NCBI RefSeq assembly: GCF_000010625.1
Contig: NC_010296.1
Coordinates: 5,520,001 to 5,552,000, forward strand
Reading direction: 5' to 3'
Length of the DNA stretch: 32,000 nucleotides
Source: Microcystis aeruginosa NIES-843
Lineage (GTDB): Bacteria > Cyanobacteriota > Cyanobacteriia > Cyanobacteriales > Microcystaceae
Shown here piece by piece: positions 1-32,000 of this stretch (positions within the stretch are counted from its first letter, which is position 1; the number at the start of each line of letters is the position of its first letter). The notes under the pieces were generated by a model. That model had not been told where the DNA came from, ran no database searches, and worked only from the letters and a program-made list of their open reading frames with translations. The position numbers were made by a program, and so were the translations under genes.

Positions 1-1
1 C

Positions 2-667
2 GTAGGCTCGATCGAGCGACCAGGCCCACATCTGATCCCCTAGGGAAAAATGCCACCATTCCCCCTTATGTCGGCTAAATCCCGCCTCCTCCATCACTTT
101 AGCCAATAAAACTCGTTTTTGATGATAACTCTGTTCTCGCGGGCTTTTTGCGGCGATATAATAATCGGGATGCGATCGCTCACTGATCTCATCGATTTCT
201 CCCCCCATGTCGATGGCTTGTCCCTTCTCGTCCACCAGGGTAATATCGATCGCCGCTCCGGTACTATGGGGAGGCGGAGTGGCGGCATTATCGCTGGGAA
301 ACGCCCAAATAGTGTAAACTTCTGTTAAAATCGCTTGACTTTCTGCCTCCGATAGTTTCTCTCTGGCTAATCCTCTTGTGTCTAGGAGAGTCTGAAAACT
401 ATAATCGACCATAAATTGTTGCACTTCCACCGGTCGATAGGCATCAAAAATCAAAATTTGCCAACCGGGTTGATAGACTTGCAGACGGTTTTGAGCGTCA
501 ATCAGAGCATTTAACACCCCTTGTCGCAAAAAATAGGGAGATTTACCCCGATAATTGGCCCCTAATTTCTCGTAAGCATGGGGAGAAGGAATAACAAACT
601 TATCTGCGGGTATAGGTACTAGGGGTTCCCCACATTCACGAATAGGAATTTTTTGGTAGGGTTTCAT
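2..667 (-). CDS. ddpX: D-alanyl-D-alanine dipeptidase (VanX/DdpX family, peptidase M15D); 3' end runs off the window
   Basis: Absent from the ORF track because there is no stop inside the window. My translation from the ATG at 667..665 reads MKPYQKIPIRECGEPLVPIPADKF...GWQILIFDAYRPVEVQQFM...PPHSTGAAIDITLVDEKGQAIDMGGEIDEISERSHPDYY...GEWWHFSLGDQMWAWSLDRAY. It carries the DAYRP, HSxGxAIDxTL, DMGxxxDExxERSH and EWWHF motifs typical of VanX-type Zn dipeptidases. The frame is open to position 2. Confidence 0.85.
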   Translation of the reverse strand, partial: MKPYQKIPIRECGEPLVPIPADKFVIPSPHAYEKLGANYRGKSPYFLRQGVLNALIDAQNRLQVYQPGWQILIFDAYRPVEVQQFMVDYSFQTLLDTRGLAREKLSEAESQAILTEVYTIWAFPSDNAATPPPHSTGAAIDITLVDEKGQAIDMGGEIDEISERSHPDYYIAAKSPREQSYHQKRVLLAKVMEEAGFSRHKGEWWHFSLGDQMWAWSLDRAY

Positions 668-747
668 CTCGTCATCGGGAAACAGTAATTTTATTGATGG
701 TCAACTCGATCGCCAGTTTACATAGGGTTTGCGGCAAAAAGTTTTTC

Positions 748-801
748 GTGGGGGTAGGGTGTGGGGTGTGGGGTGTGGGGTGTGGGGTGTGGGGTGTGGG
801 G
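748..801. repeat. Heptanucleotide tandem repeat: (TGTGGGG)x6 perfect at 760..801, preceded by degenerate G-rich units
   Basis: Direct reading gives gtggggg taggg then tgtgggg x6. It is intergenic, between the dndC stop (965) and the ddpX start (667). It resembles the short tandem heptamer (STRR-type) repeats of cyanobacteria. Confidence 0.9.
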
Positions 802-894
802 TTTTACCCATTTTCATGTGGTCAATTACCTAATTTTCAGGGAAAAAGTCCAGGGATTTTCCCCCCAATCACTCCAATGGTCGGCACTTTTTGA

Positions 895-930
895 GGGAAA
901 AAAAGTCTAAAAACCTTATCCAACAAGGTT
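895..930 (-). terminator. Possible rho-independent terminator downstream of dndC
   Basis: The minus strand reads AACCTT-gttggat-AAGGTT (6-bp stem, 912..930), followed by TTTTAGACTTTTTTT. It begins 35 nt after the dndC stop. The stem is short and AT-rich. Confidence 0.35.
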
Positions 931-964
931 GTTAGATTTATTCAGCAAACCCTACATAAACCCG

Positions 965-2566
965 TTATTCTTCCTCCTCATCGGTTGTAGGGAATTTCAT
1001 ACTGGCCCAAGTTAACTGTTTTTGCGGGTCTTTTTCCGGTTCACTAAAACTCTCCTTGAGTTGTTCTTTCACCTGAGCAATATTGCCACTTTGAGCGGCA
1101 TTCTTTAGATCATAGACATAACGAGCATTTTCGATCGCTTCCTCTTTACTACGAGAACTAGACTCAAAGCATTTTTCTAGGTCTTTGTAAATACCCTTGC
1201 GAGAGATTTTTAGAAAATATTGACGTTCTGTATCGATCAGTTTAGCCAATAATTCTAGGTGCATGGAATCCTCGGCACAGATATCCGCGAGGATATCCCA
1301 TTCTTCACTCCCCAAAAGATTATTATCCGCTCCCGGTCGCGGGTCTTGAAAAGTTTCTCCAGTCACTTGTTTATAAATCTTCGGTAATTGGTCATCAAAT
1401 TCGTGCTTTTCTTCCCTCCAAATCCGGCGAATTTCGCTGAGTTCCTCCGTGGTAATTAGGGTAATATCTTTCATCTCCTCTGGGGCATTAGTACGCACGC
1501 TCTCCTGAGCTTCTAATACCCTTCTCAGCCAATATTCTCGCCATTGTTTAGTATAAGGACCGGGTATGGGTTCGATCGATATTTCTCCATTTAAGTTTCT
1601 TTCAAATAATTGTACTTTCCCAAAGATACGGCGAAAATCCCGTTTTGGTCGGTCATCTTCTATATCTAATTCGTTGCGAAGGTCTAAAAGCGGTTGTAAC
1701 CATTCTTTTTCTTGGTCATTCTGTATCATTGCCTCCATCGATTTATCTTTATTCACCAAAGTACAAACCCAACAACCAAAGCGCGAATCTCCACAGCTAG
1801 GAGTGGAAGTATCTACCACTAGGGGACATTCATTATCCGCAGTCGCTCCTCGATACATTGCTAATAATTCTTTGTTATCTCCTCCCCAGGGATTTTCCCA
1901 CTGCATTAAGTACATCCATACTTCATCAGTACGCCAATCTTCTATGGGAGTATAAACAAGTGAATTAATCAAGTGAGTATGAGGGCTAAGACGCTCCCTT
2001 AATCTCCCTACTTTATGTCTTTCTATGGTTACTGATCGTGCGGAGCTTTCCGTTTTTCGCGCACCTAAAATAACTATTGCCTCACCATTTTCTCTAACAA
2101 CATCTCGAATAAAATAATTAACAGGTTGTATTTTCATCCGTTCAGTACACCAGCGAAATCCTCGTCGTGGTGCGGGATAGCCCTTCCCAATCAAACAAAC
2201 CCAGAAAGTTTCCTTAACAGAAGGATTGATCTGATAAGGTTTAATAGGTATTTGATGATCTTTCGCCGATATTTCCAATTTTTTTATACATTTGTTAACC
2301 CAAGTAGATACAAGAGGATTTTCAACTTGAGTATCTGTTGTAATAACATAAATTGTTTTATGTCTTTTTTCTTCTGGCAAACTAGCGATCGCATTCCAAA
2401 CCAATTGTAAAACTGCTGTGCTATCTTTTCCCCAAGATACACCTATGATCCAGGGAATACTGTCTAGACAATATAACTCTTGTATTTCTTGAGTAATACT
2501 TTTTATATCTTCTACGAACTCCTCTATAGCACGATTAGGAAAAATAGAAGTTGTTTTTTCAAGCAT
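965..2566 (-). CDS. dndC: DNA phosphorothioation sulfurtransferase DndC (PAPS-reductase / PP-loop ATP pyrophosphatase fold)
   Basis: 533 aa with an ATG start. It has a PP-loop-like VSWGKDSTAVLQLVW, then FWVCLIGKGYPAPRRGFRWCTERMKI, ILGARKTESSAR, and the cysteine cluster CPLVVDTSTPSCGDSRFGCWVCTLVNKDKSMEAM. A long helical C-terminal region follows (GPYTKQWREYWLRRVLEAQ...ELSEIRRIW). Length and motif order match my memory of DndC. Confidence 0.88.
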   Translation of the reverse strand: MLEKTTSIFPNRAIEEFVEDIKSITQEIQELYCLDSIPWIIGVSWGKDSTAVLQLVWNAIASLPEEKRHKTIYVITTDTQVENPLVSTWVNKCIKKLEISAKDHQIPIKPYQINPSVKETFWVCLIGKGYPAPRRGFRWCTERMKIQPVNYFIRDVVRENGEAIVILGARKTESSARSVTIERHKVGRLRERLSPHTHLINSLVYTPIEDWRTDEVWMYLMQWENPWGGDNKELLAMYRGATADNECPLVVDTSTPSCGDSRFGCWVCTLVNKDKSMEAMIQNDQEKEWLQPLLDLRNELDIEDDRPKRDFRRIFGKVQLFERNLNGEISIEPIPGPYTKQWREYWLRRVLEAQESVRTNAPEEMKDITLITTEELSEIRRIWREEKHEFDDQLPKIYKQVTGETFQDPRPGADNNLLGSEEWDILADICAEDSMHLELLAKLIDTERQYFLKISRKGIYKDLEKCFESSSRSKEEAIENARYVYDLKNAAQSGNIAQVKEQLKESFSEPEKDPQKQLTWASMKFPTTDEEEE

Positions 2567-2589
2567 AATGTTATCAACAAAAAGATCAA

Positions 2590-3549
2590 CTAATTTCTAA
2601 AAATATTCTGACGATGCCATTGGATAGCTTCAAGTTTTGGATAGTGATTTTCTAGAGTGGGTAATAAAATATTCATACCATGAAAGTCTTTAATGGCTTT
2701 AGCATTAGGAGAAATTTCTTGAAAGTCTTGACTAATCATAATTTTGTATTGATCGTCAATAGTAAATAGTCCTTGATCAAATGCCCAATGATGATTTTTA
2801 CAAAGAGATAAACCATTGTTTATCTGGTTATCATAGAATCTGGCAAAAGGTTTGATATGTGCGCCATCGACAATACTTTGTGTCAAGGAGTGGATTACTT
2901 TAAGACCACAAAAAGAGCATTGATAATCGTATAAATGGACTACTGACTTGCGAAATAACGCATCTCTAACTATAGACTTTCTAAAATAATATTTTGTCTG
3001 TGTTTCTCCTTCATCTAAAACGCTACGATCTAGTTGAGTGTCATCATCTTGTTGTAAGACTTGATTAATTTCTAAAATATCTTCTAATTGCTTTTGACTA
3101 GAAGAAAACCAAGCTTCTATTAGAGTATCAATTAGCTGTCGTCTAGCTTCTGGTTCCCGTAAAAGTTTATACAATTCCTCATCTAAAATCGCATAATCTA
3201 CATCTGCTCTAATTTTGGGAATAGTTTGAGGACGGCCGCCATCATAGCTATCACTAAACTTTAACTTCCAAAATCCGTCATTTTTTAGATGAAAAAACGG
3301 TAAAGCTAACCCACCTTTGAAGGCATCTGGGTTTAAACGCTTCCAATATTTATCAAAAGTATCGATTAATTCATCAGAAATATAGATTTTATTGTCCTGA
3401 ATTTGAGAATCACTAATTAACTCAATTACTGATAATAATAAGATAGGCTTATAAGGTGCTTCACCACTTTGCTTAGACTTATTGACTTTAATTTTAGAAA
3501 ATAAGTCACAATAATATTTTAAATTGCGTAGGGGAAGACTATCGACCAT
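2590..3549 (-). CDS. HNH endonuclease with an N-terminal ScoMcrA-like (putative phosphorothioate/modified-DNA binding) domain
   Basis: 319 aa with an ATG start. The C-terminal half has YDYQCSFCG...DGAHIKPFARFYDNQINNGLSLCKNHHWAFDQGLF, an HNH_2-type nuclease motif. The N-terminal half has APYKPILLLSVIELI and LPFFHLKNDGFWKL, the motif pair I associate with the sulfur-binding domain of ScoMcrA/SprMcrA-type enzymes. Its stop lies 23 nt upstream of the dndC start on the same strand. The CDS call is firm; the SBD assignment is about 0.55. Confidence 0.8.
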   Translation of the reverse strand: MVDSLPLRNLKYYCDLFSKIKVNKSKQSGEAPYKPILLLSVIELISDSQIQDNKIYISDELIDTFDKYWKRLNPDAFKGGLALPFFHLKNDGFWKLKFSDSYDGGRPQTIPKIRADVDYAILDEELYKLLREPEARRQLIDTLIEAWFSSSQKQLEDILEINQVLQQDDDTQLDRSVLDEGETQTKYYFRKSIVRDALFRKSVVHLYDYQCSFCGLKVIHSLTQSIVDGAHIKPFARFYDNQINNGLSLCKNHHWAFDQGLFTIDDQYKIMISQDFQEISPNAKAIKDFHGMNILLPTLENHYPKLEAIQWHRQNIFRN

Positions 3550-3820
3550 AGGGGTGGGAGATATGCGGATAAAAAAAGGAAACTATTACCAGCATACAGA
3601 AAAACATCCCACCGAGAGGAAAAAATACAGAAAGCCTAGAGAGATAGTCATAATAACATCGATCGAGCGCGGCTGACAAGCGATCGCAAAAAAATCGAAC
3701 TTATGTACTATGATCAACCCTTAATGCAACTTTAAAAACCCGCTTCCCACTCCCTCCTATACCCTTTAAAGAGGATTTAGTATCACTTTCCCGGGTTGAG
3801 GGTTTAAGTCCGGTTAGGGA

Positions 3821-4555
3821 TTAAAGAGTAACTCCACCGTCCACGGGTAAAACCACCCCTGTCATATAGGGGTTGATAATCAAACTCAATACTGCTAGGG
3901 CGACTTCTTCGGGTTGCCCTAAATGTTCGACAGGTAGAGCAGAAACCGCCCATTTGCTCAGGTCGGAGCGTTCCGAATCACCTTGACTGGTCCAGATGCT
4001 TGTATCTTCTATTAATCCGGGGGCAACAACGTTAATGCGAATAGGAGCGAGTTCTAGGGCGAGGGCGCGTCCAAATACGGCTACGGCACTATTAGCGGCG
4101 GCTATGACAGAAATTCCGCCCATTTTGGAATATTTGAACATAGTGACGCTGGATGTCAGGGTAATAGAACCGTCCTTGGCCAAAGTTTTCAGGGAGCCAC
4201 GCACTGCTAAAAAGGTTCCCCAGAATTTCTCCATACCTCCCCGGGCCGTTTCTGCGGTCATTTCGGTTAATAAGGCTCGCGGCATATTTCTGTCTCCGAG
4301 AGAGGTGACTACTAAATGGTCAAAGTTGCCAATTTCTGCAAAAAAGGCATTAACAGAATCTTCTTCTAAAAAACTAACAGTTTTGGCTTCAATCTCCCCG
4401 GAAATTAGGGCAACAGCGGCAGCTAATTTCTCTTGAGAAGCATGGGAAAGCACCACTTTTGCCCCCAGGGAGAGCAATTTTTCGGCAATCGCTAGGTCAA
4501 TCCCGGAGCTTGCACCAATAATAACGACTTTTTTACCCGATAAGGAATCAAACAT
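3821..4555 (-). CDS. Short-chain dehydrogenase/reductase family protein, atypical (no canonical YxxxK)
   Basis: Rossmann N-terminus KKVVIIGASSGIDLAIAEKL, then ITLTSSV, NVVAPGLIED and a C-terminal PVDGGVTL. The ATG at 4555 is preceded by GGAGA about 8 nt upstream. The track start at 4570 is a TTG. Confidence 0.8.
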   Translation of the reverse strand: MFDSLSGKKVVIIGASSGIDLAIAEKLLSLGAKVVLSHASQEKLAAAVALISGEIEAKTVSFLEEDSVNAFFAEIGNFDHLVVTSLGDRNMPRALLTEMTAETARGGMEKFWGTFLAVRGSLKTLAKDGSITLTSSVTMFKYSKMGGISVIAAANSAVAVFGRALALELAPIRINVVAPGLIEDTSIWTSQGDSERSDLSKWAVSALPVEHLGQPEEVALAVLSLIINPYMTGVVLPVDGGVTL

Positions 4556-4594
4556 TTTTTTTGTCTCCAAAAATTCAAGAAAAACTTACAACTA

Positions 4595-5395
4595 TTACAG
4601 TATATTGACTGGCTTTTGGGCAGCAACTAACCAATAAGTTATGGCCGAGGAACTTAGCAAATTATCCAGAGGCTTAATGTTTAAATTATAGGTTTCTTCG
4701 TCTAATTTTCCCGATTGCAATTCCTCTGTTAACCAAGACTTAAGATGGCGAAAATGTCTGAACCAGCACTCCTCCGTCACCTCGACAAATTGAACATCTT
4801 TAAACCCTGCCTGTTGATAAAGATTTTGATACTCTGCCCTATCTTTGACCGTGTTTGCTTGGGGAACTGTCCAATCACCTAAAAGTTCTGTTGTGGCAAA
4901 ACTCAGATCTGAGAGAATTAAGGTTCCCCCCGGCTTTAATACTCGCCAAGCTTCTTGCAAGAATTGCCGCCTGGTATTAAAATAAAAAGCCGCTTCTACA
5001 CAAATAATTTGCTCAAAAGAATGATCGGCAAAATCCATCTCTACTGCGTCCATTAACAGAAATTTACCCTCGGGAAAATTCAAGAGACTTCTGGCAATTT
5101 GTGTCGGAGAAATGTTAATCCCCACAATTGCTGTCAATGGATAATATTTGAGAAGATAATGGGTAGTTGCTCCCAAACCACAGCCAACATCAAGAATTGT
5201 TCCCTGTTTGTTGGGAATAAATTCTAAAAGTTTCTCCATCAGAGTAGAGGATGCTTCCTGTTGATCTTGGGTATGGGAGAGCCAATAACCGACATTAAAA
5301 AACTCTCTTTCACCATAAAACTCTCGAATCGAAGGACTACAAATTAAATCATCGAATCTACTAATCCATTCATTTTTATCCATTGTTAAACTCAC
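4595..5395 (-). CDS. Class I SAM-dependent methyltransferase (Methyltransf_11-like)
   Basis: Motif I is GTILDVGCGLGATTHYL, and the motif II/III region is VLKPGGTLILSD. The track start at 5395 is a GTG; an in-frame ATG at 5383 (MDKNEW...) is an alternative start. Confidence 0.85.
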   Translation of the reverse strand: MSLTMDKNEWISRFDDLICSPSIREFYGEREFFNVGYWLSHTQDQQEASSTLMEKLLEFIPNKQGTILDVGCGLGATTHYLLKYYPLTAIVGINISPTQIARSLLNFPEGKFLLMDAVEMDFADHSFEQIICVEAAFYFNTRRQFLQEAWRVLKPGGTLILSDLSFATTELLGDWTVPQANTVKDRAEYQNLYQQAGFKDVQFVEVTEECWFRHFRHLKSWLTEELQSGKLDEETYNLNIKPLDNLLSSSAITYWLVAAQKPVNIL

Positions 5396-5793
5396 TTAAC
5401 TGTTTCGGCAAAAACTACATTAGTTTAACACGATTGGGCTTAGTAGAGCGGGAAGTGGGAAGTGGGTTATAGCAATGCTTGCCAAACTCTTGTTAAGGCA
5501 CTAGATATTGACCGCGTGGCTGAGGCGATATAAAAAAAGGAGCCACACCTTTTCCCTTAGATACCGATAAATTTCCCTTAGAGGTTCAACTAACAGCCCA
5601 ATTTAATGGTAAAAAAAGTTTTTATCAATTAACCTATAACCATCAATCTATATTATCATATCTGGTGAGGGACAGAAGTTATCGCTTTTGAATTAGGAAT
5701 GGGGAGCGGAGAACAGGGAAGAAAATTGGCGTACCTGATGACCCTGAATAAAGCTATAAGTGTCACCCATGGGAGTGCGGGTAAGGTGAGTAT

Positions 5794-5822
5794 TTGACTT
5801 GAGTAAGACGGCAATATATGTT
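5794..5822 (+). promoter_or_regulatory. Candidate sigma70-type promoter for the microviridin-like precursor
   Basis: TTGACT (5794..5799), a 17-nt spacer, then TATGTT (5817..5822). This lies about 60 nt upstream of the ATG at 5883. Sequence match only. Confidence 0.25.
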
Positions 5823-5882
5823 ACTATCACAAGGTAATCGCAGCTATCTTGAAAAAGCTGCTACTCAAAACTAGGAATGACC

Positions 5883-6041
5883 ATGAATTATCCCAATACC
5901 GAACAAAGTAAAGCAATCCCCTTCTTTGCTCGTTTTTTATCTGTGGACCAAGACGAGGCTCCGACTCCCGATTCCCCCCCCGATTCTGAACCGGCTCCCG
6001 TTTGGACTTGGAAATGGCCTTCTGACTGGGAAGATAGTTAA
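5883..6041 (+). CDS. mdnA: Microviridin-type RiPP precursor peptide (MdnA/MvdE family)
   Basis: 52-codon ORF below the track size cutoff: MNYPNTEQSKAIPFFARFLSVDQDEAPTPDSPPDSEPAPVWTWKWPSDWEDS. It has the PFFARFL leader recognition motif and the TxKxPSDxE(D/E) core motif of microviridins. AGGA lies 6 nt before the ATG, and a hairpin terminator lies 45 nt downstream. An in-frame ATG at 5877 is an alternative start. Confidence 0.85.
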   Translation: MNYPNTEQSKAIPFFARFLSVDQDEAPTPDSPPDSEPAPVWTWKWPSDWEDS

Positions 6042-6085
6042 TTAATTTAAAGATTGCTTTCAGTGATTCACACAGAAAACAACCA

Positions 6086-6130
6086 CCGCCATAAGTCAAG
6101 CAGGAGTAAGATTTATGGCGGTTTTTTGTT
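6086..6130 (+). terminator. Rho-independent terminator after the precursor gene, possibly bidirectional
   Basis: CCGCCATAA (6086..6094), an 18-nt loop, TTATGGCGG (6113..6121), then TTTTTTGTTG. On the minus strand the same hairpin is followed by TTGTTTTCTGTG. It sits downstream of the convergent 6214..6693 gene. Confidence 0.55.
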
Positions 6131-6213
6131 GTATTTAGGGTTTGCTGAAAAAGTCAATTTGCCGGTGAGGGCAGCAGGAGAGAGGAGGGAGAAAGTGCTT
6201 AGTCAAGTTAAAA

Positions 6214-6693
6214 CTACTCTTCAGCAATTTCGACTTCTTTGGGAGCAATGGGTTCTTCGGCAGCAATTTCTACTTCAATAGCCTTTTTAAGGTTAAGTTT
6301 TAGAACTTGAGAAATTGGCAAACCTTCCACCTCATTGATGAGATATTCTTGAGTTTCTGTTTCACGACGTTTGAGATAGACCGTTTTAAGCAGTGCCTCA
6401 ATGCCATAACCCGTAACAATGTCACCAATAATGGTAGAGATGCCTAAGACCCCAAGTCCACCAATTAGTCCCAGCGGACCGCCTAACCCAAAAAGTGCGT
6501 AAATCGCAGGATAGGCAGTACCACCGGATGCGGCAACAGCAATAATGAAAATAATGCCGGGGAGTCCCAGAGAAGCAAGTTTTTGAACAACTTCATCCAG
6601 AGAAATTCCCCAGGAGACAAGTTTTTTGTTGATGTCTGTGGGATTAATTCCGAGAAAATCATGGGGAATGGCCGTTTCAGTAGTTTCCGTCAT
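6214..6693 (-). CDS. Hypothetical small membrane protein (two glycine-zipper-like hydrophobic segments, acidic repeat tail)
   Basis: Hydrophobic and Gly-rich stretches are LGLPGIIFIIAVAASGGTAYPAIYALFGLGGPLGLIGGLGVLGISTIIGDIV. The tail is EVEIAAEEPIAPKEVEIAEE. I prefer the ATG at 6693 (MTETTE...), preceded by AGGAG 8 nt upstream. The track start at 6768 is a TTG, and another ATG lies at 6747. I recognise no family. Confidence 0.6.
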   Translation of the reverse strand: MTETTETAIPHDFLGINPTDINKKLVSWGISLDEVVQKLASLGLPGIIFIIAVAASGGTAYPAIYALFGLGGPLGLIGGLGVLGISTIIGDIVTGYGIEALLKTVYLKRRETETQEYLINEVEGLPISQVLKLNLKKAIEVEIAAEEPIAPKEVEIAEE

Positions 6694-6970
6694 TGATGAG
6701 ACTCCTAAAATCACTAAGTTGGATTGGTTGGTCGGGATTTCACTCATATAAAATCCATGGTAAGGCAAAAGAATACAAATCGGCTGTCTAGCAATCAGAT
6801 GCCTTGCAGCATTTTACATTAGTCTTACCGTTCACACAACTTGTAGAAAATCGTCAGTTCTTAGATTAAATCCTGTTTAAAAGATAGATGAGATTGGGGA
6901 GAAACAATTGATAACTGGGTTTTTCAAGTTGAATTGGGAGTTAATCATAGTCTTAAAAACGGGTTTGGTA

Positions 6971-9900
6971 TCAAATCTCAAGGCAAACTTTTAACTCTTC
7001 GGCTAAAATCTGGACATGGGGTTCCACCATAATCGAGACATGATTTCCTAGGACGAAATGAATCTCAACTGGCTCTGTAGAAAATTCACTCCAGCCTAAA
7101 GAGGAATCCTCGCAATCTCCAGCTATTAAATCTTTATTTGGATCATCAGCTAATTCCTCCCTGGCCCGTATAATCGTAATTTTACCAGGATAAATCTGTT
7201 TAGGGAGATAATCAATCAGACATAGACAGCTAGTTTTATAGGCTTGGACAATTTTTTCAAGCTGCCTAGTTTCCGCATTGGGAGGAAGCATATTAGCCAG
7301 TTTAAAAAAGTTTAAGGCGTATTTTAATTGTTCCTCCACTGTTAAGAGTTGAAGAGTTTCATAGGAAATATCGATGGTTTTATCTAAATAAACTTCGATA
7401 CCTTTGCTGACTTCAGCTAACCATCGCGCATGATCCCAATTAATATAATCAAGCAAAATTTGTTTGTCTTTATAAGTGGGTGCTGAAGAATCAATGATTG
7501 CTAGTAATGCCACTTGTTGACCCTGATTAACCAACTGTTGAGCCATTTCAAAAGCCACATTACCACCGTAGGAATGTCCTCCCAAAAAGTAGGGGCCTTG
7601 GGGTTGTAAATCTTGCATTGCTTGAAGATAAATACTGGCTATATCCTCAATGCGAGTGATTTCTCCAAACTGTTGATAGAGATCATTTTCAAAACTGTAG
7701 AAAGGTTGATCTTTTCCTAAACAACGTCCTAAATGGTAAAAATAAAATGGTCGTCCCCCGGCGCCTGGAACACAGAAGAAAGGAGGCTTTGAACCCTGGG
7801 GTTGAATGGGAACCAAACAAGACTGGTTAGAGGAATCTGCATCGGTTTGGATAATGGTCGCTAACTGTTCAATAGTTGGGTTTTGAAATATTGTAGTTAC
7901 GGCAATTTCTTTGCCTAACTGTTCTTTAATTTGGGTGATTAAATAAGGAGCTAAAAGGGAATGACCACCGAGGTCAAAAAAGTTATCATGCACGCTAATT
8001 TTGTCAATCTTTAGCACTTTTGACCAGATTTGCACGAGGTTTAATTCTAACTGATTACGCGCTTCAATAAATCTGTCTGAATCACTGGTGTTACTGGGAG
8101 CTTTTAACGCACGGCGATCAATTTTTCCGTTAGCTGTTAAAGGGAAAAACTCCAGCAGCACAAAAGCACCAGGAACCATATAACCGGGCAATTTATGGCT
8201 AAGAAATTGACGCAAATCGCCACTTGTTAGCTTTACTCCTAGCTTAGGTACAATATAGGCAACTAACTGTTTTTCCCCTGGATTGTCTTCACGAACAATC
8301 ACACAGGAAGACTGTACCGCCTGATTTTGACTAAGTACAGCCTCAATTTCTCCCAATTCAATACGGAAGCCGCGAATTTTTACTTGATTGTCAATCCGTC
8401 CTACATATTCAATATTACCATCGGGTAAATAACGGGCCAAGTCTCCCGTTTTATATAATTTTGACGGCTCATTGCCCCCCTTATTAAGGGGGGTTGGGGG
8501 GATCACTTCATCCTTCTCAAAAGGATTAGGAATAAATTTTTCTTGGGTTAATTCGGGACGGTTAAGATAACCTTTGGCTAATCCCATACCACCAATATGT
8601 AATTCTCCTACTACACCAATCGGGACAGGTTGGAGATTTTTATCCAGCAAATAGATTTGGGTATTGGCAATCGCTTTACCAATGGGAATAGTTGTGGCTG
8701 TAGAAGCTATGTTTTCCACTAAATACCAGGAAGAAAACGTTGTATTTTCCGTTGGCCCATAGACATGAAGCAACCGTTGTGGCGCACCTTTTTCTAGTAC
8801 CTCTTGTACCCATTTTGGTTCAACTGCTTCACCCCCAAATAGTAAGCATCGTAAGCTACTAAAAGCTTGCGGAACTAAATTGGCTAACTGATTAAAAAGT
8901 GCTGTGGTTAAAAATAAGACACTAATCTGATTTTCCTTTAAGCTTAGTGCCAATTCTTGGGGTGAGAGCAAAACTGATTTAGCGATAATAACAATCTTAG
9001 CACCGTTAAGTAAAGCCCCCCAAATTTCAAAAGTAGCGGCATCAAAAGCAATATTAGACGCTTGCACAACCCGGTCATCAGGAGTAAACTGGATGTAATT
9101 AGTATTTAATACCAGTCGATTAACTGCTTGATGAGTGACGATAACACCCTTGGGTATTCCTGTAGAACCAGAAGTATAAATAACGTAGGCTAAATTATCC
9201 GCAGAAACTGTGCTGTTCAGATTCTCCAGACTTGCTTGATTAATTTGTTGCCAATCTTTATCTAGACAGATAACAATAGCCTGATGATTTGGCAAGGAAT
9301 TCTGTAAAGATTCGCAGGTTAATATTATTTTAACCTGGGTATCTTGGAGCATAAAGCTAATGCGTTCTTGGGGATAATCTGGGTCAATAGGAACATAAGC
9401 TCCACCGACTTTAAGAATAGCCAATAATCCCACAATCATGTCTAAGGAACGCTCTAGACAAATCCCCACTAATTCATCTGGTTTTACTCCTAATTTTTGC
9501 AGGTAATGAGCTAATTGATTGGCTCGACAATTTAATTCATTGTAGGTTAATTGTTGCTCTGAACATACCACTGCTACCGCGTCGGGTGTGCGTTTTACCT
9601 GTTCTTCAAATAATTGATGAATACATTGATCAGAGGGATAATCTGTGTGAGTTTCGTTCCACAATGATAACAATTGATAACGTTCTTCATCACTTAACAT
9701 CGATAACTGAAAAATTCCCATATTGGGATTAGCTGCAATCGCAGTTAAGAGATTCTGAAAATGTTGCCACATTTGGTTAATAGTGGGGGCAGCAAACAAA
9801 TCCGTACTATAACACCAAACCGCTTCTAAACGATCAGAAACTTCCCAAAAATTTACCTCTAAATCAAATCGCGCTTTAAGCTCAACAGATAAAGGCAAAC

Positions 9901-11227
9901 TCTCCATCTTTAAGCCAGATAAACTGGCCTCAGATTGGGGAGTATTTTGCAGAGAAAACATCACCTGTATCAAAGGATTGTGACTTAAATCTCGGTTTAA
10001 TTGTAATTTTTCTACTAACATTTCAAAAGGCAAATCTTGATGAGCATAAGCTGATAAAGTTGTTTGCTTTACTCGTTGTAATAACTCCAGAAAACTCGGA
10101 TTTCCCGACATATCACCCCTTAAAGCCAAAGTATTGGCAAAAAAGCCCATTAATTTCTCAATTGCCGAACTATTACGATTAGCTATCGGAGAACCCACCA
10201 AAACATCTAATTGACCACTATAACGAGAAATTAGGACAAAAAAAGCCGCCAGTAAAGTCATAAATAGCGTTGCTCCTGACTCCTGACTTAACCTTTTGAG
10301 GCGTTGCGTTAAGTCTTGATTCAGTCGAAAAACCTGCCCATCACCCCGGAAACTAGGAATTGGAGGACGGGGATAATCCGTTGGCAATTCTAAAATAGTA
10401 GGTGCATCTTGTAACTGTTTTTGCCAGTAATTAAGTTGACGCTCCAAAACTTCACCGGTGAGCCATTGACGTTGCCATACGGCAAAATCGGCGTATTGAA
10501 TCGATAATTTAGCGAGAGGGGAAGGCAAACCCTGGACAAAGGCCGCATAAAGTTGAGATAATTCACCAAAGAAGATGCTCAAAGACCAACCATCGTAAAT
10601 AATATGGTGCATCTTCAACAGCAATACATACTCTTGGGAACTGAGTTTAAGTAACTTAAATTGGACTAATGATTCCTTGGCTAGATTAAAGGGTTTTAAG
10701 GAGAAAGCAATCGCTATTTCTTGCAGATGTTCTGTTTGTTCATTCTTTGATAAATTTTGTAAATCTTCCAGGGGTAAACTGACGGGTGAAGGGGGAGCAA
10801 TGCGCTGAATTGGTTGCCCTTCTACCATGGTAAAAGTGGTTCTTAAAATTTCGTGACGGCGAATCAGTTCGCTGAGACTTTGTTCTAAAGCCAACAGATT
10901 GAGGTTTCCTTCTAACCGCAAAGCGTCCAACAGATTATAGGAATGACTATCGGGAGAAAGTTGCTGCAGAAACCAGAGTCGTTGTTGAGCAAAAGAGAGG
11001 GGTAAATCCTGATCCCGTGACACGGGAATAATCTCTAAATCAACAGTATTAGTTGGGATTTTTGCCGCTCTCAAAAAGTCCAAAATTTCAGGTTTTTTGG
11101 CGGCGATTTCTTCTTTAATTTCTGGGGTCATAACCCCTTTGGGAGCCTGAAAACGAAGTTTTTCGCCTTCCAGCCATAGTTTAATCTCTAAACCCTTCAA
11201 ATACGCTAAAAAATCTCCTACTTTCAC
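6971..11227 (-). CDS. NRPS termination module (module 7): docking-C-A-T-TE, Ile/Val-like
   Basis: 1418 aa. The GTG start is preceded by GGGAGG. C domain: LSFAQQRLWFL, MHHIIYDGWS. A domain: LAYVIYTSGSTGIPKG, GELHIGGMGLAKGYL, YKTGDLARY, GRIDNQVKIRGFRIELGEIE, NGKIDRRAL. T domain: FFDLGGHSLL. TE domain: GGHSYGG. Hand-derived specificity signature is DAFFLGVTFK (Ile/Val type). Confidence 0.95.
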   Translation of the reverse strand: MKVGDFLAYLKGLEIKLWLEGEKLRFQAPKGVMTPEIKEEIAAKKPEILDFLRAAKIPTNTVDLEIIPVSRDQDLPLSFAQQRLWFLQQLSPDSHSYNLLDALRLEGNLNLLALEQSLSELIRRHEILRTTFTMVEGQPIQRIAPPSPVSLPLEDLQNLSKNEQTEHLQEIAIAFSLKPFNLAKESLVQFKLLKLSSQEYVLLLKMHHIIYDGWSLSIFFGELSQLYAAFVQGLPSPLAKLSIQYADFAVWQRQWLTGEVLERQLNYWQKQLQDAPTILELPTDYPRPPIPSFRGDGQVFRLNQDLTQRLKRLSQESGATLFMTLLAAFFVLISRYSGQLDVLVGSPIANRNSSAIEKLMGFFANTLALRGDMSGNPSFLELLQRVKQTTLSAYAHQDLPFEMLVEKLQLNRDLSHNPLIQVMFSLQNTPQSEASLSGLKMESLPLSVELKARFDLEVNFWEVSDRLEAVWCYSTDLFAAPTINQMWQHFQNLLTAIAANPNMGIFQLSMLSDEERYQLLSLWNETHTDYPSDQCIHQLFEEQVKRTPDAVAVVCSEQQLTYNELNCRANQLAHYLQKLGVKPDELVGICLERSLDMIVGLLAILKVGGAYVPIDPDYPQERISFMLQDTQVKIILTCESLQNSLPNHQAIVICLDKDWQQINQASLENLNSTVSADNLAYVIYTSGSTGIPKGVIVTHQAVNRLVLNTNYIQFTPDDRVVQASNIAFDAATFEIWGALLNGAKIVIIAKSVLLSPQELALSLKENQISVLFLTTALFNQLANLVPQAFSSLRCLLFGGEAVEPKWVQEVLEKGAPQRLLHVYGPTENTTFSSWYLVENIASTATTIPIGKAIANTQIYLLDKNLQPVPIGVVGELHIGGMGLAKGYLNRPELTQEKFIPNPFEKDEVIPPTPLNKGGNEPSKLYKTGDLARYLPDGNIEYVGRIDNQVKIRGFRIELGEIEAVLSQNQAVQSSCVIVREDNPGEKQLVAYIVPKLGVKLTSGDLRQFLSHKLPGYMVPGAFVLLEFFPLTANGKIDRRALKAPSNTSDSDRFIEARNQLELNLVQIWSKVLKIDKISVHDNFFDLGGHSLLAPYLITQIKEQLGKEIAVTTIFQNPTIEQLATIIQTDADSSNQSCLVPIQPQGSKPPFFCVPGAGGRPFYFYHLGRCLGKDQPFYSFENDLYQQFGEITRIEDIASIYLQAMQDLQPQGPYFLGGHSYGGNVAFEMAQQLVNQGQQVALLAIIDSSAPTYKDKQILLDYINWDHARWLAEVSKGIEVYLDKTIDISYETLQLLTVEEQLKYALNFFKLANMLPPNAETRQLEKIVQAYKTSCLCLIDYLPKQIYPGKITIIRAREELADDPNKDLIAGDCEDSSLGWSEFSTEPVEIHFVLGNHVSIMVEPHVQILAEELKVCLEI
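6974..7816 (-). other. Thioesterase (TE) domain of the termination module
   Basis: The last 281 aa begin LVPIQPQGSKPPFFCVPGAGG. The GxSxG nucleophile motif is GGHSYGG, with the Ser codon at 7573..7571. The fold pattern looks alpha/beta-hydrolase-like. Confidence 0.85.
8443..8523 (-). repeat. 81-nt in-frame palindrome-bearing block, copy in module 7 (encodes ...FEKDEVIPPTPLNKGGNEPSKLYKTGD)
   Basis: ctcccgttttatataattttgacggctcattgCCCCCCttattaaGGGGGGttggggggatcacttcatccttctcaaaag. The palindrome is at 8475..8493. Confidence 0.9.
11063..11227 (-). other. TubC-type N-terminal NRPS docking domain
   Basis: MKVGDFLAYLKGLEIKLWLEGEKLRFQAPKGVMTPEIKEEIAAKKPEILDFL matches the remembered TubC_N pattern (hLWxEGxxLRxxAPKGxhTPEh...K.ehL). 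The upstream protein ends in an acidic tail, ESLEDYEDGEL. Confidence 0.7.
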
Positions 11228-11393
11228 TTACCAATTGCCTCCCAAAGTTGTTGTTAAATTAGCTCTAAATCACGAAGTTTGCCCTGAGGATGTAAAAGTA
11301 CATCAGATTGCCATTGACTAGGATCAATATTTGTCCTTTGCCGTTTTAACTGTCTTGCTAAACTATTGATATCAGCTAAAACTTTAACTGTTT

Positions 11394-14300
11394 TTATAAT
11401 TCACCATCCTCATAATCTTCCAAGCTTTCAGTCATAGCTGTTTGTCCCGGTGCAACGGTAAGAACTTCAATGATTTGGGCTAAATTAGCGATAGTTGGGT
11501 ATTCCAGCAGATTTTGTAAAGACAATTCCACCGAGAAAAGATCGCGGGAACGGGAAATAACCTGAGTCGCTAACAAAGAATGTCCTCCCAATTCAAAGAA
11601 ATTATCCTTAATTCCAATACGTTCGACCCCCAAAACTTCACTCCAAATTTGAGACATTTGAGTTTCAATCGGGGTACGAGGTGCGAGAAATCCCGTAGCT
11701 AAATTGCGTGTAGCTGTATCGGGTGTAGGCAAAGCCTGCCGATCTACTTTACCATTAGGAGTCAAAGGTAGGGTATTAAGCAAAACAAAAGCCTGGGGAA
11801 CCATATAACTAGGTAGCTTTTGTTGGACAAATTCCCGCACCTGTGGTATCAGCTTCTGGACTAATTTACCATATAAAGGATTATTCGTATAATCAGTCCA
11901 GGATTTGGGAATAATCGTCTCATCATCCCAAAAATTGGGGTATGGTTGTTGATCAACTTTACTTATTATCGGTTCTAAGATGGCATTCTGGCGACAGAAA
12001 ACCACATCGAAAGAACCATCTTGACTACCTTCCCACCAACTGAGATGAACAGTGTAACCTAACTGTTCTCCCAGTTGCCACATTTGCTCAGGATTAATCC
12101 CTATACCGCTATTTTTTGCTAACAATTGCCGCAATTCTCCCACCGTTGTTACCCCGGGAGAATTTTCTAAACAGTCTAAAATTTGTAGTGCCTTTTGTAA
12201 TCGTTGATTGGGTACATCTCTGATGCCTAAATATTCTGGTTGTTCCAGTTTTAGTTTATCTTGTAGTTGCCCTAAAGAAAACCGATCCCGCTGCCAATTT
12301 AGCCAAGGAATTGTCGTTTTTTGCCCATTAGTATCCAGATGTAAAGTAACATCATAGCGGAATTGGGTTAACTCATTGTCAGCCTGACCCCGTTTCGGGG
12401 CAATTTCTACCCAAGAAATTCGCGGAAAGCGTTGTTTAAGCGCAATAAAGAACTGAGGTGCAATTAACAATTCTTCTTCGGTAGCTACACTTTGATTCAC
12501 CTGTTTTTGCCATTCTTCAAGGGTTTTATTAGCTTCAGCACGAGCTAACTGTACCGCGGCATGGTAAGGCTCTAGTAAGGACAAACTACGGATATCACCT
12601 AGGAAAATCTTACCCTGATCCGCAATCGCCTTGACTGCTCCTGCGATAACTTGTAATAGATAATCGACACTAGGGAAATACTGAACCACAGAGTTAATTA
12701 CTACTCGATCAAAAGTAGCTTGGGGAATGCCGGTAAAATCATCGGCTGTTCGGTGTAATAATCTTACTTTGCCCTCTAAACCCTCAATTGTGCTACATAA
12801 ATGTTCGAGGTTATTAATAGTAGCAGCGGAATAATCGGCTCCCCAATATTCCTGACAATGTTTCGCCACACGGAATAGCAATAATCCACTTCCGCAACCA
12901 ATTTCTAACACTCGTTGCGGTGGTTGATTTCCTAAAATTCGGCTCACTGTCTGATCAACCCATTCCTGCATTTCTGCTGCGGGAATAGCTTGTCGCGTAT
13001 AACTACTATTCCAACCACTAATATTAAAAGTGGGGTCATCGGTTTGAGGTTGGGGTTTACTGTAGGATTCTTCGTAAATCTTTTGCCAATCACTAACATA
13101 TTCACTCTGCCATTGAGCAAGCTGTTCGGGCAATACTTGACCCTTGAGAGCCGGAACTAAGTAGGCTACCAAATTAGTATTAAGCTGATCATGATCATGA
13201 TCACTTGCCTGATCAGCGCGAGCCATCACAACCGCTTCTTGTACTAGGGGATGTTGGCTCAAAACTGCTTCAATTTCCCCTAATTCAAGGCGGAAACCCC
13301 TTACTTTAACCTGATTGTCAATTCGTCCCAGATATTCAATTTTTCCATCAGGTAAATAACGAGCTAAATCTCCCGTTTTGTATAATTTTGACGGCTGCTC
13401 TCCCCCCTTATCAAGGGGGGTTAGGGGGGGATCAAGGGAGACAAACGGGTTAGAGATAAATTTCTCTGCTGTCAATTCTGGGCGATTCAAATAACCTCTG
13501 GCTACCCCTGCTCCTCCGATATGTAATTCCCCGGGTACACCGATAGGAACCGGTTGTAAATGGGAGTCTAAAATATAAACCTGCACATGAGGAATTGGCC
13601 GACCAATAGTTATTTTTGTGTCAAAAGGCGTACATTTAGCTACCGTTGCACAAACACTTCCTTCGGTGGGTCCATAACCATTAAAGAAATTTCGTCCCTG
13701 GGACCATTTTTTCACCAATTCAGGAGAACAAGCTTCCCCGGCGACAATAATAGTTTGCAGAGAGGAAAGATTTTCCCAAGACAGAACCGCTAAAGCTGAT
13801 GGCGGTAGAGTAATATGAGTAATCTTATTCTCCCGTAATTGCTTGATTAAGGGTAAACCGGGCATTAAATTTTCTTTACTTGCCAAATAAAGTGTCGCTC
13901 CCGCTCCCAAAGCCATTAAAACTTCTGAAATACAGGCATCAAAACTAAAAGAAGCAAATTGAAGCACTCGACTCTGAGAAGACACAGCAAAAGTCTGAAT
14001 TTGCGCCAGAGCTAAGTTACATAACCCTTGATGTTCAACCATCACCCCTTTAGGTTTACCCGTAGAACCAGAAGTATAAATCACATTAGCTAAATTAGAA
14101 GCTGTTACCTTCCCCGTCAAATTATCCCAGTTCATTGGTTTAATTTCTTGCCAAATTTCAGCTAAAAAGATGGTTTGGCCTCGATGATTTGGGAGTTTAT
14201 CAATCAGTGAACTTTGGGTTAGTAATAAGGGTACTTGACTATCCTCTAACATCAATTGTAGGCGTTCTTGAGGATATTCCGGGTCAAGGGGTAGATAGGC

Positions 14301-17300
14301 AGCACCGGCTTTAAGGATGCCTATTAATGCCACAATCATGTCTAAAGAGCGCTCTACACACAAACCGACTATTACCTCGGTTTCTAAGCCTAAAGAGCGT
14401 AAATAGTGAGCTAGTTGATTGGCCTGACTATTTAATTCTGCATAGGTCAACTGTTGATTTTCAAAGACTACTGCTACTGCATCAGGGGTACGCGCTGCTT
14501 GTTCCTCAATTAATTGATGAATACACTTGTTATAGGAGTAATCAGCTTTTGTCTCATTCCAACCCTCTAATAGTTGATACTCTTCCTCTGGGTTTAATAA
14601 GGGTAGTGAAGCTACTGATTGACGGGGATTTTCCACAATTGCCGCCAACAAAGTCTTAAAATGAGTCATCATACGGACAATGGTTTCAGCATCAAATAAA
14701 TCCCTGTTATAAGAGCAAAAACCGCCCAATCCTTCGGCTGCATCCCAGAGGTAAACTTCTAAGTCAACCCTAACTGAATCAAGTCCCGATGGTATCTCCT
14801 CAATGTTTACTCCGGGTAAATCCCAGGGAGAACTAGGAGCATTCTGAAGGGCAAAAACTATCTGTGTTAAAGGATTACGATCTAAATGACGCTCAATTTG
14901 TAATTTTTCGACTAACATCTCGAAGGGTAAATCTTGATGGTCGTAAGCGTCTTGAGTAGTTTGTCTGACCTGCGCAAGAAAATCCTCAAAGGTCGGGTCT
15001 TGAGATAAATCAAATCTTAACACTAAACTATTGACAAAAAAGCCGATTAACCCTTCAATTTCGGTGCGGTTACGGTTAGCAATTGGTGAACCAATTACCA
15101 CATCTGTTTGTTGACTATAACGAGATAGTAACACAGCAAAACCCGCTAGTAATGTCATAAAGAGAGTGCTACCGGACTCTTGACTAAGTTTTTTCAGTTG
15201 TTGCGTTAGTTGACTATCTAGTTGCAGTCGCTCCGTCCCTCCGCGAAAACTTTGGATTGCTGGCCGGGGACGGTCTGTGGGAAGTTGGTGTAGTAGGGGA
15301 ACCCCGGTTAATTGTTGCTTCCAGTAGCTTAATTGACGGTCTAATACTTCATTAGTTAACCACTGACGCTGCCACAGGGCAAAGTCAGCATACTGTATCG
15401 ATAAAGTAGGTAAATCTGCTTTTGTCCCGGTGCAGAAACTTCGATAATAGACTGATAATTCGTCGATTAAAACACCTAATGACCAACCATCTGCCGCAAT
15501 ATGGTGAATGGCTAATAATAGTACATATTCCTCTGTCTTGACTTGCCATAATTTGACTCGTAATACTGAACCTGATTCGAGATCAAAGGGTTCGGATGCT
15601 GCTGCTAATAACAGGTTTTTTACCTGTTGCTCAGAATGACTGAGGTTTTGCAGATTGACAACTGGTAAGGTGAAAGTTACATTAGGATCGATCGCTTGTA
15701 TTGGTTGGTTATCTTTGAGTTTAAATTGAGTCCGTAGGGGTTCATGGCGTTGAATAATTGCCTGGAAAGCTTTTTCTAAGGCTTTAACATTGAGATTTCC
15801 CTGCAAACGCATCGTTAAATCAATAGTATAAGCCCCACTTTCTCCTTCTAATTGATTCACAAACCAGAGACGTTCCTGGGCCCAGGATAGGGGAATATCA
15901 TCCTCCCGATTAACGGGGACAATTGATGGTAGCTTTAACCCTAAACCTGTTTGCAGTTCTTTTAAAATTACCGCACTTAACTGAGCAATGGTTGGAGATT
16001 CAAACAGATAACGCAAGGGAACAACAATCTCAAAGGTTTCCTGTAATCGAGAAATAACTTGAGTTGCCAACAGAGAATGTCCACCTAATTCAAAGAAATT
16101 ATCCTCAATACTGACTCGTTTTAATTTCAGTACGTCACCCCAAATCTGCGCCATTTTTTCTTCAATGGGGTTACGGGGAGCTATATATTCACCTTGGCTC
16201 TGTAAATCGGGAACGGGTAAAGCGCGGCGGTCTATTTTGCCATTGGGAGTTAAGGGGAAAGCATCAAGACGAATAAACGCAGTAGGAACCATATAGTCGG
16301 GTAATTTTGCTCGCAAAAATTGCCGTATTTCGTTAATTGTCAGGTTGATTTCGGGTTGCGGTACAACGTAAGCAACTAAGCGTTTATCCCCTAGATTATC
16401 TTCACGAACAATCACACAAGAAGACTGTACCGCCTCATTTTGGTTGAGTAACGATTCAATTTCTCCTAATTCAATACGGAAGCCGCGAAGTTTTACTTGA
16501 TTGTCAATGCGTCCTAAATATTCGATTTTACCATCGGGTAAATAACGGGCTAAGTCTCCCGTTTTATATAATTTTGACGGCTCATTGCCCCCCTTATTAA
16601 GGGGGGTTGGGGGGATCACTTCATCCTTCTCAAAAGGATTAGGAATAAATTTTTCTTGGGTTAATTCGGGACGATTGAGATAACCCCGCGCTAATCCCAT
16701 ACCACCAATATGTAATTCTCCCGGAACACCAATCGGGACAGGTTGTAAATGGGAGTCTAAGATATAAATTTGGGTGTTAGCAATGGGGCGACCAATAGTT
16801 ACTTTCAGGGTTTCATCTGTCCATTTTTCTACCGTGGCACAAACGCTGGTTTCTGTCGGTCCATAAGCATTAAAGAAATTTCTCCCTCTAGCCCATTGTT
16901 TGATCAATTCTTCTGAACAAGCTTCTCCCCCTACAATAATAGTTTGTAACTCTGGGATTTCTTCTAGGGGCAAAGCCGCTAAGGCTGAGGGGGGTAAAGT
17001 AACATGAGTAATACCATAATCTTTTAATCGCCCCATTAATGGCAACCCAGGCATTAAAGCGTCTTTTGTGTCTAAATAAAGGGTTGCACCCGATCCTATG
17101 GCCATGATAATTTCCCAGATAGAAGCATCAAAATTGAGGGAAGCAAACTGGAGAAGGCGAGAGTTTGACTGTAAGTTAAAGGTTTTAATTTGCGCTGTAG
17201 CTAGGTTAAATAGTCCCCGATGTTCCACCATTACCCCTTTAGGTTTTCCGGTAGAACCAGAGGTATAAATGAGATTAGCTAAATTATTGGCTGTTACTAC

Positions 17301-20300
17301 TCCTGTTAGGTTATCTTGGCTGTTTTGGTTAATTTCTTCTGTGAATCTGTCTAACAAGATTAGCGGCGCTTGATGTTCGGGTAGTTTATCGATTAATCCC
17401 TCTTGAGTGAGCAATAATGACAGTTGAGCATCAGCGATGGCAAATTGTAGCCGTTCACTGGGATAATCTGGGTCGAGAGGTAGATATGCACCACCCGCTT
17501 TTAATATCCCCAATAACCCCACAATCATCTCTAAGGAACGCTCAAGGGAAATACCGACTAAAGTATCAGCTTTTACGCCTAATTTCCGCAGATAATGAGC
17601 TAATTGATTAGCACGACAATTTAACTCATTGTAGGTTAATTGTTGCTGGGAACAGACCACTCCTACCGCGTCGGGTGTGCGTTTTACCTGTTCCTCAAAT
17701 AACTGATGAATACACTTATACTCAGGATAGTCAACTTGAGTATTATTCCACTCAATTAATAACTGATTAGTCTCGCTTTCTGTCAGTAAGGGTAATTGGG
17801 AAATCCGCGCTTGAGGATTGGCCGCAATTCCCCCTAATAAGTTGAGAAAATGCCCTGATAATCGCTCAATAGTGCTACTTTCAAACAAATCAGTATTATA
17901 TTCCCAGACACCTTTTAAGCCATCATCGGTGTTAACCATAGCTAAGGTTAAATCAAACTTAGCTGTGGTATTTTCCGGTGGCAAATCTGTCACCGTTAAT
18001 CCCGTCATTGCAATCTCAGACTTAGGTGTATTTTGCAGGACAAAAGCGACGTGAAATAGGGGAGTATGGCTCAAATCCCGTTCCGGTTGCAACGCTTCGA
18101 CTAACATTTCAAAGGGTAAGTCTTGATGCGCGTAAGCATCCATTGTCACTTCCCGAACACGGGTTAATAACTGACTAAAACTCGGATTGTCTGATAAATC
18201 CGTCCGCATCACTAAAGTATTAACAAAGAAGCCGATTAAACCCTCAATTTCACCGCGATTACGATTAGCGATGGGAGTTCCTACTAAAATATCACTTGAC
18301 CCTGTATAACGATACAGTAAAGCATCAAAAGCAGCCAACAGCGTCATAAATAATGTCACCCCTTGTTGGCGACTCAATTCAGTCAAAGCTTGGCTAAGTT
18401 TGGGGGAAAGGGAAAATTCTTGCTGAGTACCGACAAAGCTTTGCACCGCAGGTCGAGGGTGGTCTGTGGGAAGAGATAATAAAGAAGGTGCATTTGCTAG
18501 TTGATTTTGCCAGTAATTTAATTGACTTTGTAGGACATCCCCTTGTAACCATTGTTTTTGCCAAACTGCAAAATCTGCATACTGAATCGGTAAGGGAGCT
18601 AAATTTGCGGGATGATTTTGAGTGTAAGCATTATATAAGCTGGTCAGTTCGTGAATAAATACTTCTATTGACCAACCATCACTAATAATGTGGTGCATAC
18701 ACACTAATAAGAGATGTTCCGTCTCCGATAGCACCACTAAAGTGATTCTGATTAAGGATTCTTTGGCTAAATTAAAGGGTTGAGTGGCTTGTTTTTGCTT
18801 TAATTGCTGTGTTTTTTCTTCTTGCTCCTGGATGGGTAAATCTTGTAAATCAACGACCGATATTGTCTCCCTTGTTGTTTGAATAACCTGAGTCGGTTGT
18901 CCATCAATCGTGACAAAATTAGTCCGTAATACTTCATGGCGATTACAGATTTCTCGTAAACTTTGTTCTAAGGCCTTTTGATTGAGGTTGCCTCGGAAAT
19001 GCAACACCATCGGTATATTGTATAAAGCGCTATTTGGTTGCAATTTATCTAAAAACCATAAACGCTGTTGAGCAAAAGATAGAGGTAGTTCTGTATCCTT
19101 AGTTCTCGGTAAAATCGGGGGTACTGTTAGCGTGAGATTTTGCTGCTGTAATTGTCCAATGAGATGCGCTAATTCGGCTACCGTAGCTGCACCAAATAAA
19201 CTCCGCAAAGGTAGTTCTATTTTAAATAAACTCCGAATCCGAGAAACTAATTGAGTTGCGAGGAGAGAATGGCCGCCAATTTCAAAGAAATTATCATAAA
19301 TTCCCACTTGATCTATTTTGAGTATTTCTGTCCAAATTTGCACCAACATCTCTTCAATTCCATTGCGTGGTGCTACATATTGATCCCGGCGATTTCCTAT
19401 CTTATCTGGTGCGGGTAAAGCGCGACGATCTACCTTACGATTAGTAGTAAGGGGTAAAGATTCCAGAAAAACAAAAGCTTGAGGAACCATATACAAAGGC
19501 AATTTACTGGACAGAAACTGACGCAGTTCACTAATCATCGGTATCCGTTCGTAATGAGCTACTATGTAGGCGACTAAATATTTATCCCCCGGAGTATCTT
19601 CCCGAATAATCACACAAGATGTTTGTACATCAATATTTTGGTTAAGTACCGCTTCAATTTCTCCTAACTCAATACGGAATCCGCGAATTTTAACCTGATT
19701 GTCAATCCGGCCAAAACATTCAATATTACCATCAGGTAAATAACGCGCTAAATCTCCCGTTTTATACAAACGATTGAACGGTGAATGAGCAAAGGGATTG
19801 TTAATAAATTTTTCAGCAGTCAATTCGGGCCGATTCAGATAACCCCGCGCTAAACGAACACCGCATAGATGCAATTCTCCCTTAACTCCAATGGGTACAG
19901 GTTGCAGATTTTGATCTAGTATGTATGCTTTTGTATTAGCAATGGGACGACCAATCAGCACTGAATTGATTTTTTCTGACTGATAATCTAGCAAGTCATG
20001 AACTATGGCGGTTACAGACGCTTCTGTGGGGCCATATACATTAATACATTGAACCCGTTTTCCGACCATTTGTCGCCAAATATTGACGGTTTCTGGTAAC
20101 ACTGCATCCCCTCCCACGGCGACGACCCGCAGACTGGATGGTACAGTAGCTAATGATTGGGAAACGGCGAGCGCCCATTCATGCCAATAGGCAGGGGTAA
20201 TATTTAAAACGGTGAGGCTTTCTTGTTCGATAAAATCGGCAAAATCAGTCAAAGTTGGGAACATTTGCCCTGGTCTTAAGACCACTGTGCCACCTTTTAA

Positions 20301-23300
20301 CCAAGTGGGGAAAATTTCTTCCGCAGCGACATCAAAGCCAAAGGAAGCAAACTGTAAAACGCGATCAGATTCTGTTAAACCGAATACTTCACTAATGCCC
20401 CAACTATGATTAACTAAAGCTTCATGAGTTAACATCACTCCTTTAGGTTTACCGGTTGAACCAGATGTATATAATAGGCATAGTAAATTTTCTGGAACCA
20501 CTTCACTGAAGGGATTTTCTGGACTTTGAACCGTCAAAATCTCGGCTAATTTATCTAAGACAATTACCCCCACATCTTCTGCTGGTAAAGAATCGAGTAA
20601 ACTTTCTTGAGTTAGCAGTAGAGAAATTTGGGCATCTTCTGCCATATAAGTCAACCGTTGCTGGGGATAATCTGGATCTAAAGGTATATAGGCTCCTCCA
20701 GCTTTGAGAACTGCTAATAATCCGACAATAACTAACAGCGACCGCTCTAAATAAATGCCAACTAAAACTTCTGAATTTACCCCCAAAGATTGGAGATAAT
20801 GGGCTAATTGATTCGCCTGAATATTTAAGTCTTGATAGGTTAATTCTTGACCTTCAAAGACCACTGCTACTGCAGCCGGTGTTCGTGCTGCTTGTTCTTC
20901 AAATAAATGATGAATACACTGATGGAAAGGATAGTCTTTTTCGGTGGCATTCCAGTCTTTTAATAATTCTTTTGCCTCTACTTCGGTTAATAGTGGTAGT
21001 TGAAAGATTGGCTGCTGCGGGTTAACAACCAATGCTTCTAGTAGGGTGATGAAATTTCCTGTTAATCGCTCAATGGTACTGCGATCAAATAAATCGGTAT
21101 TATATTCCCATACCCCTTTTAATTCTGCACCGGTATTCTCCATCGCCAGGGTTAGATCAAATTTGGCGGTGTCATTTTCTGTGGTGAGGGGAGTGGCGGT
21201 TAATCCTGTTAGTTCTAAGGGAGACGGGGGACTATTTTGCAGCAGAAAATCCACTTGAAATAAAGGCGCGTGACTTAAATCTCGTTCAGGTTGTAGGACT
21301 TCTACTAACATTTCAAAGGGCAAATCCTGATGAGCATAGGCATCCATTGCCATTTCCCGTACTCGACCCAATAACTGATTAAAATTGGGCTTACCTGACA
21401 AGTCAATTCGCAGAACCAAAGTATTGACAAAAAAGCCGATTAAACCTTCAATTTCACTGCGATTACGGTTAGCAATGGGAGTACCAATTAAGATGTCTTC
21501 CTGTTCTGTATAACGGTAAAGTAAGACAGCATAAGCGGTTAACAGGGTCATAAATAAGGTGACACCCTGTTCCTGGGTTAATTGGGTCAGTTTTTCGGTT
21601 AATTCCCAAGAAAGGCTAAAGGGTAAATGTCCCCCAGCAAAACTTTGTTGATTGGGTCGAGGTCTATCTGTTGGTAAAGATAGAAGGGCCGGTGCGCCGG
21701 CTAACTGTTTTTGCCAGTAATCTAGTTGCTGTTGCAATACCTCTCCCTGCAGCCATTGTCTTTGCCAAAGGGTAAAATCTCCATACTGGATAGATAGGGG
21801 ATTTAGGGGCGAAGATAAACCCTGAATATAGGCATTATAGAGGGCGGTTAGTTCCTGAAGAAATACCCCCATTGACCAGCCATCACTGACAATGTGGTGC
21901 ATACAGACTAATAAGAGATGTTCCGTTTCAGATAACACCACTAAAGTGATTCTGATTAAGGGTTCACCGGCTAAGTCAAAGGGTTGAATCGCTTGATTTT
22001 GTGCTAACTCTTGGGAGGCAATTGCTTGTTCACTACCAGATAAATGCTGTAAATCAACAACCGTAACTGTCCAGTTTCGTGCTTGTATAACTTGGGTAGG
22101 GATACCATCAACGGTAATAAAGTTGGTGCGTAAAGCCTCATGGCGATCAAAAATTTCTTCTAAACTCTGGATTAAGATTTCTGAGTTTAAAGTTCCCTCT
22201 AAACGCAAGGCTAGGGGTATATTATAAAAAGAACTATTCGACTCAAATTCAGCCAAAAACCAGAGACGAGTCTGAGCAAAAGATAGGGGTAATTCTGCTG
22301 CTTTGTCCCTGGGTAAAATCGGCAGTTCAGTTAGTTGTTCTCCTTCGGAAAGCCGTTTTATTTCTTGGGACAATTCGGCGATTGTCGGTGCAACAAATAA
22401 CTCGCGTAAGGGTATTTCTACCTGAAAAGCCTCACGGATGCGCGAAATTAGTTGCGTTGCTAATAATGAATGTCCACCCAACTCAAAGAAGTTGTCGTGA
22501 ATCCCCACCTGTGCAACTTTTAGCACTTTTGCCCAAATCGAGGATAATATCTCCTCAATGGGGTTACGCGGCGCAATGTATTGCGCTTGGCTTTGGAATT
22601 CGGGAGCCGGTAAAGCACGATGATCAATCTTACCATTGGGCGTTAAGGGTAGGGATTCCAAAATGACAAAGGCACTAGGAATCATATACTCTGGTAACTT
22701 AGCTTTCAGGAATTGCCGCAGTTCAGTAACATTAAGCGAATTTTTCTCTTTTTGGGGGGAAATAATCTCTACTTGGGGAATAATATAAGCGACTAAACGT
22801 TTCTGATTTGTCTCATCTTCTTGGGCAATCACAACAGCCGTTTTTACTGCATTGTGCTGACTAAGAACGGTTTCAATTTCTCCCAATTCAATGCGGAAAC
22901 CCCGAATTTTTACTTGATTGTCAATCCGTCCTAAATACTCAATATTACCGTCGGGTAAATACCGACATAAATCTCCCGTTTTATATAATTTTGACGGCTC
23001 ATTGCCCCCCTTATTAAGGGGGGTTGGGGGGATCACTTCATCCTTCTCAAAAGAATTAGGGATAAATTTCTCTTGTGTTAACTCTGGACGATTAAAATAA
23101 CCCCGCGCTAATCCCATACCACCAATATGTAATTCTCCAGCTACCCCCACAGGAACAGGTTGTAAGAAAGCATCGAGAATATAAACCTGAGTATTACTGA
23201 TGGGTCGCCCAATGGGAATATTGGTTATAGTTGGTGAAGTAAATTCGGAGAAAGTCGCCGCAATGGTTGCTTCCGTTGGTCCGTAACCATTTAATAGTCG

Positions 23301-25568
23301 AGGAAGAGGGGAATATTGACCCGTAACTGTTTGCCATTGCTGGACTTTTGCCGGTTGAATGGCTTCCCCACCAATGACAATTAGTTTAATCTTTGAGAGA
23401 ATTGGCAGGGTATCAGGGGTTAATTCAGAGGCTAATTGATGCCAATAGGCAGTAGGAAAACTTAAAACCGTTAATTGCCATTTTTGACAACATTGCCAAA
23501 AATACTCACTAGAGCGCAACATCTCTTCTGTTCGCAATACCAAGGTCGCACCCGATAACAAACTAACAAAGATTTCTTCAACAGAAGCATCAAAGCAGAT
23601 AGAGGAAAATTGCAGAATTTGATCCTCTGAGGTAATACCATACTCTCGAATAGTAGTTAGGATATAGTTGACTACTGAGCGATGTTCAATCATTACCCCT
23701 TTGGGTTGACCTGTGGAGCCAGAGGTGTAGATAATATAGGCTAAATTGTGCTGCTCAACTGCTACCAAAGGGTTAACTGTACTCTGTTTGGCGATTATTG
23801 ACCAGTCTTGATCTAAACAGATAGTTGTTCCTTGAAATGCTGGTAATTGTTCCAGAAGTTGTGATTGAGTCAGGAGAATACTAAGTTGAGTATCTTCAAG
23901 AATATAGGTAATTCGCTCTTTTGGATAATTAATATCTAAAGGAACGTAAGCTCCCCCAGCTTTAAGTATTCCCAGGATTCCGATAATCATCTCTAGGGAA
24001 CGTTCAACAAAAATCCCGACTAAACTATCGGCTTTTACCCCTAAAAATTGTAGGTAATGGGCTAACTGATTAGCCTTACAGTTTAACTCCTCGTAGGTTA
24101 AAAATTCATCTTCTAGTCTAACAGCGATCGCCTGTGGATTCTGTTTTACTTGTTGTTCAAACAACTGATGCAGACATAAATCATTTTTGTAGTCAGTTTC
24201 AGTCTGATTCCAATCAAATAATAACTGATTGCGCTCACTTTCTGTCAGTAATGGTAATTGGCTAACGGTTTGTTCTGGATTAGCAATAATCCCAGTTAAT
24301 AGGTTAACAAAATGCCCTGATAATCGCTCAATTGTACTTTTGTCAAACAGATCTGTATTATATTCCCAAATCGCAGTTAATCCAGCTTCTTTTACCTGTA
24401 TAGATAAACTTAAGTCAAACTTAGCTGTCTTAAATTCTAAAGGCTGACGAGTGGCTTTTATTCCTTCTAAATCTATACTATCTACAATTTCATTATCTAA
24501 ACCAAACATCACCTGAAATAAAGGAGTATAACTCATATTTCTTTCAGGTTGTAGGGACTCTACTAACATCTCAAAAGGTAAATCTTGATGGTCGTAAGCA
24601 TCCGTTGCTGTTTCTCGTACCTGTTTTAATAACTCGCTAAAACTGGGATTTCCTGCTAAATCTGTTCTTAAGACTAAGGTATTGACAAAAAAGCCGATTA
24701 ACCCAGCTAATTCACTACGAGTACGGTTAGCGATGGGAGTACCGACTAAAATGTCTGTTTGTCCTGTGTAACGATAGAGTAAGGTCTGAAATGCGGTTAA
24801 CAGGGTCATAAATAAGGTGACACCTTTTTCCCGACTCAGCTTATTTAACCCTTGACTAAGTTCTGGAGAAAGGATACATTTTATGCGATCTCCCTGAAAA
24901 CTTTGTTGTAGAGGACGGGGATAATCCGTAGGTAGATGTAATAAGGCGGGTGCTGCTGCTAACTGTTTTTGCCAGTAATTTAACTGATTTTGTCGGATTT
25001 CTCCCTGCAAATATTCCCTTTGCCAAATTGCAAAATCTGCGTACTGGATTGGTAACTCTTGTAAAAGAGGTTCTAAACCTTTAGTATAGGCATTATAAAG
25101 GGTTGTCAATTCCTCAATAAATACCCCCATTGACCAACCATCAGAGACAATATGGTGCAGACAAATCAGCAAAAAATGTTCTGTGTCTGATAACTTAAGT
25201 AGGGTGGCCCTAATCAGGGAGTCATTGGCTAAATCAAAGGGTTGATGACTGTGAATTTCTAGCCATTTTTTTATTTCCTGCTCTTCTCGATATTTTGGGC
25301 TGTCTTTCCCATTGACAAGCGTTAATTGCCAATTACTTTCTGGTTTGATTATTTGTACAGGATTTCCCTCAATAGTGGCGAAATTTGTGCGGAGGGACTC
25401 ATGGCGCTGAATAATTTCTTGTAGGCTTTTTTCGAGGACATCTACCTGGAGATTTCCTGCTAAATGCAAGGCCAAGGAAATATTATAAAAGGGACTGTTT
25501 GGTTCTAATTGATCTAAGAACCATAAACGCTGTTGGGCATAAGATAAAGGTAATTCTTCAAAATTCAT
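11394..25568 (-). CDS. NRPS, four modules (modules 3-6): (C-A-T)x3 + C-A(N-MT)-T
   Basis: 4724 aa. There are four LCL-type C domains (LS[FYW]AQxRLWF; [LMI]HHI[VIA][SA]DGWS), four A domains and four T domains (F[FE]xGGHSLLATQ). A methyltransferase is inserted in the last A domain. The ATG at 25568 overlaps the upstream stop in an ATGA arrangement. Confidence 0.95.
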   Translation of the reverse strand: MNFEELPLSYAQQRLWFLDQLEPNSPFYNISLALHLAGNLQVDVLEKSLQEIIQRHESLRTNFATIEGNPVQIIKPESNWQLTLVNGKDSPKYREEQEIKKWLEIHSHQPFDLANDSLIRATLLKLSDTEHFLLICLHHIVSDGWSMGVFIEELTTLYNAYTKGLEPLLQELPIQYADFAIWQREYLQGEIRQNQLNYWQKQLAAAPALLHLPTDYPRPLQQSFQGDRIKCILSPELSQGLNKLSREKGVTLFMTLLTAFQTLLYRYTGQTDILVGTPIANRTRSELAGLIGFFVNTLVLRTDLAGNPSFSELLKQVRETATDAYDHQDLPFEMLVESLQPERNMSYTPLFQVMFGLDNEIVDSIDLEGIKATRQPLEFKTAKFDLSLSIQVKEAGLTAIWEYNTDLFDKSTIERLSGHFVNLLTGIIANPEQTVSQLPLLTESERNQLLFDWNQTETDYKNDLCLHQLFEQQVKQNPQAIAVRLEDEFLTYEELNCKANQLAHYLQFLGVKADSLVGIFVERSLEMIIGILGILKAGGAYVPLDINYPKERITYILEDTQLSILLTQSQLLEQLPAFQGTTICLDQDWSIIAKQSTVNPLVAVEQHNLAYIIYTSGSTGQPKGVMIEHRSVVNYILTTIREYGITSEDQILQFSSICFDASVEEIFVSLLSGATLVLRTEEMLRSSEYFWQCCQKWQLTVLSFPTAYWHQLASELTPDTLPILSKIKLIVIGGEAIQPAKVQQWQTVTGQYSPLPRLLNGYGPTEATIAATFSEFTSPTITNIPIGRPISNTQVYILDAFLQPVPVGVAGELHIGGMGLARGYFNRPELTQEKFIPNSFEKDEVIPPTPLNKGGNEPSKLYKTGDLCRYLPDGNIEYLGRIDNQVKIRGFRIELGEIETVLSQHNAVKTAVVIAQEDETNQKRLVAYIIPQVEIISPQKEKNSLNVTELRQFLKAKLPEYMIPSAFVILESLPLTPNGKIDHRALPAPEFQSQAQYIAPRNPIEEILSSIWAKVLKVAQVGIHDNFFELGGHSLLATQLISRIREAFQVEIPLRELFVAPTIAELSQEIKRLSEGEQLTELPILPRDKAAELPLSFAQTRLWFLAEFESNSSFYNIPLALRLEGTLNSEILIQSLEEIFDRHEALRTNFITVDGIPTQVIQARNWTVTVVDLQHLSGSEQAIASQELAQNQAIQPFDLAGEPLIRITLVVLSETEHLLLVCMHHIVSDGWSMGVFLQELTALYNAYIQGLSSPLNPLSIQYGDFTLWQRQWLQGEVLQQQLDYWQKQLAGAPALLSLPTDRPRPNQQSFAGGHLPFSLSWELTEKLTQLTQEQGVTLFMTLLTAYAVLLYRYTEQEDILIGTPIANRNRSEIEGLIGFFVNTLVLRIDLSGKPNFNQLLGRVREMAMDAYAHQDLPFEMLVEVLQPERDLSHAPLFQVDFLLQNSPPSPLELTGLTATPLTTENDTAKFDLTLAMENTGAELKGVWEYNTDLFDRSTIERLTGNFITLLEALVVNPQQPIFQLPLLTEVEAKELLKDWNATEKDYPFHQCIHHLFEEQAARTPAAVAVVFEGQELTYQDLNIQANQLAHYLQSLGVNSEVLVGIYLERSLLVIVGLLAVLKAGGAYIPLDPDYPQQRLTYMAEDAQISLLLTQESLLDSLPAEDVGVIVLDKLAEILTVQSPENPFSEVVPENLLCLLYTSGSTGKPKGVMLTHEALVNHSWGISEVFGLTESDRVLQFASFGFDVAAEEIFPTWLKGGTVVLRPGQMFPTLTDFADFIEQESLTVLNITPAYWHEWALAVSQSLATVPSSLRVVAVGGDAVLPETVNIWRQMVGKRVQCINVYGPTEASVTAIVHDLLDYQSEKINSVLIGRPIANTKAYILDQNLQPVPIGVKGELHLCGVRLARGYLNRPELTAEKFINNPFAHSPFNRLYKTGDLARYLPDGNIECFGRIDNQVKIRGFRIELGEIEAVLNQNIDVQTSCVIIREDTPGDKYLVAYIVAHYERIPMISELRQFLSSKLPLYMVPQAFVFLESLPLTTNRKVDRRALPAPDKIGNRRDQYVAPRNGIEEMLVQIWTEILKIDQVGIYDNFFEIGGHSLLATQLVSRIRSLFKIELPLRSLFGAATVAELAHLIGQLQQQNLTLTVPPILPRTKDTELPLSFAQQRLWFLDKLQPNSALYNIPMVLHFRGNLNQKALEQSLREICNRHEVLRTNFVTIDGQPTQVIQTTRETISVVDLQDLPIQEQEEKTQQLKQKQATQPFNLAKESLIRITLVVLSETEHLLLVCMHHIISDGWSIEVFIHELTSLYNAYTQNHPANLAPLPIQYADFAVWQKQWLQGDVLQSQLNYWQNQLANAPSLLSLPTDHPRPAVQSFVGTQQEFSLSPKLSQALTELSRQQGVTLFMTLLAAFDALLYRYTGSSDILVGTPIANRNRGEIEGLIGFFVNTLVMRTDLSDNPSFSQLLTRVREVTMDAYAHQDLPFEMLVEALQPERDLSHTPLFHVAFVLQNTPKSEIAMTGLTVTDLPPENTTAKFDLTLAMVNTDDGLKGVWEYNTDLFESSTIERLSGHFLNLLGGIAANPQARISQLPLLTESETNQLLIEWNNTQVDYPEYKCIHQLFEEQVKRTPDAVGVVCSQQQLTYNELNCRANQLAHYLRKLGVKADTLVGISLERSLEMIVGLLGILKAGGAYLPLDPDYPSERLQFAIADAQLSLLLTQEGLIDKLPEHQAPLILLDRFTEEINQNSQDNLTGVVTANNLANLIYTSGSTGKPKGVMVEHRGLFNLATAQIKTFNLQSNSRLLQFASLNFDASIWEIIMAIGSGATLYLDTKDALMPGLPLMGRLKDYGITHVTLPPSALAALPLEEIPELQTIIVGGEACSEELIKQWARGRNFFNAYGPTETSVCATVEKWTDETLKVTIGRPIANTQIYILDSHLQPVPIGVPGELHIGGMGLARGYLNRPELTQEKFIPNPFEKDEVIPPTPLNKGGNEPSKLYKTGDLARYLPDGKIEYLGRIDNQVKLRGFRIELGEIESLLNQNEAVQSSCVIVREDNLGDKRLVAYVVPQPEINLTINEIRQFLRAKLPDYMVPTAFIRLDAFPLTPNGKIDRRALPVPDLQSQGEYIAPRNPIEEKMAQIWGDVLKLKRVSIEDNFFELGGHSLLATQVISRLQETFEIVVPLRYLFESPTIAQLSAVILKELQTGLGLKLPSIVPVNREDDIPLSWAQERLWFVNQLEGESGAYTIDLTMRLQGNLNVKALEKAFQAIIQRHEPLRTQFKLKDNQPIQAIDPNVTFTLPVVNLQNLSHSEQQVKNLLLAAASEPFDLESGSVLRVKLWQVKTEEYVLLLAIHHIAADGWSLGVLIDELSVYYRSFCTGTKADLPTLSIQYADFALWQRQWLTNEVLDRQLSYWKQQLTGVPLLHQLPTDRPRPAIQSFRGGTERLQLDSQLTQQLKKLSQESGSTLFMTLLAGFAVLLSRYSQQTDVVIGSPIANRNRTEIEGLIGFFVNSLVLRFDLSQDPTFEDFLAQVRQTTQDAYDHQDLPFEMLVEKLQIERHLDRNPLTQIVFALQNAPSSPWDLPGVNIEEIPSGLDSVRVDLEVYLWDAAEGLGGFCSYNRDLFDAETIVRMMTHFKTLLAAIVENPRQSVASLPLLNPEEEYQLLEGWNETKADYSYNKCIHQLIEEQAARTPDAVAVVFENQQLTYAELNSQANQLAHYLRSLGLETEVIVGLCVERSLDMIVALIGILKAGAAYLPLDPEYPQERLQLMLEDSQVPLLLTQSSLIDKLPNHRGQTIFLAEIWQEIKPMNWDNLTGKVTASNLANVIYTSGSTGKPKGVMVEHQGLCNLALAQIQTFAVSSQSRVLQFASFSFDACISEVLMALGAGATLYLASKENLMPGLPLIKQLRENKITHITLPPSALAVLSWENLSSLQTIIVAGEACSPELVKKWSQGRNFFNGYGPTEGSVCATVAKCTPFDTKITIGRPIPHVQVYILDSHLQPVPIGVPGELHIGGAGVARGYLNRPELTAEKFISNPFVSLDPPLTPLDKGGEQPSKLYKTGDLARYLPDGKIEYLGRIDNQVKVRGFRLELGEIEAVLSQHPLVQEAVVMARADQASDHDHDQLNTNLVAYLVPALKGQVLPEQLAQWQSEYVSDWQKIYEESYSKPQPQTDDPTFNISGWNSSYTRQAIPAAEMQEWVDQTVSRILGNQPPQRVLEIGCGSGLLLFRVAKHCQEYWGADYSAATINNLEHLCSTIEGLEGKVRLLHRTADDFTGIPQATFDRVVINSVVQYFPSVDYLLQVIAGAVKAIADQGKIFLGDIRSLSLLEPYHAAVQLARAEANKTLEEWQKQVNQSVATEEELLIAPQFFIALKQRFPRISWVEIAPKRGQADNELTQFRYDVTLHLDTNGQKTTIPWLNWQRDRFSLGQLQDKLKLEQPEYLGIRDVPNQRLQKALQILDCLENSPGVTTVGELRQLLAKNSGIGINPEQMWQLGEQLGYTVHLSWWEGSQDGSFDVVFCRQNAILEPIISKVDQQPYPNFWDDETIIPKSWTDYTNNPLYGKLVQKLIPQVREFVQQKLPSYMVPQAFVLLNTLPLTPNGKVDRQALPTPDTATRNLATGFLAPRTPIETQMSQIWSEVLGVERIGIKDNFFELGGHSLLATQVISRSRDLFSVELSLQNLLEYPTIANLAQIIEVLTVAPGQTAMTESLEDYEDGEL
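11990..13120 (-). other. N-methyltransferase domain embedded in the module 6 A domain
   Basis: SAM motif I VLEIGCGSGLLLF is encoded at about 12888..12920. It is flanked upstream by A8 (GRIDNQVKVRGFRLELGEIE) and downstream by A9/A10 (LPSYMVPQAFVLL...NGKVDRQAL). Confidence 0.85.
13370..13450 (-). repeat. Diverged copy of the block in module 6 (encodes FVSLDPPLTPLDKGGEQPSKLYKTGD)
   Basis: ctcccgttttgtataattttgacggctgctctCCCCCCttatcaaGGGGGGttagggggggatcaagggagac. The hairpin arms are at 13402..13420. It occupies the same A6-A7 loop position. Confidence 0.8.
15900..19091 (-). other. Module 5 (C-A-T), signature DAWTIGAVCK (Phe-like / bulky hydrophobic)
   Basis: Read from NFDASIWEI / ITHVTLPP / IIVGGE / NAYGPTETSVC. 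The module contains the 81-nt palindromic block. Confidence 0.55.
16556..16636 (-). repeat. 81-nt block, copy in module 5
   Basis: Identical string to 8443..8523, compared base by base. The palindrome is at 16588..16606. Confidence 0.9.
19092..22295 (-). other. Module 4 (C-A-T), signature DVENAGVVTK (non-canonical; candidate Ahp-precursor module)
   Basis: Read from GFDVAAEEI / LTVLNIT / VAVGGD / NVYGPTEASVT. It has no palindromic insert in the A6-A7 loop (NNPFAHSPFNRLYKTGDL). Its A6 motif is the unusual GELHLCGVRLARGYL. Confidence 0.5.
22296..25568 (-). other. Module 3 (C-A-T), signature DAESVGGIAK; the first four positions resemble a Lys code
   Basis: Signature read by hand from CFDASVEEI / LTVLSFP / IVIGGE / NGYGPTEATIA. 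The assignment is tentative. The module contains the 81-nt palindromic block. Confidence 0.5.
22973..23053 (-). repeat. 81-nt block, copy in module 3
   Basis: Identical string to 8443..8523. The palindrome is at 23005..23023. Confidence 0.9.
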
Positions 25569-28500
25569 TTTCTTTTTCTTGGTAAAATGGCTGGAACGAT
25601 GGGAGCGGATTTTTCCTGTTTTAACTGTTCAATCCCTTGGGCTAATTCTGCTAGTGTGGCCGAGTTGAATAACTGACGTAGGGGAAGTTCAACTTTCAAG
25701 CGATCGCGGATCTGTGCTACTAATTTAGTGGCTAGTAGGGAATGTCCTCCCAGTTCAAAGAAGTTATCATTTATACCCACTTTCTCGACTTTTAGCACTT
25801 CTGACCAAACAGTTACTAATATATCCTCGATCGGGTTACGCGGAGCAACATATTTTTCTGATGGTTCACTACTAGATTCTGGTGGGGGTAAAGCTCGACT
25901 ATCTATTTTTCCATTAGCAGTAAGGGGTAAGGCATCTAAAATAACGAAAGCATTAGGTATCATGTAACTGGGTAATTTAGCTTTCAGGAATTGCCGTATT
26001 TCGTTAATGGTAATCGTTTTTTCCGATTGTGGCACAATGTAGGCCACAAGACGCTTATCTCCTGTTGCATCATCCCTCACTATTACTACTGTTTCCCAAA
26101 TCTGGGGATGAGATGCTAATAATGCTTCGATTTCCCCCAACTCAATCCGAAAACCCCGAATCTTAACTTGATTGTCAATGCGTCCTAAATATTCTAATTC
26201 TCCCTTGGGTAAATAACGGGCTAAATCTCCCGTTTTATATAATTTTGACGGCTCATTGCCCCCCTTATTAAGGGGGGTTGGGGGGATCACTTCATCCTTC
26301 TCAAAAGGACTAGAAATAAACCTTTCTTTGGTCAATTCAGGACGATTGAGATAACCTTTTGTTACTCCGGCACCCCCCACATACATCTCCCCGGGTACAC
26401 CAACCGGTACAAGTTGTAAATATTGGTCTAGTAAATATACTTGTAAGTCGGGAATGGGACGACCAATCACACTAGCTGTACTATCCAAGTCGGTCATACT
26501 TAATGGTCGATAGGTGACATGAACGGTAGTTTCCGTAATTCCGTACATATTAACCAATTGGGGGCATTGGTCGCCATGGCGCTGAAACCAAGATTGTAAG
26601 CTGTTAATTTCTAAAGCTTCTCCTCCAAAAATAACTAAACGTAAGCTTAAATCGTTATCTGTTGTCGATGAACGATCCCCCCTTGATAAGGGAAAACTTC
26701 CTTTTAAGGATTCTTCAGCTTGAATTAACTGACGGAAAGCGGTAGGAGTTTGATTGAGAATTGTTACTTTTTCTTGACATAATAGCTGATAAAATGCTTC
26801 GGGGGAACGAGTTATTAAGTAGGGGACAACTACCAAGCGTCCACCATATAACAAAGCTCCCCACATTTCCCACACCGAAAAGTCAAAAGCGTAGGAATGA
26901 AATAGACTCCAGACATCTTGACTATTAAAATTATACCAAGCATCTGTAGCGGCAAATAATCGCACGACATTGGAGTGATTGACTAAAACTCCTTTCGGTT
27001 TACCCGTGGAACCGGAAGTGTAGATAACATAAGCTAAGTTATCTGGGGTGACGGTGTTTTCTGGATTTGAATGGCTGTTTTCGGCAATTTTTTCCCAGTC
27101 GGTATCTAAATAAATAATCTGCGCTTGATGTTGAGGTAGAGTTTCTCCTAGCTTTTGTTGCGTTAACAGCACTGATAATTGAGCATCTTCTAACATGAAG
27201 CTTAACCGTTCAATCGGATATTCTGGGTCAAGAGGAACATAAGCACCACCCGCTTTTAATATCCCCAATAAACCCACAATCATCTCTAAAGAACGTTCAA
27301 GACAAATACCCACTAATTGATCAGGTTTTACTCCCAAAGATTGCAAATAATGCGCTAAATGATTAGCTCGATTATTTAATTCATTGTAGGTTAATTGTTG
27401 ATCTGAATATACAACTGCTACCGCTTCGGGTGTGCGTTTTACCTGCTCTTCAAATAACTGGTGAAGACACTTAGTAACTGGGTAATCAACCTGCGGATTA
27501 TGACCGTCTATTAATAATTGATTTTTCTCAAATTCTGTCAGCAGAGGTAATTGAGAAACTCGCGCCTCTGGATTGGCGACCATTCCCTCCAGTAAGGTTT
27601 GAAAATGCCCCAATAGGCGAGTAATTGTCCCATCATCAAATCGGTTAGTATCATAGCTAATTCGCACCTGTAATTGATCCCCAGGGAGCGCAATTAATGT
27701 TAGAGGATAATTAGTTTGTTGAGAAACCTGAATATTTTCCAGACAAAAACTATCATTGCCTAATACCGCAGTAGCGTCAACTGGATAATTTTCAAAAACA
27801 ACTATACTGTCAAATAAAGATGCACCTCTAGGGATTTCACTCCAAGTTTGAATCTCTGCTAATGAACTATATGAGTATTGATTAGACTCAACTAACTGAG
27901 CTTGTAAATCTTTCAATAAAGTCAGTGCTGAGGTGTCCGGTTTAACTTGGATTCGCATGGGCAAGGTATTAATAAATAATCCCACCATTGCTTCAATACC
28001 AGCAATAGATGTCTCACGACCAGATACAGTCGCACCAAATACTATGTCTGTTTCTTGGCTATAGCGCGATAGCAATAATCCCCAAGTTGCTTGCACTAAA
28101 TTATTCAGTGTCAAGCGATTTTTCCTAACAAAAGATTGGCAGGTAGCTGTGGTTGAAGCGGGGAACTGAATTTGCTGTTTTTTATAGACGTTGCTATTTT
28201 TTGAATTCGCTGATCTTTCTATGACCAAAGGAGTAGGAGCAGTAAAACCTTGCAGTTTTTGTTGCCAAAATTCTTCGGCTGGTTTTTGTTCCTGTTGCTG
28301 TAGCCAAGCAATATATTGGCGATAGCTGACAACAGGTTGATCAGTGCTAATCTGATTTTGAGAAATTTCTTGATAAATCTTTAAAAAATCTTTAATCACT
28401 AAAGATAAAGACCAACCATCAAGTAATAAATGATGACTACTCCAAACAAATTGATAGGTATTTTTATCCAACTTGATCAGATTTAGGCGCATTAATGGAG

Positions 28501-28882
28501 CTTCAGACAATTCTAGGGATTTTTGCTGATCACTCTCCAAAAAAACTGCTAATTCCTGTTCTTGCTGTTGTGCGGTTAAATGTTGCCAATCAAATGTAGC
28601 GACTCTCACAGTTACTTGTCGATACACTACTTGTACAGGTTGGCTCAATGATTCCCAAATAAAAGCTGTACGGAAAACGACATACTTTTCTACTAATCTT
28701 TGCCAAGCTTGCTCGAATATTGTTGTATCGACATTGCCCTTTAAATTACAACTAAATTGGACGAAATATACATCTGAATCTGGCTCATACAAGCTATGAA
28801 ACAACATCCCCTGTTGCATCGGCGATAGGGGATAAATATCGGCTACATTTTGTCTATTTGTGTTATTCATCTGGGAGTTCAT
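25565..28882 (-). CDS. NRPS module 2 (C-A-T), Thr-specific
   Basis: 1105 aa. The C domain has the N-terminus YPLSPMQQGMLFH and SHHLLLDGWS. The A domain signature DFWNIGMVHK is the textbook Thr code, read from AFDFSVWEM / TILNQTP / VIFGGE / NMYGITETTVH. T domain: FFELGGHSLLATK. The ATG at 28882 lies 2 nt after the upstream stop. Confidence 0.95.
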   Translation of the reverse strand: MNSQMNNTNRQNVADIYPLSPMQQGMLFHSLYEPDSDVYFVQFSCNLKGNVDTTIFEQAWQRLVEKYVVFRTAFIWESLSQPVQVVYRQVTVRVATFDWQHLTAQQQEQELAVFLESDQQKSLELSEAPLMRLNLIKLDKNTYQFVWSSHHLLLDGWSLSLVIKDFLKIYQEISQNQISTDQPVVSYRQYIAWLQQQEQKPAEEFWQQKLQGFTAPTPLVIERSANSKNSNVYKKQQIQFPASTTATCQSFVRKNRLTLNNLVQATWGLLLSRYSQETDIVFGATVSGRETSIAGIEAMVGLFINTLPMRIQVKPDTSALTLLKDLQAQLVESNQYSYSSLAEIQTWSEIPRGASLFDSIVVFENYPVDATAVLGNDSFCLENIQVSQQTNYPLTLIALPGDQLQVRISYDTNRFDDGTITRLLGHFQTLLEGMVANPEARVSQLPLLTEFEKNQLLIDGHNPQVDYPVTKCLHQLFEEQVKRTPEAVAVVYSDQQLTYNELNNRANHLAHYLQSLGVKPDQLVGICLERSLEMIVGLLGILKAGGAYVPLDPEYPIERLSFMLEDAQLSVLLTQQKLGETLPQHQAQIIYLDTDWEKIAENSHSNPENTVTPDNLAYVIYTSGSTGKPKGVLVNHSNVVRLFAATDAWYNFNSQDVWSLFHSYAFDFSVWEMWGALLYGGRLVVVPYLITRSPEAFYQLLCQEKVTILNQTPTAFRQLIQAEESLKGSFPLSRGDRSSTTDNDLSLRLVIFGGEALEINSLQSWFQRHGDQCPQLVNMYGITETTVHVTYRPLSMTDLDSTASVIGRPIPDLQVYLLDQYLQLVPVGVPGEMYVGGAGVTKGYLNRPELTKERFISSPFEKDEVIPPTPLNKGGNEPSKLYKTGDLARYLPKGELEYLGRIDNQVKIRGFRIELGEIEALLASHPQIWETVVIVRDDATGDKRLVAYIVPQSEKTITINEIRQFLKAKLPSYMIPNAFVILDALPLTANGKIDSRALPPPESSSEPSEKYVAPRNPIEDILVTVWSEVLKVEKVGINDNFFELGGHSLLATKLVAQIRDRLKVELPLRQLFNSATLAELAQGIEQLKQEKSAPIVPAILPRKRK
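26227..26307 (-). repeat. 81-nt block, copy in module 2
   Basis: Identical string to 8443..8523. The palindrome is at 26259..26277. Confidence 0.9.
26674..26692 (+). repeat. Partial, oppositely oriented copy of the GC-hairpin motif in the A4-A5 region of module 2
   Basis: The plus strand reads gatCCCCCCttgataaGGG. This matches the coding-strand form of the module 6 copy (gatccccccctaaCCCCCCttgataaGGGGGG) minus one C-run. It encodes PLSRGD within the extra-long loop SLKGSFPLSRGDRSSTTDNDLSLRL. Confidence 0.5.
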
Positions 28883-28884
28883 CG

Positions 28885-31800
28885 TTACAGTTGAGCTAAT
28901 ATTTGTTCTAGTTCTATTTGGTCGATTTCTAATAAGGGGAAATCTTGGGCGGTGTAATCTCCAGTATCCGCTTCAGGCGGCGGAGGATTCACTATTTCTG
29001 GTTCTGTTTGTGACTCGGTGACTCTTGTTGCTACTGTGGCTAATTCGGCGATACTTTGATGGGTAAATAATTGTTTGGGGGTTAACTCTAATCCTGCTTT
29101 TCTCGCTCTAGTAATGATTTGAATAGTCAGGATGGAATCGCCCCCCAGTTCAAAGAAGTTATCATAGATACCTACTGGCTCTACTCGCAAAACTTGTGAC
29201 CAGATTGTGGCTAATATTTCTTCTTCTAGGTTACGAGGAGCAACAAAATTCAATTCTATCTCCCCACGCAAGTTGGGTTCAGGTAAAGCACGATGGTCTA
29301 ATTTGCCATTGGGGGTTAAAGGTAAGGTTTCTAAGGTAACAAAAGCACTAGGAATCATGTAATCTGGGAGCCTAGCTTTGAGAAATTGCCGCAGTTCATT
29401 TGTGCTTGGGGTGACATTTTTGGGCGGCACGATGTAAGCAACTAGGCGTTTTATTCCTGGACTATCTTCACGAGCGGTGACACAAGTTGTTTCTACATAA
29501 TTATGCTGACTCAGAACCGCTTCAATTTCTCCTAATTCAATGCGGAATCCTCTAATTTTTACCTGGTTATCAATACGTCCTAAGTATTCGATATTGCCAT
29601 CCGGTAAATAACGAGCTAAATCTCCTGTTTTATATAATCTGCTTTCTGTTGTCTGATGGAAGGGATGAGAGATAAATTTTTCATTGGTTAACTCTGGACA
29701 ATTGAGATAGCCTCTCGCTAATCCCGCACCGCCTATGTGTAATTCCCCAGGCACACCAACAGGAACAGGTTGTAAATATTCGTCTAAAATATAGGTTTGT
29801 ACGTTAGCAATAGGACGACCAATCACTGGTTTGAGGTTAGCTGTGATCAAACAGATTGTGGTATCCACAGTGCATTCTGTCGGTCCATAAACGTTATAGA
29901 AATTAATGTTTTGAGCCTTTGCCAAAGTTGCCCACATAGATTCATCAATGGCTTCTCCTCCCACCAAAACAGATTGAGGATGATTGTCACTGTCCAGCAA
30001 TCCTACTGAAATCAGTAGCCTCAGTTGCGATGGTGTGCAATCCAATACATCTATTTTTTGCTGCCGCAGGTAGGATAACATGGCATGGCCATCAAATCGC
30101 ACCTTTTCTGGCACAATGTTCAGGCTATGACCATATATCAGTTGGATAATCTGTTTCACGGAAGTGTCAAAAGCTAAAGAACCATTGATGCTGACTCGCA
30201 ATGGGGAAATCTGATGGTGAGCATAAATAGCTTGATGCAGTCCGTGAGCAAGATTGACAACGGAGGAATGCTGAATCATCACTCCCTTTGGGTCTCCTGT
30301 TGAACCTGAAGTGTAGATTGCATAAGCTAAGTTTTCCGGTTGAACTTCACAGCAGGGATTTGATTCCTGTGCTTGAGTGATAAACGACCAGTCAGTATCT
30401 AAACAAACGAGTTCTGATTGGTGTTTTGGAAGTCCTGCGATTAAATGTTTTTGGGTTAATAGAACTCTAACTTGAGCATCTTGGAGTATATACAGTAAAC
30501 GCTCAGTTGGATACTCAGGGTCAATTGGTAAATAACCTCCACCTGCTTTCAAAATACCTAGCAGTCCTACCATCATTTCTAGGGAACGCTCGACACAAAT
30601 TCCCACCAACACATCTGGTCCCACCCCCAAATTTTGCAGGTAATGAGCTAACTGGTTCGCTCTGGCATTCAACTCCCGATAATTTAACTGCTGGTCTTCA
30701 AACACGACCGCTATATGATCAGGAGTTCGTTCCACCTGTTCCTCAAACAATTGATGAATACACTTATCTAATGGATAGTCAGCCTGAGTATTATTCCACT
30801 CAAAAAGTAACTGCTGCTGCTCAACTTCTGTGAGCATTAATAATTGGAAAATGGGCTGCTGTGGGTTCAGCACAATAGAGTTGAGCAGTCTGACAAAATG
30901 CTTGACCATACGCTCAATGGTAGCGGCATCAAATAAGTCGGTGTTATATTGCCAACACGGCTCAATCTCCCCTTTCGCTTCCCTTACCATTAAACTCAAA
31001 TCCAAGTGTCCGCCTCGTTGTCCTTTCAAGTATGGCTCCATTCGCAACAGGGATTTTTGCAAATGCAAGGAATTATTTTTTGCTTCACACCAAGTTAGTG
31101 CTTGCCAAGCAAAACTGACTTGACATAAAGGCGAACGGCTAGTATCTCTTTGTGGCTGAAGTTTATCTGCTAACCAAGAAAATGGGTAATCTTGATGCTT
31201 TTGGGCTTGTCTAACTATTTTGCCAACTTGAGCCAGAAGTTCTGTAAATGTGGCATTCTCCTGAACAGAAATTCTTAAAACGGTCAGGTTGGAAAAGTAG
31301 CCAACAATCTCTTTAAATTCTTTAGCCGTCCGACCTCTCATCGGACTACCTATAAGAATATCTGTTTGATTAGTGTAGCGGTAAAGTTGGACGTAAAATG
31401 CTGTGAGCAGAATCTGATAAAGACTGGTGTTCGATGCTGAAGCTAGATACCTGAGTTTTTCAGTTAACTGTTCATCTAGCTTGGCAATGTATGAGGCTCC
31501 TTGATAAGTCTTTACTGGAGGGCGAGGTTTGTCGGGAAGCAGATGCAAAATTGGCAATTCGCCAGCTAATTGTTGTTGCCAATATTGCCACAGTTTTTCT
31601 CCCCTATTACCCGATAGCATTGCTGCTTGCCATTGGACAAAATTTGCATAAGTTTTATTTTCATTCCAAGAATCTGGGGCTGTTTCTGTCTGCTGTTGAC
31701 TAACTTGCTCCACTTCCTCGGGATATAAAGCTTGAAATTCACTCAGCAGTAAATTATAAGACCACATATCACCAGCAATGTGGTGCATTGTCAGCAAGAG

Positions 31801-32000
31801 AATGTGTTCTGCTGCTGAACGAGTAAATAAATTCACCCGCAAAACTGAATCTTTTTCTAAGTTAAAAGGGCGGTCAGCAATAGCATAGATTTTTTCTACT
31901 AATTGGTCTTCGCTCCAGTCGCTGGCATCTATTACCTCAACCTTAAAATTCTCTTGCTGGTTAACCTTCTGTACCGGTTTGCCTTCATAACTGGTATAGG
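28885..32000 (-). CDS. NRPS module 1 (C-A-T + C-terminal COM-like tail), Glu-like; 5' end outside the window
   Basis: The frame stays open upstream of the track's TTG start at 31842, out to position 32000 (YTSYEGKPVQKVNQQENFKVEVIDASDWSEDQLVEKIYAIADRPFNLEKDSV-LRVNLF...). So the C domain (MHHIAGDMWS) starts beyond the window. The A signature DTKDLGVVDK differs at one position from the Glu code DAKDLGVVDK. The T domain has GGDSI. The tail is YTAQDFPLLEIDQIELEQILAQL. Confidence 0.9.
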   Translation of the reverse strand, partial: YTSYEGKPVQKVNQQENFKVEVIDASDWSEDQLVEKIYAIADRPFNLEKDSVLRVNLFTRSAAEHILLLTMHHIAGDMWSYNLLLSEFQALYPEEVEQVSQQQTETAPDSWNENKTYANFVQWQAAMLSGNRGEKLWQYWQQQLAGELPILHLLPDKPRPPVKTYQGASYIAKLDEQLTEKLRYLASASNTSLYQILLTAFYVQLYRYTNQTDILIGSPMRGRTAKEFKEIVGYFSNLTVLRISVQENATFTELLAQVGKIVRQAQKHQDYPFSWLADKLQPQRDTSRSPLCQVSFAWQALTWCEAKNNSLHLQKSLLRMEPYLKGQRGGHLDLSLMVREAKGEIEPCWQYNTDLFDAATIERMVKHFVRLLNSIVLNPQQPIFQLLMLTEVEQQQLLFEWNNTQADYPLDKCIHQLFEEQVERTPDHIAVVFEDQQLNYRELNARANQLAHYLQNLGVGPDVLVGICVERSLEMMVGLLGILKAGGGYLPIDPEYPTERLLYILQDAQVRVLLTQKHLIAGLPKHQSELVCLDTDWSFITQAQESNPCCEVQPENLAYAIYTSGSTGDPKGVMIQHSSVVNLAHGLHQAIYAHHQISPLRVSINGSLAFDTSVKQIIQLIYGHSLNIVPEKVRFDGHAMLSYLRQQKIDVLDCTPSQLRLLISVGLLDSDNHPQSVLVGGEAIDESMWATLAKAQNINFYNVYGPTECTVDTTICLITANLKPVIGRPIANVQTYILDEYLQPVPVGVPGELHIGGAGLARGYLNCPELTNEKFISHPFHQTTESRLYKTGDLARYLPDGNIEYLGRIDNQVKIRGFRIELGEIEAVLSQHNYVETTCVTAREDSPGIKRLVAYIVPPKNVTPSTNELRQFLKARLPDYMIPSAFVTLETLPLTPNGKLDHRALPEPNLRGEIELNFVAPRNLEEEILATIWSQVLRVEPVGIYDNFFELGGDSILTIQIITRARKAGLELTPKQLFTHQSIAELATVATRVTESQTEPEIVNPPPPEADTGDYTAQDFPLLEIDQIELEQILAQL

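Follow-up and report, generated by a model that had tools for sequence, protein, structure and literature searches.

Organisation of the locus

The window, the whole stretch of 32,000 nucleotides of Microcystis aeruginosa NIES-843 analysed here, harbors two adjacent genes on the minus strand, the upstream one encoding a nuclease with a sulfur-binding domain (SBD) and an HNH domain, and the downstream one encoding DndC. Their features, together with candidate control elements, are:

3650..3679, minus strand, promoter-like site TTGTCA, 18-nt spacer, TATTAT, extended TG (consensus scan, 10/12 matches)
2590..3549, minus strand, SBD-HNH nuclease gene, 319 aa, 37.40 kDa computed (ORF, Pfam HNH_2)
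3100..3522, minus strand, sulfur-binding domain, residues about 10-150 (phmmer against PDB 8h0l, E=2.1e-16)
2755..2919, minus strand, HNH_2 catalytic domain, residues 211-265 (Pfam PF13391, E=1.5e-11)
2567..2589, minus strand, 23-nt spacer from the HNH stop to the dndC start, TTGATCTTTTTGTTGATAACATT (read directly)
965..2566, minus strand, dndC, 533 aa, PP-loop and [4Fe-4S] sulfurtransferase subunit of the Dnd complex (TIGR03183)
2420..2437, minus strand, PP-loop SWGKDS, residues 44-49 (alignment of 70 DndCs)
1763..1828, minus strand, cysteine cluster C247, C258, C265, C268, ECPLVVDTSTPSCGDSRFGCWVC (DndC alignment)
850..868, minus strand, terminator-like hairpin followed by a T-run (consensus scan; weak)

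The pairing described in an earlier, sequence-based note on this DNA is confirmed. The short spacer supports a shared operon; the "translational linkage" also claimed there is not demonstrated by the spacing of two ORFs that do not overlap. The promoter-like site lies ca. 100 nt 5' of the HNH start and the hairpin ca. 100 nt 3' of the dndC stop, both being consensus-level matches that are not commoner than in shuffled sequence, which in the case of the promoter gives more such sites. Downstream of dndC are found, as the earlier note had described, a 7-nt repeat in 8 copies (748..802) and past it a Peptidase_M15/VanX-type dipeptidase gene extending beyond the left window edge, in place of dndD or dndE, neither of which occurs in the window. 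The AT-richness of the pair is likewise real in its low-GC part: the GC content is 32.3% in the HNH gene and 36.2% in the 5' third of dndC, with 41.6% in the remaining dndC and 40.8% in the window, and GC3 is 23% in the low-GC part versus 33–36%.

The SBD-HNH nuclease

The nuclease has the same sequence as the M. aeruginosa protein BAG05816.1/WP_012268164.1. That its N-terminus is of SBD type, as previously suggested, is borne out by fold as well as by sequence. An AlphaFold model of the domain, with block-mean pLDDT mostly of 80–90 and dips near residues 21–30 and 71–80, was matched by Foldseek to 8h0l with a target-normalised TM of 0.80 and an rmsd of 2.6 Å, and to the SprMcrA SBD (7ccd) with a probability of 1.0. 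Both N-terminal motifs of the protein map onto the two segments that make up the sulfur cavity in the SBD structure of Hga (Hahella ganghwensis, 8h0l), the best match to the domain in sequence and in structure. By transfer from Hga H25, K26, L75, P76 and H79 (PMC10602919), the predicted sulfur-cavity residues are Y33, K34, L83, P84 and H87, two of which (P84, H87) do not vary within the nuclease family. The two SBDs share a Leu-Pro-type cavity with conserved Lys and His; they differ in that the Hga H25 position is Tyr33 here, the cyanobacterial family members having either Tyr or Asn, and in that the Hga nuclease is of the PD-(D/E)XK type rather than HNH.

The SBD is joined to the HNH domain by residues 155–206, modelled by AlphaFold as a helical linker. 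Most of the motif residues C211, C214, D228, G229, H231, N245, H253 and H254 are invariant in an alignment of 19 sequences (A1), among them H231, N245, H253 and H254; the HNH catalytic motif is intact, and the HNH domain is also matched by that of TagI (6ghs; E=1.2e-6). On the PT-DNA_restrict model NF045808 the protein covers the full model with 144.8 bits, under the curated cutoff of 180, and a precomputed match to PF26340 is flagged "weak". A Pfam search of the protein, in which HNH_2 was the sole match, returned no SRA/SAD domain between SBD and HNH. Of the SBD-SRA-HNH architecture of ScoMcrA, to which the nuclease was previously likened, the SBD and the HNH domain are present.

DndC and its conservation

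The downstream protein, identical to BAG05815.1/WP_012268163.1, is a full-length DndC with intact Fe-S cysteines, in agreement with the initial reading. It scores 688.1 bits on TIGR03183 (cutoff 290.4), covering profile positions 2–446 of 447, and 659 bits on the PADLOC DndC model. The cysteines C140, C247, C258, C265 and C268 are each kept in 70/70 aligned cyanobacterial DndCs, and 228/249 conserved columns are retained. The PP-loop departs from the usual form, reading SWGKDS (W45) and not SGGKDS, with 61/64 non-Microcystis DndCs having G at this position. PAPS reductases tolerate S-x-G in the PP-loop. An inactivating effect of this variant was considered and appears unlikely, given that a Phormidium DndC (L043) likewise carries GVSWGKDS within a locus with dndB, dndD and dndE, and given the strong purifying selection on the gene.

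This selection is evident from the dN/dS of dndC, which is 0.044 between close alleles and 0.07 in the C-terminal two thirds, with a value of 0.22 in the N-terminal third; between the two alleles of the HNH gene it is 0.27. Both ORFs are intact in many strains, in two deeply diverged alleles. The locus is truncated in relation to the canonical cluster and is AT-rich, features in favour of the decaying remnant of a dnd island that the earlier note had offered as one explanation. Such decay is contradicted by the intact ORFs in diverged alleles, by dN/dS values of 0.04–0.27 and by the retention of all conserved cysteines and of most conserved columns; purifying selection acts strongly on dndC in particular (0.04–0.07), so that this gene is no remnant, and decay is very improbable. 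A strict pairing of particular SBD alleles with particular dndC 5' alleles was considered as a sign of matched specificity, and is weakened by a recombinant protein (P0008), which shows that the two kinds of allele reassort.

Linkage of the pair across cyanobacteria

A comparison of cyanobacterial genome loci demonstrates that DndC directly follows a homolog of the nuclease in 79/80, with the nuclease gene in the same position and orientation, directly 5' of dndC, in loci spanning Nostocales, Oscillatoriales and Chroococcales. The lasting comparative fact is thus that a sulfur-reading nuclease gene precedes the gene of a core subunit of the sulfur writer, and the pairing is the cyanobacterial norm, not a local oddity. 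The usual order is dndB, SBD-HNH, dndC, dndD, dndE, and the neighbouring clusters comprise DndB, a DGQHR protein, DndD, DndE, dnd_assoc_4, dnd_restrict_1 and dnd_rel_methyl, all of which exceed their curated cutoffs. DndD comes after DndC in 50/56 loci with at least 6 kb of downstream sequence, a count which takes in one locus (L024) whose genes abut. The closest relative outside Microcystis (L098), with an HNH protein 67% identical, has a complete cluster.

Both DndD and an upstream DndD-like paralog are missing solely in five Microcystis loci. In the four of these with long flanks, no dndD or dndE was found in ca. 10 kb upstream or 8.3 kb downstream of the pair, the fifth locus lying on a short contig; DndB is also absent within 10 kb of the pair in the Microcystis loci, leaving no contiguous dndBCDE operon. 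The "minimal or novel cassette" proposed in the earlier note is hence unsupported, dndC following the nuclease in nearly every locus and usually within the full dnd order. In the cyanobacteria other than Microcystis, dnd loci surround the pair, which is largely the situation that the note had itself named as speaking against its proposal.

The second half of a probable split Dnd system

The genes for DndD and DndE, the obligatory partners of DndC, lie side by side in Microcystis, at a separate, syntenic and conserved locus. The Microcystis DndD scores 654 bits on TIGR03185 (cutoff 246) and the DndE 137 bits on TIGR03184 (cutoff 72). No Microcystis protein was among the best 120 matches listed for a DndD query from Cyanosarcina, and the DndD query from L098 recovered a cluster (P0377) of 461 members, all named members of which are Microcystis. 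This cluster exceeds the two main HNH clusters together (158+139), cluster size being a rough proxy for strain coverage. For NIES-843 itself, dndE is assigned on the basis of the accession series, the exact DndE sequence (P0409) carrying BAG03499.1, which belongs to the same series as BAG05815 and BAG05816, and dndD on the basis of its place next to dndE in further strains. By accession numbering the two halves are probably ca. 2300 genes apart, and at least several kb. Matching of exact proteins to GCA assemblies placed the halves in GCA_020245865.1 versus GCA_020246445.1 and found no one assembly with both, while the MAG W13-11 has the HNH protein NCR40292.1 as well as the DndE NCR39299.1. 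Dispersed dndC, dndD and dndE genes have also been tabulated for M. aeruginosa PCC 7806, with percentages that may denote either identity or coverage (Frangeul et al., 2008, PMC2442094, additional file 9), and varied, incomplete configurations are described for cyanobacterial dnd loci (Jian et al., 2021, PMC8569181).

The reading best supported, with a probability of about 0.8, is that NIES-843 has its Dnd phosphorothioation system split in two and that the window contains one of the halves, a two-gene unit of SBD-HNH followed by dndC. In comparison with the canonical cyanobacterial dndBCDE cluster, DndC, DndD and DndE are orthologous members of their families and the Microcystis genes are divided into HNH-dndC and dndD-dndE. 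Because the full order is seen elsewhere and dndD-dndE lies at a separate Microcystis locus, the Microcystis arrangement is a derived, fragmented one. The earlier note had proposed, as one possibility, that DndD and DndE work from another site and that the nuclease has a non-overlapping specificity; the first part of this is upheld by the cassette.

A further proposal of the earlier note was a self-sufficient pair of genes, with the HNH protein standing in for DndD and DndE; it is favoured by the absence of both genes within about 8–10 kb of the pair in Microcystis. With a bona fide dndD-dndE found elsewhere in the genus it loses its premise, and all other lineages pair HNH-dndC with DndD or the DndD-like paralog, so that it is largely refuted and must be regarded as very improbable. 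A minimal two-gene phosphorothioate (PT) cassette would be a new kind of system; the evidence describes instead a Dnd system which is fragmented but complete. The arrangement is already largely known, since the literature describes SBD-HNH genes linked to Dnd loci as well as the scattering of dnd genes in Microcystis.

Relation to characterised nucleases

The window nuclease is a probable ortholog of Mae9806I (WP_004160581.1), an enzyme of the EcoWI/SprMcrA class from the same genus, with which it shares the SBD, the helical linker and HNH_2. This assignment is based on WP accession numbers that lie close together, on DndCs that fall in one cluster and on equal predicted masses: the DndC of PCC 9806 (WP_004160586.1), 5 accessions from Mae9806I, falls in the 90% cluster of the window DndC, and the published mass of Mae9806I is 37.4 kDa (PMC7461809 supplement), as computed here. 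Mae9806I has a weak, Mn2+-dependent, 2–4-fold preference for GpsAAC/GpsTTC DNA, with a reported cut site ca. 8–10 nt from the PT mark (Lutz et al., 2020, PMC7461809). Its homologs are near dnd genes in 72/279 cases, and SBD-HNH enzymes generally in at most 3.6% (PMC7461809); EcoWI and most of the class thus differ from the subfamily of the window, which almost always lies inside a dnd locus.

Genes of wHTH(SBD)+SAD+HNH composition have been noted in Dnd loci of 698 taxa and proposed as alternative restriction components or partners (Aravind lab, 2024, PMC10853773). These proteins and ScoMcrA (SBD-SRA-HNH) resemble the window nuclease in fusing an SBD/wHTH reader to HNH, the former also beside Dnd genes, but the window protein lacks SRA/SAD and has merely 319 aa. 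SspE and DndI, nucleases encoded with the writer which sense host PT via a hydrophobic patch to regulate cutting, provide a precedent for a reader nuclease beside a writer. Their fold is nevertheless unrelated (DUF262/ParB-like NTPase plus DUF1524 nuclease), the window protein being without an NTPase domain.

Proposed function

Phosphorothioation is carried out by DndC, DndD and DndE with an IscS/NifS-type cysteine desulfurase, which exchange a non-bridging phosphate oxygen for sulfur at specific sites. In the split system, DndC would install PT marks together with the distant DndD and DndE and a cysteine desulfurase. [quoted passage not shown] 8–10 nt away, as for Mae9806I. Since nearly every locus has the nuclease gene in one operon with the writer, the protein most likely serves the Dnd system of cyanobacteria as an effector arm that reads PT, its gene being kept beside that of a compatible writer; it is less likely to be a type IV enzyme that has nothing to do with the system and happens to lie close by. 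The members of the family characterised so far cleave PT-DNA, an activity that is hard to square with a resident writer and counts against an effector role.

An ordinary type IV enzyme directed against a foreign PT motif, leaving the host motif unread and linked to dndC by mere co-inheritance, is a possible though doubtful explanation. It accords with the intact sulfur cavity and HNH motif and with the preferential cutting of PT-DNA by characterised SBD-HNH enzymes, Mae9806I included, and a differing specificity has been offered for the dnd-linked cases (Lutz et al., PMC7461809). Standalone type IV enzymes, however, have no known need for such linkage, and a position directly 5' of dndC in 79/80 loci is far from the general dnd association of at most 3.6%.

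A role in modification, whereby the nuclease would read the hemi-modified sites left by replication and nick or mark the unmodified strand for renewed modification by DndCDE, as a maintenance or targeting factor, comes near to the targeting function once suggested for the HNH protein and appears improbable. The gene is flanked by dndB and dndC within the operon for modification, and stayed with dndC at the Microcystis cluster split; the reported binding of DndE to nicked DNA and the dedicated nickase of the Ssp system point the same way. We know of no biochemical precedent for a nuclease as an aid to modification, and the reassortment of SBD and dndC 5' alleles in the recombinant protein tells against it. 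In Streptomyces, Salmonella and E. coli, Dnd modification proceeds without such a protein, as seen with cloned dndBCDE operons (PMC7461809).

The assignment of the nuclease as effector arm may tentatively be extended, with less confidence than doubt, to an integral, co-evolving Dnd component, as opposed to a type IV enzyme, with the PT marks of the host licensing, positioning or restraining its nuclease. It might then serve as restriction arm where DndFGH is absent, or as a maintenance nickase guiding DndCDE to hemi-modified sites. Its retention with dndC at the break of the Microcystis cluster would indicate a direct partnership of nuclease and DndC. The literature handles such cases as outliers or gives untested proposals, and Microcystis and its relatives could for this reason be a natural test bed for a PT reader nuclease beside a writer. 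The coexistence of reader and writer bears on self/non-self discrimination when just part of a genome's sites is modified.

Many filamentous cyanobacteria possess, upstream, a separate candidate restriction module (TIGR04095, DndD-like paralog and dnd_assoc_4), so that the restriction arm may be something other than the HNH protein.

Locus layout and composition

Both genes of the pair were recovered as minus-strand open reading frames (ORFs) where the earlier note had placed them, and the features of the locus are as follows:

2590..3549, minus strand, SBD-HNH nuclease gene (SBD, sulfur-binding domain), ORF of 319 aa
965..2566, minus strand, dndC, ORF of 533 aa
748..802, between dndC and the dipeptidase gene, 7-nt tandem repeat in 8 copies, GTGGGGT (ACCCCAC on the gene strand)
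Beyond the heptamer repeat, 3' of dndC, Peptidase_M15/VanX-type gene, incomplete, running off the left window end

Read directly from the sequence, the gap between the HNH gene and dndC is 23 nt, without overlap, and this tight spacing suggests that the two are probably co-transcribed. Scans returned a promoter-like site about 100 nt before the HNH gene begins and, roughly 100 nt beyond the dndC stop, a hairpin resembling a terminator; neither is more than a consensus-level match. The impression of an AT-rich segment was borne out on measurement, with a GC content of 32.3% in the HNH gene and 36.2% in the 5' third of dndC, compared with 41.6% in the rest of dndC and 40.8% in the window; GC3 is 23% versus 33–36%. 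The heptamer-repeat spacer is different or missing in other aligned Microcystis loci.

Directly upstream of the HNH gene, strains with the window's allele of the pair carry genes for an SDR (249 aa) and a SAM-methyltransferase (266 aa) (window 3821..5395, minus strand), a place occupied by XisH/XisI and psbA-like genes in strains with the other allele, so these genes fall outside the dnd unit. Further on, 6971..31842 (minus strand) holds four large ORFs of 1418, 4724, 1105 and 985 aa, the first of which has, in a near-identical locus, the NRPS domains TubC_N docking, condensation, adenylation, PCP and thioesterase. In BLCC-F210 and other related strains, two MvdD ATP-grasp genes and an Inhibitor_I10 precursor make up a microviridin-type cluster between the NRPS and the methyltransferase; the window has no ORF of that size in this interval.

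The DndC and nuclease proteins

DndC is full length with its cysteine cluster in place, as had been claimed, scoring 688 bits on TIGR03183 (cutoff 290, whole model covered) and 659 bits on the PADLOC DndC model, with C140, C247, C258, C265 and C268 each kept in 70 of 70 aligned cyanobacterial DndCs. Its PP-loop reads SWGKDS, not SGGKDS. This is probably not an inactivating change, since a Phormidium DndC from a complete dnd locus shares the variant.

The N-terminal 150 residues of the nuclease match the SBD of Hga, the phosphorothioate (PT)-binding nuclease of Hahella ganghwensis (8h0l, E=2e-16), and Pfam HNH_2 covers residues 211–265. In the AlphaFold model, block-mean pLDDT is mostly 80–90 over residues 10–150 (lower near 21–30 and 71–80), the linker and HNH part being poorer. 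The model superposes on 8h0l with a target-normalised TM of 0.80 and an rmsd of 2.6 Å, and matches the SprMcrA SBD with a probability of 1.0, so that sequence and structure comparison both uphold an N-terminal SBD. The Hga cavity is formed by H25, K26, L75, P76 and H79 (PMC10602919), whose alignment counterparts Y33, K34, L83, P84 and H87 are the predicted cavity residues and fall exactly within the two N-terminal motifs that the earlier note had associated with sulfur binding. The ScoMcrA-like architecture it proposed does not stand, however: ScoMcrA-type enzymes have an SRA domain, none was found in the nuclease, and the protein is therefore of the two-domain SprMcrA/EcoWI type. Against the NCBIfam model for PT-DNA-binding restriction endonucleases, the nuclease aligns over the full model length but scores 144.8 bits, under the cutoff of 180.

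In an alignment of 19 family sequences, the first cavity pair (window residues 33–34) is Y-K in the window nuclease; many homologs from Nostoc, Kamptonema and Coleofasciculus have N-K or N-Q at these positions. Since the corresponding ScoMcrA change, R117Q, weakened PT binding (PMC6224610), family members may not all bind sulfur equally tightly.

The nuclease is identical to BAG05816.1 and DndC to BAG05815.1, both M. aeruginosa entries, the latter assigned by UniRef to NIES-843. Mae9806I (WP_004160581.1), a 37.4 kDa SBD-HNH enzyme from the same genus, was active only with Mn2+ and at low specific activity, prefers GpsAAC/GpsTTC-modified DNA 2-4-fold and cleaves 8–10 nt away from the PT mark (Lutz et al. 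2020, PMC7461809). The window nuclease has a computed mass of 37.40 kDa, and the PCC 9806 DndC (WP_004160586.1), five accession numbers from Mae9806I, shares a 90% cluster with the window DndC. Mass, DndC cluster and accession proximity agree, making it very probable that the window nuclease is the Mae9806I ortholog.

Genomic context across cyanobacteria

Sampling one genome per species gave 80 loci with close nuclease homologs, nearly all cyanobacterial. In 79 of these, dndC follows the nuclease gene in the same orientation, either directly adjacent or with one or two opposite-strand genes between, and the only exception stops at a contig edge. All flanking ORFs were clustered and the clusters named with NCBIfam, the typical order being dnd_restrict_1 (TIGR04095), a DndD-like paralog, dnd_assoc_4, a DGQHR protein (opposite strand), DndB, SBD-HNH, DndC, DndD, DndE and a dnd-related methyltransferase. 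Where the downstream sequence extends for at least 6 kb (56 loci), DndD follows DndC in 50, counting one locus (L024) that the script overlooked because its genes abut. Only five loci, all from Microcystis, have neither a nearby DndD nor an upstream DndD-like paralog. In the closest non-Microcystis relative (L098, HNH 67% identical) no member of the set is missing, DndD and DndE included. A reader nuclease paired with dndC is therefore the norm among cyanobacteria, and the Microcystis locus derives from such a dnd locus by truncation. The minimal or novel two-gene cassette first proposed thus finds no support, the pair sitting in dnd loci across cyanobacteria and dndD-dndE lying elsewhere in Microcystis.

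The upstream module of TIGR04095 helicase-nuclease, DndD-like paralog (only about 23% identical to true DndD) and dnd_assoc_4 occurs in most filamentous cyanobacteria (loci L026, L037, L047 and many more), and a TIGR04096 methyltransferase lies downstream in many of them; all four are absent from the surroundings of the Microcystis pair. One locus, L025 (JBLNEP010000036.1), from a MAG labelled Actinomycetota, is a typical cyanobacterial dnd locus (HNH 59%, DndC 66% identical to those of the window) and is probably a mis-binned cyanobacterial contig.

A search with the DndD of L098 as query led to a 461-member cluster at 62% identity, all named members being Microcystis, whose genomic context shows dndD followed directly by dndE at a conserved locus. 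These proteins score 654 bits on TIGR03185 (cutoff 246) and 137 bits on TIGR03184 (cutoff 72), respectively. Comparison of the flanks (L100, L104, L115–L124) showed a conserved left side with Wzy_C protein and TPP enzyme genes, and two versions of the right side, one with haem-oxygenase-like/cupin, methyltransferase, TauD and nitroreductase genes and the other, in some strains, with B12-binding radical-SAM and FMN oxidoreductase genes; the left flank of L104 also deviates, with a VCPO-like gene. An exact DndE sequence is BAG03499.1, of the same series as BAG05815/6 and about 2300 numbers apart, and MAG W13-11 is listed with both nuclease and DndE. The suggestion that dndD and dndE act from elsewhere is borne out to the extent that such a locus exists, with a DndE in the NIES-843 series. 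This agrees with Frangeul et al. 2008 (PMC2442094), in whose table the DndC, DndD and DndE of PCC 7806 each fall on a separate contig, and with a later remark that dnd genes are split in toxic Microcystis.

Role of the reader nuclease

The window genes were already annotated and the nuclease's probable ortholog characterised; dnd linkage of such nucleases and dispersal of Microcystis dnd genes are also published. Judging from their families, DndC, DndD, DndE and a cysteine desulfurase would install the Rp sulfur, which the hydrophobic cavity of the nuclease would hold, with the cut made nearby. The paradox of a PT writer beside a PT-cutting nuclease is genuine and acknowledged in the literature: 72 of 279 Mae9806I homologs were dnd-linked “outliers”, for which inactive partners or differing specificity were suggested (Lutz et al., PMC7461809). 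Given the near-invariant operon position of the nuclease gene, functional coupling of reader to writer is tentatively favoured; the nuclease could also be a type IV enzyme linked by position only, with a specificity that does not overlap that of the writer. SBD-type HNH proteins occur in Dnd loci of 698 taxa and have been proposed as real restriction components (Aravind group, PMC10853773), and precedent comes from SspE and DndI, nucleases whose cutting is regulated through their reading of host PT. A caveat against the nuclease as restriction arm is the TIGR04095 module upstream in many filamentous cyanobacteria, itself a competing candidate for that arm.

Alleles and selection

In Microcystis the pair exists as two alleles that have diverged deeply (61–63% identity in HNH, 81% in DndC) and share one chromosomal neighbourhood. 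Their DNA diverges (52–73% identity) over a stretch that begins at the HNH start and ends near codon 200 of dndC, taking in the SBD, linker and HNH C-terminus as well as the first ~200 dndC codons (window 1962..3520 against loci L020 and L019); in both alleles this is also the low-GC stretch. Inside it the HNH catalytic core (2726..2925) forms a conserved island, 89–96% identical, and past it dndC is 92–100% identical over its other two thirds. dN/dS is 0.27 for HNH between the two alleles, 0.22 for the 5' third of dndC, 0.07 for its remainder and 0.044 for dndC between close alleles, so selection maintains both genes. A naturally occurring recombinant protein (P0008) joins one allele's SBD to the other's C-terminus; the modules are thus reshuffled by recombination in the conserved HNH core.

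What the first reader, a model, noticed from the sequence alone, without database searches (positions are those of the whole stretch)
5883..6041. Unannotated orphan microviridin-type precursor with a Trp-rich core
A 52-codon plus-strand ORF missed by the six-frame track encodes MNYPNTEQSKAIPFFARFLSVDQDEAPTPDSPPDSEPAPVWTWKWPSDWEDS. The PFFARFL leader box and the T-x-K-x-P-S-D-x-E-D core are the hallmarks of microviridins, which are tricyclic depsipeptide protease inhibitors made by MdnB/MdnC ATP-grasp ligases. The Thr, Ser, Lys, Asp and Glu/Asp positions needed for two lactones and one lactam are all present. No ATP-grasp ligase, GNAT or ABC transporter lies within at least 5.8 kb on the left or 26 kb on the right. 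The precursor would therefore have to be processed in trans, or it is a relic. The core is unusual: KWP instead of the common KYP, four Trp residues, and a C-terminal Ser rather than an aromatic residue. It has its own RBS, a candidate promoter and a good terminator, which argues for expression.
Basis: partly seen in the sequence, partly recalled or inferred. Interest (0 to 1): 0.75.

Follow-up and report, generated by a model that had tools for sequence, protein, structure and literature searches.

The report
Stranded second microviridin precursor gene
This is a real, well-conserved Microcystis gene for a tryptophan-rich microviridin (protease-inhibitor) precursor that was left on its own when the neighbouring maturation-enzyme genes were deleted; the family is known and the gene is already auto-annotated in public genomes, but I found no report of its product.

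Summary
The 52-codon ORF at 5883..6041(+) is exactly as described. It passes the curated cut-offs of Pfam Inhibitor_I10 and NCBIfam microvirid_RiPP. The window is from Microcystis. The identical peptide occurs in hundreds of public contigs, and NCBI already names it a microviridin/marinostatin-family inhibitor.

It is an orphan because of a deletion. A 145-bp frameshifted fragment of the mdnB (MvdC-family) ligase gene lies at 5507..5651, 232 bp upstream. Other strains have MTase-GNAT-mdnA-mdnB-mdnC-this peptide-orf159 at the same position. Woronichinia and two metagenomic lineages show the same layout, so this is a conserved KWP-type terminal precursor. In two clusters it is the only precursor.

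Between genera it has omega about 0.10, with no amino-acid change in the core. That matches the ligases.

Nearly identical ligases sit at a second, ftsW-adjacent locus, 3.3 Mb away in M. viridis NIES-102 and 0.45 Mb away in FD4. Some of those loci lack their own mdnA, so maturation in trans is plausible. It cannot be shown for this strain from 32 kb.

Verdict: a new member of a known kind, of moderate interest.

The parts
5883..6041 (+). Class I microviridin precursor ORF, KWP-type 'second/terminal' precursor (52 aa plus stop)
   Evidence: Translation. Pfam PF12559 and NCBIfam NF033738 above their cut-offs. Identical peptide in 244 collection blocks. Omega 0.10 against Woronichinia.
5919..5939 (+). 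PFFARFL leader box, the ligase recognition and activation motif
   Evidence: Motif scan. Invariant in all variants seen. Role of the motif as stated in PMC13039773.
6006..6038 (+). Core TWKWPSDWEDS, with Thr, Ser, Lys, Asp, Glu and Asp available for two lactones and one lactam
   Evidence: Sequence. Invariant in the 15 intact Microcystis variants listed; P0006 alone has D->N. 4 synonymous and 0 nonsynonymous differences against Woronichinia.
5873..5876 (+). Ribosome-binding site AGGA, 6 nt upstream of the ATG at 5883
   Evidence: Sequence. Conserved in Microcystis and Woronichinia.
5794..5822 (+). Candidate sigma-70-type promoter TTGACT-17-TATGTT (unproven)
   Evidence: 9 of 12 matches; number of sites not above shuffles. 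Conserved in all Microcystis alleles, and the CVNH-allele breakpoint lies just upstream of it.
6085..6132 (.). Intrinsic terminator: 13-bp-stem hairpin 6085..6122 plus a T-run. An A-run on its 5' side makes it a likely bidirectional terminator shared with the convergent orf159
   Evidence: Fold dG -27.5, z = -5.6. Compensatory change in Woronichinia. A minus-strand terminator-like site is called at 6103..6086.
5507..5651 (+). Pseudogene fragment of mdnB (MvdC-family ATP-grasp lactam ligase, residues 20-68), with a 1-bp deletion giving a frameshift and stops
   Evidence: 96.6% nt identity to L001 7740..7885. tblastn E=5e-20. Same end-points in all 14 scar alleles.
5651..5652 (.). Deletion junction: mdnB codon 68 joined to sequence that lies about 30 bp downstream of the mdnC stop in full-cluster strains
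   Evidence: Alignment A1 and junction sequences.
6214..6693 (-). orf159 (alternative start at 6768): conserved membrane-like protein of unknown function, always convergent to the KWP-type precursor
   Evidence: No Pfam or NCBIfam hit. Found next to the precursor in Microcystis, Woronichinia, L111 and L112/113. Omega 0.11.
4595..5395 (-). SAM methyltransferase gene, the left boundary of the variable mdn slot (context, not part of the system)
   Evidence: Pfam. Conserved left flank in all alleles.
6971..11227 (-). C-A-T-TE terminal module of a heptamodular cyanopeptolin/micropeptin-type NRPS, the right-hand neighbour (context)
   Evidence: Pfam. An mcnD-like halogenase sits in the homologous cluster of L100. 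A micropeptin BGC is reported for NIES-2481 and NIES-102, which carry this locus.

Best explanation
**Shown.** The ORF is a genuine class I microviridin precursor gene of a conserved KWP-type subtype. It is the last gene of an ancestral cluster: (ABC)-GNAT-mdnA-mdnB-mdnC-KWP precursor, followed by the convergent orf159. In this strain's lineage one old deletion removed GNAT, mdnA, most of mdnB and all of mdnC. It left a 145-bp mdnB fragment. The precursor survived with its own RBS, upstream region and terminator.

**Inferred.** The peptide is still made. It is matured wherever the genome keeps MdnC (lactone) and MdnB (lactam) ligases at the second, ftsW-adjacent mdn locus. Those enzymes bind the PFFARFL box. 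They would form the T-D and S-E esters and the K-D amide in ...TWKWPSDWEDS, giving a Trp-rich tricyclic microviridin after leader removal.

As an extrapolation from other microviridins, Trp at the specificity position between Thr and Lys predicts a chymotrypsin-type target.

My estimates: stranded by deletion, about 0.9. Matured in trans in this particular strain, about 0.55.
For: **Family membership:**

**Deletion scar:**. All 14 scar alleles have identical end-points, so this was a single event.

**Full cluster at the same slot:** L001, L020, L100, L101.

**Same architecture elsewhere:** Woronichinia and two further lineages.

**The KWP peptide is the only precursor next to intact ligases:** in BLCC-F210 (L023) and in L112/113. 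So the ligases must accept it.

**Purifying selection:**
- Omega is 0.10 between genera, with the core at 0 nonsynonymous and 4 synonymous changes. Compare MdnB 0.13, MdnC 0.10 and canonical mdnA 0.41.
- Within Microcystis there are 8 synonymous and 6 nonsynonymous polymorphic sites. None fall in PFFARFL or TWKWPSDWEDS.
- The ORF is 100% identical to L001, whereas the adjacent mdnB fragment has 4 mismatches plus 1 indel in 146 nt.

**Ligases encoded in trans in complete genomes that carry the orphan:**
- NIES-102: ligases at 0.13 Mb, orphan at 3.42 Mb.
- FD4: 3.56 Mb and 4.02 Mb, and its ligase locus has no mdnA.

**Ligase loci without mdnA:** L103-105.

**Enzymes nearly the same at both locus types:** 96-100% identical, and one MdnB protein (P0138) is found at both.

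**Literature:** Humbert 2013 reports 11 of 12 genomes with complete mdnB-E and the precursors mostly outside the cluster. PCC 9701 and PCC 9807 appear both in that table and among the holders of this peptide.

**Expression signals:**
Against: - The rest of this strain's genome is not visible, so ligases in trans are not shown here.
- In the one complete scar-type genome caught by the genome scan (M. ichthyoblabe FBCC-A1114), only the scar was returned and no intact mdnB.
- Some strains carry decayed copies: a frameshift in M. panniformis FACHB-1757 (P0010), disrupted P0012 and P0013, and D->N in the core of P0006. Selection is therefore not universal.
- No transcript or product data exist here. 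No paper in the searchable library contains the core motif.
- The promoter is only a consensus match.
- Within-Microcystis diversity is too low to prove selection specifically in ligase-less backgrounds.
Confidence: 0.55

Rival explanations
1. Relic. In this strain no microviridin ligases remain anywhere. The ORF is intact only because it is short, the deletion is shared by descent, and recombination with ligase-bearing strains keeps refreshing it. Any peptide made stays linear and is degraded.
For: - Cis ligases are destroyed.
- FBCC-A1114 returned only the scar in the genome scan.
- Decayed alleles exist in other strains.
- The classical locus is itself eroding in some strains: FD4 lacks mdnA and GNAT and has an altered mdnC C-terminus, and PCC 9806 retains only mdnB and mdnD.
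Against: - The scar is old. It is shared by M. viridis, M. aeruginosa group G and M. ichthyoblabe. Yet the ORF keeps an invariant core and leader box, while the adjacent mdnB fragment has picked up substitutions and an indel.
- Most Microcystis genomes retain mdnB-E.
- Orphan and ligases coexist in NIES-102 and FD4.
Confidence: 0.3
2. Ligase-independent module. The KWP peptide and the convergent membrane protein orf159 form a two-gene unit whose function does not require cyclisation. Possible roles are signalling or regulation, or a peptide with its partner, immunity or export protein. That would explain why exactly this pair survives every rearrangement of the slot.
For: - The pair is retained in all four allele types of the slot, in Woronichinia and in two further lineages, sharing one hairpin terminator.
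- Both genes have omega of about 0.1.
- The breakpoints of the scar and of the CVNH allele both stop just upstream of the precursor's upstream region.
Against: - The invariant residues are exactly those needed for ligase recognition and the three cross-links.
- In every non-Microcystis case the pair is attached to intact ligases.
- Nothing is known about orf159.
Confidence: 0.1
3. Chance ORF or the wrong strand. The real feature would be the overlapping 90-codon minus-strand ORF 5827..6099, or a non-coding element.
For: A 90-aa minus-strand ORF overlaps it, and gene callers sometimes call small minus-strand ORFs just upstream.
Against: - HMM matches above curated cut-offs.
- The substitution pattern fits the plus-strand frame, with 0 nonsynonymous and 4 synonymous changes in the core.
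- No Rfam match.
- The minus-strand ORF is not called consistently across loci.
Confidence: 0.01

Closest known systems
MdnA / MvdE class I microviridin precursors (Microcystis mdnA-E and Planktothrix mvdA-F clusters; microviridins A, B, J, K, L)
   Same: - One leader plus one core.
- PFFARFL box.
- Pro-rich end of the leader, as in the Microcystis group.
- T-x-K-x-P-S-D-x-E-[DE]-x core.
- Passes the family HMMs.
- In orthologous loci it lies directly after mdnB-mdnC.
   Different: - Only about 53% identical to the canonical MdnA of the same cluster.
- KWP replaces KYP, it has four Trp, and it ends in Ser or Cys instead of an aromatic residue.
- It is strongly conserved (omega 0.10), whereas canonical mdnA is hypervariable (omega 0.41).
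- It is the 3'-terminal gene, paired with orf159.
- In this window it has lost its cis ligases.
[quoted passage not shown] 2013, PMC3741299)
   Same: Same genus and same phenomenon. The reported lower bound of MdnA identity (>52%) equals the identity of this peptide to canonical MdnA. Accessions from those PCC genomes fall in this peptide's 90% cluster.
   Different: That paper gives one sentence. It does not mention the mdnB scar, the conserved KWP subtype, the orf159 partner or the two-locus architecture. Equating their 'outside' precursors with this gene is my inference.
Trans-encoded RiPP precursors such as prochlorosin ProcA genes scattered away from ProcM (my own knowledge, not checked here)
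   Same: Leader-guided enzymes act on precursors encoded at distant loci. This is a precedent for a split RiPP pathway in cyanobacteria.
   Different: It is a different enzyme class (a lanthionine synthetase, not ATP-grasp ligases) with many diverse precursors. Here there is a single, highly conserved one, and trans processing is not demonstrated.
Microviridins with Glu-Asp at the lactam position (microviridin L ...SDWEDY, table; microviridins E/F ...SDFEDF, from my own knowledge)
   Same: The E-D pair at the end of the core, as in ...SDWEDS, so an Asp at the amide position has natural precedent.
   Different: Those have KYP and an aromatic C-terminus. No described congener that I could find has KWP or a Trp at the position between Thr and Lys.

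Membership tests
Microviridin/marinostatin precursor peptide family (Pfam PF12559 Inhibitor_I10; NCBIfam NF033738) | Score above the curated cut-off of the family models | tested here: met
   36.6 bits against cut-off 21 (Pfam) and 36.5 bits against cut-off 26 (NCBIfam).
Class I microviridin precursor (definition in PMC13039773) | [quoted passage not shown] | tested here: met
   PFFARFL at residues 13-19. Invariant in all homologues. Role of the motif.
Class I microviridin precursor (definition in PMC13039773) | A single core peptide after the leader, with no double-glycine motif. The Microcystis group has a Pro-rich leader C-terminus | tested here: met
   One core only, no GG, and the linker is APTPDSPPDSEPAP. 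Criteria.
Class I microviridin precursor | Core residues for two omega-esters (Thr/Ser to Asp/Glu) and one omega-amide (Lys to Glu/Asp) in the T-x-K-x-P-S-D-x-E-[DE] register | tested here: met
   T42, K44, S47, D48, E50 and D51 are present in register with MdnA of L001.
Complete microviridin biosynthetic gene cluster (mdn/mvd) | MvdD/MdnC and MvdC/MdnB ATP-grasp ligase genes next to the precursor | tested here: not met
   Only a 145-bp frameshifted mdnB fragment remains, and there is no mdnC in the 32 kb. Orthologous loci do meet this feature (L001, L020, L023, L100, L101, L011, L112).
Complete microviridin biosynthetic gene cluster (mdn/mvd) | GNAT N-acetyltransferase and ABC transporter genes (optional accessories) | tested here: not met
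   No hit in the window. They are present at the classical locus of other strains (L102-105).
Microviridin (mature natural product) | Tricyclic depsipeptide (minus 3 H2O) with serine-protease inhibitory activity | not testable with these tools
   This needs LC-MS/MS and enzyme assays. No literature hit for the core.
Expressed gene | Transcript and translation product | not testable with these tools
   Only signals are available: a conserved RBS and terminator, and a promoter consensus match that is not significant.

The most novel reading that the evidence does not exclude
In Microcystis the microviridin pathway is routinely split between two loci, and the highly conserved KWP-type peptide, not the hypervariable canonical MdnA, is the constant substrate. 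In strains whose ftsW-adjacent ligase locus has no mdnA (FD4, the FACHB-1342 type) it would be the only substrate. It would give a widespread, so far unreported Trp-rich microviridin. The invariably linked membrane protein orf159 would be a dedicated partner for export, immunity or processing, which would explain why the peptide-orf159 pair survives every rearrangement of the slot.
Probability: 0.3. Interest if true: 0.6.

Novelty: new member of a known kind. Interest (0 to 1): 0.38.

Why it matters
Microviridins are potent serine-protease inhibitors. They affect grazers of bloom-forming cyanobacteria and are of pharmacological interest.

If the stranded gene is matured in trans, then cluster-based genome mining under-reports the microviridin repertoire of Microcystis. 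Such mining counts only precursors that lie next to ligases. A conserved Trp-rich congener present in a large share of bloom strains would then be missing from toxin and metabolite surveys.

The locus is also a clear natural example of how a RiPP cluster breaks up. There is a datable single deletion scar, alternative alleles at one slot, a second ligase locus with or without its own precursor, and a precursor plus unknown membrane protein that always stay together.

If the gene is only a relic here, the finding is ordinary gene-cluster decay.

Tried and rejected
- **Motif search in the literature.** Full-text searches for 'WKWPSDWE' and 'KWPSDWE' gave 0 papers. A search for mdnA2 or 'second mdnA' returned only noise.
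- **Papers not held.** Gatte-Picchi 2014, Ziemert 2010 and Sieber 2020 could not be read. These are the papers most likely to mention this peptide, so I cannot say whether AHF21217.1 was characterised.
- **Genome scan.** I spent the single genome-collection scan on the mdnB segment that survives in the scar, so that scars and intact genes would both be returned. 'Only a scar in FBCC-A1114' is therefore suggestive, not proof.
- **antiSMASH report.** The statement that NIES-2481 has a 'microviridin' cluster is not usable as evidence for ligases, because the precursor alone might trigger the call.
- **Mass comparison.** I compared predicted masses with listed uncharacterised microviridin masses. 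Nothing matched convincingly, so I make no claim.
- **Promoter scan.** The number of sites is not above shuffles, so I treat the promoter as unproven.
- **Rfam.** A search of 5300..6900 found nothing.
- **Minus-strand ORF.** I rejected the overlapping ORF 5827..6099 on the substitution pattern.
- **Inversion hypothesis.** I considered that the full cluster moved by a simple inversion to give the classical locus. I rejected this because L022 has neither the KWP precursor nor orf159 upstream of mdnA.
- **Upstream polymorphism.** A polymorphism comparison over 230 nt upstream was invalid, because the alleles are not homologous there.

Full report
**1. Observation**

It scores above the curated thresholds of Pfam PF12559 (Inhibitor_I10; 36.6 bits, cut-off 21) and NCBIfam NF033738 (microviridin/marinostatin family tricyclic proteinase inhibitor; 36.5 bits, cut-off 26). 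It is the only PFFARFL / TxKxPSD ORF in any frame of the window.

- An AGGA sits 6 nt before the ATG at 5883. An ATG two codons upstream has no usable spacing, although some pipelines call that 54-aa form.
- A strong hairpin at 6085..6122 followed by a T-run folds at -27.5 kcal/mol, z = -5.6.
- The promoter-like site at 5794..5822 is only a consensus match and is not enriched over shuffles.
- No Rfam family matches the region.

**2. Surroundings and organism**

| Window position | Strand | Feature |
|---|---|---|
| 965..2566 | - | dndC |
| 2590..3549 | - | phosphorothioate-DNA HNH restriction gene |
| 3821..4570 | - | SDR |
| 4595..5395 | - | SAM methyltransferase |
| 5883..6041 | + | the precursor |
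| 6214..6693 | - | convergent 159-aa ORF with no family match (orf159) |
| 6971..31842 | - | heptamodular NRPS ending in C-A-T-TE, with an N-methyltransferase domain |

I read the NRPS as the cyanopeptolin/micropeptin (mcn) type. The homologous cluster in L100 has an mcnD-like halogenase, and strains carrying this locus are reported to have micropeptin clusters.

The exact peptide is on record in 244 blocks of the assembly collection. All of those read are Microcystis. NCBI names it 'microviridin/marinostatin family tricyclic proteinase inhibitor'. A variant that is 96% identical, with the same core, is deposited as 'MdnA [uncultured Microcystis sp.]', AHF21217.1. So the gene is neither unannotated nor rare.

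**3. Why it is an orphan: a deletion scar**

Window 5507..5651 is 96.6% identical to the inside of the first ATP-grasp gene of locus L001. That gene is MvdC-family, the counterpart of MdnB, and the match covers residues 20-68. The fragment carries a 1-bp deletion that breaks the frame (tblastn E = 5e-20).

At 5651/5652 the fragment is joined to the sequence that lies about 30 bp after the stop of the second ligase gene in L001. L001, L020, L100 and L101 carry the following, between the same methyltransferase and the same orf159/NRPS:

- GNAT
- mdnA, whose core in L001 is YGGTFKYPSDWEEY (I recall this as the microviridin A sequence)
- mdnB
- mdnC
- this peptide

All 14 scar-type loci examined have the same remnant end-points. 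They include M. viridis NIES-102, M. aeruginosa NIES-2549 and NIES-2481, and M. ichthyoblabe FBCC-A1114. This was therefore one old deletion that is now widespread.

Other alleles of the slot also exist:

- A CVNH lectin gene in place of the cluster (L003-5, L019).
- An allele with neither remnant nor lectin (L107-109).
- L023 (Microcystis sp. BLCC-F210), which has mdnB and mdnC but no GNAT and no first mdnA. There the Trp-rich peptide is the only precursor.

**4. The peptide is a conserved subtype, not an oddity**

In Woronichinia naegeliana an 87%-identical homologue with an identical core is again the last gene of ABC-GNAT-precursor-ligase-ligase-precursor2, followed by the convergent orf159.

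Two further metagenomic lineages repeat the pattern:

- L112/113 have ABC-ligase-ligase-one precursor (...VWTFKWPSDWEDS)-orf159.
- L111 has six precursors. The one next to orf159 ends ...FTWKWPSDSEDC. The two others I translated end in the canonical KYPSDWE[ED][YF].

KWP and a small C-terminal residue therefore mark a distinct terminal-precursor paralogue.

Nei-Gojobori estimates between Microcystis and Woronichinia:

| Gene | omega |
|---|---|
| KWP-type precursor | 0.10 |
| MdnB | 0.13 |
| MdnC | 0.10 |
| orf159 | 0.11 |
| canonical mdnA | 0.41 |

For the precursor, residues 39-52 show 4 synonymous and 0 nonsynonymous changes. Within Microcystis, ten ORF haplotypes show 8 synonymous and 6 nonsynonymous variable sites. 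None fall in PFFARFL or TWKWPSDWEDS. The RBS is conserved between genera, and the terminator stem keeps pairing through a compensatory change.

**5. Can it be matured in trans?**

A second mdn locus exists downstream of ftsW, as mdnA-mdnB-mdnC with GNAT and ABC on the opposite strand (L021, L022, L102). Its enzymes are 96-100% identical to those of the NRPS-adjacent cluster. One MdnB protein (P0138) occurs at both locus types.

- In the complete genome of M. viridis NIES-102, this locus lies at about 0.13 Mb. The scar plus Trp-rich precursor lies at about 3.42 Mb. That strain is the original microviridin source.
- In FD4 the ligase locus is at 3.56 Mb. It has mdnB, an mdnC with an altered C-terminus, and ABC, but no mdnA and no GNAT. 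The orphan is at 4.02 Mb.
- L103-105 are ligase loci in which a CVNH gene and a DUF2283 gene replace mdnA.

Humbert et al. 2013 reported complete mdnB-E in 11 of 12 Microcystis genomes. They placed the precursor genes 'clearly outside' the cluster in all but two, and gave MdnA identity down to 52%. That is the identity of this peptide to canonical MdnA. PCC 9701 and PCC 9807 from that study hold this peptide.

Since nearly the same enzymes have this peptide as their only cis substrate in L023 and L112, trans maturation is biochemically plausible.

**6. Evidence against**

- The rest of this strain's genome is not visible.
- The only complete scar-type genome returned by the genome scan, FBCC-A1114, gave just the scar.
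- Decayed copies exist: a frameshift in M. panniformis FACHB-1757, disrupted P0012 and P0013, and D->N in the core of P0006.
- No transcript or product data are available.
- The core motif is absent from the searchable literature, and the three most relevant papers are not held.

**7. Mechanism proposed**

*Shown:* family membership, the deletion origin of the orphan state, the conserved terminal-precursor subtype, purifying selection at the family level, and the existence of distant ligase loci in related complete genomes.

*Inferred:* the gene is transcribed from its own upstream region and terminated at the shared hairpin. MdnC and MdnB encoded at the ftsW locus bind the PFFARFL box. They make the T42-D48 and S47-E50 esters and the K44-D51 amide. 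An unlinked protease removes the leader, since class I clusters encode none.

A 14-mer PVWTWKWPSDWEDS would give [M+H]+ 1764.78, or 1806.79 if acetylated. The cleavage site is a guess, made by alignment with 14-residue microviridins.

**8. Comparison, novelty, verdict**

The ORF is a member of the microviridin precursor family, and all sequence-level defining features are met. The window does not contain a microviridin gene cluster: ligases, GNAT and ABC are not met in cis.

The orphan phenomenon was noted in one sentence in 2013. I did not find the scar, the KWP subtype, its strong conservation or the orf159 linkage described anywhere.

I rate it a new member of a known kind, with interest about 0.38. 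It is useful for natural-product mining and as a worked example of RiPP cluster fragmentation, but it would not surprise a specialist.

My estimates are:

| Reading | Probability |
|---|---|
| Stranded by deletion | about 0.9 |
| Matured in trans in this strain | about 0.55 |
| Relic in this strain | about 0.3 |
| Ligase-independent role with orf159 | about 0.1 |

Noticed in passing
window 6214..6693 (-), alternative start at 6768; also L011 10285..10764, L111 7228..7746, L112 42..521: orf159 is a 159-177 aa protein with a Gly-rich hydrophobic middle and no Pfam or NCBIfam match. It is always convergent to the KWP-type precursor in four lineages, with omega 0.11. The family is small (34 clusters), and a paralogue about 55% identical exists elsewhere in Microcystis (P0196). 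It may be an unrecognised accessory gene of this microviridin cluster type.
   Followed up: partly
L003-L005 and L019 (9489..9815); L103-L105 (9303..9629): A 108-aa CVNH lectin gene (microvirin-like) occupies both mdn-related slots. One arrangement is MTase-CVNH-orphan precursor. The other is FtsW-CVNH-DUF2283-mdnB, where it replaces mdnA. This hints at recombination between the two loci.
   Followed up: no
window 965..3549 (-): dndC is followed by a phosphorothioate-DNA-binding HNH restriction endonuclease gene (2590..3549). Most related strains have dndB at that position (L002, L006, L008, L015-18, L106). This is a presence/absence swap inside the dnd region.
   Followed up: no
L023 10915..11547: About 630 bp of tandem repeats (unit about 57 nt) are inserted between mdnB and mdnC in Microcystis sp. 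BLCC-F210. Both ligase ORFs remain intact.
   Followed up: no
window 28885..31842 (-): The most upstream complete NRPS ORF begins inside a condensation domain (profile positions 119-456). The gene is either N-terminally truncated or frameshifted relative to its upstream part.
   Followed up: no
L100 17616..19493; window 11228..11393: Some strains carry an mcnD-like FAD halogenase gene with a TubC_N docking domain between the TE-NRPS and the 4.7k-aa NRPS. The window has only a 166-bp gap there, which predicts a non-halogenated cyanopeptolin/micropeptin.
   Followed up: no
L011 1870..4065, L012 592..2787, L111 4404..6389, L112 5234..7267: A 661-731 aa Laminin_G_3 / T6SS_Tle1-like protein is a recurrent neighbour of the ABC-transporter end of the Woronichinia-type microviridin clusters.
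   Followed up: no
L110 (FD4, CP046973.1 3,558,554..3,571,534): The classical mdn locus is eroding. mdnB is intact. mdnC is open but its last 6 residues are replaced. GNAT and mdnA are absent. The public gene calls list no mdnC there.
   Followed up: partly
L002 9513..9874 relative to window 5755/5756: One scar allele carries an extra insertion of about 360 bp between the mdnB remnant and the precursor's upstream region. It may be a small mobile element.
   Followed up: no

Follow-up and report, generated by a model that had tools for sequence, protein, structure and literature searches.

A repeat-derived block identical in four adenylation domains of a Microcystis cyanopeptolin-type synthetase and its probable spread by short-tract gene conversion

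INTRODUCTION

In 2008, Elhai et al. reportedly described SDR1-8 of Nostoc and its relatives, a set of dispersed and apparently mobile repeats of 21 to 27 nt; these families are said to have been described in heterocyst-forming cyanobacteria. The repeat family considered here can be likened to them by description, both being very small dispersed repeats of cyanobacteria, and it is also found in Microcystis and Microcoleus.

Several better-known systems share some of its features. The RAYT-mobilized REP/REPIN elements are likewise short, G/C-rich, high-copy hairpins, and Nostoc punctiforme has been reported to contain REPINs (PMC3116915). The family tag at the foot of a REP hairpin is GTAG or CGTC (PMC3733652), whereas the repeat described below carries GATC or AATC together with an extra C6 run, and the copies studied here are intragenic. 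Many IS605-family elements have been found in Microcystis (PMC2779907). MITEs, which are miniature inverted-repeat transposable elements, measure approximately 100 to 600 bp, in contrast to a unit of 31 to 56 nt here, which shows no target-site duplication at the module 2 site. Rickettsia palindromic elements (RPEs) are dispersed palindromic repeats that, as in the present case, lie in frame within many unrelated open reading frames (ORFs), where they add surface peptide compatible with protein function (reviewed in PMC10969869). RPEs are, however, approximately 100 to 150 bp long and restricted to Rickettsia, whereas the core described here is approximately 31 nt, is based on G/C runs, and occurs across cyanobacteria. 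The two have no sequence relationship, and by sequence family and host genus the core falls outside the RPEs; the likeness is functional only.

Recombination among the adenylation (A) domains of cyanobacterial nonribosomal peptide synthetases (NRPSs), in which the region downstream of Acore is retained, is documented (Baunach et al. 2021, PMC8097286). The locus analyzed here has the same mosaic A domains, with a divergent Acore and an A6-A8 region homogenized between modules, but its tract is exceptionally short (approximately 81 to 122 nt) and contains a repeat-derived insert. The NRPS recombination literature that was searched makes no mention of a short conversion tract with such an insert.

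RESULTS

An identical 81-nt block in four adenylation domains

The window is a 32,000-nt stretch of the Microcystis aeruginosa NIES-843 genome, to which all positions refer. It contains an NRPS cluster of the Microcystis cyanopeptolin (mcn/oci) type, in which the Pfam domain order C-A-T is repeated seven times and the TE domain comes last. Identity to its orthologues is 93 to 98% within Microcystis and 75% for Planktothrix OciE. Downstream lie HNH and DndC genes that resemble a defense locus, and no link between them and the block was seen.

An 81-mer was originally predicted to occur unchanged in modules 7, 5, 3, and 2. Exact matches were recovered at 8443-8523, 16556-16636, 22973-23053, and 26227-26307 (plus strand), none being expected (100 shuffles), and the domain map and reading frame confirmed their placement. 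The copies as written lie on the noncoding strand; the NRPS genes are on the minus strand, on which the block, between motifs A6 and A7, reads FEKDEVIPPTPLNKGGNEPSKLYKTGD. We refer to this form as type A. The features are as follows.

6971-31842, minus strand, four ORFs encoding the seven-module NRPS with terminal thioesterase (Pfam)
8443-8523, minus strand, type-A block in the A6-A7 loop of module 7 (insert, 8462-8517; 31-nt core, 8475-8504; exact match)
16556-16636, minus strand, type-A block of module 5 (insert, 16575-16630; core, 16588-16617; exact match)
22973-23053, minus strand, type-A block of module 3 (insert, 22992-23047; core, 23005-23034; exact match)
26227-26307, minus strand, type-A block of module 2 (insert, 26246-26301; core, 26259-26288; exact match)
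19770-19790, minus strand, empty A6-A7 loop of module 4 (AHSPFNR; loop alignment)
29638-29658, minus strand, empty A6-A7 loop of module 1 (HQTTESR; loop alignment)

Modules 1 and 4 do have the short, ordinary loop that had been described for them (7 aa). The loop with the block has 20 aa, so the net gain is approximately 13 residues and not the approximately 19 given originally. The hairpin, for which a 6-bp stem had been noted, has a stem of 8 bp (CCCCCCTT/AAGGGGGG) and a 3-nt loop.

Only 46 to 69% of the columns are invariant among the four modules in the flanks (60 to 210 nt per side), and given this invariance, 81 invariant columns have a P value of ≤1e-13. The flanks differ at many synonymous positions, as had been claimed: 80 to 81 of 300 codon pairs per side, versus 4 of 162 block codons, all 4 in codons that overlap the block edges. 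Between modules 5 and 7, the identical tract reaches 122 nt. Within the 81-mer, approximately 25 nt (CTTTTGA and AAAATTATATAAAACGGGAG, one on each side), comprising the conserved A7 motif and anchor sequence, are nearly invariant across all seven modules. The loop-specific portion of the 81-mer is approximately 56 nt.

The core of the block matches a dispersed palindromic repeat

The 31-nt core has the structure GATC-C6-AA-C6TTAATAAG6. By its sequence, this core (GATCCCCCCAACCCCCCTTAATAAGGGGGG) belongs to a dispersed cyanobacterial palindromic repeat, defined here, of the form (G/A)ATC-C6-spacer-C6TTNNNAAG6, in line with the resemblance to very small dispersed cyanobacterial palindromes that had been pointed out. 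Scanning a database of one genome per species with CCCCCCTTNATAAGGGGGG identified at least 120 genomic loci, and named cyanobacteria account for 102 of the 120 listed (approximately 85%). The hosts include Microcystis, Microcoleus, Planktothrix-type clusters, and a few noncyanobacterial metagenome-assembled genomes (MAGs). Of 164 palindromes among the matches listed, 143 are flanked on one side, but not on both, by a second C6/G6 run, GATC precedes 82 of these 143 two-run copies, the spacer is AA in 22 of them, and AAT is the commonest loop. The same listed loci have varied flanks and include tandem arrays and inverted doublets, the latter in Microcoleus and Dulcicalothrix.

A search for the palindrome at intergenic sites and in unrelated genes had been proposed, and both contexts were found among the listed loci. 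Most copies look intergenic, and the stop-free span over a copy has a median of 56 aa among the copies listed. Fourteen of 154 listed copies lie within ORFs of at least 300 aa, which encode TamB, a kinase/AAA/GAF/histidine-kinase protein, another NRPS, a CHAT-NACHT-TPR protein, LigA, PolA, a GT2 glycosyltransferase, and RPE65. The palindrome is free of stop codons in four of six frames. For annotation, this means that recurrent PPL(N/D/I/S)(K/R)GG peptides in cyanobacterial proteins are explained as repeat derived. An Rfam scan of six element-rich loci gave no family match at the gathering threshold, and nothing relevant to the peptide and DNA motifs of the block was found in the literature searched.

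Further copies in the cluster and confinement of the type-A flanks

Two related inserts had been overlooked in the original prediction:

13370-13446, minus strand, fifth, diverged copy in module 6 (core, GATCCCCCCCTAACCCCCCTTGATAAGGGGGG; peptide, VSLDPPLTPLDKGGEQPS)
26666-26710, minus strand, second module 2 copy of the repeat family, lying between A4 and A5 (extra relative to LgrA)

Module 6 is the module with the embedded N-methyltransferase. Its copy contains the palindrome CCCCCCTTATCAAGGGGGG at 13402-13420; the left flank is different from that of type A, and the right flank is partly common to it (GCCGTCAAAA). The same variant is present in other Microcystis NRPS proteins. The A4-A5 copy in module 2 is independent of the A6-A7 block: it has the opposite orientation and is partly deleted (TTTCCCTTATCAAGGGGGGATC at 26674-26695; peptide, GSFPLSRGD). 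Other strains have a more complete version (PPLSRGVRGD), Planktothrix has a decayed one, and some homologues have none.

The flanks of the type-A core, unlike the core itself, are confined to NRPS genes. They accompany none of the 103 dispersed full cores listed, and all 28 of their metagenome occurrences lie in an NRPS A6-A7 loop, with no metagenome match showing a non-NRPS left context. The approximately 56-nt insert was therefore ruled out as the dispersed unit itself.

The loop is variable among strains and lineages

The A6-A7 loop has 7 aa in most homologues (hundreds compared), and the inserted residues appear as extra in an alignment with the LgrA sequence. The empty site is found in Planktothrix OciE and in some Microcystis alleles. 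Module 2 is polymorphic, with empty alleles in Planktothrix (EHSNK) and Microcystis L125 (ENSNK), type A, type B (DPPLPPLNKGGTQGGAK), and an A/B chimera whose breakpoint lies within the palindrome and which recurs in metagenomes. For module 7, whose 1418-aa gene was used in the protein search, both filled and empty alleles exist. Modules 3 and 5 of Planktothrix carry the block; the module 5 copy has a GGGGGG>GGATGG change in the stem, and the one in module 3 is decayed and lacks the hairpin fold. The presence of empty, filled, and otherwise occupied alleles in these two genera bears out the proposal that the loop is permissive. In an AlphaFold2 model of the module 2 A domain (31-sequence alignment), the pLDDT was below 50 over residues 334 to 436, a stretch extending far past the insert, so that the model is no reliable guide to the loop; the LgrA alignment was used in its place.

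Three copies in strain L122 carry changes private to it (3 nonsynonymous and 2 synonymous at the DNA level), and block variants in other strains include P>L, E>G, G>D, G>R, and I>S, some of them in the stem. The block nevertheless differs less between strains than the coding flanks do, with 0 of 243 versus 59 of 1,440 differences between the window and PCC 7941 and 6 of 243 versus 91 of 1,440 between the window and L122. Recent spread would account for this difference, as would selection or biased conversion. Two further similarities were set aside. The near-identity of the block to Planktothrix module 5 was ruled out as special conservation, since the surrounding DNA is equally similar (97 to 100%), and the identical loops of the two-module proteins P0295 and P0297 were discounted as extra evidence, their whole A domains being 85 to 100% identical.

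Modules 2 and 3 are mosaics around the block

In module 2, the block is donor-like at all 49 sites, and every informative site of the immediate flanks matches the empty allele. This match holds up to 1 or 3 nt before the block and resumes 2 or 6 nt after it, with isolated donor-like sites farther out. The filled allele of this module replaces 10 nt, AAATTCCAAC, and is not a simple addition. In module 3, 13 of 13 block sites and a patchy upstream run match modules 5 and 7, and the flanks mostly match the Planktothrix module 3 orthologue. On these sequence comparisons, the module 3 block appears to be a module 5/7-type patch in a module 3 background. The direction of this transfer rests on Planktothrix as the outgroup, whose copy could simply have decayed.

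DISCUSSION

Gene conversion between modules, one of the accounts put forward originally, best explains the identity of the block, with a donor-like tract within orthologue-like flanks in both module 2 and module 3. We consider it probable that short-tract ectopic gene conversion has distributed a single old, element-derived insert, which a permissive loop tolerates. The block would then be a composite of a 31-nt dispersed-repeat copy and approximately 25 nt of NRPS-specific flank, embedded in frame in an A6-A7 surface loop that tolerates many kinds of insert. The composite may have moved among modules and alleles by RecA-type conversion or by template switching during replication, with the near-invariant sequences CCTTTTGA on the left and AAAATTATATAAAACGGGAGA of A7 on the right as putative anchors. 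Such anchors beside the block would explain why identity ends almost exactly at the 81-mer, and a block younger than the divergence of the surrounding modules would explain why it has no substitutions next to flanks that diverge by 10 to 25%. At the putative junctions, perfect identity spans only approximately 8 nt (left) and approximately 20 nt (right), which is short for RecA-dependent exchange and counts against conversion. The block looks like tolerated passenger DNA, presumably neutral, and not like a designed signal.

If so, the locus is a concrete, datable case of a selfish mini-repeat entering proteins and of very short gene-conversion tracts homogenizing NRPS modules, within a toxin-family cluster of a cyanobacterium that forms blooms. 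For NRPS engineering, the A6-A7 loop and the second loop between A4 and A5 are naturally insertion-tolerant sites.

A bolder reading, which we regard as doubtful, makes the 31-nt unit an undescribed ultra-small mobile family of cyanobacteria and a few other phyla. The unit, with its GATC tag, guide-like C6 run, and 8-bp G/C hairpin, would be mobilized by an IS200/IS605- or RAYT-type system that recognizes the hairpin in single-stranded form, and it would colonize protein loops as RPEs do in Rickettsia. The palindrome would also act as portable homology that seeds NRPS module exchange; the breakpoint of the A/B chimera lies inside it.

The identity is unlikely to result from selection, whether on DNA, RNA, or peptide. 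Such selection could act on an mRNA hairpin in each module, on translational pausing at diproline (PPTP), which would aid cotranslational folding of each A domain, or on a recombination site for module shuffling. The low between-strain divergence of the block, the stable 8-bp G/C hairpin predicted for it, the PP motifs in its peptide, and the recurrent chimera broken in the palindrome are consistent with such a role, as is the fact that the module 5 block lies approximately 100 nt downstream from the boundary of Acore exchange. However, the fold z-score is only −1.5, nonsynonymous changes and changes that disrupt the stem are frequent among the variants, and no hairpin is retained by the Planktothrix copies. 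The block is missing from modules 1 and 4, empty alleles of modules 2 and 7 exist in Microcystis and Planktothrix, and the same core is scattered through unrelated genes and intergenic DNA. A required once-per-module hairpin or pause, as raised in the original prediction, is disfavored by copies that are absent, decayed, or stem mutated in other modules and strains.

We find it more improbable still that each module acquired the block independently, with a small mobile cassette inserting site specifically into the A6-A7 loop and identity reflecting recent insertions. The core does belong to a dispersed, presumably mobile family, the same loop holds at least three forms (type A, the module 6 type, and type B) whose left flanks cannot be aligned, module 2 has a further copy in a different loop, and the boundaries of identity are very tight. 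A miniature element inserting four separate times, as originally entertained, is nonetheless hard to reconcile with an identical block that holds approximately 25 nt of nonelement flank never seen with dispersed copies. Also at odds with this scenario are the replacement of 10 nt in module 2 with no visible target-site duplication, the patchy co-conversion of markers upstream of the block in module 3, and the 122-nt tract of modules 5 and 7.

An ancestral loop kept from module duplication, or an assembly artifact of repeated modules, is very improbable and has largely been refuted already: the block in Planktothrix modules 3 and 5 does predate some cluster divergence, but the loop is lineage variable and mostly 7 aa, paralogous flanks differ at many synonymous sites where the block does not, and independent assemblies (L121, PCC 7941 [L123], and the complete genome L122) agree on the same block in the same modules, with module-specific flanks that the 28 metagenome occurrences carry as well. 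For assembly in general, an exact repeat common to several modules is worth flagging.

The block and the modules that carry it

The 81-nt block has four exact plus-strand matches, where none would be expected by chance, and translation places each between adenylation core motifs A6 and A7. Exact matching and translation thus agree with the original observation for modules 7, 5, 3, and 2. However, the count of four was incomplete, as a mismatch-tolerant search with the 19-nt palindrome returned a diverged fifth copy. The features are as follows.

Features of the cluster and its repeat copies
6971-31842, minus strand, four ORFs encoding a seven-module C-A-T NRPS with terminal thioesterase (ORF calls and Pfam)
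8443 (start), coding strand minus, exact 81-mer, module 7
16556 (start), coding strand minus, exact 81-mer, module 5
22973 (start), coding strand minus, exact 81-mer, module 3
26227 (start), coding strand minus, exact 81-mer, module 2
13370-13446 (palindrome at 13402), coding strand minus, diverged copy, module 6 (N-methyltransferase module)
26666-26710 (core 26674-26695, GSFPLSRGD), opposite orientation, second repeat-family copy in module 2, between A4 and A5, in frame and partly deleted

The module-2 protein is 93 to 98% identical to close homologues among Microcystis NRPSs and 75% identical to Planktothrix OciE; on these identities, the cluster is of the Microcystis cyanopeptolin type (mcn/oci). 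The same block occupies the same modules in independent assemblies (JGI contig L121, PCC 7941, and one complete genome, L122) and occurs 28 times in metagenomes, an agreement that excludes an assembly artefact. The module-1 ORF (28885-31842) has TTG as its listed start, its condensation domain match begins at profile position 119, and its product has 985 aa versus 1,108 to 1,112 aa in orthologues; its real start or some of the sequence before it may be absent or out of frame. Downstream of the cluster, positions 965-3549 hold a DndC-type PAPS-reductase-family gene (E = 1.5e-198, PADLOC DndC model) and an HNH_2 endonuclease gene, probably a phosphorothioation-type defence locus.

Only 46 to 69% of flanking columns were invariant among the four modules, giving P ≤ 1e-13 for 81 invariant columns. 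Synonymous divergence had been claimed outside the block only, and codon pairs with synonymous differences indeed numbered 80 to 81 per 300 in flanking codons versus 4/162 in block codons, these four being confined to the block edges. Between any two of the modules, the identical tract measured 82 to 86 nt, except for modules 5 and 7 (122 nt). The surrounding A6-A8 stretch is generally conserved (78 to 93% identity nearby; Acore, 30 to 60%). In the seven-module alignment, the ends of the 81-mer are near-invariant in every module (CTTTTGA on one side and AAAATTATATAAAACGGGAG on the other), and therefore the loop-specific insert is only about 56 nt, a net gain of about 13 aa and not the 19 residues first proposed; modules 1 and 4 have loops of 7 residues. 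The module-6 copy (VSLDPPLTPLDKGGEQPS) has nearly the same core as the form in the four modules (type A), with a different left flank and a partly common right flank. Other NRPS proteins of Microcystis, with two modules each, also contain this variant (DPPLTPLDKG...).

The core as a dispersed repeat

A scan for the palindrome CCCCCCTTNATAAGGGGGG, with one genome per species, returned at least 120 loci, bearing out the suggested resemblance to very small cyanobacterial repeats. Named cyanobacteria, including Microcystis, Nostoc, Calothrix, Microcoleus, and Tychonema, accounted for 102/120 among the matches listed. The conserved unit is larger than the palindrome: among the matches listed, a second C6/G6 run lies on exactly one side in 143/164, across a spacer of AA, TAA, TAG, TG, TTAAT, or TTAGT, and GATC precedes 82 of these 143. 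The NRPS core, GATCCCCCCAACCCCCCTTAATAAGGGGGG, fits this unit exactly. Scanning of six element-rich loci matched no Rfam family.

Most dispersed copies appear to be non-coding, with a median stop-free span of 56 aa, and 14/154 among the matches listed lie inside ORFs of at least 300 aa. In-frame hosts by Pfam were TamB (three copies), a Ser/Thr-kinase/AAA/GAF/histidine-kinase protein, another NRPS, a CHAT-NACHT-TPR protein, NAD-dependent DNA ligase, DNA polymerase I, a glycosyltransferase, and an RPE65 oxygenase. In-frame survival is unsurprising because the palindrome, read directly, has no stop codon in four of its six frames. Housekeeping or signalling genes with in-frame copies lie at loci L059 (2306-4516), L048 (1718-7996), L107, L109, and L087; their products are the ligase, TamB, kinase/GAF/histidine-kinase, CHAT-NACHT-TPR, and RPE65 proteins of this list.

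Origin of the identical copies

Comparison of sequences suggests that the block is probably a dispersed palindromic mini-repeat, settled in a permissive loop, that short-patch gene conversion made identical across four modules. Type-A flanks were absent from 103/103 dispersed full cores among the matches listed, and no match to the left flank and core preceded by a non-NRPS base turned up in a scan of metagenomes; the control without that restriction returned 28 copies, all in A6-A7 loop context. Since in these scans the flanks are confined to the NRPS loop, the four identical copies derive from one another. Spread of a miniature element into each module, as first suggested, is thereby unlikely, none of the dispersed full cores listed having these flanks.

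Gene conversion between modules, also proposed originally, was supported by informative sites in modules 2 and 3. In module 2, the immediate flanks are entirely like the empty allele of Microcystis L125, a likeness that reaches -1/-3 and +2/+6 nt from the 81-mer, and 49/49 block sites are donor-like; the block substitutes for AAATTCCAAC rather than adding to the sequence. Module 3 has flanks resembling Planktothrix module 3, 13/13 block sites resembling modules 5/7, and a patchy upstream run also resembling the latter. A donor-like block that replaces sequence within orthologue-like flanks is what short-tract ectopic conversion would leave behind, with the conserved motif sequences as its anchors.

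The A6-A7 loop usually spans 4 to 7 aa (more than 300 homologues). Module 2 is empty in Planktothrix (EHSNK) and L125 (ENSNK) and is elsewhere filled by type A, by another insert form, type B (CCTTTTGATCCCCCCCTACCCCCCCTTAATAAGGGAGG..., DPPLPPLNKGGTQGGAK), by duplicated type B, or by an A/B chimera with its breakpoint within the palindrome. Filled and empty alleles also exist for module 7 (SNYPDSR, LAGDT). Planktothrix carries a decayed copy in module 3 and a block with 79/81 identity in module 5 (GGGGGG>GGATGG); special conservation of the latter was rejected, as the surrounding inter-genus DNA is itself 97 to 100% identical. The A4-A5 copy of module 2 has a fuller form in other strains (PPLSRGVRGD) and a decayed one in Planktothrix, and some homologues have none. 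Protein P0300 contains two modules whose Acores are unrelated and whose A6-A8 stretches, including a module-6-type insert, are 95 to 100% identical.

Unrelated repeat-like A6-A7 inserts occur in other cyanobacterial NRPSs (P0255-P0267, P0211, P0240, P0031, P0037, and P0161), such as RSRGAGEQGSRGAE... in homologues of Nostoc NosD, NPQPPTPNPQPLTP, and KDEG...FILHPSSF, the last of which reads like the translation of a palindrome. Small repeats thus seem to accumulate in this loop generally.

Constraint on the block

Between strains, the block was less diverged than its flanks (0/243 versus 59/1440; 6/243 versus 91/1440), as would be expected if selection kept it identical, for example, as a required mRNA hairpin or pause in each module. 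This explanation is improbable: private substitutions, mostly amino acid changing, occur in each of the three copies visible in L122, and P>L, E>G, G>D, G>R, and I>S are found in other strains, several within the stem. The predicted hairpin has 8 bp, the fold z-score of the block is only -1.5, and the Planktothrix copies have lost the hairpin. The mini-repeat, permissive loop, and gene conversion of the first interpretation stand, whereas a required per-module signal is unlikely. We attribute the low divergence to youth of the block, because most differences in the flanks are old polymorphism, allelic or paralogous, that recombination has moved, and every potential donor carries an identical block. 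Biased conversion, like selection, would also account for it.

Relation to known elements

Rickettsia RPEs are in-frame selfish palindromes (PMC10969869), and the element behaves like them as an in-frame palindrome in protein genes. In size and hairpin form, it is like Elhai's SDRs, compared by description, and REP/REPINs, but it lacks the GTAG/CGTC tag of the latter and, unlike MITEs, has neither terminal repeats nor target duplication. Recombination at the level of modules is well documented for cyanobacterial NRPSs (PMC8097286); the block is a fresh example of already known kinds of process.

Inverted doublets 20 to 40 nt apart are frequent in Microcoleus, Dulcicalothrix, and Calothrix (L007, L009, L014, L027, and L062, among others) and resemble REPINs. 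In Nostoc, the element is paired with a second hairpin, CCCTCCCCTTATAAAGGGGAGGG. The double-run palindrome of the element also occurs in a few non-cyanobacterial MAGs, namely, L015, L073, L094, and L097 (Nitrospirae), L029 and L119 (Calditrichaeota), L061 and L103 (Fibrobacterota), and L052 (Patescibacteria), for which horizontal spread, convergence, and binning contamination are possible explanations. The L073 palindrome is longer and perfect (C6-TTAAT-C6-TTGATAA-G6-ATTAA-G6), and the L052 copy is in frame within a linker of DNA polymerase I.

Microcystis ichthyoblabe L012 carries a tandem array at 6482-6959 (37-nt element-built unit, 12.9 copies, 97% matches), with further arrays at L043, L098, and L102. 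Such arrays, which had no Rfam match, could represent a MITE-like element or an RNA locus. The array flanks, …TATAATTAAATTAAAAATGGATTTTAGGTTC on one side and TCTGATAATTTTTAACGCCTACCTACTTA on the other, are conserved and recur at many Microcystis loci with 1 to 12 units.
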